64,000 nucleotides of DNA from Mytilus californianus (lineage: Eukaryota). The notes under the pieces are model-generated. The model was not told the origin of the DNA, did not search any database, and worked only from the letters and a program-made list of their open reading frames with translations. Location: positions 133,610,001 through 133,674,000 of the forward strand of contig NW_026262668.1 in the NCBI RefSeq assembly GCF_021869535.1. The letters are read 5' to 3'. Within the stretch, counting starts at the first letter, position 1. Each line of letters begins with the position of its first letter. Made by a program: the position numbers and the translations under genes. Positions 1 through 64,000 of the stretch are shown piece by piece.

Positions 1-337
1 AGTGTAAGTTTTCAAATAATTCTTGGACAATTGTATAAGACTACTGAGTACACATACAAAAAAAAAATCAATATAGCATACCTCTGAAATTCTGAATAAC
101 TAACTGTTGACAGATAATACTTCTTAGAAGCCTTATGTCAGATGTGAACCCAATGATTCGCATTTACAAAAAGTGATCAGATTTTATTAGGTTAAGAAAT
201 AAGTAAACTGCTGAAACATTAAAGAAACCTAATATGATATATATTGTAGTTGCAGAAAAAATTGTTTGCAGTATAGACCTTTTCAAAATGGCTATATCTT
301 AAGAATAATCATTTATTATTGTTTTTTTTTAATCCAG

Positions 338-380
338 GTACACTTGAGAAAAAATATCTGATGAATGTTGTCAGACTTGA
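338..380 (+). CDS. Exon 1: 43-bp mini-exon, 3' part of a split type-A exon ([15 protein letters not shown])
   Basis: ccag acceptor, gtgagt donor; same 43-bp size and 1-2 phase as 36990..37032 and 40576..40618. Confidence 0.75.
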
Positions 381-3300
381 GTGAGTAATATATAGACATT
401 TTGTTGTATGAGTCTTTTAGCGCTCTTAGTCTACTTTTGATAAAAATAAAGATAGCTATATATTTGAGATCCAGGTGCTATCATATATCTCTGTATACAA
501 CTATTCTAAACAATTTCTGCATTCAACAATTTTTTCAGGAAAGTTCTATTTCCACGTTTCTCATTCCATTATAATGGAGCCTGATCATCAAATTGGATAC
601 AGGAAGTTTAGATAAATAAAGTCTTGTATCTTCAATGTTTTTCACATTTTTTTGCTCTTCCAAAATTATTTTAATAAAACTATATGCCCCACATCAGTAT
701 GGGCTTTGTAAGATCCATTATTTGTATCTGAACTGAATCACATAAAATATAAACCTTAAAAATACTTTTTAATAATGAAATTTCAGTATAGCTTTCCATT
801 ATTGTGCTATTTTAGAAGCAACTGTTAGCTGTACACATGTTTCTTCTTGTTTGTTACAGATATGTTATAGATGATCTATCAGTAACATCTGAATACCAGA
901 TAAGCCTAAATATAAGTATTTGTTTTGAATCAAAGAAGACCTGCTATTTGAGTATGAAGGTTTTCGATCATTATAAACTTCCAAAAGTTTTCTGTAATTG
1001 GGGAACAGGATTTAAAATACCTGGTAAGTCCTATGATAGTTGTAATTTAAAAGAAGAGGAATTTTCAGTGATGTCACCTGAAACTCTGAACACACAAGAT
1101 TGGAAAGTCGGTTATACAATACAAGTTTTCTTTACATGTAGGAATGTTTCCATTTAAACATATATCATACCCCAGGAACACACTCTGAAAAAGGGGCAAT
1201 CATCTAAAGAGGAAATCTTAACAATACTTTATTTTAAGAGGTCTACACAGTTAGTTATACAGCTCATCGTCCCTGAGGCCCATATATTAGAATAGGATAA
1301 ACAAAAATGCAAACATTAGTAAAAAAGTGAAGTATAAAGATAGTTTAAAGTCAAGTTCATTACAATTGGATAAAATGTTATAAAAAAATTAACATGACAA
1401 AATAATTAATATTTAGCATATTAGCAATTGGTTGATTTCAATAAATGATCTGTTATTTTGTATTTGTCAAAATTAGTATTTGTAATATTTCTTTTCAATG
1501 TTTACTTTCACTGTCCAAAAACAATCACCCATACATGAGATATTGATGTACCTTCAAAGGTCCTCTGTGTGTGTTAAATGAGCAGACAGTTCAAGTTTTG
1601 TGAAGAAAAACAAAATTAACATTGTTTGAATTACTAGTATACTGCTAGTCTAGTCAGATAACTTTTAAAGAATTTAATATCAATTTTCTTTATAGAGTTT
1701 TCACTTACAAAATTCTTGGAGGAACAGAAAGAAGAATTATCAGAACAGTTATCAGCATCTGTAACTCAGACTTTATTCAATAAACTTGGTTTATCAGAGT
1801 TCTTCCTGGATAACCAGTGTGACAGAACTAGGGATCCTTTCCTTACTGGCTGGAGAAATGGTAAGTGAAAAAGTGCATGTTCATATTTTTGTAAAAATGT
1901 ATAGCTATTTAATTGTATCTAGCTTTTGTCATCCTTATCTTCAACAGCTTTCTTTTATAAATATTCAAGATTTGCATGCAGATTTTATACAGATTTGCTC
2001 CTTCTTGTTTGGACATGTTTTAATCATTTTTATACGCCCAATTACGGGACATATTATGGTATACTGCTGTCCGTCTGTCTGTCCGTCTGTCGATAACATG
2101 TCGGACAATAACTCAAAAACGCTTTAACCAATCTGCATCAAACTTTGGTGAATTGCTTATATCTACTGACATGAGCTCCCTTTCGGTTTTTGGTGGAAGA
2201 AGACTTTGAAGTCTTCTGAAATCCTATACTGCCGGCTGTAAAATCTTTGAACCGTCACCAGGTGTGTTGCCGTCTCATTTTCTGTGCTTTACTATTTCAT
2301 AACTTCCGTTCCATATCTTGACACCGATGTTTACACATGATCGGTTTCGAGTTAGTCAAATAGCATCTGCATCATTGTATAAAACAAATGTACAGTTAGA
2401 CTTGAAAAACAATCACTATCGTTAGTGGTATAATTTCTCATGTTTTAATGTTTTAATATCTGCCTTTTTATTATGTCAATTATAAGATTTCATCTCATTT
2501 TACATGTACATTATTTATTATTTACTTGTAACCAGATGTTTTTAAAGTAGATTTGGTAGTCTGCATGTGTTAATTTAATTATAATCCGAAACTAAGTCGA
2601 ATGATTCAGCGCCCTTTATCCACTGCCGTTTCTCGTTGGAGTAATTGGAATTAAATAACTGGATTATTCGGGTTAATCCAAACCTCGTTGGTTTCGTATT
2701 TGCGCATGTGCATAAATGGGAAATTTAATTGTGCATCCGAAAGTTTCAAAATAATGATAAACAGAATTTTCATTAATTCAAACAATGCATCTTATGGTAA
2801 TTTCAAGTATCTACGCTGAGAGTACGACTTCAACTCAATGATGCTTGAGTTGTTCCGTCTGTGTTCAGATCTTTAACGCAATCAAGTCATATTCCGGTTT
2901 TAGAAAACATGCGTTTTTTCAAACGAAAGTTAGAATATATTTCAGTATGTTATTGCGATAATAAAGAGTCAAAAGCACACGTAAATCTGCTGGTGCTTTT
3001 CGCTTCAAACAATGCACTGTCAGTTGACAGAAATATCAATGCATGAACTAATGTCAGTTGACAGAATCCATATCAAAAGTACGCATATTTTATGTCAATC
3101 ATTGTCAGAATGTCCTCAATGATTACCTTTATTGCCATTACGTTTCAAAGTTTGAAGTGATCAAAAACGGGATTTAACATATAAATAGTCCAGCTTTTTA
3201 CCTTTATTCGTCATGAAGGTACCCCCATTACGACCCTCGAGTACGGAACCAATAATTTGTTGCCGTCAATCATTCATGAAACATTTCAGAAAATGACCGT

Positions 3301-6300
3301 TTGATGCCTGACAGAAAAGTGCATTCCTACCCTTGTACTTTTGTGTAAAAATATTAGACATGTTAGATGAAAAACAGATATTATTAACAACAGCAAATTA
3401 GTGGTTCTATTTACATTTGACAGAAAAACTTTCAAGTGAAACCTAATCAATTACTAGTATAATTGCTTGCATCAGGTTGACCATACTGAGACGAATGTAT
3501 TGAATTATAGAAAATTTAATTTGAATCTACAGTATTGGTAGATTTTTTAGTTTAGTATAGTCAGTTTTGGTTGAGACATGAGTATTATTAAAAAATATTA
3601 TTTTTGAAGAAAAAATACGTCAAAAGCAATAATGAGACAGAGCAGGCTGGGTTGGTGTGGGCTGCTTTCACGGTAATTCAAGTTACCGTGAGATGCATCT
3701 TCTTCCACCTCAGAGCTATCAGCTCTTTGATTATAAATTTTAGATTTTAGTTTCTGAGTTATGGGATTTTATTCATTAAAAAAAGGGGGATTTTCCAGTT
3801 TTCGGACAATAACTCAAAAATACTTTCACCAATTTGCAAGAAACTTTGGTGAATTGTTTATATCTATTGACATTATGCCTATTTTGGACAGAATTGAATT
3901 TTTATGTCTCAAATTTTCCATGTGGGGACTTTTCATTTTTGTCATTAAATGCTTTCAAGTGTAATTATTTTGTGCGATATGTTACCATACAGTACTATAT
4001 AAATAAATTAAGATTGTGATTATTTGTTAACCCCACCCCCCTAAAAAGCAAACAAGAAAAAAAGAAAAAAAAACTATATTAAAAAAACATTAAAAAACAT
4101 ATTAAAAATAGCAAACCCTACACAATGTACAATCCTTACTATAGTTATTTCTAGCTTCAGTACCTATATAAAGTCTTGTAGAATCCTTATATTTATAAGT
4201 CTTTATTCTATGTCTATTTTGGATTTTGATGTGATTTATATTTTAGAATGTCCAGATTTAGAATTGATCTTAATTAGTCCCCTACCGACGAAGTCGAAGG
4301 GGACTTTAGGTTTGCACTCTGTCCGTCTGTCCGTCTGTCCATCTGTCCGTCTGTCCATCCGTCAGTCCAGAAAATCAGCTTTCCACACTTTTTTTCTTCG
4401 TTCTTGAAGATATTGATTTGATATTTGGTATATAGTATTATCATGACAAGTTATAGATCAGGTTCGAATTTTGTTCTGGTCTGATGATTTAGTCCAGAGT
4501 TATGGACCATAACTCTGGACCATATCTAATGTTAGAGTACTATGTTAAACCATATTTCTGTACAAAGGGAGATAACTCATTTTTAAAAAGACATTCTTTG
4601 TTAAATTATTTGAAGAATTTTTTGGCAGGTTTGTTTGTTGTTTCATGTATTTAGTATAAACTACTTTTCTGAATGCTATATATATATATAAAAAAATTAT
4701 GAAGAGAAATCCTTTAATTAGATAATAATCTATTTTTATTAATGTATATATTTCAATACATTACATTGTGTAGATAAAAGTTGTTGACATTTTATAGATA
4801 AGTTACAAATCTATATTAGTTTGTGACAAATGAAAGAAAATATATTTGGAACTATTAATTATATTTGATTATAATTTGAAAATAGATATACACTGTATTA
4901 CATCATATCTAATTTTAGAGAACTATTAATCATATCTAATGTTTTTTCATCATGCTTATATGATATTGATTGATAATTGGTATATAGTTTTATCATGACA
5001 AGTTACAGATCAAGTTCATATTTTTGTTTCGGTCTAATAATTTTGTGCAGAGTTATGGTCCTTGGACTTGAAAAATTCACTCTTATAATCAGTTTTTAAC
5101 ACTGTTTTTAGTCATGCTTGAAGATATTGACATGATATTTACTTTTTGTTTACACCATGACAAGTTATAGAACAAGTTAGCATTTTGTTCCAGTATAATG
5201 AATTTTTACCCGGTAGGGGACTATGTATTGCCATGCAATACTCTCAGAATGCTTGTTTGATTTATTTTAGATTGTCCAAGTAGTGATTTGTCACTAACTT
5301 TACCATCATCAGTATCCTGTGTTGTGCCAACTGACTGTTCAGCCTTAACCTGTTGTACAGACATAAAGTTAATCAGTCGTTCTATTAGTACACACATAGC
5401 AATCGATCCCTGCAATTACACCATGAGTATAAGTATAGAAAAGCTACAAGTACATGTATCTTTACTGAAATACACATGGGGAAAAGAAAAACAGTTTACA
5501 CTACAAGGTGGAATAGTTTTCAAGTAAGTTTTTAAAATATTGTTCAAATTAGATTTAAAAGTTGAACTTTATTTCTTCAGTCATGAAGACAAACTGTAAG
5601 GGAAGTAATGTAATCATATGCCATGATAATGGTTTGAAACCACAGCCACTTGTCTCAGCCTACCTTTATACCTTTATTAATACAAGTTACTCAACTTGCA
5701 TTTTCGTGTAATGACACTTGGTCATAATATTTTTGTCATTTCTCTATCAGTGGTGGTCTATGTAAATTAAACTTATTATGCTGTAAATCTTCATTAATTT
5801 ATCTACACAATGGTGTATAAAATGCCTATCTTTGCTGTCTGAATTATTGACAGGTCTTCCAAGTAGGATATGGACCATTTTCTTAACAAATTACTGAACA
5901 TCACATTCCTTATTTGATATGACTGTTTAGAAAGACTAACTGCCTTGGAAGATCCCTATTTGATGATAGCAAAGCATTATGTCTTTCAGGTTTTTATACA
6001 ACATACCAGTTATTTTCTTATTTCTATAATCAGTGCTCTCCTATTATGTAAATCAGAAACTTATTTTCATTTAGGTATAATATATACAACTTAGGAAGTG
6101 AGAAGATGTTTATGGTAGATCTGAGCTTACATATCTGTTTGGAACAGAGTGATCCCAATAGCTGTGTTTTTAATGTTACTATTTTGAAGAATGCTAAACT
6201 TCCCAAACCACTATGTAACTTGGACATGGGATTCAAACAGGACGGTAAGTTTCTGTGGAAGAACTGCAGTACTTAACAAAGATATTTTCCCACACTGTCT

Positions 6301-9300
6301 TGACAAGAGAGTAGTTTTTGTTTGGAAACACAGTTAAACTAATCAAGTAATTATTATCACAACATCTCATTCAGGGTAATGTGCAAAGAAAACATGTAAA
6401 CTTTCAGAATGAGTGACTTGAGCAATAACTGTGCAATAATAGAAATGTAACCAATATCCCAGTCATAAGTTTAGTTTTGAACTCCTTAACCAAGGCTAAA
6501 TACAAGTAAGTTTTTTTTATTTATGCATGACTTTAAATGATTTACTGTATTGTTGGTATTTTGTTTTAGATTTCTCCTTTACCAGCTGGCTAACAGAGAA
6601 CAGTATAGTGAACACAGGGACATTAAAGGATATCTTTGTCATACAACTTCTGAGAGAACTTGGCGTAGATCAGTATATGATGTCACCCCCCTGTGATGCA
6701 CAGGCTACACCGTATTCTCCTACAAATAATCAGGGATGGAATTTAAATAGTATGTATTACTGCCAAATCTTCTTAAAAGAATGTAAATCCTTAATTTACT
6801 GTACTAAAAATATAGACAAATGTGTACAGTTCCTTTTTGTTATTTTTTTTTTACTATATAGAAAGTAGATTGGAAACTTAAAACATTTTATTTTTTGGTT
6901 TTTACATGAGTGATTTTTTTAAGGTTTTGGAATTCACAGTTGCTGCATATTCTGTTTACATTGCAGTAAACCTTAAATATGTAAAATAATATATAGTCTA
7001 GGTCAATGCAATAGTAATTATCTGTGAAATATTCTCTCCAGAATGTATGTCTAGTAAACCAGTGATGTTAGGGAAGCTACCATCTGATACTTCCTGCTAC
7101 CTGTCGGACACATGTACAGGTGTACACTGCTGTATCCAAATAAACCAGTTAGGACGAGCCATTACTGTGTACTTAGACCTGGATTCATGTCACAATACCT
7201 TTACAATTGGCATAGAGAAATTCATCCACAAGATATCTATTCTGGAAATAGAGTATGGTGCTATACACTCTTTCTCCATGTTTGGATTTGTAAACATAAA
7301 GTAAGTTTTGTAGATATCATTGATTTTTTATAGATTAAAATTTTGTAGAGAAATGGAGTGACACATCTTATCATCAATTGATGCCTGTTCAATGTTTGAG
7401 CCAGTTTAAAGTTACAAAAAGGAGCAAAGAGAGATAATTTTATTAGGAATTTTTATATCCAATGTAAACCTTACTTTTATACAAGATTATGGTTTAATTA
7501 TGTATCATTCACCAAGGTAATCTATTTAAATTTTTTCTGATGTGACATGACAAAAAAGGTTTTGAATTGATTTTGTTTTCCAGTTATAAGATAGAAGAGT
7601 TATACAATGAGGGGATGTTTATAGTCAGTATGACAGCTAGTGTATGTTTAGAATCTAACGGTCCTTGTGAACTGGAGATACAAGTGCTGGATAATGTCAA
7701 ACTTCCAAAACCTTTATGTAACTTCAATCAAGGATTCGCTATACCAGGTATAGGTCTATTTAAAGATAGTTTCAATGTTTATTAAGAGAATTTGTAACAA
7801 TAAGGCCATATGAAATGAGCCATCTTTTAGCCATGACATTTATAAATGCGGAATATCTGATCTTTTATCTTAAATTAACTTCGTTCATAATATATAACTT
7901 TACTACATAATTTCATATGTGATGTCACTGTGTCATCTAGATAGAAAAAATTAAAAGAAGTATATATACATGAGACATAAACAATAAAATTTTCAGAAAT
8001 TATAAATAAATTAAAAGAAATAGAACTTATGTCACTGTTTTCAATCTGAAAATTGCTTAAAGGTGATGATCTACGCTCACACCTTACAGCAAGGTCAGGA
8101 TGACTCAATTATTTGTGAACAAAGACATATTTTACAGTTACAATATATCAATGATACCTAAAATAACCAATTCATGATATCAATAGCTCTGCTGAGATTT
8201 TTGGTTTAGTCAATTAAAAAATGATTTCCTTGTGAATATTCAAACATTTCATTGTATCTACAGTAACTGCATATTCCACAAAAAAGTGTTGTTTCTTTTT
8301 TTTGCTATGAATTGAATGTTTTTGTATAGAAAACTTTTTTTTTTAAATGTATTTGCCTATTTTTTTGCATAAAAAAAACAATATAATTGAAATAAATTAA
8401 AGTTGGAACTCTTTTTCCTATAGATTTTTCCCTGGCTTCTTGGTTAGATAAGAATAAGGTAGATATAAAACTACAGTTACAATCATATGCTAGAGACTTA
8501 CTGATGGAAGAACTTGGAATAGCTGGGTATTTACAGAGTCCACAGTGTCAATTCTCAGACTACCAGTTAAATACAGACAGATGGGACATAGGTAGTAAGT
8601 ACACACCTTCTTCTCTCTGACCTAATAACAATAATCTCTCAAAGGTATTTGTTTTTGTTTTTATTTTATATTTAGTTTTCTTCTCAAGGCTCAGGACAAA
8701 TGAGAGTGCAAAAAAACAAATTCTCAAAAATGCTTTCTTGCACATCTCAATGATATTGTATGACAGAAGAAATTTGAAAAAAAAATCTATTTTTCCTATC
8801 AATTTAAAAATAAAAAAACCATTTGATATCAACTTATGACATTTTGCATATACAGTTTTCGGAAAAAAATATTCATTGTAAAACAATTCTTTTTTGTTGG
8901 TAATTTCAATGTAAACATATGTAACATTAATCAGTGATTTGTATGACTTTTATAGTGTGTGGAGCAGACTTGTCATTACCTACCCTCCCTAAGAATCTAG
9001 CCTGTAGGTTACCAGATTATTGTACAGGGATACAGTGTTGTGTGTATATCCCTGTCCTAGATATGTATGTAGAAGCACATCTTCTACTGGATATATGTGA
9101 TTTGAGACTCAGTATTGGATTGGAGAACATGGTCATCAATGAATCCTTGGCGCATTACAATTATAATACAGAGAAAATCGTCTCACTTGGAAATATGGTG
9201 AGATTAAAGTAAGTATAGATATCTGTCTTGTTTGATAAGAAAGGAATTACCAACCTTGTGTTTTCATCAGATTTACTGAAATAGACTTTAATTTGGTTGA

Positions 9301-12300
9301 TTGATTGATTGGTGTTTAACACCACTTTCAACACTTTTGTGCTATTTCGTTGAGGATGCTGGAGTGCATGGAGAGAACCACCGACCTTTTGGTGGGAAAA
9401 CTGACAATCCTAGTAAATTAAGAATGGGAGTTGAACTCACCTGCTGCGTGCTCAAACTCACAACCTCAGTGTCACAGGCTAGTGATACAGTAGTTACAGT
9501 ACTTAGACCACTCGGCCACCGGGGCACCTTAATTAGTTGAAGGTCTTGATTTTTAAAAGAAAACTTGGACTGACTATACTTATTCTGCTATATTTTGGGT
9601 AAACTGGTGAAGTCACAGTGATCTAAAGGAAAACTTCATACAGCTAATTAGGCAGTATACAATTTACATGATTTATGTCTTGGTTTAAATTCAAATAAAC
9701 AAACATGAAATTGGTATATTTTCCTTAATTGATAAGACTAGAAACAAACATATTGAGGACCAAATTTACTTAAAATAATGTATGAAATATTGTTTTTGAT
9801 AATTATTAGGGCCCCGCCTAGTGGCGGGTCGACCTATAGTGGTCAGTCTGTCTGTCTGTCCGTCCGTCCGTATCAAATTGTGTCCACTCTATATCTAGAG
9901 AACCATTATAATTTCATACTTTATACTTGTTATGTATATTAACCAACACCAGAGGGTGTGTCATAATGTTTGTACAACTTCTTAGGTCAAAGTTCAAGGT
10001 CAGCTGGGCCCACAGAGATGGCTCCCATCTTAATGATGTCTAGTTTATAATGTTTCCCTTTTGCTCTAAGACTAGCTGATAATTGAGTTCTATGTGAAAC
10101 AAAATCTTGTCAGTAACCTTTCGCCCTTTTCCAAATGTTGATTATGTACAGTTATGAGTTTGTCTTTTTTCTTTCTACAGTTATAAAATAGAGGATTTAG
10201 AAGCTGAAGAGAAGATTTTATTCAGTTTAAAGCTTGAGATTTGTTTTGAGACCAAAGGAGATTGTTTATACAGCTATGATGTATTTAAAGACACAAAGAT
10301 TTCTAAACAACTTTGTGACTTGAACAGTGGATTTCCTATCCCTAGTAAGAAACCTTAGTATTTTACAGTATTGGTCATTCAAGTTTTAACCTTTAATTTT
10401 CTTAGCTATTTTGGTTTCAAGAAATATTTCATTGTTAAGGTGGTACCAAACACCTTATTTATCTATAATTAATTTGGCTTGTTTAATTTTCATAAAATTT
10501 TGACAAAATACTTACTTTGACCCTTTGACAAAATATAAAAATTTCAAAAAACGTGAACAACACACTTTATCGGAAAAATTTCATTTGATAAATAGCAGTT
10601 TGACAAAAACTAATTTTGATCATTGAGAAGCTTAATATTTCCTTAACAATAGAACATGATTAAAACGTTCAGCTGATTTTTACAGAGTTATCTCCCTGTA
10701 GTGTTACGTACCACCTCAAGCTAGTATTTATGAAGGTCAATGGTTTGGATATTTGCTTATTTTTTAGGTTTTGTAAAATTTCCAAACATTAAGAAAAAGC
10801 TGAGAATTATTTATCCTATAAATGCACATACTTATAGCATTTTATCTTATTTATGAAAATGTATTTTTTTCAAAAGAAATATACTACAGTTATTGACTCT
10901 ATCAATTTTTCAGGGAGATAACTTTTCCACAAACATATTTTATTTAAATGGAGATTCTTTAATAGGATATTACTTCAAATATTAATTATTTATTATCATT
11001 TTGAACTTCTAACCATCTCTACAATTTTATGATGTCTCCATTTTGGATTTTATTCTTTTAACTCAGTAACATGATTATAATCTTTGGGAATTGTTTCCAA
11101 ATTACATCTGCATTTATGTCCTTGGATGGCAGTTTTTTTTTTTTTTTCATTGAACTCCAGAAGAAATCTGACATCTTCAATTGGTTCTCCATAATTGAAT
11201 GTCATAATCATTACTGATGTAAGAGAGATGATATTAGAGCTAAATGTTTTGAGAAGTTATGGCTCCTAAATTGGACATTTTTGGCGGAATAGAAATTGTG
11301 TGGGCAAGGTGAAAATAGGTCATGTCAGATCAGACAATAATCAGAGGAAGTGAAGTTGGATATGTTTATTTAAGCCATATGTGATTTTAAGGACACGTTT
11401 GAACGAAATGGACGCATTTAGGCGAAGCAGACTTGTTTGGGGGGATGTACATGTTTGAGAGTGTTTCATATATAAAGAGGAAAGAGTCTTTTCAACATCA
11501 TGAAATTTTTACTTTTAGATTTCAATTTGAATGGCTGGTTGACAAAACAGGGATTTCCTTCAAATGTAACACAGCTGTCAGAATTGATGACATCCAAATT
11601 GTTAGAACATTTAAGTATAGCTGAATATTTACAACAACCAGGATGTGATCTGACGTCCAGTCCTCTATACAGTACTGCTGATAGTCATGGGTGGAACACG
11701 GGTATGTTTATTACGTTGATTTAAATGTTTCAGTTTTCAGTTCGCTGGAGCCCTCTTTGTATTGCGAACAACATTATACTCAATGATTACAATGTTTTTT
11801 TTTTAATATTACTAAAATTTCTAAAGGATTTTTTATAAAAATAATTCCATTTTTTTTTTAAATGCAAGAAGACAACACAGTTTAAGGAGTTAAGGTCTGT
11901 TTTGTTATTATTGTAGAATGTGATGGCATGATAATGTTACCAGACTTACCCGGTGGTATGATTTGTCACCTGGATTCTACCTGTACATCTGTTACCTGTT
12001 GTACACCTGTTGCACTGATTAACAGAAATATCAACTCCTACCTGACCATTGATCCATGTAATTCAGTCTTCAAACTTGGAATAGAGAATTACCAGTTTGA
12101 GTTCTCCTTATTTAAAACAGATTTCAATGTACAGAAACAATTCAATGTGGAAAGAGTAATAAATATTAAGTGAGTATAACATTTTTTAAAGATTTTCTGA
12201 GAAAGAGAGTAAAATTAGTGGTTATGTTTTCAAAGTCAAATCCTGATCTTGATTATAGACAATGTCACGTCCTTGGACATTACTACATCGTGCATGTGTC

Positions 12301-15300
12301 AAGGTTAATAACTTACTTGAAAACTTGGGACCCTCATTACAATTTCTGTGAACAATGTATCTGGTTCTTCTGCATCTTGGTGATGATATCCATAGGTTGA
12401 AGGTTCTATTTTTAATTCTATTTAGTAGGAGAAAAAGAGTAAAAGAGGCTAAACAATAATTGAAATTTCTTACAACACCAATTTGATTAGGATGATATAT
12501 GTAGATATATATGTATATCTTGTGTACAATTTGGAGTTTAGTATGGCGTTCATTATCACTGAACTAGTATATATATTTGTTTAGGGGCCAGCTGAAGGAC
12601 GCCTCCGGGTGCGGGAATTTCTCGCTGCATTGAAGACCTGTTGGTGGCCTTCTGCTGTTGTCTGTTCTGTGGTCGGGTTGTTGTCTCTTTGACACATTCC
12701 CCATTTCCATTCTCAATTTTATTTTATATGATAATAAATGTAGAAGGCATCAAGGTTGCAATCAAAACCATGATAATAAATGGAGAAGGCATCAAGGTTC
12801 CAATCAAAACCATGATAAAAGAAAGACAGACAACATCATTGCATAAGAAAACTGATGAACAGACAAACAACCATCTACAAGATACAACGTATACACCCAA
12901 GACTACAGATTGAGCAAACTATATAAAAACAGGGTTAACATTAGGTGCTTTGGGAGGGTAAGAAGTTCTTTCTCCAATTGTGGCACTCATCTTATTGATC
13001 ATGGAAAGTAAAAGTCTTAAGGGTTAGTTCAAGATTTATAAATACCACAAGCAGATACTCCTTGTTGTGATTGTCTGTTATCTCCATGCACTTTTATTCA
13101 AACAGTTCTGTTACTTAGTTACCTCAATCTTTCTCCTAAACTTTAAAATCTGCATAATACCAATTATCATAAATAATGATATATATAAAACAGTGAATGA
13201 TTGACTTGTTATAGCTACAAGATAACAGATATACCAGGAGAAGATGTATATTACCTTGACCTTGGTATCCAGGTGTGTTTTAATAATAGAGGACCTTGTA
13301 CAATAGAAGCCACTATATTTTCTAACACTAAACTCCCCAAACTTCAGTGTAGCTGGCAGAAAGGATTGTCGAAGTCAGGTAAGTTTTACCTACAGTTTTA
13401 TAGACTGTCATATTTTTACTTTATTAAGTATTTCCTTACTTTATACCTCATTTTTGTCTTAAAAAAAGCAAAGAAAAACATAATGTGCAACTGTATTGGA
13501 AAATTATTGATCTATCATACTTTGTTCTATTATCTCCAATATTTCAAGATATTTGCATTATTTTTTGGTATATTTCAGACTGGGTTCAGCCCTAAAACAT
13601 TATTACAGTCTTAATATAAAGCAGTCAATCTGTTCCAGTTTGATAGCCATCTTACTGATGTTTCAATTTCTTCCTCAATGTAACATTATATTTTTCAGAT
13701 TGGTCATTGTCTGAATGGTTTTCCTTGAAGAGTTTCAGTCCAAACCTAACCCTGTCAGATGAAGGTATATTACAGCTGATGAAGGATTTAGGACTGACTA
13801 CGTATTTATTGGACAAACAATGTGATCCATCCAATCCAGGGTCTGTGTTTGCCACATCTTATCAAGGTTGGAGTTTAGGTAAGCAGTTTTTAGTTGCTTT
13901 TTTATTTAGGTTTTTATAGAAAAATGTTTTTGTACATTCAGGTTATAGTTCCCAGAAAGAAATACATTGTTATTATAACTGTATAGTACTTCACACTTGA
14001 AGTCCTATTCTAGTGTGTGCCATCCTAAATTCCATGGATTTCTTGAAAATTACCAAAAAATTAGAAAGAAATTCAAGTCAGATACTGGATGTTATTTGTT
14101 ATAATAAACAAAATGTTGCAAGATCTGTTCTGTCAACTCATACTCTATAGTTTTCCTCCCATGAAAATCAATAGAAATAGCCTGTTGTCGTTGAGTTTAG
14201 TGGAAAATTGATGTTTATTGCAACTTAAAAAATATGCTGATCAGTATATTATAAAAAAATAAGACATATTTTCTATCTTGTCATTGTTTGAAGTATGATT
14301 CAATGTAATAATAGTTAAATTTAAGCTAAACTTAGGGGCCATATGTGAGTATAATCATACTTACTGTACAAAATAGATAATTAATAAGTACCGTATATAT
14401 TTCATGGCAACCTGAATTTGAAAATTATTCAATTAGATTGCCATTAAAGTTTGGCAGTTGCCTATATTTTTGGGATAGATTTTGCCTTATAGTTATTTTC
14501 TTTCTTTGTAGGTTGCCAAGATAGTGTTGTTAGATTACCTCCCCTGATGGAAGATATGAACTGTTACCTTGATGAATCGTGTACAGGGATACAGTGTTGT
14601 GTAAATGTTGGTTTTATAAAAAGAAGTTTCCACAGTTTCTTCTCAGTTGATACCTGTAACTATGTGATTAGTTTTGGTGTAGAGAAACTCAAATTTGATG
14701 TTACTTTAGGTGATGTAACATATGGTGAATGGAATCAATTTGACCTCTTTGGAGTTGTCACTGTCAGGTAGGATTGCTGTATATGATATGTCACTGTCAG
14801 GTATTGCATATGATATGTCACTGACAGGTATGAATATTGTATATGATATGTCACTGTCAGGTTTTGCATATGATATGTAACTGACAGGTATGAATACTGC
14901 TTATGATTTGTCACTGTCAGGTATGAATACTGCATATGATATGTCACTGTCAGGTATGAATACTGCTTATGATTTGTCACTGTCAGATATGAATACTGTA
15001 TATGATATGTCACTCTCAGGTATCACTACTATGTATCATGTCACTGTCAGATATTATTACTGTTCATGATATGTCACTGTTAGATATGATTACTGTATAA
15101 GATATTTCACTGTCAGATATGATTACTGTTTAAGATATGTCACTGTCGGGTGTGAAAACTATATCTGATATATTGCTTTCTACTTTTATTACACATTTTT
15201 AGAGGTGAAACATTATGCAAAAAATATTTTCAATACATATATAGTTAAAGTCAATATGTGTGTAATTGTGTAATTATTTAAAATTATTTTTGTGTGTTAT

Positions 15301-18300
15301 ATTCCAGAAAAGTGGTTTTTTTTAATATTTATAAGCCTTAACTGCTAAGAGCTACCTTTAAAATAATTTTATAATTATATTCTTCAACTGACTTATCACA
15401 GTTTGGTTTTTGCCTTAACACTTTATATTTTTCTTAAACAGTTCAATAGAAAAATAGAATAGAATGAACCTTGCAAAAAAAAATTTTAACACCTGTATAT
15501 ATTAGTTTTGGTATAATACAATACCTGTATATTCTGTACTAGAATATTAAATGTGAGTTTTGATTATTCAAATGTTTATCCTGTAATATTTTTCAAATCA
15601 TTAAAATTTGCAGTAACTATTTACTTTCCAGTTACTATGTTTCATATGAATATCTATGTAACTTTGTAGTTACAATTACATTTTTCATTTGAAATGTTAT
15701 TGTGATAAAATGTATTTTAAATGGTAAATACAAATTGATATTTTACAGATTTATGATAGATAACTTACAGGAGGAGGATTTGTATCTTGTATCAATGACA
15801 CTGAAAGTATGCTGGGAATCTGATGGTTCAAACTGCCAACAACATATTATATTTAATAATGCTTTGCTACCAAAACCCTTGTGTAATTGGAATAAACCAT
15901 ACAAAATACCTGGTAAGTCTACTGTGTGATAGGAATAAACCATACAAAATACCTGGTAAGTTGACTGTGTGATTTTAATAAACCATACAAAATACCTGGT
16001 ATAAAGTTGACTGTGTGATTTGAATAAACCATACAAAATACCTGGTAAGTTGACTATGTGATTTGAATAAACCATACAAAATACCTGAGACATAAGACAT
16101 AAGACATAAGACATAAAGCTTTATTTAGAGTTGGTATGTGCAAATACAAGTATAAAACATAAGCTCTGAAGAGCTTTTAAAACCGACAGAGCAACAAATA
16201 AAACAAAACATACATATCAAGTCATGCACACATAAATTAAACATATAAAGCAAGAGTTCATATCAGTATATAAACATGCAGCACAAAAGTTAAGCTGGTA
16301 AGTTGACTGTGTGATTGGAATAAACCATACAAAATACCTGGTATAAAGTTGACTGTGTGATTGGAATAAACCATACAAAGTACCTTGTAAGTTGACTGTG
16401 TAATTGGAATAAACCATACAAAATACCTGGTAAGTTTACTGTGTGATTGGAAATAAACCATACAAAATACCTGGTAAGTTTACTGTGTGATTGGAAATAA
16501 ACCATACAAAATACCTGGTAAGTTTACTGTGCAATTGGAATAAACCATACAATGAGATAACTCTCCACAAGAGACCAAATGACACAATTGGAATAAACGA
16601 TACAAAAAATAGCCATACAAAATACCTAGTAAGTGAACTGTATAATTGGAATACACCTTATGGAAGGAATACTTTGTAAGGTTACTACATATTTGGATAA
16701 ATGTTATGGAATATCTTAAAGTTTGCTGTATAATTTGAAAAATGTTGAGGAATATCTTGGAGTTTTACTTGTCATTATTACCTGTATGTACCATTATACA
16801 AATGTATCTAATATGGTAGCTCAAATGATTTAATATATCATATATTATACATTTATTTCAATTTAAGGATGCAAATCTGTGATGCCAGCTGACATTGTAT
16901 TTGTTGTTGATGAATCTGGCAGTGTTGGACAGAAACATTTTGATGATACTGTGCAGGCCATTATTGATACTGTGAACAGTTTAGTGATCCGTGATGATCT
17001 TATCAATGTAGGAATGACCTTGTTTGAAGGTCATGGAACATCAAGAACAATTTTAAACCTAAAAGATGGCTATGATAAGACAAGAGTTAAAGAGACCTTG
17101 TCCAAAGCTGTATACAAGAATGGAATGTATACTGACATTGCTGATGCTTTTAGTTACACTTGTAATCAGATGTTTGTAGCTAATCAAGGAGATCGATCAG
17201 ATGCTGGCAATTATTTAGTTCTGTTGACTGATGGGAAATCTGACTCTACCAAGGCTGTACAACAAGCAGAATTATGTAGCAGTAAAGGCGTTAAAATTAT
17301 AACTGTAGGGATAGGAACAGGCATTGATGTAGATCTATTAAAGATGGTTGCCTATAAACCTGAGTATTTCATCAATACTGCATACAGTGAACTGAATACC
17401 ACCTTACCTACACTGGTTTCACACTCAGTAGATTGTAGTGCAGGTATACAGTCTTTACTTTACTGATTATTAAAAGTCTTAAATTCTTCTACTGTTGAAG
17501 AAATGGGTGGTGTTTGAAGTTACACTTTTACAAACAAGATGTTCATTCATTTGGAAACAACATGTGGTTCACTTGATCTCAGCTCTTCATTATTCAAACT
17601 TCAATTATAATTTTAAATTTTACTGAGAAAACCAATGATCCGCCATAAAGCAGTTTTTGTATTGTTTTATTGTCTTATTTAAGTCTTGTATACACTCATG
17701 CATACTTATATTATAAATAATTACAGATTTTTCTCTGGACAAGTTTCTGGATGACAGTGGATTGTTTAGTCTGACAGAGTTCAGTATATCCCAGCTTCTG
17801 GAATATCTTGGTGTATCTGAATACCTACAGGGTTGTGACAGGACACAGGCACCTTACATACCAGCTATAAATGGCTGGAATAATGGTAAGTTGTTTATAT
17901 CTTGGTGAATATAGATGCCTACACAGTTGTAAGACCCTTGCCAAGGAGGTTTCCATTTTGCAGTAAGGGACGTATAAAATGCAGCCAAATCTGGTCAGAA
18001 TGGTGATATTACATCCAACATATCTTGTTATGATGATGTCACTTTCTTTCTGCACAAGAAAGAACCCTTGCAGTAACTCTGTAGAGAAGCCACTGGTATG
18101 CAAAATTGTTGCCACTACCTGTCATTCCCACTTGTTCAACATGTTCATGTTCAACAGCAGTCCAAATTCTTATCCTTATTCCAAGTCAACCAGCTTTACT
18201 TGACCAAATTCTTTCAACAGCAGTTCAATTTCTGGTCCTTATTCCAAGTGGACCAGCTTTACTTGACCAACTTCTTTCAACAGCAGTCCAAATTCTGGTT

Positions 18301-21300
18301 CTTATTCCAAGTGGACCAGCTTTACTTGACCAACTTCTTTCAACAACAGTCCAAATTCTGGTCCTTATTCCAAGTCAATCAGCTTTACTTGACTAACTTC
18401 TTTCAACAGCAGTTCAATTTCTGGTCCTTATTCCAAGTGGACCAGCTTTACTTGACCAACTTCTTTCAACAGCAGTCCAAATTCTGGTTCTTATTCCAAG
18501 TGGACCAGCTTTACTTGACCAACTTCTTTCAACAACATTCCAAATTCTGGTCCTTATTCCAAGTCAATCAGCTTTACTTGACTAACTTCTTTCAACAGCA
18601 GTTCAATTTCTGGTCCTTATTCCAAGTGGACCATCTTTACTTGACCAACTTCTTTCAACAGCAGTCCAAATTCTGGTCCTTCTTCCAAGTGGACCAGCTA
18701 TACTTGACCAACTTCTTTCAACAGCCATTCAATTTCTGGTTCTTATTCCAAGTGGACCAGCTTTACTTGACCACTTTCTTTCAACAGCAGTCCAAATTTT
18801 GGTCCTTATTCCAAGTCAACCAGCTTTACTTGACCAACTTCTTTCAACAGCAGTTCAATTCTCTGGTCCTTATTCCAAGTGGTCCAGCTTTACTTGACCA
18901 ACTTCTTTCAACAGCAGTCCAAACTCTGTTTCTAATTCCAAGTGGACCAGCTTTACTTGATCAACTTCTTTCAACAGCAGTCCAAATTCTGGTCCTTCTT
19001 CCAAGTGGACTAGCTTTACTTGACCAACTTCTTTCAACAGCAGTTCAATTTCTGGTTCTTATTCCAAGTGGACCAGCTTTACTTGACCAACTTCTTTCAA
19101 CAGCAGTCCAAATTCTGGTCCTTATTCCAAGTGGACCAGCTTTACTTGACCAACTTCTTTCAACAGCAGTCCAAACTCTGGTCCTTATTCCAAGTCAACC
19201 AGCTTTACTTGACAAACTTCTTTCAACAGCAGTCCAAATTCTGGTCCTTCTTCCAAGTGGACTAGCTTTACTTGACCAACTTCTTTCATCAGCAGTCCAA
19301 ATTTCTGGTCCTTCTTCCAAGTGGACCAGCTTTACTTAACCAATATTGCTGATTCATTGTTTAAGTGTTCTGGTCCTGAATATGGATTAGAAATATTTGC
19401 CACTGAACATCAATAAATTATTATGGTGGATTATAGTTTTAGTACATGATTTATGGGGGATTCCCCCCATGAGAGGTGTTGTTGTGAATTTTAGAATTCT
19501 TTATTATATAAACTGAACACCTAAAAACTGGCATTCTAATGAGTTAAAAGGGTATTTAAGCACATATATACTCATTCAAACAATATAGTAGTAAAATAAA
19601 AACTTTTAGGACTATACAAGAGGAGCATAAGGTCCTCTTCATTTGAAATCCCCATGCAGATTTTGAAAAGTTCGCAGGTATGCAAGCTCTTATGAAATGT
19701 ATAGCCCCTAAACTTGAAAAACATGTGAGATTTAAATGTTTTATGTTGTGTTTTCCCAAACAGATGAAGATATGAAACTAATTATTTGTTTTATAATCAT
19801 GTTATTGGAAATTACAGAACTTGAGAGATATTACTTCTAGTCTTGGATTCTTAAAAGAAAAAGGATAAATCTCTCCTTTTTAGTCTGCTATTTTCAAAAT
19901 TTCCACTAAATTTATTAGTTAATTTAAGAACTGAAACATGGAAGAGATTAACAACTTAAATCTTGAGTCTTTTAATATATAAACTGTTCTTCGGTACAAA
20001 TGATTAGTAGTGCATGTGTTGAATGTTTCAGCATACCCATCAATGCCTACATTTAATGATGTATATATCTTCTCATGTTGTATATATTTCAGCATACCAA
20101 TCTTTACATGTGTTATATGATATTTTTTCTCATGTCTTATATTCCAGCATGCCCATCAATGCCTGCATTTAATGATATATCTTCTCATGCATCATGCTAT
20201 ATACCAGACACATGTACAGCTCTTGACTGTTGTATTGAAGTAGACAAAATAAAGAGACAATTTCATACCTATGTGGATATAGATACATGTAATTATAAAC
20301 TGACCGTGGTGATAGAAAAACTATATCTTGAATACTCCTTGGTTGACTATAAATGGGGAAAGAAAGAAAAATATTCACTGTTTGGATTGCTGAATTTACA
20401 GTAAGTGAAATTTTCTTATGAATCATTCAAAAATTGTCACTGTTGAAAAATAGTGGGAGGGAAAAAGGGGGGGGGGGGGGGATTTGGATTGCCACTGGAA
20501 AATGAGGATATATAGGATAGTGGCAGAAAATTTGCCTTTCACTATAAATACGGTGTGATTTGGGGTATATGTCAATGAGTCAGATACCCAATGACACATA
20601 AAATCTAGGGGTCAACATTCAGTCTTCAATAATAAACAAGTGCTGTAGGACACTTTTATGTATATTTTATCTTAAAGTTATAATTAAGAACTTAGAAAAT
20701 GATGATGTTATGTTTGATCTTAAAAGTTTACAATAAAGAACTAAAATGATGATGATGTTATGTTTTATTTCTAAGGTTTACAATAGAGAATTAAGGAAAT
20801 GATGGTGTTATGTTTTATTTCTAAGGTTTACAATAGAGAATTAAGGAAATGATGATGTTATGTTTTATTTCTAAGGTTTACAATAGAGAATTAAGGAAAT
20901 GATGGTGTTATGTTTTATTTCTAAGGTTTACAATAGAGAATTAAGGAAATGATGGTGTTATGTTTTATTTCTAAGGTTTACAATAGAGAATTAAGGAAAT
21001 GATGATGTTATGTTTTATTTCTAAAGTTACAATTGAGAACTAAGGAAATGATGGTGTTATGTTTTATTTCTAAGGTTTACAATAGAGAACTAAGGAAATG
21101 ATGGTGTTATGTTTTATTTCTAAGGTTTACAATAGAGAATTCAGGAAATGATGGTGTTATGTTTTATTTCTAAGGTTTACAATAGAGAATTCAGGAAATG
21201 ATGGTGTTATGTTTTATTTCTAAGGTTTACAATAGAGAATTAAGGAAATGATGATGTTATGTTTTATTTCTAAAGTTACAATTGAGAACTAAGGAAATGA

Positions 21301-24300
21301 TGGTGTTATGTTTTATTTCTAAGGTTTACAATAGAGAACTAAGGAAATGATGGTGTTATGTTTTATTTCTAAGGTTTACAATAGAGAATTCAGGAAATGA
21401 TGGTGTTATGTTTTATTTCTAAGGTTTACAATAGAGAATTCAGGAAATGATGGTGTTATGTTTTATTTCTAAGGTTTACAATAGAGAATTAAGGAAATGA
21501 TGGTGGTATGTTTTATTTCTAAGGTTTACAATAGAGAATTCAGGAAATGATGGTGTTATGTTTTATTTCTAAGGTTTACAATAGAGAATTAAGGAAATGA
21601 TGATGTTATGTTTAATTTCTAAGGTTTACAATAGAGAATTAAGGAAATGATGGTGTTATGTTTTATTTCTAAGGTTTACAATAGAGAATTAAGGAAATGA
21701 TGGTGTTATGTTTTATTTCTAAGGTTAACAATAGAGAATTAAGGAAATGATGATGTTATGTTTTATTTCTAAAGTTACAATTGAGAACTAAGGAAATGAT
21801 GGTGTTATGTTTTATTTCTAAGGTTTACAATAGAGAACTAAGGAAATGATGGTGTTATGTTTTATTTCTAAGGTTTACAATAGAGAATTCAGGAAATGAT
21901 GGTGTTATGTTTTATTTCTAAGGTTTACAATAGAGAATTCAGGAAATGATGGTGTTATGTTTTATTTCTAAGGTTTACAATAGAGAATTAAGGAAATGAT
22001 GGTGGTATGTTTTATTTCTAAGGTTTACAATAGAGAATTAAGGAAATGATGATGGTATGTTTTATTTCTAAGGTTTACAATAGAGAATTAAGGAAATGAT
22101 GATGTTATGTTTTATTTCTAAGGTTTACAATAGAGAATTAAGGAAATGATGGTGTTATGTTTTATTTCTAAGGTTTACAATAGAGAATTAAGGAAATGAT
22201 GATGTTATGTTTTATTTCTAAGGTTTACAATAGAGAATTCAGGAAATGATGGTGTTATGTTTTATTTCTAAGGTTTACAATAGAGAATTAAGGAAATGAT
22301 GGTGGTATGTTTTATTTCTAAGGTTTACAATAGAGAATTAAGGAAATGATGATGTTATGTTTTATTTCTAAGGTTTACAATAGAGAACTAAGGAAATGAT
22401 GGTGTTATGTTTTATTTCTAAGGTTTACAATAGAGAATTAAGGAAATGATGGTGTTATGTTTTATTTCTAAGGTTTACAATAGAGAATTAAGGAAATGAT
22501 GGTGTTATGTTTTATTTCTAAGGTTTACAATAGAGAACTTGGAAGATGATGATGTCTTATTAGTAAATCTGGATGTATCTGTATGTATGGAAAGGTCAGG
22601 ACCTTGTGAAGTACTAGTACAACTTTTACAGAATGCCACACTTCCTAAACCATTATGTAATTGGACAAGTGATTTCGTCATTAATGGTAAAGTTTGTATA
22701 TCTATGTCTATAAGATGAATATTTTCGCCCTTAAAGAAAGAATGAATCATTGTTTGTTTATGTTGATCTCATAATAGTTTTTACTAGGTTGTGATAAACT
22801 ATTCTAATATGATGTTCTTCTTTCACTTTGGAAACAAGCCATGTTCTAATTCCAATAAAACATGGGCTGCACGTGATTGACGTCACAATTGAAATAGCAA
22901 CGTCAGCTGTGTTTGAACAACGCCAGAAATCAAAATAGACATTTGTTTTGGTGTTGCTCGCTAGAAAATTAAATAAAATCATTCTAAAAGTAAATTTACA
23001 TGTTTCTTTTCATTTGTTTGTCGTGAAACGGTTGATTTTCTATAACGTTTTGGCTTCATCAAATCAAAATGGATGCCTTTTGAACGCGAATTATATGTCC
23101 GCTTTGAAGTACAAAAATTCTAAATTTTCCTATTAAAATCGAAATAATTCTATCATGCATGCCATGCTCTTTGCTAATTTTAACATGGGTAGGCATTATA
23201 TTTGTCAACCTTTTACTCCTCGCTAACGCTCGGTATAAAGATATTGACAAATATAATGCCTACCCATGTTAAAATGAGCATAGAGCATGGCATGAAAGAA
23301 TTATTTCTTAATTATGATAAGCTAGAAATAGCAGAAAAAAAATTTAGTAAAATGTCTCAATAACTCACAAAAAAATAGCACTGTCTGTCTATTTGTTAGT
23401 GTGTTCCCTGTTTTGTATGAAGTTACAGTTTTGGATAATGGTAAGTTACCATTAAGTTGTGGTCACATCACTGAATCATGCTCATTATTATGTGAACTTT
23501 TTTTTAAAAATGTATACCAAATTTCTGTTTTTATCCAGATTTCATGCTTCATTAAACATGGATATGTGATAGTGTGAAAGGGTCAGCGATTCCATAATAC
23601 TCCGTTTTAATTAGATATTGGTTGAGTGAGTGTAAATTTGAGTATATTTGCAATTTATCAATGTTTTGTCAGGTTAGGTAAATGATTCATATATATTTAT
23701 CTTGTAACTACAATTAATGCATTAATACAATTAACATTAAACTTTAAACATAAGTCATTGAAAGGTACCAGTACTGTTTTGTCCATAATCTCTAATGTTG
23801 AATAACAATGCAGATGGCATTAGTCAATGCTGGTTTGATATTTGAGATCTTAAATGAACAACACTTTTGAAAGAAAATTTACACATTTATTTAAACTTTT
23901 ATTTTAAAAATATATTAAAATAATGAAAGTTAAATAAGCAGTTTATTTGAAATGATATTGAAATTTTACTTTTATAGGTTTTTCCCTTGAAAAGTTTCTT
24001 GTGAACAGTGAATTAAGTACTTCTGTGAGTTCATTGTCATCAGAAATCACCAAGAAATTGTTAGAAACTCTTGGATTATCACCATTCCTATTGGAGAATC
24101 AGTGTGACCAACAAGATTCACCATTTCTACCCAACACTAATGGATGGAACAATGGTAAGACTGTAATGATAGATGTCTTAAAACATGCAAAAAAGGTAGA
24201 TTTTGTAAATGTCATAGATTTCATATTATTGCTAACTCATACATGTCAATTATGACATTGAATAAGGAGGACTAATTGTTATAATTTGACCAGGGTTAAT

Positions 24301-27300
24301 GAATATAAGCTTTGTTGGTGCTCCAGAAATTAACAAATGCTTTTAATTGGCAATTTTTGAATTGATCTTATGATTGATGTGAAAGCCTAAAAATTCTTCA
24401 TGTGGACCAATATTTCACTGCTTTTGTATTTTATTTCATTTCCACATTTTTATGTTTTGTATTGTAAACAAGATAATACATAAATTATGCTGTTAATAAT
24501 CTCAGTAGGCAGTATGACTTTACAGATCTGGTTGTATTAAAAACAAGTGGAAACTTTTTATATTCATTTACAGTTATTAAATAAAGGTATTTTGGGTTAG
24601 GCATATATGTATATGGATTATTGCTGTCAATATTTTTTTCCTTCACAGATTGTCCACATGAAATTGTCCTTCCCAGCCTCCCTGCCTCAACGAAATGTCA
24701 TGTTGGAGACTATTGTACTGGTATAACATGTTGTACTGAAGTAGAAGTGATCAGTAGATCGATTACAACCTCAGTCAGGATTGATCCCTGTCAATACACA
24801 TTAGAGGTACAGATTGAGAAACTAACAGTCAACATTAGTCTGGTGGATTATCAATTTGGAAAGAAAGATAACGTCTATCTGTTTGGAGTTATTCGTCTTG
24901 AGTAAGTAATATGTATTTATGTTAAGGGACAATCATGTGAACTGCAAGAGTAAAAACAGTAATTTAGGGGAGACATTCAAGATTGAGTATACATAACTCC
25001 ATCAGTTCAACCTGATTAGGGATTTTTTTGTTCCTCATTTACACAGCCATCTAAAATTGCTGAAACAAGTCAAGAATTATGTTTAATGTTGAAAAATTTG
25101 AATAATGTAAACTCAGAAATTATTACGTGCATTTATTATTGCGATTTTTAAAGAATGGACAAAAATGCGAGTTTGATTATTGTGATTTCTGCGTACAGAT
25201 ATATGTATCAGATATCAAAATGCAAGTTCTTATTATTTAGATACTCACCCAGTCACATTATTCGCATTAATAAAAACCTTGCAATATTTCAGAATTTACA
25301 GTAGATGTTCAATTTCTATAGTAAAGTACCTTTAATCTATTGGATAACAAAAGTTGATTGTTTTAATTGATAACTTGTTTCTTCAGTTATGACATAGAAG
25401 ACCTGAAGTATAAAAGACAGTTCTTAGTTAACCTTCAGTTGAGTATTTGTTTTGAGTCCAGTGGACCCTGTATGATAACTGTTCCAGTATTAGATAATGC
25501 CATACTGCCTAAATCTGTATGTGAATGGGAAAACAACTTTATTGATCCAGGTAAAGTCATTAATTCATTTACTTATCACACATTTAAAGTCAACATTTTT
25601 TTAATTTCTCATAAGTAGTTACCATGGTATGAAGTGTGCGATAAAAATTGATAAATGAATCCCTCCATATCCAATTTTTGTATCTGCTACAGATCCTTAA
25701 CTGCCTAACAGAATTTAGTGAAATCTTCACAGACTCTTGCACACATGGTGTACCTATTTTGCACTTATTATTTAAATTTTTTGTATAATGATTTTTTTGT
25801 GTTTACTTTTTCATATCCCCACACTGCAGTATACATTTGTATCTGCTTCTCCTATACCACTATTCAGAAAATGAAACTTTCTCAAAATTTTCAGGATATA
25901 ATGCCATTGTGAACCTTTCATTTTGTTTTTTTTTTGTTCCAAAAAGGTGTTTTGGCGTTTCCCTTAGCAAACCTTTGCCATTGCTGTGGTACCCATTATG
26001 TCTCATAAATCCCAAAACCCTTGTTACAACTTGTTTAAACTTTCTCAGAATCTTAACCAAGTAATGCCATTGTCTACCTCCTTTTGTTCTTTTATTCAAA
26101 TTAAATATGGGGGTTTTCCTAAGCCATTTCAGAGACATTACCATTGCTTTCTGTGTTGGCAGGATTATCATTTTGTGAACTGTGCTAGCAATACCTTTGT
26201 TTAAAGATATGTTTTTTACTCAAAATAAAATCCAAATAAATTAAGGAGATGTGGTATGATTGCCAATTCCAATGAGACAACCATCCAGCAAATAACATAG
26301 ATTAAAGAAATAATTGGTCACCCTGCAGCCTTCAACAATGAGCTAAACCCATACTGCATAGTCTGCTATAAAATGCCAAAAAAATGACAAAATGTTATCC
26401 AAATAAAAAACAATGTTAAAAAAACCAAGGCCTGATTATGACAAAATAATAAATGAAAAACAAATATAACAGACAGACACACAAGATAATCACTGAATGA
26501 CAAACTCCTGACTTTAGACATTCAAATAAATAATGAGGCCAGGTTAAACATGTTTGTCAGCACTAACATGGGAAAATGGTGTAGCAGTACAACATAAATA
26601 AGAGCAAACTGTCAAAATCAGTTGGAAATGGCTTGTCAGATTAGGGCTGTTCCATTAAAACATACATGGTACCCAGGGAAGGCACTTTGAAAACGGAGTG
26701 ACCACCCATAGAAGCGATTTTAGAGTCCTGCATAATTTTAAACCCATTAAACACAATATTTCGCACCCACCCATAGTGGCAAATTTAAGTTGCCTTCCCT
26801 GGGTCCCATATATGTTTTTATGGAACAGCATTTGGAAAAAACATAAAAACATCTAACATGAAGACAAAATATAAAAAAGTGACATTTGTATATACTGGTA
26901 AATTTTCTGATTTATTTTTTTTTAAATTTCTTTCCAGAATTTTCATTTGATAAATACATAAAAGATTCCTTTGGACTCAGTAATGGAGCCATCTTAAGTG
27001 ATTATCAGAGGAAGAAATTAGGCGACATTTTAGGCATAACTGAATTCTTAATGGATAAAAAGTGTTCAATGTCTGACCTACCATACACTGGAACCGGCTG
27101 GAATAATGGTATCTGATTTTACTTTTTTATGCTTAAATTTTGATTTATATAATTTGTCAAAGATTATATTGCATTTATTATGTAGAAATATAAAAGGTTA
27201 CAATATATTTTGTTTATGTAAAATATGGATAAAAGAAAACTTGAAAATAAGTATTTGGTATGCAACATCCAACAATTTCATTTCTAACTACAGTAAATTC

Positions 27301-30300
27301 AGAAATTATTGTGTGCATTTATCATTGCGATTTTTGAAGAATGGACATAAATGTGAGATTAATTATTGTGATTTCAGATAAATCTGCATACAGATATATG
27401 AATCAGATATCAGAATGTGAGTTCTTATTATTGCGATACTCAGCCGGTCGCTTATTCGCATTAATAAAAACCTCGCAATAATTTCTGAATTTAAAGTATG
27501 TTTAGTATTATTTGTGATTGTCTTGCCTACAACAAAAGTCTCAGAATGCGATTCATAAGGATGTTACAGCAACTGCTGTGACAGTGTTAGCTTTTGGCAT
27601 AAAGCATAAAGCTTTATATTGCGGAAGGAAAATGACCTGTATGCTTCACACCTTGTGTACAGAAGCATTTTGTTAGAAGGTTTACATCTGTCAAATGTCC
27701 ATTGTCCTTGACTTCATTCTTATGGTTCAGCGAATGCATGCTAAAAATTGTATACTTATCTGACCATTTGAATTTCTCTCTTATTATGAGTACATGTAGC
27801 ATTATTTGGTAAAGGGGATCCTTGCAAGGTGACAGGGTTCAATTGACCTTGACCTTATTTCATGGATCAGTGATCAAGCTTAAAGTTATTTAGTCAAGTC
27901 CATATCTTAGATACAATATGCAACAGGTTAACTTTATTAAATGTGTGGAATGAATTTTGTGTTTACATGTCCATCTAGCAAGCTTCATTTTACCCTGACC
28001 TACTTTGCATGGATCATTGATAATAAATGTATTAATTTTTTTTTGCAATATTGGTTAAACCTTTATGTTAAAGATTACCAACATAAATTCAATCATAATT
28101 AATAAAGCATGCAAGACATTTCAGCGTGTGCACATTTGTATTACTGTATTTTGTACAGTCTTATTTTTTAGATTTAGAGTTCAACCTTTATACATGCAAA
28201 TTTTGTTTAAAAGATCTTTTTTGAAATTACACAGCTGATTGGAATTAAACTTGAACATAATCCCCCTGAGGGTTTCTATTTTAGATAATCTTTAATTTCA
28301 ATTTTTATGAATTTTTTTGTGTTTTTGGCTGTTTTCATGAAGGAAATATCAGATAAATGAAAATTTAATTGGAAAAGTAGATCAGCAATGCAAGATCTGT
28401 AAACCATTTTTTTGGTGACTATTGTCATGGGGGATTAGGTAAAGGTCTCCATCTTTCCTTTCGACCATCTGTCCATCCAAAAACACATCAATACTCACAG
28501 ACCATTTGTATACAGCTTTCATACTTGAAATGATTATTTGTCGTCATATTCTCTTGACCATACTAGATCGTCAGTTTGATTTGACAATTTTTAGAGGAGT
28601 TATTGGACTTTGACCATTGTTTTTTAATATTCTAACAATGACACCTTGTGAACACAACTCCTTTGAGACCATTTGACAGAAAGCTCCCTTACTTGGTAGG
28701 ATTGTTTGTCATCATATGTAGTTGACCAAATTATACTGTAATTTTGATTTAACCATTTTCATGGGAGTCATCCATTTACTTTGAAACTTTTGTATAATTT
28801 ACATATACTACAGGTTATGATAACTATGTGTCAACAGTTTATTTTATATCAAAATATCTTAAAGACCAGTTTGTGTATTTGCAGTCATTTTTGAAGATGC
28901 TTGAAGGTTTCCAGCTGTAACAACACATAAGGATTCTTTCTGTCATCTTGTCTTGTGTTTTCTACATTAAACCTAATTAATGTACAATTTCTTTAAAAAA
29001 AAACATGTGGACAGAATTCCTATAAGATTGCACAGATTTTCTACAGGACATGAAAGTGCACCTGGTTTTTTAAATTTTTAAATCTACTATAATATTTTTA
29101 AGGATGTAAACCATTGACTACCAGTCTTCCCTCACTACCTGGGAACACAGCATGTTATATAACAGACACCTGTAATACAGTACAATGTTGTACGAATGTT
29201 GACAAGATAGGTCAGTCATATGAAGCAGAAATCAGTATTGATCAGTGCCTGTTGAAGCTTAATGTTAGGATAGAAAAACTGGAGTTAAACAAAGACCTGT
29301 TACACTTCCAGTGGGGGGTACCAGTAGAGATGTGGCTGTTTGGATTAGTTAGAGTCAGGTAAGATAATTAGTCAGATATTATTATTACTCTTTATTCCAA
29401 AACAAAAGTGAGGGGTACCAGTAGAGGTTTGGATGAGTTAGAGTCAGGTAAGAGAATTAGTCAGATATCATTATTACTCTGTATGCCAAAACAAAAGTGA
29501 GGGGTACCAGTAGAGATTTGGATGAGTTAGAGTGAGGTAAGAAAAGTATTCTCTATGCCAAGACTCCCAGTGCTTAGAACAGTATAGCGATGTGGCTGTT
29601 GATGAGATTCATTCAGGTAAAAAAAAATTATGTTATGCCAAGAATTTCCTTGTAGGGTACACCAGTAGACATGTGGTTATTTGGCCTAGTTGAGAGTCAG
29701 GGATGATGTTTTTCTCACTTCAACAAAGTGGAGAAAGCGCGACTTATGAGGGCTGTTACAGGCAGCAGCTGTGCCACAATGTAGTATTTTGTGTTTCGGT
29801 CAGTTTGGGTTGATCAAATAATGGTAGGTCAATGACAATTTACATGCAGTTGTATTAACATTACATCTCATATTGATTGAGATTATTTGGCCCCACCCCT
29901 TTAATCTTGGTCTATTGACTTTAAAACTTTTGCATAGTTTACATATTAAAGCTTATGTTCAGATCGGTTTAAAGGGAACCACTTATGATATAAACATCAA
30001 TGGTATTTGGTATGCAGTTATATTAGTTAGAAGTGGCATGCATTTCTTATTTCCATGGAGATTATTTGGTGCTGCTCTTTCAGTCATGGTTCATTGACTT
30101 TGAATGTTTGCATAGTTTGCATGTTTAAGTTTTGGCATTTTGAATTCAACATTTGCATTATACTATCAAAATGATGTCATGATGAAACATTGTTTGTGTC
30201 ATCATTTAACTGATTTAAGTTAGTTTCCTGCTTGAAATTTTATCACCAAAGTTGTTAGAATTGGTAAGAGCTGTTAGAAATGATCCTTTTGAAAGGAGTG

Positions 30301-33300
30301 GATGTGTTTTCATGTAATTTGTAATAAATTTTAATGATTTTTAGTTAATCTGTATACATTGTAATTATATATAAGATTGAAATGTATGATTTATAGAAAG
30401 AGGGCTACATGTGCTAGATATTACCCTGAGTGTTTAGATTGTATCTATTTCAGATTGACACTGTATGATCTAGAGACAGAGGGTCACATCATGATAGATA
30501 TTACCCTGAGTGCTTAGATTGTATCTATTTCAGATTGACACTGTATGATCTAGAGACAGAGGGTCACATCATGATAGATATTACCCTGAGTGCTTAGATT
30601 GTATCTATTTCAGATTGACACTGTATGATCTGGAGACAGAGGGTAACATCATGATAGATATGACCCTGAGTGTTTGTTTAGATGCTGATGTTTCTGTACC
30701 ATGTTATCATTCTGTACATATCTTCAAAGATCATAAACTGCCAAAATCTGCATGTGAATGGAAAAGTGATTTCCCAGTTCCAGGTAATTCATACAAATAA
30801 GAACAGCTTAAATCTGAGGAATATTACATTAATTAGTATTATTTTACCAGCACACTATTTTTAACAGGTAGTATGGTAGAGAATAAAGTTTTAAGATCGT
30901 ATGAATTTCAGGAGGTTTGTTGTTTACATCATTGGGATGTAAACCCAACAATACAACAAAACAAGACAAGAAAAACATCTAGATGTCACACTCCACTCCC
31001 TTATATTTTGTATGTGTAGCCTTTCAAACTACCGTGGGGTTTTATCCAATACAATTTGCGAACACAGTTTTGTTTGGCATATGAACTGCCTTTCAACATG
31101 TACAAGTATACTGAATTGACCTGAACATTATTGCGAACCCAATGAAAGTTTTCCACAGTGCCATCTCTATCTTGACCAGGTATTTAAACTTTTGCAAGTT
31201 CACCTGTCCTATTGAATAAATACAATAGCTATTGTTCTCTGTGTAGTTTATTCTCTGGGACCTTTAAATTTCTTCTAAGAGAAATCTATCATTCATTGAT
31301 TAAATTACCTGAGTAAAAAAAAATTCTTATATATATACAAAAATACTTTTTTTATACTCATTATTTGTGTGTGATGATGTATTTATTCAATATTAATAGT
31401 ATATTTTCATTCAGTTTAATATAAACATTGATGCAATCATAAAAAGTGGATTTCTAACAAAAGTTTTATCAATGTTCCTATTGGAAATTTGATTTTTTTT
31501 TGTTTAGTTATAGAATACAGTTAAGATCTTAATTTGAAACATCATTGTTTTCAAGTTCTTATTCATGTCAAACTATTTTTTTTTAAAAGGAACAATGTTG
31601 AAAGTTTTGTCAGAAATCAACATTTTATGATTGAATCAATGTTTATATTAAACTGAATGAAAATATATTATTAATATTGAATAGCTACATTATCACACGC
31701 AGTTAATGAGTATAAAAAAAAGTATTTTTGTCTGTATATAAGATCATTTTTTTACTCAGGTAATTTAATCAATGAATGATAGATTTCTCTTAGAAGAAAT
31801 TTAAAGGTCCCAGAGAATAAACTACACAGAGAACAATAGCTCTTGTATTTATTCAATAGGACAGGTGAACTTGCAAAAGTTTAAATACCTGGTCAAGATA
31901 GAGATGGCACTGTGGAAAACTTTCATTGGGTTCGCAATAAAAGTAATAGACAACAAAGTTTTTTGTCTCTACTAATGTCTAGATACATTATTATGCTAAA
32001 ATATGAGGGGGCAGAATACTCAGCTCGTTAACTGAACATGCATTTGTTTGCACCTGTCCTAAGTCAGGAATCTGATGTTCAGTAGTTGTCGTTTGTTGAT
32101 GTGGTTCATAAGTGTTTCTCATTTCTCGTTTTTTATATAGATTAGACCGTTGGTTTTCCGTTTGAATGGTTTTACACTAGTAATTTGGGGCCCTTTATAG
32201 CTTACTGTTCGGTGTGAGCCAAGGCTCCGTGTTGAAGACCGTACTGTGACCTATAATGGTTTACTTTTATAAATTTTGACTTGGATGGAGAGTTGTCTCA
32301 TTGGCACTCATACCACATCTTCTTATATCTATGGCCATTTTAAGGAAGCCACATGAGTGGCCATGCCTTAAACCATCGTTCGCCTTGAAAATTAAATGGT
32401 GCAGAAAAATAAGATCTTTCATAAATTCTCAGTAAACTACTTAATTTTAATACAGAAGAGAAATGAATGTGGACAATATTTGTATTTACCTGTAAACATG
32501 CAAACTGATTTTTGGTGGAAGAAGACTTCAAGTCTTCTGAAAGCCTTTACTGCCGGCTGTAAAATCATTGAACCGTCACCAGGACGTATGCCGTATCCCT
32601 TTCTGTGCTTTACAATTTCATAGCAACTTCCGTGCCATATCTTGACACCGATGTTTACACATTGAATCATTTAATTTATTAGTTAGGCTTGAAAAACAAT
32701 CACTATCGTTAGTGTTATAATTTCTCATGTTTTAATATATTAATATCAACCCTATTATTTATGTAAATTATTAGATTTCATCTCATCTTACATGAACATT
32801 ATTTGTTTACTTGTTACCAGATGTCTTTAAAGTAGAGTTTGTAGTACGCATGCGTGAATTTGGTATCGGGTCGGTTCGCCCTGATTACATGTTCGCCCTT
32901 GGTCCGTTCGCCCTGAGTTCGTCCCCATAGAGTACGTTCACCCTGAGTTACTTCTCCTTACTTTTATCATGGAAGTATTATATTGACTGCTTTTATCAAG
33001 GACGTTTTATACGTCATTGCAATTATTAAAAAATAATAATATTATGGGTATTAAAGTTTAATAAACTTATTCAGATATTTATATGGTATAAATTCTCGAA
33101 ATTCATGAACACACATGAAAAAAAATTAATTAAAAGTTGATGGCTTGTTTTGGAGCATTAATAGGTCATGATAATAATTTTCACTGATTGTTGTAATAAT
33201 TGTCTTTGGTAGATTAATAATTGGAATTATCGGAATAAAACAACTGGATTATTCGGGTTAATTTAAATCACGTTGGTTACGTATCTGCGCATGTGCACAA

Positions 33301-36300
33301 ATGAGAAATTTAATTGTGCATCTGAAAGTTTCAAAATAATGATAAACAGAATTGTCATATCATACAATCCATCTCGAGTTAAAGCCAAGTATATACGTGG
33401 AGAGTACGACTTCAAATCAATGATGCTTGAAAAAATACACGGATTTAATTGTTCCGTCTGCGTTCAGATCTTTTATGCAATCAATTAAGTCATATTCCAG
33501 TTTTAGACAACATGTGTTTTTTTAAAACGAAAGTTAGAATATCTAAGTATGTTATTGCGATAATAAAGAGTCAAGCGCACACGTGAATCTGCTTGTGTTT
33601 TACACATCAAACGATGCACCGTCTGTTGACAGAAATATCAATGTACAAACTAATGTCTGTTGACGGATTCCATTTCGAAAGTACGTAGTTTTCATGTCAT
33701 TCATTGTTGGAATGTCTCCAATGATTGCCTTTATTGCCTTAATACGTTTCAAAGTTTTAGAAGTGATAAAAACGGGATTTAACAACTGAATAGTCCAGCT
33801 CTTTACCGTTATTCGTCATTAAGGTACACACAAAAATGACACACTATTGAGGCTCGAGTACGGAACCAGTAATTCGTTGCTGTCAATAGTTTTATTTTTA
33901 TGAAAAATTTCAGAAAAGGGCTGTGTGACTCCTGACGGAAAATGCCATTCCTATCCTCATACTTTTGTGTAAAAATATTAGATGAAAAACAAATATGATA
34001 TATGGGTCAAACACGTTAAATGAACGGGTTTGAAATGCTAAAAGAGTCAAGCGCACACGTGATTCTGTCAACTGACGGTGCATCGTTTGATGTGTAAAAC
34101 ACCAGCAGATTCACGTGTGCGCTTGACTCTACATTATCGCAATAACATAGCAAGGTCATCACCTGACATGACCGGTCAATCCTCGGCCTGACACATATCT
34201 GCATTGGATATATGTAGAATTTTTCAATATTTGTTTATAATGAAAAACCCTTATTTAAGCAAACTTGACTAAAATCTTGGTGGTCAGTTTTTTTTAAAGA
34301 TAACTATCTGCCTTTGACAGAAAACTTTCAAGTGAAACCAAATCAATTACTGTTATAATTGCTTGGCGAAATTGCTTTCAAGTTGACCATGCTGAGACGA
34401 ATGTATGGAATTTAGTTATAGAAAATTTAATTTGAATCAACAGTATTTGCAGATTTTTATGTTAAGTATAGTGAGTTTTGGTTGAGTTATGAGTATTTTT
34501 ATTTTTGGAAGAAAAATATACGTAGAAAGCAATAATGGGACAAAGCAGGCTGGGTTGGTGTGGGCTGATTTTATGGTAATTCAAGTTACTTTTTATGCAT
34601 CTTCTTCCACCTCAGAGCAATCAGCTCTTTGATAATGTTGTATATTTAATATGTTGCATATCCTGTATGGCTCCTGTACATCTCAAATGATATTTTTTAC
34701 CTTACAGGATTTGACCTTGAATCATGGCTTTCTAGCAACAGTTTAGCAGTGAACATGGACCTATTACCACAGTGGTCTGTTGAATATTTATTGCAGGAGT
34801 GGGGAATTAGAAAATTTGTCACAGACCAAACTTGTTCAGAAATTTTCACAGATTTTGATATTGACAACACAGCAGGTAAAACTGTAATTTTATGATATCC
34901 TGATTGTTTCAAGTTTTTTTCTTTTATACATCAATTAAAATTTGTTTATGAAATCTTGAAACTTTCATGACACTCACATTAGAATAGGACATTGCATTGT
35001 GGTTAGGTAACGCAGAGCTATACTTTCAAGTAGAGTGATATAATGTTTTTGACCTATCTGTCAGCCAAACAGTTAATTCTGCTTTTCCTATGATAACTGC
35101 AGAACCATACTTTGGATTGGAATCCGATTAGGATATATGGTCATTCTTATATCTTTATATAATCAGAGGAAGATCCCTATTAAATGTTAGTGAAGTTCAT
35201 AGTTATCAAAGATTGTCATGTGCAATAGAAGGATTTTCAGGTGATGACTAAAACTTGACTTTGGATTAGATGGATTGATGAATTGTTTGATCGCTGTTTA
35301 ACGTCCAGTGGCAAATAAAATGCATATTTAGAACGAGAACATAATAGTGTGATATAAATATAAGCCCTGCTTTGTACTAGAATGACACACCGAGCTAGAT
35401 ATTTAACATGCTAGTTCACAAGGTAACAGTCTACAGGAAGATATGTCACCCTACCCCGACGCATTATTTTGACTCCAAGCTGACCAGTCTTTGCTCCTTC
35501 TCCTTAATACCTCATGCTTTGCAGAGAAGCAGCAAATATGGACTTTAAAGTCTTTGGTTTGGCACAGCCGGGGTTTAGACCCACAACCTCCTGCACTCGA
35601 GACCACTGAGGTGGTGACTTTGGATTGGAATCCGACTTGTTATGATCTTACGATTTCAAAGGCTTTATTTAGTGATTTTGTCATTATTTGATTTTTTTAT
35701 GAACAATGCATTCATTATCTTTGATTAAATTATCTACCTAGATAAGAGATAAAGACCAGTTATAATACTGTTTATTATTTTTGAAATACACCTTGAAATT
35801 GAGAAAAGTTGCTATATTTTATTGCCAGAAATCGTTCCTACTGTTGTCCTCTACACCTTAGTTCATTTTCATTACCAAAACATTTCCTTGAGATAATGTT
35901 TTTTGTAGGTTGTAGTTTGGTTTTGCCAGTTTTACCAAGCTGGATGATTTGTTCTGTGACTTCGACATGTGATGGTGTGATATGTTGTATTACTTTGCCA
36001 AAGATAAATAAAACTATACCAGTAGCATTACAGATAGAGGATTGTAGAAATACAATGCATTTACAAATTGGAAAGCTTCAAACAAAAAGGAAACTAACGG
36101 ATCTGGATTATGGTAGTATTTTTTAGATAATATAAATTACTTTCTGTATGTGAAAAAGATCAGTGATATATAGGTTTTTAGCACTGTTCATGGTTCACTA
36201 AACATGGACATAGGACAGTGTGAGCAGTCATGGTGCCCTATAGAAACAAATTCTTATTTTATAATCCTTTCATTTCTTTTTATGTTTAGTCCCCTATTGT

Positions 36301-39300
36301 TAAAGGCGAGAGAGACCATAGTTTTCCATTTGCTCTTTTCATTGGTCTGAAAAATTTTCTGCACTTTTTTCTTTAATGCCTGAATAAATTGATTAGATAT
36401 TTGGTATATAGTCCTATCTACAAGAAATTACTGATAAATTTCGAATTTTGTCTGTAGAGGATTTTTTTCAGAAAGTTTTTGACCATCAACATAGAAAATT
36501 GCCAGAAAGAGAAAAAGCTTGGTTCCTTAGTGGTTGAGTTTACATGAAAATATCTGCATCTCTGGATATATATTCTTACCTGATTAAGGATAAGATGGAA
36601 ATTCATTGCTCACACTATCAGTAACGATTTTTTTCTCAATAGGAATTAAAAATTCATTAGACCTTATCCATTATTCCTGCGGGTATTGTATCTGCATTAT
36701 CCTTAGAATGTTTGTTTAGTTAAAATGTTTCCATACTGGTAAAAAGACAAGTAATATGGAGGAGAATTAATGCACGTGTTAGATGTTTCCATAGAAATAT
36801 CTGCATCATAGATTGTCAATAATACTGTGCACAGATCAAGCATGTATTGTTAAACAGCTCCTTCTGCAGAGTTTGTAGCTCGTCAGTAATACTGCGCACA
36901 GATTATACATGTAATGTTAAACACCTCCTTCTGCAGAGTTTGTAGCACATGATATATTTTACTTATTATAGAACTGTGTTCTTTTTCAGGAAACAATGAA
37001 ACTTTCTCACTTTCTGGGATAGTAAATATGATGTAAGTACTTCAGTTAAAATTGGTGTTTGACATAGTTATGACTCATATGTTTTTCTGCAGTAGCAGAT
37101 GTTTCATTTCTTTATACTAAGTTTACAGTTTGATTTCATTCAACCTTTTGTGTATAAAAGCAAACTCAACCCATATTCCACAAAAATTTCAAAATTATTT
37201 CAATAAAAAAGAATAGAAAATCTGCAAAAATGAGAAGTTAGTCTCAGGTACTTTATACTAGATATCCAGAGGTACCAGGTACTCTTTACAGATAATTTTA
37301 TGTTATAGAAATACAAAACAGTTTATTACATGAGAGTTCACACAATGATTTGTATACATATTATTTTAAAGGATTTATTGGGACATTACATTTAATCTTA
37401 AAAAAATACAATAGGTCACAAAAACATCTTAGAAGAATTTTGAAGATGTTAAAACGGTCTGTCACTGATTAATAAATTTGAAAATGAAACACATATGTTA
37501 TCACAGTTATTTAAGGTTATGATATCCCCTAATCGTACACCATATGCAACTTGCATACTGGTATTGTGCCCTAAAATGTCAAAAAGGTTTTTTGTCTCGC
37601 CTGCGACGAAAGTCGTGAAAAACGAGACATAGGGATTGCTTTTCCGGCGAAGGCGATGATGAATGAAGATGCATTACTATCAGTACATATCAGTTTGACA
37701 ACAATTTTGAGTCCCTGCCCCCTAGGCCATGGTCCAGTGACTTTGATTTAATTAGCCATTCAATGTTAAGTTTTCTGCTTAAGTTAGTTTGATAGGAACT
37801 ACTTGCGATAGATCAATGATATTTTCTATTAAGTTGCATTACTATCAGTACATATCAGTTTGACGACTATTTTGAGGCCCTGCCCCCTAGGTCATGGTCC
37901 AGTGACTTTCAATCAATTAGCAATTTCAATGTTAAGTTTTATGATTAAGTTAGTTTGATAGGAACTACTTACAATGGACAATATTTTCTATAAAGTTACA
38001 TTGCTGTTTGTACATCTCAGTTTGTCAACCATTTTGAGGCCCTACCCACTAGATGGTGCAGTGACGTGAATTAATTACAATGTTGCTGTCCATCAGATTG
38101 TCTTTTTCTGAATTTTATGCCGACAGGCGAGACATATCTCTGTGTCAACAGTTTATTTCGAATAATATTTTAATATTTATATGAAAGTTACATTTTTATG
38201 CTTTGATTTATAGGTATACTGTACAAAAATTAAAAGATGATCACCAATATATAGCAGATTTGAGTCTGTCTGTCTGTTATACTGATAAAATCCCATGTGA
38301 TTATGAAGTCTCATTGCTGACCAGTAACATTATCAGCTTTGGATCATGTGAAATATCTGCAGGTTTCTTAAATCCTGGTAAGTAAACTTTTTGCTTCAGC
38401 ATGGTGTAACTATTTTGAGAACTGGTCATCTTATGTTTTATCTTATATAATACATTTTATTTATTGAGTGACCTGATTATTTTAGATCTAGACTTATGTT
38501 GTCTCTTTGACACATTCCCCATTTCCATTCTCAATTTTATTATGCACCATTATAATGTTTGTAATGCAAGAAATCAGAAAAAGATAATGTGGATTGAAAG
38601 ATCTACTATTAAGATTGTTTGTGTCCTTGGTCCATAAAATTAAATTTGCTTGTTTTGTGAACCATTAATTCTTATAAGCTATTATATAATCAAATTATTA
38701 AAAAAAACTAAGGTTCAAACTGATTTGACACAATTAAAAATCCTTTTAAAGATAGTAATAATATGGCTGCACTGTGTTTTCAGATTTCTCACTGACTAAC
38801 TGGTTTAGTGACAGAGGTTTGACAGTTAACTGTAAAAACTGATGGCATTGTGATTTGAGATTTCTTAATGAGTAACTAGTTCAATGACAGAGGTTTGACT
38901 GTAAACTGGGTTATAACTGATGGCATTGTATTTTTTAGATTTCTTTATGACTAACTGGTTGTATGACAGAGTTTTGACTGTCAACTGGGTTATAACTGAT
39001 GGCATTGTATTTTTAGATTTCTTAATGACTTAATTGGTTCAATGACAGAGGTTTGACTGTAAACTCGGTTATAACTGATGGCATTGTATTTTTAGATTTC
39101 TTTATGACCTAACTGGTTCTATGACAGAGGTCTGACTGTAAACATGGTTGTAAAAAATGAAAACAACACGTTAAATAATTTTATGTGTCTGAAGAGCTTT
39201 TCTGGGTTTATCTTCATCAGGAACGCTCAAAGCCGAATATTTGAAAGCAGAGGATGTATAAGAACCGAAACAGTTGTAACTGATGGCATTGTATTTTCAG

Positions 39301-42300
39301 TTTCTCACTGACTAAATGGTTGAGTGATAGAGGTTTGACTGTAAACTCGGTTGTAACTGATAGCATTGTATTTTTAGATTTCTCACTGACGAAATGGTTG
39401 AGTGATAGAGGTTTGACTGTAAACTCGGTTGTAACTGATAGCAATGTATTTTTAGATTTCTCACTGACTAAATGGTTGAGTGATAGAGGTTTGACTGTAA
39501 ACTCGGTTGTAACTGATGGCATTGTATTTTCAGATTTCTCACTGACTAACTGGTTGAGTGATAAAGGCTTGACTGTAAACTCAGTTATAACAGATGTAAC
39601 ATCAGACAGATTGATTACAGAGCTTGGTTTGTCAGACTATGTTGGATATTCTGATAGTTGTAGTCTTACAGGTTCACCTTACAAAGATGCAATAAATGGT
39701 TGGAATAATGGTAAATAGAAATTAGCAATTGTTCACATATAGGTACAAGAAAATTCCTTACCCTTTTTTTGTAAACTGGAGATTGAATAAACAATGCCAA
39801 TGCTTCAAGTGATAAAAACAAATGTTACTATTTGATTGTTCAGAATCTACTAATTTTAATTTATTGCAAGTTCTAAATGGTAACTATTGAATTATTAATT
39901 ATCACTATTTTTTTAAATATTTTTTCAGAATGTTCTAGTGTGACCACCTTACCAACTTTATCAGGAGATATTGCATGTCATATGTCATCATGTTCACAGT
40001 TCTCCTGCTGTGTGTTTAATGACGTTCTCCATCGATCGTTGAAATCATCCATACATCTGGATACCTGCTCTTACATGCTCAAGGTGTCTATAGAAGATTT
40101 GCATTACGAGTTCCAAATGCTTAACTATCAGTGGGGTAAGAGATATATAGAGTACTGAAGGAATTTTGTACTGCTTCATGACATCCACCATGTGTAAACA
40201 ATGTAAGAAATTAGACAATCAGAAATAAATATTATCTGAATCTTGAAAGCTTTAGCAAATTTAATAGGAATAAAGTATTCCGAAATTAGAGTTGAATTTT
40301 TATGAATTACTTCTGAGTAGTTCTTAATGTGTTATGGTTAATAGTTCATGTTAATTAGATATGAATATACTCTGATTGTTCTTGAACAACACATGTACTG
40401 ACTCAGAAATTTAAATGTTGCTAGCAAACCAGGAAAGATTTACACGTGAAAAGTTTGGTATTTATACATGTAGAAATACATCTCCAGTTAACCTCTTAAC
40501 CAAATGACTTTAATTGCATCACCATCATGAAGATATTTGATTAGATTCAATATGAAACAATTATTTTCTTTACAGGAAAAATACAGAATGTAAGACTTCA
40601 TGGTGTGTTTTCCTTCAGGTAAAATGTTAAAAATGCATTGGAACTTTAAAAAAACTATCATATGACAAAAATGCCTTTGAATCAAAAGTAAATTAGTGGA
40701 TGTACATGACATTGTGACAAGTATTATATGAAATAACGGAAATCAATCATATATCAAACAGCAGTGCTTTTATTGCTGTTCTTCATACTGACAGTTTCTG
40801 GGAAGTTTTATACATCTCATTCTTTTTTCTTTATAATGCAACTCTGTCCCCCCTTTCCGGGTATATTTAAAAGGAGAAGCCTTGACTTGATTTGAACAGA
40901 ATTATTAGGAATTACTGCCTTAGGATGAGCGTAAAGAAATATTATAATGGTCCAACATGTTAAATTTGCTGTGAGGAGGTTTTTACTCACAGTCCTAGTT
41001 TAATTTTTACTTTTTTTGTCAATATAAAAATTAGAAGATGTGGTACGATTGTCAAAAAGACAACTCTCCACCTTCTTAAGGACAAACAATATTAACCTTT
41101 ACCTAAAAAGAACTTTTACAAGAGAATACATATGATATCCACTGACATCATAGATTCTCAAATGTATTATGAGAAGACCCTTTAAGAATAAAAAAAGAAA
41201 CCAGGAGGTACTTGCCTCATTGTGTATGAAGCTTGAAATGTTCAAGTAAAAAATAAAAAGAACAATTATTAAGTGTTCAAAATATTTCATTGAAGATCTA
41301 CGTTCTATTTTGAAAGGAGAATTAAACAAGAGTTCTCCACTTTTATTTCAGTTTTACCATCTACAACATCCCATCTGAAAGTAAATTCTCAGTTGATGCT
41401 GAGATAAAACTATGTTTTGAGGCAAACAACAATACATGTCTTAAAGAATACTCTATATTAAATAATGTTCAGCTGAAGTATGAGGTTTGCAGAATCAATC
41501 AAACTCAACCTGTTGGTGGTAAGTGCTTAATGAAGTTTAATCAAGTCTACTTTCATAATGTTTTTAATAATTGATTTAAATTTAAGCATTTAATTCATTA
41601 AAAAATTAAATGGAAACTTTAGAAATAGGGTAACTTCCACACTCCTTTCGCTTATATGTATATATATACCTTCTGCCTAATGTTCACAACACTCCTATAT
41701 AAGTGTACTGGAAAACTTAACTGAATATATGTGAATCAGAGACATAAGTTGAAATGTGTAAGTTTTTCAACAAAGTGTTGAATAGATTTTTAAATGTTTG
41801 ATATAAATGGGAGATAATCTCAGTCATTCTGTGAAGGAACAATTAAAAAGTATTGAATTGGCTGTAATAATATCTCCCTTCCATATCATTGATTAGATAG
41901 TTACCAGTTGAGGATCAAGGATTTTGCCCACTAGTAAGACAGTGTTAGGAGGGGGACTTGCAATAAGTCTATGCATTAATCATATATGTAGTTCCATAAG
42001 TGGGGGCCTCTTATATCCAAAGATCTAAATATAGTTCCCAATTGCTAATTTAAATGAATGAAGTTGAAAAAGTAGTCATCCCATTGACATTCTGAAAGGT
42101 AAAAACCTTTAGTCTTAGCACATAATGTGTGAAAAAAATCACTGTATTTTTGCTTTCAGGTCTAGCATTTGATTTCTGGAAACAATCTTATTGTACCTCA
42201 TACACAGGAGACTTTCTGAATGGTAGGTACATCCATTATTTAGATACAATTATGTTGGTAAAATTATATATATATGTAAACTTGCAGGTTTTTGGCTTGA

Positions 42301-45300
42301 TTGGAAGTCTTAAAACAGTATATATAAAAATAAAATGATGTTGTATGATTGGCAATGCAACAACCTTCCACCAGAGACCAAATGATTTAGAAGTAACGGT
42401 AAGCAAGTAAAAGTCACAAACTTAACAATATAATGACATTGTATACCTCCATTTTCATTAATTCAAACAATGCATCTTATGTTACTTTCAAATATCTACG
42501 CGGAGAGTACGACTTCAACTCAATGATGCTTGACAAAAATACACGGATTTAGTTGTTCCGTCTGTGTTCATATCTTAAATGTAATCAAGTCATATTACGG
42601 TTTTAAAAAACATGCGTTTTTTAAAACGAAAGTTAGAATATTTCAGTATGTTATTGCGATAATAAAGAGTCAAAAGCACACGTAAATCTGCTGGTGCTTT
42701 ACTCTTCAAACGATGCACCGTCAGTTGACAGAAATATTTTTGTACAAACTAATGTCAGTTGACGGAATCCATATCGAAAGTACATAGTTTTCATGTCAAT
42801 CATTGTCTGAATGTCCCCAATGATTACTTTTATTGCCTTACGTTTCAAAGTTTAAAGTGATCTAACACAGGATTTAACATATAAATAGTCCAGCTTTTTA
42901 CCGTTATTCATCATGAAGGTACCCCCATTACAACCCTCGAGTACGGAACTAATAATTCGTTGCTGTCAATCATTCATGAAACATTTAAAAAAATGACCGT
43001 TTGACGCCTGACGGAAAAGGGCATTCCTACCCTTGTACTATTGTGAACAACAGCAAATCAATGATTCACGATTTTGGCCAAGCACATACAGAAAATGAAC
43101 AGGTTTGACAAGTGTCAACAAGTGCTCAAAACCCAATCCCTGACCAGGACAAATCTGCATTGGATATATTTAGCATTTTTCAATATATGTTTATAATAAG
43201 AAAAACAAGTAACTGTACACAACTATAACAATTCCTGATTAACTGATTGATGTTGGTATTAAACCCTACTTTAAGCACACTTGACTTAAATCATGGTGGC
43301 CAGTTTTTTTTATACGAAGGAAGTCAGAATACCCAAAGTGAACTATCTACCATTGACAGAAAAACTTTCAAGTGAAACCTAATCAATTACTAATACACCT
43401 TATCGCTAATCCCGCTTGACCCGAGAATCTGTCCCGCTCGAACTTTTGACGTCATACAACAATCACTTTTCCATTGTGGCGTCAGACATTTTGTATTATG
43501 ACGTCAAAATTTTACGGGAACCTGTGTGATGTCCAGTAATGGCGGACAAATAGCGATAAGGTGTATTGCTTGCATCAAGTTGACCATGCTGAGGCGAATG
43601 TATGGAATTATGGAAAATTTGATTTGAATCAACAGTATTTGTAGATTTTTATGTTTAGTATAGTCAGTTTTGGTTGAGACATGAGTATTATTAAAGAATA
43701 TTATTTTTGGAAGAAAAAAATACGTCGAAAGCAATAATGGGACAGAGCAGGCTGGGTTGGTGTGGGCTGCTTTCATTGTAATTCAAGTTACCTTTTATGC
43801 ACCTTCTTCCACCTCAGAGCTATCAGCTCTTTGATTGGGTTTCTCTTAGTAAAAGCATGGACTTTGCAATGACTTTTTGTGAGCTTTCCTTGCAGGACTT
43901 CTAATTTTATATTACATAATGATTTGTATGATCTTTACTATTATTTTGCATCAGGTTGTAGTAGTGTACCGTCACCAATATCTTTCCTATTTGGATGTCA
44001 CTTGAGCAGTGATTGCCAAGGGATTGAGTGTTGTGTCTGATCTTTACTTTATCTTCCATCAGGTTGTAGTAGTGTACCGTCACCAATATCTTTCCTATTT
44101 GGATGTCACTTGAGCAGTGATTGCCAAGGGATTGAGTGTTGTGTCTGATCTTTACTTTATCTTCCATCAGGTTGTAGTAGTGTACCGTCACCAATATCTT
44201 CCCTGTCTGGATGTCACTTGAGTAGTGATTGCCAAGGGATCGAGTGTTGTGTCTGATCATTACTTTATCTTCCATCAGGTTGTAGTAGTGTACCGTCACC
44301 AATATCTTCCCTATTTGGATGTCACTTGAGCAGTGATTGCCAAGGGATTGAGTGTTGTGTCTGATCTTTACTTTATCTTCCATCAGGTTGTAGAAGTGTA
44401 CCGTCACCAATATCTTCCCTATTTGGATGTCACTTGAGTAGTGATTGCCAAGGGATCGAGTGTTGTGTCTGATCATTACTTTATCTTCCATGAGGTTGTA
44501 GTAGTGTACCGTCACCAATATCTTCCCTATTTGGATGTCACTTGAGCAGTGATTGCCAAGGGATTGAGTGTTGTGTCTGATCTTTACTTTATCTTCCATC
44601 AGGTTGTAGTAGTGTACCGTCACCAATATCTTCCCTATTTGGATGTCACTTGAGCAGTGATTGCCAAGGGATTGAGTGTTGTGTCTGATCTTTACTTTAT
44701 CTTTCATCAGGTTGTAGCAGTGTACCGTCACCAATATCTTCCCTGTCTGGATGTCACTTGAGCAGTGATTGCCAAGGGATCGAGTGTTGTGTAGGCACAA
44801 ACTTCATCTCAGGCTCCAGGAATGTAAAAACCATGCTGAAAATTTCACAGTGTGATGTGATGGATGGGAACATAGAGCGAAAGACCTGGACAAAAAGTGG
44901 ACTTGATTCTTTAACAGGTATTTATATATCAAGGAAATGTTTTAATGGTAAAGACATGACTATATGAGCAAGAAACAAGTTTTTAAAAAGTTTGATATTG
45001 ACAGCTGCTGCTTTAAAGAAAAAATCTCTTTCAAATTTCTGGACATAAAAATTGAAAGAGTATAAAATATTTTTAAGAAGTCAAAGTATCTAAATTTGTA
45101 ATTAAAAATATTCTATTCTTCAGGATCTTCTGTATCGGAGAAAGTAAATGATGTATTTGATTTAATGGTTGATGTCATAGAATCCTCATCATCCTTGTAC
45201 AAGGTCACTTTGTCCTTGAAGACTTGTTATATAAAGGACATTGGCTGTCAGACCTTAACTCTAGCAGAGGAAGTAACCTTAATCAGACCTACATGTACTA

Positions 45301-48300
45301 GTGGTAAGAGGAGAAGGAGGAGGAGGAGTGTGGATGGGTAAGATTGGTTTTTATCACAATGTTTAACCATATTGAAAATATCTTACAGACATATAAGGAG
45401 TGTTTCCATATTCTTCATCCATCTCGTGATAAATTCATGTCCATATAACATGTTTTTATGCCCCTGCCATAGCGGAGGGGTTATTAAGGTTTACTTTGTC
45501 TGTCTGTCCGTCCATATGTACGTCCCAAATTGGTTTCTGTTCTCTAACTTTAGTTTGCCTCAACCAAATGTTATGAAACTTATACACAATGCTTATTACC
45601 ACAAAACTCAGATCAAGTTTTAATTTTGCTAGTGTCATTTACCATTCTGGAGTTATAACGTTATATGCAAGCGGGAGCATCATCTGTGTCCCATGGACAC
45701 ATTCACCATTTATTGTCTATTATAAAGCATACAATTTAATTCTACAGTTTTGCAAAGAAAACATGAAATAATCAACATGACTTCTGTTTTAGATTAAATC
45801 TTGCTGATCTAAAGACTGGACTTAGAAATCTATTGGAAAGAGGTGCATCATCAGCTGAAATTAAAGATTACATGTCAGATGTTAAAAATTTGGAAGTAAG
45901 TTTTCATTCTTCAGAAATAAAAAAATGTTGTTTCATTATGAGATGTGCACCAGGGAAATAAGTTGCAAGTTATTGTTTTTAGCTCACCTGGCCTAAAAGG
46001 CCAAGTGAGCTTTTCTCATCACTTGGCATCTGTCGTCGTCCATAGTTGTCGATGTTAACTTTTACAAAAATCTTCTCCTCTGAAACTACTAGCCCAAATT
46101 TAACCAAACTTGGCCACAATCATCATTGGGGTATCTAGTTTAAAAAATGTGTCAGATGACCCGACCTGCCAACCAAGATGGCCGACATGGCTAAAAATAG
46201 AACATAGGGGTAAAATGAAAGTTTTGTCTATTATTTTGAAACTGTTATAAATAGAGAAAATCTAACTGGGACAGGGCAAAAAATGTTCAGAATGATGAGC
46301 TCTATCAATTGTCCATATTCGTCAAAACTATCAGACAACTTCTTATAGGAGTTATTTCCCTTAAATGACAAATTTTACCATTTTTGTTCATTTTTGCCTA
46401 TAATCTTGAAAACTATAATAGATAGAGAGAAACTTTAAATTGCAAAAATGATCAGCATGACAATTTCTACAAATAAGTCTGTGTGGTCAAAATCGTCTGT
46501 CGAATTTTCATTAGAGTTATATCCCTTTGATGATGATTTTTACCATTTTTTTGCATTTTTGCCTTATATCTTAAAAATTATAATAGATAGAAAGAAACTT
46601 AAATTAGCATAAATGATCAGCAAGACAAGATCTATAATTAAGACATTATAGAGGAAATCGTTCAACAATTCCTTATTGGAATTATTGCACTTTGATGATG
46701 ATTTTTACAATTTTTTTTGCGTTTTGCCTTATATGTTAAAAATTATAATAGATCAATAGACACTTATATCACAAAATTGATCAACAAGGCAAGTTCTACT
46801 AACAAGTCAAATTTTGCTGATATAGTTAGTAGACTGTCACTATTTGTAGGAGTGATTGCCCTTAAATTAGGATTTTTTTTTACCCTTTTTAAAGTTTTTT
46901 GTGTTGTGAGCAAAAACTAAAAGAAAAAAGGGACACTAAACAAACTGAATGATCAGCAATACAAGATCAACAAAACAGATTTTTGTCATGAATTCTGTTC
47001 TCGTCTACAATGTTGAAGAGTGTCCTTTGTTGAATATGCACATAGACCAAGGTGAGCGACACAGGCTCTTTAGAGCCTCTAGTTTATATGATTTCGGAAT
47101 AATAATTTTATAAAATTTTACATTCTTTGTATTTGAAATTTTCCTGTCGATAGAAATGGTCCTATCTTTTAAATGATGTCATAATTTATCACCTAAAAGT
47201 TAAGTATTTACAGAATATTTATGTGACTTTTCCTTTAAAAATTATGATTTTAGGGTTTGATCACAAGCTTTGGAACTTATACCCTAAATGTTAAGTATTT
47301 ATTATGCTGAAAACAATTGAAAATTAATAATAGTTGCTGGTAACTTGCATGGATTTTGCGTTCTCTTTTGGTTTTTGTTTTTCATTATTTTCTTGCTAGT
47401 CCCTAGACAAGCTGAAGTCATGTTAAGGCATTATGAGTCTTGGATGGAATGATTAATTTGATTGAATTCCTTGTAGACTGAAGAAATAATGAAAAACCTT
47501 CAAGTAAAAAGTCTAGACGTTAAAGATACCACTACTGGACTACAGTCTACTATGAAAGCCTTGGGACAAGATAATCCTTCAACATTGTCTGTACTTTGGT
47601 CTAATGACAAAGGAGTAGAGGTGAAGGGAGGTAACTATTGCTAAATATAAAGGTTTACTGCAAGTAATGTTGATTTCAACTTCACAATTTAAAAGAACCA
47701 TTGTAAATCATGATGGGAAACCCAAACAATTGAATATTTCATATACTGGGATATCTATTCTCCCATATGTAGGTATATCCTTTTTTTCATCGAAAAATAT
47801 GAAAGACAGACCTAAATTGTTGTAAATTTTACCCCAATTCTCTGAAATTGGTGGATAGAAGGGAGAAATGCTGAAATATTAGTTACAGACGTTAGGATGA
47901 AAACATTTATTTCATGTGAATTCAGAGCATAATTTAATGTCGGGAATTTTATTTAGACATATCATTATCAAGGGTCAGGAAAGAACAGATTATTTTACCT
48001 TGATGTGAGGTTTTTGTTGCTACCCTTCATTGTGTAAATTTCACCTGTTGCACTTTGAATTACTCACTGACGAATTCTGTAACATCAACTTACATTTATT
48101 GAAAACATTGTAGGTAAAGGTGTTGTTGGTATGCTGTCAACAGCAACAGATATTCTAGGTCGTGCCGACCAGGCATTTGTTGTTGGTAAAGGACTTTCTA
48201 ATGCTGGCGTAGAATTACTGGGACAGAAGCTGGCAAACATGACAATAGGAGACATCAAAGCCATGCTAGATTTGAAAAATATGGACCCTCTTGTTGTAGC

Positions 48301-51300
48301 TGAGCTTATAGGACAGATTAAAGATTTGGCTATAGCTTTGGTTAGCATATAACCTGTTGATTAATGTCATTGTAGATATACAATCCAAGAGAAGGGCATG
48401 GTGTATCAGTTTATGACACAAAATCTCTACACACACATAAAATAAACAGATGCAAAGGAAAAATGCTTTTATTGCTGTTCTTCATCTAAAAGTCAATGAG
48501 GTTCTCAACATAGAGTAAGATGTCTCATGTTAATGTAAGTTTAAGACAGCTCCTAGCAACAGTTTGAGTAGAATTTGTTGATAGATTTCAATCAACCTTC
48601 ATCTGTTCATTAAAGAAAACAGCTAGAGGGTGATATCAACAGACTATAAATTACATCAGGCAAAGAAATAGAACAAATACTGTCATAAACTGCTTGGCAA
48701 TTAATTAGTACAGAAACAATGCAAATATTTAGACAACCAAGGTTTATCTTACATAACATAAACTTAACTGTGCTTCAATCATCCAAACAGTATCTGCTTT
48801 CAATTTCTAAGTTCTTGCTCTGGAATGTTTAGAAATTAAATCAAACTACTTATTTTTAATCTATTATTGTCCCTTTTATCAAATGTCCTATACCACATGC
48901 TTATTTTTCAGTTGTCTGAATTTGTCAGCAAGGTTCTATCTGATCCAAGTAATATGTTTAAATCTGAAGACTTTGTAGTAAAAGGAGATGTATCGTTTCC
49001 AAGAACAAATGTAAATTTCTTCCGATATGTTCAACCAATTCCTGTTGGACCATTGATCCTTTGGCTTAGTAAGTTGGATATATTTAACCTTATAAATATG
49101 TAACTGAAGAAAAGTTTACAAATTTCACAATTGATAACCCGATCAGTTAAAATAAATAATGATAAACTGTAAGGCATTGCAAATTTAATTAAAAGCATGG
49201 TTTGTGTTTGGATTATTTATAAACCATTTACCCATCTATAGAATTTGTTAAATTTTGTACTATGACACAAACCAAAATACAGACCATGTATCTTATGGTA
49301 AATTACAGCAACTTAACCTGGTCATTGTTACTGTGCTTATACAATAGACTTTATCATTTTCAAATACACATTGTCAAAATTTTGTTCTTATTTGCAGTTT
49401 GAATGAATTCATTTCTTTAAAATTGATCAACTGTAAATTAAATAAATATTAGCAATAGCCAGAGGTTATTTGGATCAATGTTGATATACTGCAAGACTTA
49501 CATATAATGTTTGGAAGGCTATATGCTATGTCCTAAAATCTGTGAACTCCAAGCCATATTGGGGACTAGAAAGTGAACACAGAATTAAAAACGGACTGGA
49601 AATACCTTTTATCTTTACTACCTTTCTTTTATTTTGATGCTTACAATGTATTTCAATGAGTTATCGGGCAATTGATTTTCAGAATTTGGATGTGGTGCTT
49701 ACTATGGAATGAAATTTGAAGTTGGTGCAAAGATTATGGCAATGAAAGCATTTGCTGGTATAACACCTTATGGTGGAGCTCATGCTTGGGGATCAATTAG
49801 TATCTGTTTTGGTCCTTTATGTGGAGTCCTCAGATTAGATGGCTATGTGATGGAATTAAGATTCCCTACAACTGCTGAAGTAGGATTCAGCAAGTTTCCA
49901 TTAGATATTGGGTTAGTATGTCTGAATTTATAATAGTATTGCACTCAATCTAAAGATATAAGAATAAGGACTTCTGTTATGATTGTCAATGCAACATATC
50001 AGAAGCAACGAGCTTGACTCGTTAGATCTACATTAATCTGTTTGAACAACAAACAAAATGACAAAAGATAAAATACATCTGTTTCTTTTGAAGCTTTATT
50101 AGACCTTATTGAAGAAAGCCATACAATGACATATAATTGCTTACCGTCATAGCTTTTGGTCTCTTGTGGAGAGTTGTCTCATTGGCAATCAAACCACATC
50201 TTCTTATTTTTTATATTAAATTTTTAATTAATTGTTTTGAGATGAAACTGCATGTTATCTGGTCTTAGTATTACTAAATATCCCTGTCTACTTGTTTGCC
50301 TATATAGTGATCTGGCTTTTTACGTTTGGAATTCAATTAAGGTCAAGGAACAGTAAATGGACTTGGTTTCAAATTTTGATTGAATTTTGAATACAACTTT
50401 GGCACATTGAACTTTAACTAAAAATTAAGAAAAATGTATTCATCAATTTTATTTTCTGTAAATGATTTTTTTCAAGTTACAATATAAGAATGAGAGATGT
50501 GGTATGATTGCCAATGAGACAACTATCTACCATAGTTAAAATGAAGTGGTAGTAAGCAATTATAGGCCATGATATGTCCTTCAATAATGAGAAAAACCCA
50601 TTTTATATCTTCAAATGATGTGGTATTGTGAAAGGACACGGCCTTCCCAATTAGCACAGTAATAATATTTTTCATTCATTAGGTTATCAATGTATTTGGA
50701 ACTTATACCACTACAACTTCAGCTGTCTGGGAAGGTCACCTTGGAGATTGATTTAGCGTTTACTAGTTTTACCATGACATTGTTTAAAGCAGTACTTTGG
50801 AGATATAGAACTGCTACAATACGTAAAAAGATATTTGATAATCGTTCGGGTCAACAAGATACCACAGCACCAGAAGTGTCATCTTTCACAGATGATCCTG
50901 ATAACATGGTTAGTTTGTATTTCTGTAGGGATTTATCCACATTATTGTAATATCTTAGTAATCACTTTAAATTCTTTACTTCTTACAATTCTAAACTGTG
51001 TCTGACAAAAGCAATAACAGTGCATTTAAGTTGAGCCACTCGTAAATTAAGTTTATATAATAATGTAATGTTGATTGAAGCAGGTTCTAGTTGTATTTTA
51101 TAGTTACTACAGTTTTGAAGAAACTTTTGACTGAAGATATAATATTAATGTGTGTGTATATATAAATGATATATGCTGATAGGATACAGAGATGATTTTT
51201 GCTATATACATTCTGGAGCTACCAAGAGTTCTAGCTGTGAAAATAATAATATTTTAATGCAGCTGTATTAATTGCGATAAAAATTAGTTAAATAGTATAA

Positions 51301-54300
51301 CATGGAAAAATTAAAGCATTTAGTTTATTTGAGATATTGTCCAGAAAGTGTATAACTTAATATTGTAAACAACTATCAACTTGTATTTACAGGCAAAGAG
51401 ATCAACACCATCTTGTACAGTCTCACAAACACCATTCTTAGACTACACAGAATCGGAATTTCAGATCTCTATACGGGCTGAAGATGATAGATGTCAAGTT
51501 CGTCTCTATCTTAATATAGGAACAGTTCCTTGGACATCAGATGTATTACACCGATTTGAGCTTGGAGGTCCATCCACTATTGTAAAGGAGGTCAGTTTTT
51601 AAAAATAAGAAACACATGCATAATTGCCATTTTTTAAATGGGGAAGATGAGTACCATGGATCAACAAAAAACATTACAAAAACAGAACACCATGGTCAAA
51701 AGAAAAAAAAATGGCCTTCATCTCTTTAGGGACCCAGCCCATAAAGAGTTATTCTATACTATCTAGCCTAACCCTTGCCCTTACCTAAAACTAAACCTAA
51801 ATTATAACCCTTACCTAATACAAACCATAACCCTAAACTGAACCCTTTCCCTTAAGGTGGTACCCAACACCTTGACTAAAATTAATTTGGCTCGTTTAAT
51901 TTTCATAAAATTTTGACAAAATATTTACTTTGACCCTTTGAAAAAAATATATAAATTTCAAAAAACTTGAACCAATCACTTTCTCAGAAAAATTTCATTG
52001 GATATATAGCAGTTTGACAAACACTAATTTTAATCATTGAGAAGCTTAATATTTTTTTAACAATACAACGTAATTAAAATGTTTAGCTGATTTTACAGAG
52101 TTATCTCCCTGTAGTGTTAGGTACCACCTTAAGAACAGGGTCACCTAAAATGATGGACAAAAGATGAAAAGTGAAAGAGCAGTCCACAAAATACAATATA
52201 GAAAGCTAAAGATAGAGCAACATAAACATATGCCTGTCTTTAACATCGTTTGTCAATCATTGAGGGTATTCATAAGTAGTATCAAAAGTCATTAGTCAAA
52301 AGGGATATAAACTTAAATAACACCAGAAAGCTATAAATAGAAGACGTGAGAATATACCTAATGGGGAAATCTCAAGTCAAAGAAAACAATTCTAAAAGTT
52401 AACTATTATAGTTCTCTTTTCCTATCAACCTACTCATAAGTCATATTAAAGGACCTTTAAAAATCAAATATCATTAGAGAGGAAAAAGTTGAAGCTTTCA
52501 AAAACAATGCTTTCATAATTTGTAATTATTAAATAAATAGTTTTGCAAAAAATAAACAAGGAAAAATAAATTTTTACAGAAATTGAAGAATGAAGGGACT
52601 GGAGTTCCTATTTATTTTACAATGATTGCTGAGAATAACTCTGGTCAGAAATCTGAAGCCTACTGTTCCTTGTCTACATATGATGTAACTGTTCCTGGAG
52701 GAAGATTCCAGGAGGAATTTATGTCAACAAGTAACCCTGATGAACTAAGAGCTTATGTTACCGTTTATGAAGACTCGGAATTGACAAAAACTCTAGTTGG
52801 AGTGGGCTATGGAAAAGATATTTATGGAGACCAGACAGTAGCGTGGAATGATGTTGATTTAGATCATCATGAAATTAATGACAACTTAGGTATGTATCTG
52901 ATAATAAATGACCTCAATTCACAGTTTTATCACCTTTACCAATATGTTAGAGGGCATTTTGTTTTATCCCTGTCTGTTCACCTAATTCCTCTTACGGTTT
53001 TCAAGATGCAATCTTTTTTGTTTGCTTAATATTTGTATATGCATATTGTGAAGGTTTTAATTTCATATGGTTAAAATAACAGTTGTTAAGTATGATTTAT
53101 TGTGTAATATTTCATATTGATATGATTTCTGTCTGTACAACAAGTGGTCATGAAAAAAATTCTTCAATTTGGAAAGCTAAAAATTAAACAGTGTCAGCAC
53201 AAAAACCAAAAGGGTCATGCTAAAAGATTGTTAATCCACCAAACTTCTTTTCAATTTCAGGCTAGAACTATTTCACTTGGAATAGTATTAGTTAATGTAC
53301 CTAATCTTGCTTATTTTCAAGATTTTGATTTTCTTCAGAATGAAATTTGTAAACTCTAAGATGTTTCTTGTAATTGATTACAGGTGATGATCCATTCAAT
53401 AGGAAGGTGTTGACAGAAATGTTTACTGGACCAGTTACTGGCAGACTCATTGGACCTAAAGCTGCAAAGAACACCATTAAATATTCTCCTGGTGATTGTG
53501 CCAGAGCTTGTGCAGACCTCCCACTCAGTAAATGTATGAGCTTTAATTATGACTTTGGCACGGCTGAATGTGAACTTATGGAAGCCATAGAGGGACATCA
53601 CTATACAAAGTCTAGGTCCAGATTGTTTGAACACTATGAAAGACTTGGCATAGGAAAGTCCAAACGATTCATATATGAAAATATGAATCTACTCCATAAC
53701 AAAGTACATTATTTTAACTTCAGGATTGTTAACGTTTTGGGATATGAAAGTATATTAACGAGCGAAGGAGTTCTTGTTGATATAACTACACCAGAAACAG
53801 GTTTGTTGATGATTAGATATAGAAAAATAAATTGAGAGAATTAGCATAGATAGATACATCACTTCTACCACAGTAGTTAGGATTCTTGATGAAATTCCAC
53901 TTTACATTGATACAATAAACATCTTTTATATGGTTATACAATATGTGTCATATTTGAAATTTTGATTGTTATTATGTTAAAAATTTAATTGACTTAGTGA
54001 TATGGTATTTGTCAAAAGCTTAGTACCCTATTCATATGCTGTTCTTTCTATAAATTTTCAGATTTCTATTGAATTTCCTTAAAATATGTTATTTTAATGT
54101 AAAGTTTGAAATGAGGATGTGCACTCTATACATAAGAGGTATGAAGTTTAAAGATTAAAAAGTTTGTATTTCATGTTCTGGCATAATTGTAATGTAGTAA
54201 ATAAAATAATTTCTGTTTTTATATGTTTAAGTTGACATTTCAAACATGCTTTCTTTCCCTTTAATTGTTTGGTATTTTTATTTAATTGTCCAATCCTGTA

Positions 54301-57300
54301 ACTTTCTGTACAATTTTATGTTTTTGTAGGAATAATTAGAAATAAAACAACAGATTATCATGAAATAATTCCTTGTATGGATTTGATACCTGAACATGAC
54401 AGACCAGACTGGCAGATATGGTGTAGAGGTGTTCATCCTAAAATACAGAATCATAGGTTTGTTCCATCCATGTACATCCTCAAAAACAGAATCAAATGTT
54501 TGTTCCATCCATGTACATCCTCCTCAAATACAGAATCATAGGTTTGTTACATCCATGTACATCCTCAAATACAAAATCATAGATTTGTTTCCATCCATGT
54601 ACATTCTCAAATACAGAATCATAGATTTGTTCCATCCATGTACATCCTCAAATACAGAATCATAGGTTTGTTCCATCCATGTACATTCTCAAATACAGAA
54701 TCATAGATTTGATCCATCCATGTACATCCTCAAATATAAAATCATAGGTTTGTTCCATCCATGTACATCCTCAAATACAAAATCATAGGTTTGTTCCATC
54801 CATGTACATCCTCAAATACAAAATTATAGGTTTGTTCCATCCATGTACATCCTCAAATACAAAATCATAGATTTGTTCCATCCATGTACATCCTCAAATA
54901 CAGAATCATAGGTTTGTTCCATCCATGTACATCCTCACATACAAAATCATAGGTTTGTTCCATCCATGTACATCCTCAAATACAAAAACATAGGTTTGTT
55001 CCATCCATATACATCCTCAAATACAGAATCATAGGTTTGTTCCATACATCATCAAATACAGAATCAGAGGTTTGTTACATCCATGTACATCCTCAAATAC
55101 AAAATCATAGGTTTGTTCCATCCATGTACATCCTCAAATACAGAATCATAAGTTTGTTCAATCCATGTACATCCATGTACATCCTCAAATACAAAATCAT
55201 AGGTTTGTTCCATCCATGTACATCCTCAAATACAAAATCATAGGTTTGTTCCATCCATGTACATCCTCAAATACAAAATCATAGGTTTGTTCCATCCATG
55301 TACATCCTCAAATACAAAATCATAGGTTTGTTACATCCATATACATCCTCAAATACAAAATCATAGGTTTGTTCCATCCATGTACATCCTCAAATACAAA
55401 AACATAGGTTTGTTCCATCCATGTACATCCTCAAATACAAAAACATAGGTTTGTTCCATTCATGTACATCCTCAAATACAAAAACATAGGTTTGTTCCAT
55501 CCATGTACATTCTCAAATACAGAATCATAGATTTGTTCCATTCATGTACATCCTCAAATACAAAATCATAGGTTTGTTCCATCCATGTACATCCTCAAAT
55601 ACAGAATCATAGATTTGTTCCATCCATGTACATCCTCAAATACAGAATCATAGGTTTGTTCCATCCATGTACATCCTCAAATACAGAATCATAGGTTTGT
55701 TCCATCCATGTCTACAGATCTATTGACATTTTCCATATTAATTATCCATATAAAAGCTTGTATGGAGTTTATTATTTTTTTTCTGTGTCCTTTTCTTGAT
55801 AATATTTTAAAAGATAAATGTTTTTTTTTTCGTTTTTTTTTTTAATCAGTTGTATTAAATAAAAGGAAATGCAAATGCACTATTAATATAGTAATTATTT
55901 ACTTGCAGACTTATAGTGGACGGTGAGCGGTCAGAGACTGTATTTAATGGTCCTGTTCCAATGTCCAATGTGCGGTACACCAGAGCTAATAGATATATAT
56001 CAGGTACAGTCCTGTTCCGTTGTACAATATACAGTACACGTGAGCCAATAAATGTTTGGATATATTCCTGTTCAAAGTTGTAATTTGTGGTTCAGAAGAG
56101 TTTATAAATACATATCATTTATGGCACAGGTTCAATTTACAATTTACTGTACACAAGAGATAGTAGGTAAAAAGAGTCAATGGTTCTCAAACTGAATGCT
56201 GCAGTTTTAAATTCAGACTGACTGTGTTACATATATTGTCATTTCAATTTTCAATAGCCATTAACCATACTTCAGGTCTTGTTCTAATGTACAACGTACA
56301 TTACACACATGTGGTAATGATACACTTGACTGAACTTTTTTTTCATAAAAAAGATTTTTTTTTGGTTACAATTGATTACTTTTAACTGTTTCTAATTGAT
56401 TAACATTTGGTCATTTCATCAAATTACTGAGTAATACTTAAATCAAGTAAGCATTCTTAATTTGTTGACTCCTGTGTATAGAATAAAATTGAGAATGGGA
56501 ATGGGGAATATGTAAAAGAGACAACAACCCGACCAAAGAGCAGAAAACAGCCCATGGGCACCAATTTGTCTTCAACACAGTGAGAAAATCCCACACCCGG
56601 AGACGGGCTTCAGCTGGCCCCTAAACAAAAATATGCACTAGTTCAGTTAAAATACTAAACTAAACATCTGAAACATATAAATGAACTAAAATTAAAAAAA
56701 CATACAAGACTAACAAAGGCCAGAGGCTCCTGACTTGGGACAGGTGCAAAAATGCGGCGGGTTAAACATGTTTTGTGAGATCTCAACCCTCCCCCTATAC
56801 CTCTAGCCAATGTAGAATAAACAAACACACAGCAATACGCACAGTAAAACTCAGTTTATAAGAATTTCTAGTCCGATGTCAGAATAGGTAACATAAGAAA
56901 CTATGCAAAATGACAATGATACACAAATTCACAAAGGACTACTAGCAGTTACAGACATGCCAGCTCCAGACCTCAAAAATATGTTTTACCAATGATATTT
57001 CTAATGCTCACTTGGTAGAGTTTCTTAAATTGGATATTAGTCAAATATTTTGAAATTTCTAGATATTATTGATTAGATGTAACTATCTTTTAACAAATAT
57101 TAAAATGTTTTAGTTTTAGGAGACCTTTTTATACGCCCGTCAAATTTTTGACGGGACGTATTATGTTATACAAATGTCAGGCGTCCCTCCGTCTGTCTGT
57201 CCGTCTGTCTGTCCGTCTGTCTGTCCGGCGTAAACATGTCGCACCGTAACTTGAGAATGACTTATCCAAATTTCATGAAACTTAACATAGTTGTTTCTTA

Positions 57301-60300
57301 TGATGGTCAAACGATCTGTATACTTTTTGGTGAAAATAAGATTAAAACTTTTTGAGTTACAGGACTTAGTAACTAAAACAGGTGTGTGTTTTTTTTCACA
57401 TGTCGCGCCGTATCTCAAAAACAATTTATGATTATTGCTTAAAACTTTACACACTTCTTAGTTATATTAATCTTAAGATCTGTATACTTTTTGTTGATGA
57501 TTCAAAATTTTATTTTTGAGTTATTGAGTATTTTGTTAAAAAAGGGGGAGGGGTTTTTCACATGTCGCGCCGTATCTCAAAAACAGTTTATGATTATTGC
57601 TTAAAACTTTACACACTTCTTAGTTATATTAACCTTAAGATCTGTATACTTTTTGGTGATGATTCAAAATTTTATTTTTGAGTTATTGAATATTTTGTAA
57701 AAAAAGGGGGAGGGGTTTTTCACATGTCGCGCCATATCTCAAAAATGATTTATGATTATTGCTTAAAATTTTACACACTTTTTAGTTATATTAATCTAAA
57801 GATCTGTATACTTTTTGGTTTTGATTCAAAATTTTTTTTTTGAGATATTGATTTTTTTTTTTTTAAAGGGGTGTTTTCACATGTCGCGCCGTATCTCAAA
57901 AATGATTTATGATTATTGCTTAAAATTTTACACACTTCTTAGTTATATTAATTTAAAGATCTGTATACTTTTTGGTTTTGATTCAAAATTTTATTTTAGA
58001 GATATTGAGTTTTTTGTAAAAAAAAAAAGGGGGTTTTCGCATGTCACGCCATATGTCAGAAACTATTTATGCTTATTGCATAAAAATACACACACAAGAC
58101 GACGGGCGTATCATGCGCTCATGGCGCAGCTGTTTATTTACACTAGCTTTATGAAACATCAATTCCAAAAAGAGGTTGGACTGATGGGAACCACAGAGCT
58201 GTTTTATTACCCCAATCTAGTTGTCCCAATTTCAAGAATACTTCATCACCTTATTTTCAGAAACAACTCCAAACATACAAACTTATACTTATCGAATAAG
58301 ATCAACTACAGTTACTATTGTAAATCATCACAATTCCTCTAATATTCTAATGATATACTTACAGCAAACTGGGATGGTTTTGTGGACAGAGAAGCAGGAA
58401 TGCTGGGGTATACTATCTGGGTTGGTCACCAGGAGTGTGAAGATTTGATTCATATACACCATGACCCACATAAACATTTGTTTGATAAATCTCAGTGGAC
58501 ACATAGCGCTATGATCAGCCCAATACCTGCACCATATAACATTCTTCCAGGTAAGACATTTCTCAGTGGACACATAGTGCTATGATTGGCCCATTACCTG
58601 CACCATATAACATTCTTCCAGGTAAGACGTTCTCAGTGGACACATAGTGCTATGATCAGCCAAATACCTGCACCATATAACATTCTTCCAGGTAAGATGT
58701 TTTCAGTGGACACATAGTGCTATGATCAGCCAAATACCTGCACCATATAACATTCTTCCAGGTAAGATGTTCTCAGTGGACACATAGTGCTATGATCAGC
58801 CAAATACCTGCACCATATAACATTCTTCCAGGTAAGATGTTCTCAGTGGACACATAGTGTGCTATGATCAGCCCAATACCTGCACCTTAAAACATTCTTC
58901 CAGGTAAGATGTTCTCAGTGGACACATATAGTGTGCTATGATCAGCCCAATACCTGCACCATATAACATTCTTCAAGGTAAGATGTTTCTCAGTGGACAC
59001 ATAGTGCTATGATCAGCCTAATACCTGCACCATATAACATTCTTCCAGGTAAGACGTTCTCAGTGGACACATAGTGGACATATGATCAGCCCAATACCTG
59101 CACCATATACCATTCTTCCAGGTAAGACGTCCTCAGTGGACACATAGTGATATGATCAGCCAAATACCTGCACCATATAACATTCTTCCAGGTACGAGGT
59201 ATTCTCAGTTGTATATTAATGTTTGAAAAGTTTTTAGAATGAATGATTTACCTTATCAAATTAATAAAAGAATTTGGCCTCTGAACATGTTCAGTGGAAC
59301 ATTGTATATCTACCATAATACAAGTACAGTATTAACACATAAGTGATCAAACAGATTTTTAAAAAGAACTGAGAATCCAGCTGCAATATAACTAAATGAA
59401 ATAAAGACTAACTTGGCTTGGACTTGTACAAATATCAATCATAATCCAATGTAGAGAAGCATATGTACTCTTAATAGTTATTCTGGTGCAATTTGTTTGT
59501 AAATTTCCCTTTTTGACATCATATATTTTATGGGGTTAAATTCAATTTAGCTGCTGGATTGATGACACAATCACAGATCACATTTCAATTTCTCATAATT
59601 CATTTAACAAGGTATTTTTTGCAATTGCATTACTGTTGTCAATCTTAGATTTTACATTCAAGAATTTGTGATAGTAAAATCAAGATTAATATTTACCCAT
59701 ATTGAACTACAGGAGAGTTTTTCCCTTAATCGTTTTGGCTGATATTAGTTCTTCATCTATGTTAAAAGTGCTGAATGATATAAAGTATGGAAGACAAATA
59801 GCAACAACACTTTATAAGAATCAATTGTGATTATTTTCTTTTGGCAGAGTATCAGTATTCACTGAGTTATGTGAAGTATCTGAAATCATGAAATATTTGA
59901 AGATGATCAGTACTTTTAAAAATGATTTCATTAAATGATGTAAACTATGGAAGATTAAAAGTAAAAACAGATCAAATTTGTTTTATTTTTTCAGATGACG
60001 AGTACTTCATTACTGTTAGAGCACTGAATGATGTAAAGTATGGAGGACCATTAGGGACAACAGTGTGTCACACAGTGCCTTATACTGTAGACAATTCTAG
60101 ACCAATAATGACAGATATTTATGGTGTATCATATGATGAAGACTTATATCTACTAAAGGCAATACACAACTCTAGGTATGTACTAAATACATTTACAGTT
60201 AAACCTCAATGTTTCTAACTGGGTTGTGTCAAAAACTCTGATACTCTGTCACAGTATTTTGTCATCTCATGTAAAATTCCTGTTTGTTTCAAAGCATTTA

Positions 60301-62208
60301 TAACTCTTAAGAGTCAAACACTGGTGATATGAAATCTCAGTTAACTTTAATATATTATTTTGTTCCTTCAAAGTAAATGAACATAAATTAATGAGTAATA
60401 AATGTGTTGCAGTTTGATACCAAAAAATTTGGAAGAATAAACATTTTTAAGTTTAAATATTGAATAGTTTCTTGGGCAAAATTTTGAAAATCTTTGTTTT
60501 TTCTCTTTACCATATTTTACTGATAAATGGTGTTTTATTGCAGTAAACAATAAGATACAGTTTAGGATTAAAATATTTTAGGTTTAATAACATTGTCAAA
60601 CCTTCATGGAATTTTACAAAGTTTGGACAGAATTTTCTCCATATTCAACCCTGAGAAAAGTTTTTGTGAAGTTTTTATTAATTTTTCTATTTTTATGGAT
60701 GAATTGACAAAGTTGTTTTTTTTTTTTTTGTATTCAACATTACAGTTTAGTCACTTCTCGACAAAGTCATAGTCAATTGACTTTGAAACTTTTGCTTAGT
60801 TTACATGTTAAAAGTTGTGATTTGGTCAGTTGAAGGGGAACCACTAATTGTAAGTCAAAGACACACAGTTCTAAATTATTCTGAAAACAGTTTTTGCTTA
60901 TTTTTAAAAAGAATAAAAGTATATGTAGTTATTTCTGATTAAAGTTCTCTTTTTGTTCTACTTTCTTTCCAGTGATCCTGAATCAGGAATAGAGTTTAAT
61001 GACCTCTGTTTAGGACATTCAAGGAGAGATTGTGATGAGATGGACTGGACGAGACTGGATCATAATCTCAGTATAGAATATTTTGTAGAGTTAACTGATG
61101 GTATTCCTGTCTGGATTAAAATTAAAGTTGTAAACAGAGGTAAAATTTTTATAATGAAAAAAAGATAATAGTGATTCTTTGTAATTGGTATGCCTGCCAA
61201 ACCCTTTTTTTTCAAAATCCAGGTTCCATAGGTTACATCAATTTGATCCTAGTACATATTTTCATTATTATGTGAACTTTTTAAATTAGGGTCCAAATTA
61301 TAGTTTTGATCCCAATTTCATTATTCCCTAACATAGAGTTGTGAAAGCGGGAAATAAGTACATGCTCAGGTTAAAGTTTTTGGTGAAGACAGCTTACCAT
61401 GAAGTTGTGGTCACAATTATCTGAAAGTTAATATAAAAATAAGAAGATGTGGTATGATTGCCAATGAGACAACTCTTCACAGTTAGTATACATGTTCGTT
61501 GTGAGGAGAATTTTTGTTATTTTATGCCAAATTACATTTTTTACTCATGATTTCATAGTTCAATGAAGATGAACACATAAAAGTGTGAGTGAGGTATGGT
61601 GCCCTATGAACTTGTATTCTTTTCCTTATAAGTTTTAGCAGCACAGTAATTATTCATTTGAAATCCTGAATGTTTGATTATTGCATTAAAGTTACCAATT
61701 CGCCATTCCAAATCAAAAGGATCATGGATATCTTCATTGCTCATACTCACAAACGAAAATGAGAAAAAATTGTTGGATTATAAATTTTGTTTATGACAAT
61801 GTTAACCAATAGGAATGACTTATGATAGACAATGATATATTCTATAAAGTTGCATTACCATCGGTACATCTCAGCTTGTTAACCATTTCGAGTCCCTGTC
61901 CCCTCGTTCATAGTCCAGTGACTTTGAATTAATTAGCAATGTTGCTTTATTCCATCAGATTATCTTTTTTTGAATTTTCTGCTGACAGGCCAGACTTATC
62001 TCTGTGTCAACAGTTTATTTTGAGGCACAGCAGAGAACATTTGGTATAAACTAGTAAAAGTGAACTTTTTAAAATTGTAGTTGATTTGAGAAGTATTGGT
62101 GTAGCAGACCAGCCTATTATTGTAGACAAGTCTCCTCCCGTTGCTGGAGAGGTAATGGATGGACCATTGGCAGGTGTTGATCTCATGTACACAAAAGACT
62201 TTGATTCT
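338..62208 (+). CDS. Giant multi-exon extracellular-type protein, partial at both ends (53 exons, ~3,360 aa in window): at least 12 Cys-rich ~195-aa modules, VWA, polybasic site, beta-rich region, PAN/Apple, Ig/FN3-like repeats
   Basis: 53 exons with AG acceptors and GT donors. Phases chain without a stop (sum 10,091 nt = 2 + 3363x3). Most ORF-track + strand ORFs are these exons with intron read-through. Confidence 0.88.
860..1023 (+). CDS. Exon 2: type B (YVIDDL...ICFESKKTC...KLPKVFCNW)
   Basis: acag/gtaag, 164 bp, phase 2-1, conserved B motif. Confidence 0.9.
1696..1860 (+). CDS. Exon 3: type C (FSLTKFL...[12 protein letters not shown]...GWRN)
   Basis: atag/gtaag, phase 1-1, conserved C motif; not in ORF track frame. 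Confidence 0.88.
2030..3920 (+). mobile_element. Helentron-type non-autonomous element (HINE/DINE-1-like, ATACGCCC family), interrupted by a nested insertion
   Basis: Begins ttttATACGCCC like 57131, then a GTCC/GTCT microsatellite and a core unit (ggacaataactcaaaaa) that recurs at ~3805 after the insert. Confidence 0.6.
2192..3730 (+). mobile_element. HINE-like element, GGTGGAAGAAGA family, copy 1
   Basis: 12-bp inverted repeat GGTGGAAGAAGA (2192) / TCTTCTTCCACC (3698), 3' hairpin AGAGCT-atc-AGCTCT, T-rich flanks; homologous to 32514..34632 and 42451..43835. Confidence 0.75.
4274..5260 (+). mobile_element. HINE/DINE-1-like element (TAGTCCCCTACCG family)
   Basis: 5' TAGTCCCCTACCG, 3' CGGTAGGGGACTA, 3' hairpin GTATTGC-cat-GCAATAC, (CTGTCCGT)n microsatellite, internal core repeats. 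Confidence 0.8.
5271..5523 (+). CDS. Exon 4: type A (CPSS...SC...DCSALTCC...IDPC...IEKL...YTWG)
   Basis: ttag/gtaag, 253 bp, phase 1-2. Confidence 0.9.
6075..6244 (+). CDS. Exon 5: type B (YNIYNL...[11 protein letters not shown]...KLPKPLC)
   Basis: ttag/gtaag, phase 2-1. Confidence 0.88.
6570..6749 (+). CDS. Exon 6: type C (FSFTSWL...[13 protein letters not shown]...GWN)
   Basis: ttag/gtatgt, phase 1-1. Confidence 0.88.
7042..7300 (+). CDS. Exon 7: type A (CMSSK...CTGVHCC...LDSC...IEK)
   Basis: ccag/gtaag, phase 1-2. Confidence 0.9.
7584..7747 (+). CDS. Exon 8: type B (YKIEEL...VCLESNGPC...KLPKPLC)
   Basis: ccag/gtatag, 164 bp. Confidence 0.9.
8424..8594 (+). CDS. Exon 9: type C (FSLASWL...[13 protein letters not shown])
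   Basis: atag/gtaagt; an alternative in-phase donor lies 3 nt upstream at 8592. Confidence 0.85.
8956..9208 (+). CDS. Exon 10: type A ([11 protein letters not shown]...CTGIQCC...LDIC)
   Basis: atag/gtaagt, 253 bp. Confidence 0.9.
9295..9528 (-). mobile_element. tRNA-derived SINE
   Basis: Minus strand starts GGTGCCCCGGTGGCCGAGTGGTCTAAG (A-box), then a B-box-like segment and an (AATC)n tail; imperfect TTAATT..GTTGA flanking repeat. Confidence 0.72.
9805..10005 (+). mobile_element. Truncated HINE-like 5' fragment
   Basis: Hairpin CCCGCC-tagt-GGCGGG followed by (GTCT)n(GTCC)n and core sequence. Confidence 0.5.
10181..10344 (+). CDS. Exon 11: type B (YKIEDL...ICFETKGDC...QLC)
   Basis: acag/gtaag, 164 bp. 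Confidence 0.88.
10439..10715. mobile_element. MITE with TTAA target, Kolobok-like (copy 1)
   Basis: ttaa|GGTGGTACC...GTACCACC|tcaa; homologous to 51856..52128. Confidence 0.7.
11519..11701 (+). CDS. Exon 12: type C (FNLNGWL...[12 protein letters not shown]...GWN)
   Basis: ttag/gtatgt, phase 1-1. Confidence 0.88.
11917..12169 (+). CDS. Exon 13: type A (CDG...LPDLP...CTSVTCC...IDPC)
   Basis: gtag/gtgagt, 253 bp. Confidence 0.9.
12525..12725 (+). repeat. Interspersed repeat family (end motif gttgtctctttgacacattccccatttccattctcaattttat)
   Basis: Same end at 38496..38540 and on the minus strand at 56485..56975. Confidence 0.65.
13215..13378 (+). CDS. Exon 14: type B (YKITDI...VCFNNRGPC...KLPKLQCSW)
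   Basis: atag/gtaag, 164 bp. Confidence 0.9.
13699..13878 (+). CDS. Exon 15: type C (WSLSEWF...[13 protein letters not shown]...GW)
   Basis: tcag/gtaag, phase 1-1. Confidence 0.88.
14512..14767 (+). CDS. Exon 16: type A (CQDS...CTGIQCC...VDTC...VEKL)
   Basis: gtag/gtagg; followed by a donor-derived tandem array. Confidence 0.88.
14768..15150 (+). repeat. 27-33-bp tandem array of the exon 16 end plus donor (~12 copies)
   Basis: Unit tgatatgtcactgtcag|gtatgaatactgcata repeats the exon end GTCACTGTCAG|GT. Confidence 0.85.
15749..15912 (+). CDS. Exon 17: type B (FMIDNL...[10 protein letters not shown]...LPKPLCNW)
   Basis: acag/gtaagt, 164 bp; followed by a donor-derived array. Confidence 0.9.
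15913..16680 (+). repeat. 43-45-bp tandem array of the exon 17 end plus donor (~11 extra copies)
   Basis: Unit tggaataaaccatacaaaatacctg|gtaagttgactgtgtgat. Confidence 0.88.
16088..16295 (-). mobile_element. Probable 3' end of a non-LTR retroelement inserted in the array
   Basis: Minus strand shows AAATAAA followed by about four copies of a TTATGTC tail; splits one array unit. Confidence 0.45.
16868..17443 (+). CDS. Exon 18: von Willebrand factor A (VWA) domain in a single symmetric exon
   Basis: [12 protein letters not shown] (DxSxS), YTD and LVLLTDG MIDAS motifs; IITVGIG strand; 576 bp, phase 1-1; taag/gtatac. Confidence 0.92.
17727..17885 (+). CDS. Exon 19: type C (FSLDKFL...[11 protein letters not shown]...GWNN)
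   Basis: acag/gtaagt, phase 1-1. Confidence 0.88.
18150..19340 (+). repeat. 63-bp intronic minisatellite (~19 copies)
   Basis: Unit aacagcagtccaaattctggtccttattccaagtggaccagctttacttgaccaacttctttc. Confidence 0.9.
20148..20400 (+). CDS. Exon 20: type A (CPSMP...CTALDCC...IDTC...IEKL...YKWG)
   Basis: ccag/gtaagt, 253 bp. Confidence 0.9.
20650..22522 (+). repeat. 50-bp tandem array of the exon 21 acceptor plus exon start (36 regular copies including the functional one, plus 2 degenerate)
   Basis: Unit ttatgttttatttctaag|gtttacaatagagaattaaggaaatgatggtg; first regular AG ends at 20775 and last at 22522 (35 periods, three of 49 bp). Confidence 0.92.
22523..22686 (+). CDS. Exon 21: type B (FTIENL...VCMERSGPC...LPKPLCNW); acceptor is the last of 36 copies
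   Basis: taag/gtaaag, 164 bp; only the last repeat copy continues in frame. Confidence 0.88.
23143..23305. repeat. Inverted repeat, ~63-bp arms around a 35-bp loop, within a probable DNA-element remnant (~22790..23320)
   Basis: ...taacatgggtaggcattatatttgtcaa / ttgacaaatataatgcctacccatgtta... Confidence 0.8.
23978..24154 (+). CDS. Exon 22: type C (FSLEKFL...[12 protein letters not shown]...GWNN)
   Basis: atag/gtaag, phase 1-1. Confidence 0.9.
24649..24901 (+). CDS. Exon 23: type A (CPHE...CTGITCC...IDPC...IEKL)
   Basis: acag/gtaagt, 253 bp. Confidence 0.9.
25105..25301. mobile_element. MITE with TA target, Tc1/mariner-like (degenerate copy)
   Basis: Homologous to 27291..27496; ends ...cagaatttacag|ta. 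Confidence 0.6.
25387..25550 (+). CDS. Exon 24: type B (YDIEDL...ICFESSGPC...LPKSVCEW)
   Basis: tcag/gtaaag, 164 bp. Confidence 0.9.
26644..26831. mobile_element. MITE with ~39-bp imperfect TIRs, PIF/Harbinger (Tourist)-like
   Basis: tta|GGGCTGTTCCATTAAAACATACATGGTACCCAGGGAAGGCA ... TGCCTTCCCTGGGTCCCATATATGTTTTTATGGAACAGC. Confidence 0.65.
26938..27108 (+). CDS. Exon 25: type C (FSFDKYI...[12 protein letters not shown]...GWNN)
   Basis: ccag/gtatct, phase 1-1. Confidence 0.88.
27291..27496. mobile_element. MITE with TA target, Tc1/mariner-like
   Basis: ta|CAGTAAATTCAGAAATTATTG ... CAATAATTTCTGAATTTAAAG|ta. Confidence 0.7.
29103..29358 (+). CDS. Exon 26: type A (CKP...CNTVQCC...IDQC...IEKL...QWG)
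   Basis: taag/gtaag, phase 1-2. Confidence 0.9.
29359..29710 (+). repeat. 89-bp copies of the exon 26 end plus donor (2 good, 2 degenerate)
   Basis: Donor copies at 29448, 29537 and ~29617; unit contains ggggtaccagtagag...gttagagtcag|gtaag. Confidence 0.8.
30400..30613 (+). repeat. 80-bp copies of the exon 27 acceptor plus exon start
   Basis: tttcag|attgacactgtatgatc at 30454, 30534 and 30614 (functional). Confidence 0.88.
30614..30783 (+). CDS. Exon 27: type B (LTLYDL...[11 protein letters not shown]...KLPKSACEW)
   Basis: tcag/gtaat; preceded by two 80-bp acceptor copies. Confidence 0.88.
31131..31937. mobile_element. Foldback-type element / long-TIR MITE (~810 bp, arms at least 310 bp)
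   Basis: 31131..31444 is the near-perfect reverse complement of 31623..31937; flanked by TA. Confidence 0.85.
32035..32335 (+). repeat. Interspersed repeat family (end motif gagttgtctcattggcaatcataccacatcttctt)
   Basis: End motif recurs in either orientation near 26250, 41035, 42345, 50165, 50490 and 61440. Confidence 0.65.
32514..34632 (+). mobile_element. HINE-like element, GGTGGAAGAAGA family, copy 2 (extra internal segment and inverted duplication)
   Basis: Same subTIR pair and 3' hairpin as 2192..3730; extended homology. Confidence 0.75.
34708..34875 (+). CDS. Exon 28: divergent type C (FDLESWL...[13 protein letters not shown])
   Basis: acag/gtaaaa, phase 1-1. Confidence 0.8.
35268..35614 (-). 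mobile_element. tRNA-derived core SINE with 12-bp target-site duplication
   Basis: Direct repeat TGACTTTGGATT at 35256..35267 and 35615..35626; degenerate (ATCC/AATC)n tail; B-box-like segment; core resembles bivalve Meta/Nin-type SINEs (from memory, unverified). Confidence 0.65.
35909..36112 (+). CDS. Exon 29: type A 5' part (CSLVLPVLP...CDGVICC...IEDC)
   Basis: gtag/gtagta, phase 1-1 because A is split by an extra intron. Confidence 0.83.
36285..36715 (+). mobile_element. Degenerate HINE-like element related to 4274..5260
   Basis: Starts ttagtccccta; ends with a related tail gtattgtatctgcattatccttagaatgtttgtt. Confidence 0.45.
36990..37032 (+). CDS. Exon 30: 43-bp type A 3' mini-exon ([14 protein letters not shown])
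   Basis: tcag/gtaagt; matches the FxLxG tail of unsplit A exons. Confidence 0.8.
37590..38155 (+). mobile_element. HINE/DINE-1-like element (TGTCTCGCCTG family)
   Basis: TGTCTCGCCTG (37593) / CAGGCGAGACA (38124); ~175-bp internal repeats; a 3' fragment recurs at ~61810..62015. Confidence 0.75.
38214..38377 (+). CDS. Exon 31: type B (YTVQKL...VCYTDKIPC...GSC)
   Basis: atag/gtaagt, 164 bp. Confidence 0.87.
38773..39533 (+). repeat. 78-bp tandem array of the exon 32 acceptor plus exon start (8 upstream copies) with a 119-bp insert at 39154..39272
   Basis: AG| at 38784, 38860, 38939, 39017, 39096, 39301, 39378, 39456 and 39534; insert bounded by GTTGTAA repeats. Confidence 0.88.
39534..39710 (+). 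CDS. Exon 32: type C (FSLTNWL...ELGLSDYV...C...GWNN); in-frame upstream acceptors at 39378 and 39456 are also possible
   Basis: tcag/gtaaat, phase 1-1. Confidence 0.82.
39929..40135 (+). CDS. Exon 33: type A 5' part (CSS...CSQFSCC...LDTC...YQW)
   Basis: tcag/gtaag. Confidence 0.87.
40576..40618 (+). CDS. Exon 34: 43-bp type A 3' mini-exon ([14 protein letters not shown])
   Basis: acag/gtaaaa, phase 1-2. Confidence 0.8.
41352..41518 (+). CDS. Exon 35: type B (FTIYNI...[10 protein letters not shown]...EVC)
   Basis: tcag/gtaagt, phase 2-1. Confidence 0.85.
42160..42222 (+). CDS. Exon 36: short degenerate type C ([21 protein letters not shown])
   Basis: tcag/gtaggt, 63 bp, phase 1-1, at the position expected for a C exon. 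Confidence 0.6.
42451..43835 (+). mobile_element. HINE-like element, GGTGGAAGAAGA family, copy 3 (5'-truncated)
   Basis: Homologous to ~2765..3730; same 3' subTIR and hairpin. Confidence 0.72.
43396..43563. mobile_element. 168-bp MITE with TA target nested in copy 3
   Basis: ta|CACCTTATCGCTA ... TAGCGATAAGGTG|ta; empty site present in copies 1 and 2. Confidence 0.8.
43930..44710 (+). repeat. 108-bp tandem array of the exon 37 acceptor plus exon start (7 upstream copies)
   Basis: AG|GTTGTAG at 43955, 44063, 44171, 44279, 44387, 44495, 44603 and 44711. Confidence 0.92.
44711..44917 (+). CDS. Exon 37: type A 5' part (CSSVP...[13 protein letters not shown]...SQC)
   Basis: tcag/gtattt; last of eight 108-bp acceptor copies. 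Confidence 0.85.
45124..45337 (+). CDS. Exon 38: fused A-tail plus B exon ending in the polybasic site [13 protein letters not shown]
   Basis: tcag/gtaaga; the phase-2 end is required by the next exon, whose other frames stop at once. Confidence 0.8.
45452..45710 (+). mobile_element. Short HINE-like element
   Basis: 5' ATGCCCC, GTCT/GTCC microsatellite, 3' GGGAGCAT and hairpin TGTGTCC-cat-GGACACA. Confidence 0.6.
45793..45895 (+). CDS. Exon 39: helical segment ([17 protein letters not shown]...)
   Basis: ttag/gtaagt, phase 2-0. Confidence 0.78.
45976..47084 (+). mobile_element. HINE/DINE-1-like element (GCTCACCT family)
   Basis: 5' ttttaGCTCACCTGG with hairpin, 3' CCAAGGTGAGC and hairpin AGGCTCT-tt-AGAGCCT; degenerate internal tandem cores. 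Confidence 0.78.
47477..47630 (+). CDS. Exon 40 ([13 protein letters not shown]...GVEVKG)
   Basis: gtag/gtaact, phase 0-1. Confidence 0.78.
48114..48340 (+). CDS. Exon 41 ([21 protein letters not shown]...DLAIAL)
   Basis: gtag/gttagc, phase 1-0. Confidence 0.78.
48912..49068 (+). CDS. Exon 42 (LSEFVSKVL...[17 protein letters not shown])
   Basis: tcag/gtaagt, phase 0-1. Confidence 0.83.
49683..49911 (+). CDS. Exon 43: Gly-rich beta segment (FGCGAYYG...[11 protein letters not shown])
   Basis: tcag/gttagt, phase 1-2. Confidence 0.85.
50683..50908 (+). CDS. Exon 44 ([10 protein letters not shown]...DTTAPEV...)
   Basis: ttag/gttagt, phase 2-0. Confidence 0.85.
51393..51590 (+). CDS. Exon 45 ([12 protein letters not shown]...[10 protein letters not shown]...)
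   Basis: acag/gtcagt, phase 0-0. Confidence 0.85.
51856..52128. mobile_element. MITE with TTAA target, Kolobok-like (copy 2)
   Basis: TTAA|GGTGGTACCCAACAC ... GTGTTAGGTACCACC|TTAA. Confidence 0.78.
52580..52889 (+). CDS. Exon 46: Ig/FN3-like ([13 protein letters not shown]...YDVTVPGG...VGVGYG...)
   Basis: acag/gtatgt, phase 0-1. Confidence 0.87.
53384..53800 (+). CDS. Exon 47: PAN/Apple-like motif (CARAC-x6-CMSFNY-x6-CEL, 53497..53577) plus FN3-like strands ending VDITTPET
   Basis: acag/gtttgt, phase 1-1; Cys spacing and SFNY typical of PAN/Apple domains. Confidence 0.87.
54330..54456 (+). CDS. Exon 48 ([16 protein letters not shown]...[13 protein letters not shown])
   Basis: gtag/gtttgt, phase 1-2; needed to bridge phases; its 3' end seeds the 41-bp array; absent from the ORF track. 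Confidence 0.78.
54457..55710 (+). repeat. 41-bp tandem array of the exon 48 end plus donor (~30 copies)
   Basis: Unit catcctcaaatacagaatcatag|gtttgttccatccatgta matches the exon end CATCCTAAAATACAGAATCATAG|GTTTGT. Confidence 0.9.
55909..56003 (+). CDS. Exon 49 ([31 protein letters not shown])
   Basis: gcag/gtacag, phase 2-1. Confidence 0.75.
56485..56975 (-). repeat. Longer copy of the 12525..12725 interspersed repeat family
   Basis: ataaaattgagaatgggaatggggaat...cagctggcccctaaacaaa is the reverse complement of the 12525 copy. Confidence 0.65.
57126..58134 (+). mobile_element. Full-structure HINE/DINE-1-like element (ATACGCCCGTC family)
   Basis: subTIRs ATACGCCCGTC (57131) / GACGGGCGTAT (58101), 5' hairpin, (GTCT/GTCC)n, four to five ~160-bp core repeats, 3' hairpin TGCGC-tcatg-GCGCA. 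Confidence 0.88.
58365..58550 (+). CDS. Exon 50: FN3-like ([21 protein letters not shown]...C...)
   Basis: acag/gtaag, phase 1-1. Confidence 0.85.
58551..59200 (+). repeat. ~70-bp tandem array of the exon 50 end plus donor (9 extra copies)
   Basis: Donor copies at 58622, 58692, 58762, 58832, 58904, 58978, 59049, 59122 and 59192. Confidence 0.92.
59995..60175 (+). CDS. Exon 51: FN3-like (YFITVRALN...VDNSRP...)
   Basis: tcag/gtatgt, phase 1-2. Confidence 0.85.
60973..61139 (+). CDS. Exon 52: FN3-like (SDPESGI...CLG...WIKIKVVNR)
   Basis: ccag/gtaaaa, phase 2-1. Confidence 0.85.
62081..62208 (+). CDS. Exon 53 (VDLRSIG...[16 protein letters not shown]...); gene continues beyond the window
   Basis: gtag/gtaagt, phase 1-0, no stop codon. 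Confidence 0.82.
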
Positions 62209-62294
62209 GTAAGTGAATTACAAGTTAGTAAATAATAGGTGTATTATCATACAGTAATACACATCTGGAGTGGTATTAGATGGACCATTGGCAG

Positions 62295-64000
62295 CAGGGC
62301 TTCCAAAATTTCCTGACGACAGCCGGACATTTTTCAAAGAAATATTTTTGACGGTCAATGATCAGCTGGATACTTAAATGTAACTGAGAGGATGCATAAA
62401 TTGATATATGTGTCTAAATAATTAGTAGTGTTATATGCAATAAAATTATTTATAACTGTTTTGTTTTCTTCATTCTAAAAATAAATAAAATATTATCCTC
62501 GGTATTGTGTCATTTTTCTGTGTATCGTAATACAGTAACCATCATTGCATCAATCAGCTTCAGTACCTGACTGTTCTCATGTTTTTGTTTCTGTTTATAT
62601 AATCTATCTTCTCTCTGTGAGTACTTAACACTTTGTAAATTAAGGCCATCTTATTTGAAACTGTTGATGTTGGCTTTAATTGCAGTACAACTTGATCATC
62701 AATACACGTGATACTTTTCTTTTTGTGTATTGATTACCTGACCACGTGACTTTTACAACTGATGCGGTATTTATAGATAACACTGAGGAGGCCCGATGAA
62801 GAATATTGTTTTAAACCGTGTAAAATCTACTGAACAGTGATAACATTTTTCTTTGTACAATTTCCCAACCTGATTTAGAAAATAAGGAATAAATAAAAAC
62901 ATACTCAGTTGATAAATAATTTAATGAATAACAACATGATATTTTATGTAAGCATATAACAACAATAAAATGTGAGTAGAGCACAATGCTGACAAACACA
63001 CGCAATAAATATTACAATGAGCACATTGAAAAGAAACATAGATCACAGCACATGATTAGAGTTCATTTAATCTAATTAAAGATTTTACATTCATGAGCTT
63101 GCTAAATGCATTGTTCTGATAAACATGGCGGTTACGAACGGATTGCCATTTGCGGATAGCAGGAACAGGGTCAAAGTCTTTAACATCTACACCTACTAAG
63201 CTTATCCTCATAAGTTGATCTAAAGCGTCAATACCTTGACTACACCTTAGTCGATCATAATTCCCACGGCGGGACTTAACTTTACGTCGGACATCACCTC
63301 TTTCTCTATAACATCGGAAATTGTCTGAATAAATTCGGAGCAGGCATTGTTCTCTTGATATAATTTAGAAGTGATCACGGCACCATTTAACTTAGTTAAA
63401 TCATTTATTGACTGAAATTTGTCCATTGGTTTTTCCTATTATTTAGTAAATTTTCCCCTTGAGAGTACCCCAGTATTTAACACGATGTACAGTGTTTAAT
63501 AAAATAATATATATCATACTTATTCATTTATAAATATCCTTATTTGAAGAATAACTTTTAAATATCAGGATACTTTTAAAACTGAATGCTCATTTAAAAT
63601 AATATCTATAAAGCGTAATTAAATAGGATGTTGTTCCATACACGCTTACATGTTTGACCTCGTTTACCGGATTACCTTTATGTACATTGTTATGCATCAT
63701 TAATTCTATTGATAAAGATAAGCTAAGGACACCTCATCAAAGGTAACAAACCTGTAATCAGTGAATGATTTATGGCTTCAATATAACTTATTGAAGGGAT
63801 AATTGTTTGACAGCTTGTTGTTATTTAAATAAAAGAAAACGTGTTTTTTCTACTTTTTATTGATGTACACAAGCTAAAGACCAAGCCGTACATTTATGTA
63901 CCCAGAGGATTAGACTAACTGAGACACTTCAAAGTATCTGAAATATGCTGCTTCTGTTTTATTAAACCCAATTATGACCGAAATATGTTTGTGAAATAGA
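62295..64000 (-). mobile_element. Probable internally deleted hAT element with a transposase remnant (63120..63435); the other end is probably outside the window
   Basis: Minus-strand EKPMDKF...LNG...YQENNACSEFIQTISDVI...SPAVGIMID joined out of frame to LDQLMRISLVG...FDPVPAIRKW...RNR; CAGGGCTT hAT-like end at 62295. Confidence 0.55.

What the first reader, a model, noticed from the sequence alone, without database searches (positions are those of the whole stretch)
338..45337. Unassigned ~195-aa, 10-Cys module repeated at least 12 times in a giant extracellular-type protein
Seen: three exon types recur with fixed phases and motifs. C is FSLxxWL...LLxxLGLxxYL...C...GWNN. A is C...LPxLP...C...CTGIxCC...IDxC...IEKL...YxWG...FxLxG. 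B is YxIxDL...VCFE...PC...KLPKPxCNW. Inference: the true unit is C+A+B, because the VWA exon inserts between B and C and the array ends after a B at the polybasic site. That makes it a class 1-1 module, the phase typical of shuffled metazoan extracellular domains. I cannot match the Cys pattern to EGF, TSP1, VWC, CUB, TIL or LDLa, so it may be an unnamed domain. The array lies upstream of a furin-type site and could be released as a long multivalent rod.
Basis: partly seen in the sequence, partly recalled or inferred. Interest (0 to 1): 0.8.

Follow-up and report, generated by a model that had tools for sequence, protein, structure and literature searches.

The report
Unnamed ten-cysteine repeat in giant mussel protein
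A mussel gene really does encode at least 12 tandem copies of a roughly 198-residue, ten-cysteine domain that matches no named family or clear known fold. The domain marks an unstudied family of roughly 7,500-residue cell-surface proteins shared by molluscs, echinoderms and amphioxus.

Summary
On the + strand, 338-45337 holds a C-A-B exon triplet repeated in fixed order. There are ten complete modules of 192-201 aa, a first module cut by the window start, and a short twelfth. One VWA exon lies between B6 and C7, and KRRRRRR follows the last B.

RNA contigs and stranded reads cross four consecutive junctions (B7-C8-A8-B8-C9) at GT..AG, giving phases C 1-1, A 1-2, B 2-1.

Homologues are giant "uncharacterized" proteins in bivalves, gastropods, echinoderms, hemichordates, amphioxus and a nemertean; a flatworm fragment also carries the module. 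Full-length ones show:
- a signal peptide, Vitellogenin_N and an M23-like domain;
- about 12 modules;
- a conserved polybasic site 1-10 residues after the last module;
- a roughly 3,700-aa conserved part with PAN and fn3;
- one transmembrane-like segment.

The parts
338..1023 (+). Module 1, cut by the window start: 3' piece of a split A exon (338-380, phases 1-2) and B1 (860-1023)
   Evidence: B HMM E 5e-28; AG/GT flanks and phases
1696..6244 (+). Module 2: C2 1696-1860, A2 5271-5523, B2 6075-6244 (196 aa)
   Evidence: HMM E 2e-24, 2e-33, 9e-28; splice flanks, sum 588 nt
6570..7747 (+). Module 3: C3 6570-6749, A3 7042-7300, B3 7584-7747 (201 aa)
   Evidence: colinear with P0209 from residue 17
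8424..10344 (+). Module 4: C4 8424-8594, A4 8956-9208, B4 10181-10344 (196 aa)
   Evidence: 55-71% identical to P0209 156-351
11519..13378 (+). Module 5: C5 11519-11701, A5 11917-12169, B5 13215-13378 (200 aa)
13699..15912 (+). Module 6: C6 13699-13878, A6 14512-14767, B6 15749-15912 (200 aa)
16868..17443 (+). Single-exon VWA domain, 576 nt, phase 1-1, with the DxSxS motif, inserted between B6 and C7
   Evidence: Pfam VWA 8.5e-31; AG/GT flanks and phase; same position in P0209, residues 747-940, 64% identity; absent from P0163
17727..22686 (+). Module 7: C7 17727-17885, A7 20148-20400, B7 22523-22686 (192 aa)
   Evidence: an RNA contig starts B7 at 22523 and joins 22686 to 23978
23978..25550 (+). 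Module 8: C8 23978-24154, A8 24649-24901, B8 25387-25550 (198 aa); all junctions seen in RNA
   Evidence: GT..AG joints in X16, X20 and X21
26938..30783 (+). Module 9: C9 26938-27108, A9 29103-29358, B9 30614-30783 (199 aa)
   Evidence: joint 25550>26938
34708..38377 (+). Module 10, diverged: C10 about 34708-34875, A10a 35909 to about 36117, probable A10b about 36990-37035, B10 38214-38377
   Evidence: HMM E 4e-6, 8e-25, 6e-25; P0209 1527-1719; A10b found by motif only
39534..41515 (+). Module 11: C11 39534-39710, A11 39929-40151, B11 41352-41515
   Evidence: HMM E 5e-26, 3e-27, 3e-24
42160..45337 (+). Module 12, shortened: mini C exon 42160-42222, A12 44711-44917, B12 45124-45337
   Evidence: P0209 1916-2066
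45306..45326 (+). Polybasic KRRRRRR, a furin-type site directly after the last module; donors at 45303|4 and 45337|8
   Evidence: sequence; the equivalent run follows the last module in P0163, P0209 and most other homologues that carry an array
48113..62211 (+). Exons of the conserved post-array part of the same gene, including a PAN domain at 53374-53832; the gene runs past the window end
   Evidence: colinear with P0163 3436-4247 and P0209 2165-3050; PAN_1 1.8e-6

Best explanation
The stretch is the middle of one very large, transcribed mussel gene. It encodes a tandem array of an undescribed extracellular domain of about 198 residues. Each domain is built from three exons (C, A, B; module phase 1-1) and carries ten conserved cysteines. 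The predicted fold is a small three-helix cap on a nine-strand all-beta body. Copies follow one another without linkers, so the array should form a long disulfide-stiffened stalk.

The gene belongs to an old, uncharacterised family of giant proteins. Full-length members have a signal peptide, a Vitellogenin_N (lipid-transfer-type) head and an M23-like domain. About 12 of these modules follow, then a conserved polybasic site right after the last module. After the site come a conserved part of about 3,700 aa with PAN and fn3 domains, and a single membrane-spanning segment near the C end.

Inferred mechanism: the precursor is cut by a furin-type convertase into two halves. One half is head plus module stalk. 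The other is a membrane-anchored half. The modules act mainly as a spacer or multivalent scaffold that holds the head, and in this Mytilus copy an added metal-dependent VWA binding site, far from the cell surface.

Shown here: the array, its splicing, its conservation, the lack of any named family, the conserved polybasic site, and the signal peptide and transmembrane-like segment in homologues.

Inferred only: cleavage, stalk geometry, ligand and biological role.
Against: The window holds neither the start nor the end of the gene. The head, signal peptide and membrane segment are therefore inferred from homologues that are only 30-76% identical. Proteolysis was not tested. Two donors at 45303 and 45337 exist, and RNA across that exon was not examined. 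Only four junctions were checked in RNA, and inclusion of the VWA exon was not. Model coordinates and PAE were not available to me, so stalk geometry and most disulfide pairs are unverified. InterPro, CDD, PANTHER and AlphaFold DB could not be searched, so a name or a fold relative elsewhere is not excluded.
Confidence: 0.6

Rival explanations
1. The module is a very diverged member of an already known fold, for example a FAIM-like beta sandwich with an added helical cap and disulfides. It would then be a new family of an old superfamily and not a new domain type.
Confidence: 0.25
2. The protein is a secreted matrix or adhesive component (shell, byssus, egg coat or mucus), and the modules polymerise or bind matrix. 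It would not be a membrane-tethered stalk.
For: The modules are Cys-rich, a VWA with a MIDAS-type motif is present, PAN and fn3 lie downstream, and there is a furin-type site as in several matrix precursors. Some gene models lack a hydrophobic segment.
Against: Most full-length homologues have one transmembrane-like segment near the C end and a Vitellogenin_N head. No paper or proteome hit was found for any locus name. The family also occurs in animals without shell or byssus, such as starfish, amphioxus and acorn worms.
Confidence: 0.12
3. The array is a decaying or non-functional exon field, with pseudo-exons spread by the minisatellites at exon edges. The open frames would be leftovers.
For: Many tandem repeats copy splice sites and exon ends. 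Modules 10-12 are shortened.
Against: All modelled exons of modules 1-9 are open, correctly phased and keep all ten Cys at only about 30% identity between copies. Spliced RNA exists. The same array is kept in several phyla.
Confidence: 0.03

Closest known systems
Uncharacterised giant proteins of marine invertebrates, e.g. Mytilus galloprovincialis LOC143046845, Sinanodonta woodiana KAL3862601.1, Haliotis rufescens LOC124111176, Asterias rubens LOC117298529, Branchiostoma belcheri KAI8518956.1
   Same: They share the module array, the polybasic site after the last module, and a colinear post-array part with PAN and fn3. The M. galloprovincialis protein also has the VWA between the same B and C.
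   Different: None has a name, a paper or a described function. Module number varies: about 12 in gastropods and echinoderms, 13-21 in bivalves, and one partial module in a sub-family of about 5,100 aa. VWA was seen only in Mytilus copies.
Large lipid transfer proteins cut by furin-type convertases (insect apolipophorin II/I, vitellogenins)
   Same: Full-length homologues start with a signal peptide and a Vitellogenin_N domain, and they carry a conserved polybasic site inside the precursor. That LLTP precursors are processed at RXXR is from my own knowledge of the family.
   Different: Known LLTPs are 1,500-4,500 aa soluble lipoproteins without this module, without PAN/fn3 tails and without a membrane segment. 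The window itself does not contain the Vitellogenin_N part.
FAIM N-terminal domain fold (PDB 3mx7)
   Different: The score is weak, identity is 10%, there is no sequence-family hit, FAIM is cytosolic without disulfides, and it has no helical cap.
Tandem Cys-rich repeat arrays of giant secreted proteins (VWD-C8-TIL units of FCGBP, zonadhesin and mucins; ZP-N repeats of abalone VERL)
   Same: The layout is alike: many head-to-tail disulfide-rich units in an extracellular giant, a furin-type site, and exon-phase symmetry (comparison from my own knowledge).
   Different: There are no Pfam VWD, C8, TIL or Zona_pellucida hits. Structural Z to VWD and ZP-N chains is only 2.5-3.3.

Membership tests
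Named Cys-rich extracellular domains (EGF, TSP1, VWC, CUB, TIL, LDLa, VWD, Zona_pellucida, SEA) | Significant match to the family's Pfam profile | tested here: not met
   There are 0 families for the exons, and 0 for P0016, P0017 and P0163:1-3500. For 97 whole modules only scattered chance hits appear, with E>=0.005 and one or two members each.
   The model has three short helices followed by nine strands. There is no SEA hit in Pfam and no SEA chain among the fold hits.
Class 1-1 exon-shuffling module | Module bounded by phase-1 introns on both sides | tested here: met
   RNA joints place the C start and the B end at phase 1. All modelled modules sum to multiples of 3. The VWA exon is also 1-1.
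Giant Vitellogenin_N-headed family (unnamed) | Colinear post-array region with PAN | tested here: met
   Window 48113-62211 is colinear with P0163 3436-4247 and P0209 2165-3050 at 37-76% identity. PAN_1 lies at 53374-53832.
Giant Vitellogenin_N-headed family (unnamed) | Polybasic site directly after the last module | tested here: met
   KRRRRRR at 45306-45326. The same feature is present in most array-bearing homologues.
Giant Vitellogenin_N-headed family (unnamed) | Signal peptide, Vitellogenin_N head and C-terminal membrane segment in this gene | not testable with these tools
   Both ends of the gene lie outside the window. These features were seen only in homologues.
Proprotein-convertase substrate | Actual cleavage at R-X-K/R-R | not testable with these tools
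   Only the motif and its conservation are shown.
VWA domain (inserted exon) | Pfam VWA match above the gathering score, with the DxSxS MIDAS start | tested here: met
   107.9 bits against a cut-off of 23.8. DESGS is seen in the translation.

The most novel reading that the evidence does not exclude
The module is a truly new fold. It is the signature of an ancient family of about 7,500-residue proteins, found in spiralians and deuterostome invertebrates, that nobody has described. These proteins have a lipid-transfer-type head, are split by a furin-type enzyme and are anchored in the membrane. The family is not seen in the vertebrate or ecdysozoan hits listed here. It would hold a lipid- or particle-binding head some 50 nm from the cell on a stalk of twelve or more of these domains, a cell-surface device with no studied counterpart.
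Probability: 0.3. Interest if true: 0.75.

Novelty: new variant of a known kind. Interest (0 to 1): 0.6.

Why it matters
Domain catalogues are thought to be nearly complete for large, conserved metazoan extracellular domains. Here a 200-residue domain, with ten conserved cysteines and a confident predicted structure, has no Pfam family and no clear structural relative. It is present in hundreds of predicted proteins from several phyla. Naming it would annotate more than 2,000 residues in each of many giant "uncharacterized" proteins. It would also expose a conserved architecture (lipid-transfer head, module stalk, convertase site, PAN/fn3 half, membrane anchor) that can now be tested in tractable animals such as starfish, amphioxus or mussels. 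It is also a clean example of exon-phase-symmetric module amplification, and of insertion of a foreign 1-1 exon (VWA) into such an array.

Tried and rejected
- **Pfam on single exons and C-exon sets:** nothing.
- **PDB sequence search:** profiles of A, B, C and whole modules found nothing meaningful. The post-array part of P0163 found nothing either.
- **Word search with the A-exon profile:** only exon-sized unnamed fragments from metagenome assemblies, because of the length filter.
- **Is the helical C part a diverged SAP domain?** Rejected. In the first unit of homologues the SAP hit is an insertion between the Cys of the C part and the first Cys of the A part. The profile comparison aligns only the LLExLG..C stretch before it (E 3.9e-4, probability 36%). 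No module hits SAP.
- **Is the beta part an internal duplication?** There is no support (hhalign E 0.05).
- **Is P0017 (M. californianus LOC127719258), or another listed protein, this gene's own product?** No. None reaches 90% identity. The best is P0209 at 50-76%.
- **Literature:** searches by domain combination and by accession or locus names gave nothing relevant.
- **Findings search by sequence:** blank, so the link to s1-320583 stays open.
Whole-module work used database homologues by reference.
- **Not available:** model coordinates, so disulfide geometry and inter-module angle were not measured.
Full report
**What is in the sequence.** The window is AT-rich (about 31% GC) and looks like invertebrate animal DNA with long introns. 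A self tblastn with exon-sized peptides, and HMMs built from the exon peptides and run on all stop-free segments of both strands, find three exon types. They occur only on the + strand and always in the order C, A, B. There are 12 B, 10 C and 11 A hits. Most have E between 1e-22 and 1e-37, and the minus strand gives nothing below E 0.01. Every modelled exon of modules 1-9 has AG and GT flanks, and each C+A+B set sums to 576-603 nt, or 192-201 codons. Copies are only 19-50% identical to one another. All keep one Cys in C, six in A and three in B, so this is an old array under constraint and not a young satellite.

I count three kinds of module:
- ten complete modules (2-11);
- a shortened twelfth module, with a 63-nt mini C exon at 42160-42222, A12 at 44711-44917 and B12 at 45124-45337.

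A single 576-nt exon at 16868-17443 encodes a VWA domain (Pfam 8.5e-31; DESGS motif). It lies between B6 and C7 in phase 1-1. KRRRRRR (45306-45326) follows the last B.

**Transcription and splicing.** Twenty runs hold the stretch or part of it, two of them on record as RNA. The RNA runs are labelled mollusc. I laid three RNA-type contig sets and one raw RNA-seq run on 22300-27300. This gave GT..AG joints 22686>23978, 24154>24649, 24901>25387 and 25550>26938. They were seen in RNA contigs of 1.8 and 2.6 kb (X16) and in X20, and three of the four also in one or two raw reads each of X21. The raw reads lie on exons only with the first mate on the minus strand, which fits a + strand mRNA in a stranded library. 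Only this part of the array was tested. Inclusion of the VWA exon, and the choice between the two donors at 45303 and 45337, were not.

**Is the module a known domain?** I searched exon by exon and by reference, as required, and found no Pfam family. A profile of the 11 A exons, scored against 1.84 billion representative proteins, gave 793 hits at E<=1e-3 and 34 at E<=1e-30. The long hits are annotated, spliced proteins with up to 17 modules. They come from these animals:
- unionid mussels: Potamilus KAK3609658.1 and Sinanodonta KAL3862601.1;
- several Mytilus species, Mya and Patella;
- the nemertean Lineus and the flatworm Macrostomum;
- Branchiostoma.

All are named hypothetical or uncharacterized.

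These database proteins let me study whole modules by reference. Modules abut without linkers at a period of about 200 aa. In an alignment of 97 modules, ten Cys columns are conserved, and 89 of 97 modules keep all ten. Cys3 and Cys5 are lost together in two modules. Cys8 and Cys9 are lost together in four modules, and a fifth lacks Cys9 and Cys10 instead. This pattern implies those two disulfides.

Pfam finds nothing in a 2,806-aa protein made of 14 modules, nothing in the first 3,500 aa of the Sinanodonta protein, and only scattered chance hits in the 97 single modules. The Pfam lists precomputed for the giant homologues likewise contain no family for the array. Profiles of A, B, C and the whole module find no PDB sequence.

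**The gene and its family.** The Sinanodonta protein P0163 (6,862 aa, partial) has 17 modules. KRRRR follows the last one, and then comes a region colinear with window 48119-62211. The gene therefore continues past the polybasic site and beyond the window end. A PAN domain lies at 53374-53832. M. galloprovincialis LOC143046845 (P0209, 5,878 aa) is colinear with the window from 7041 to 62211 at 50-76% identity. It has the VWA between the equivalent B and C, RRKRRKR after the last B, and a hydrophobic segment about 60 aa from its C end. That identity is low for an orthologue within Mytilus. P0209 may be a paralogue, and several paralogues exist per Mytilus genome.

A word search with the post-array region found 78 proteins of 3.8-8 kaa, all uncharacterized. 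They come from bivalves, gastropods, a cephalopod, starfish, a brittle star, a crinoid, acorn worms, amphioxus, a nemertean and a coral. The amphioxus and bivalve post-array regions are 40-48% identical over about 2,200 aa, which is more conserved than the modules themselves. A module HMM finds about 12 modules in gastropod and echinoderm proteins of about 7,500 aa, up to 21 in bivalves, a single partial module in a sub-family of about 5,100 aa, and none in the coral proteins. In most array-bearing proteins a polybasic run lies 1-10 residues after the last module.

Full-length members begin with a signal-peptide-like segment and a Vitellogenin_N domain. They carry an M23-like domain, and a SAP motif inserted in the first unit between the Cys of the C part and the first Cys of the A part. 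They have one hydrophobic 21-mer 60-290 aa from the C end.

**How it most likely works.** The following is inferred, not shown. The precursor enters the secretory pathway and is cut by a furin-type convertase right after the array. This gives a head-plus-stalk half and a membrane-anchored PAN/fn3 half, much as lipid-transfer-protein precursors are split. The linker-free, disulfide-rich modules form a long stalk or multivalent scaffold. The Mytilus-specific VWA exon adds a metal-dependent binding site in the middle of that stalk. Release as opposed to non-covalent retention is unknown.

**Novelty.** The sequences are in public databases but unnamed, and I found no paper on them. The domain has no Pfam family and no clear structural relative in the PDB. 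I could not search InterPro, CDD, PANTHER or AlphaFold DB. It has many repeats, a vWA, a furin site and a membrane segment, and belongs to an undescribed family. It may be a paralogue, but I could not link it by sequence. Its "SEA-like" label does not fit the fold found here. Earlier notes call the genome Mytilus californianus. I did not verify that directly; the listed M. californianus proteins are paralogues of this gene.

Noticed in passing
window 14756-15171, 15880-16552, 20697-22537, 29338-29542, 30374-30672, 38769-39143, 39273-39595, 43925-44792, 54430-55711, 58490-59194: Minisatellites sit on the exon edges of this gene. Each repeats a splice site plus the adjoining exon end, for example 36.9 copies of a 50-bp unit with the B7 acceptor and 8 copies of a 108-bp unit with the A12 acceptor plus about 30 codons. 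For B7, the RNA contig uses the last copy (exon starts at 22523). The recurrence at so many junctions of one gene is unexplained.
   Followed up: partly
window 45303-45338: Two G|GTAAGA donors lie 34 nt apart and bracket the polybasic codons. Only the second keeps KRRRRRR, and the two leave different phases. Which one is used was not tested in RNA.
   Followed up: no
window 18150-19343: A 63-bp tandem repeat of 18.9 copies at 90% match lies in the intron between C7 and A7, in a stretch of strongly negative GC skew.
   Followed up: no
window 22801-23311, 24972-25305, 26141-26474, 26642-26975: These intronic stretches have very high depth in the RNA contig sets, and many reads run on into unlike sequence. 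They are probably high-copy transposable elements expressed elsewhere in the genome.
   Followed up: no
homologues P0019:1540-1612, P0165:1275-1338, P0023:140-207, P0166:670-740, P0037:750-821: In the first clear unit of the array, a SAP motif (Pfam E 1e-7 to 7e-10) is inserted in a loop between two invariant Cys. An extracellular SAP is unusual. The flanking Cys may be a disulfide pair.
   Followed up: partly
homologues P0216, P0218, P0219, P0221, P0222, P0225, P0229 (about 4,900-5,200 aa): A sub-family in amphioxus and hemichordates keeps the Vitellogenin_N head and the post-array part but has only one partial module where the others have about 12. It may show the state before the array was amplified, or after its loss.
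   Followed up: no
window 48113-62211: The post-array exons are more conserved than the modules, at 37-76% identity to homologues. Apart from one PAN domain they also lack any Pfam family. They include repeated stretches with W.GF.D..(S/A)G..Y-like motifs.
   Followed up: partly
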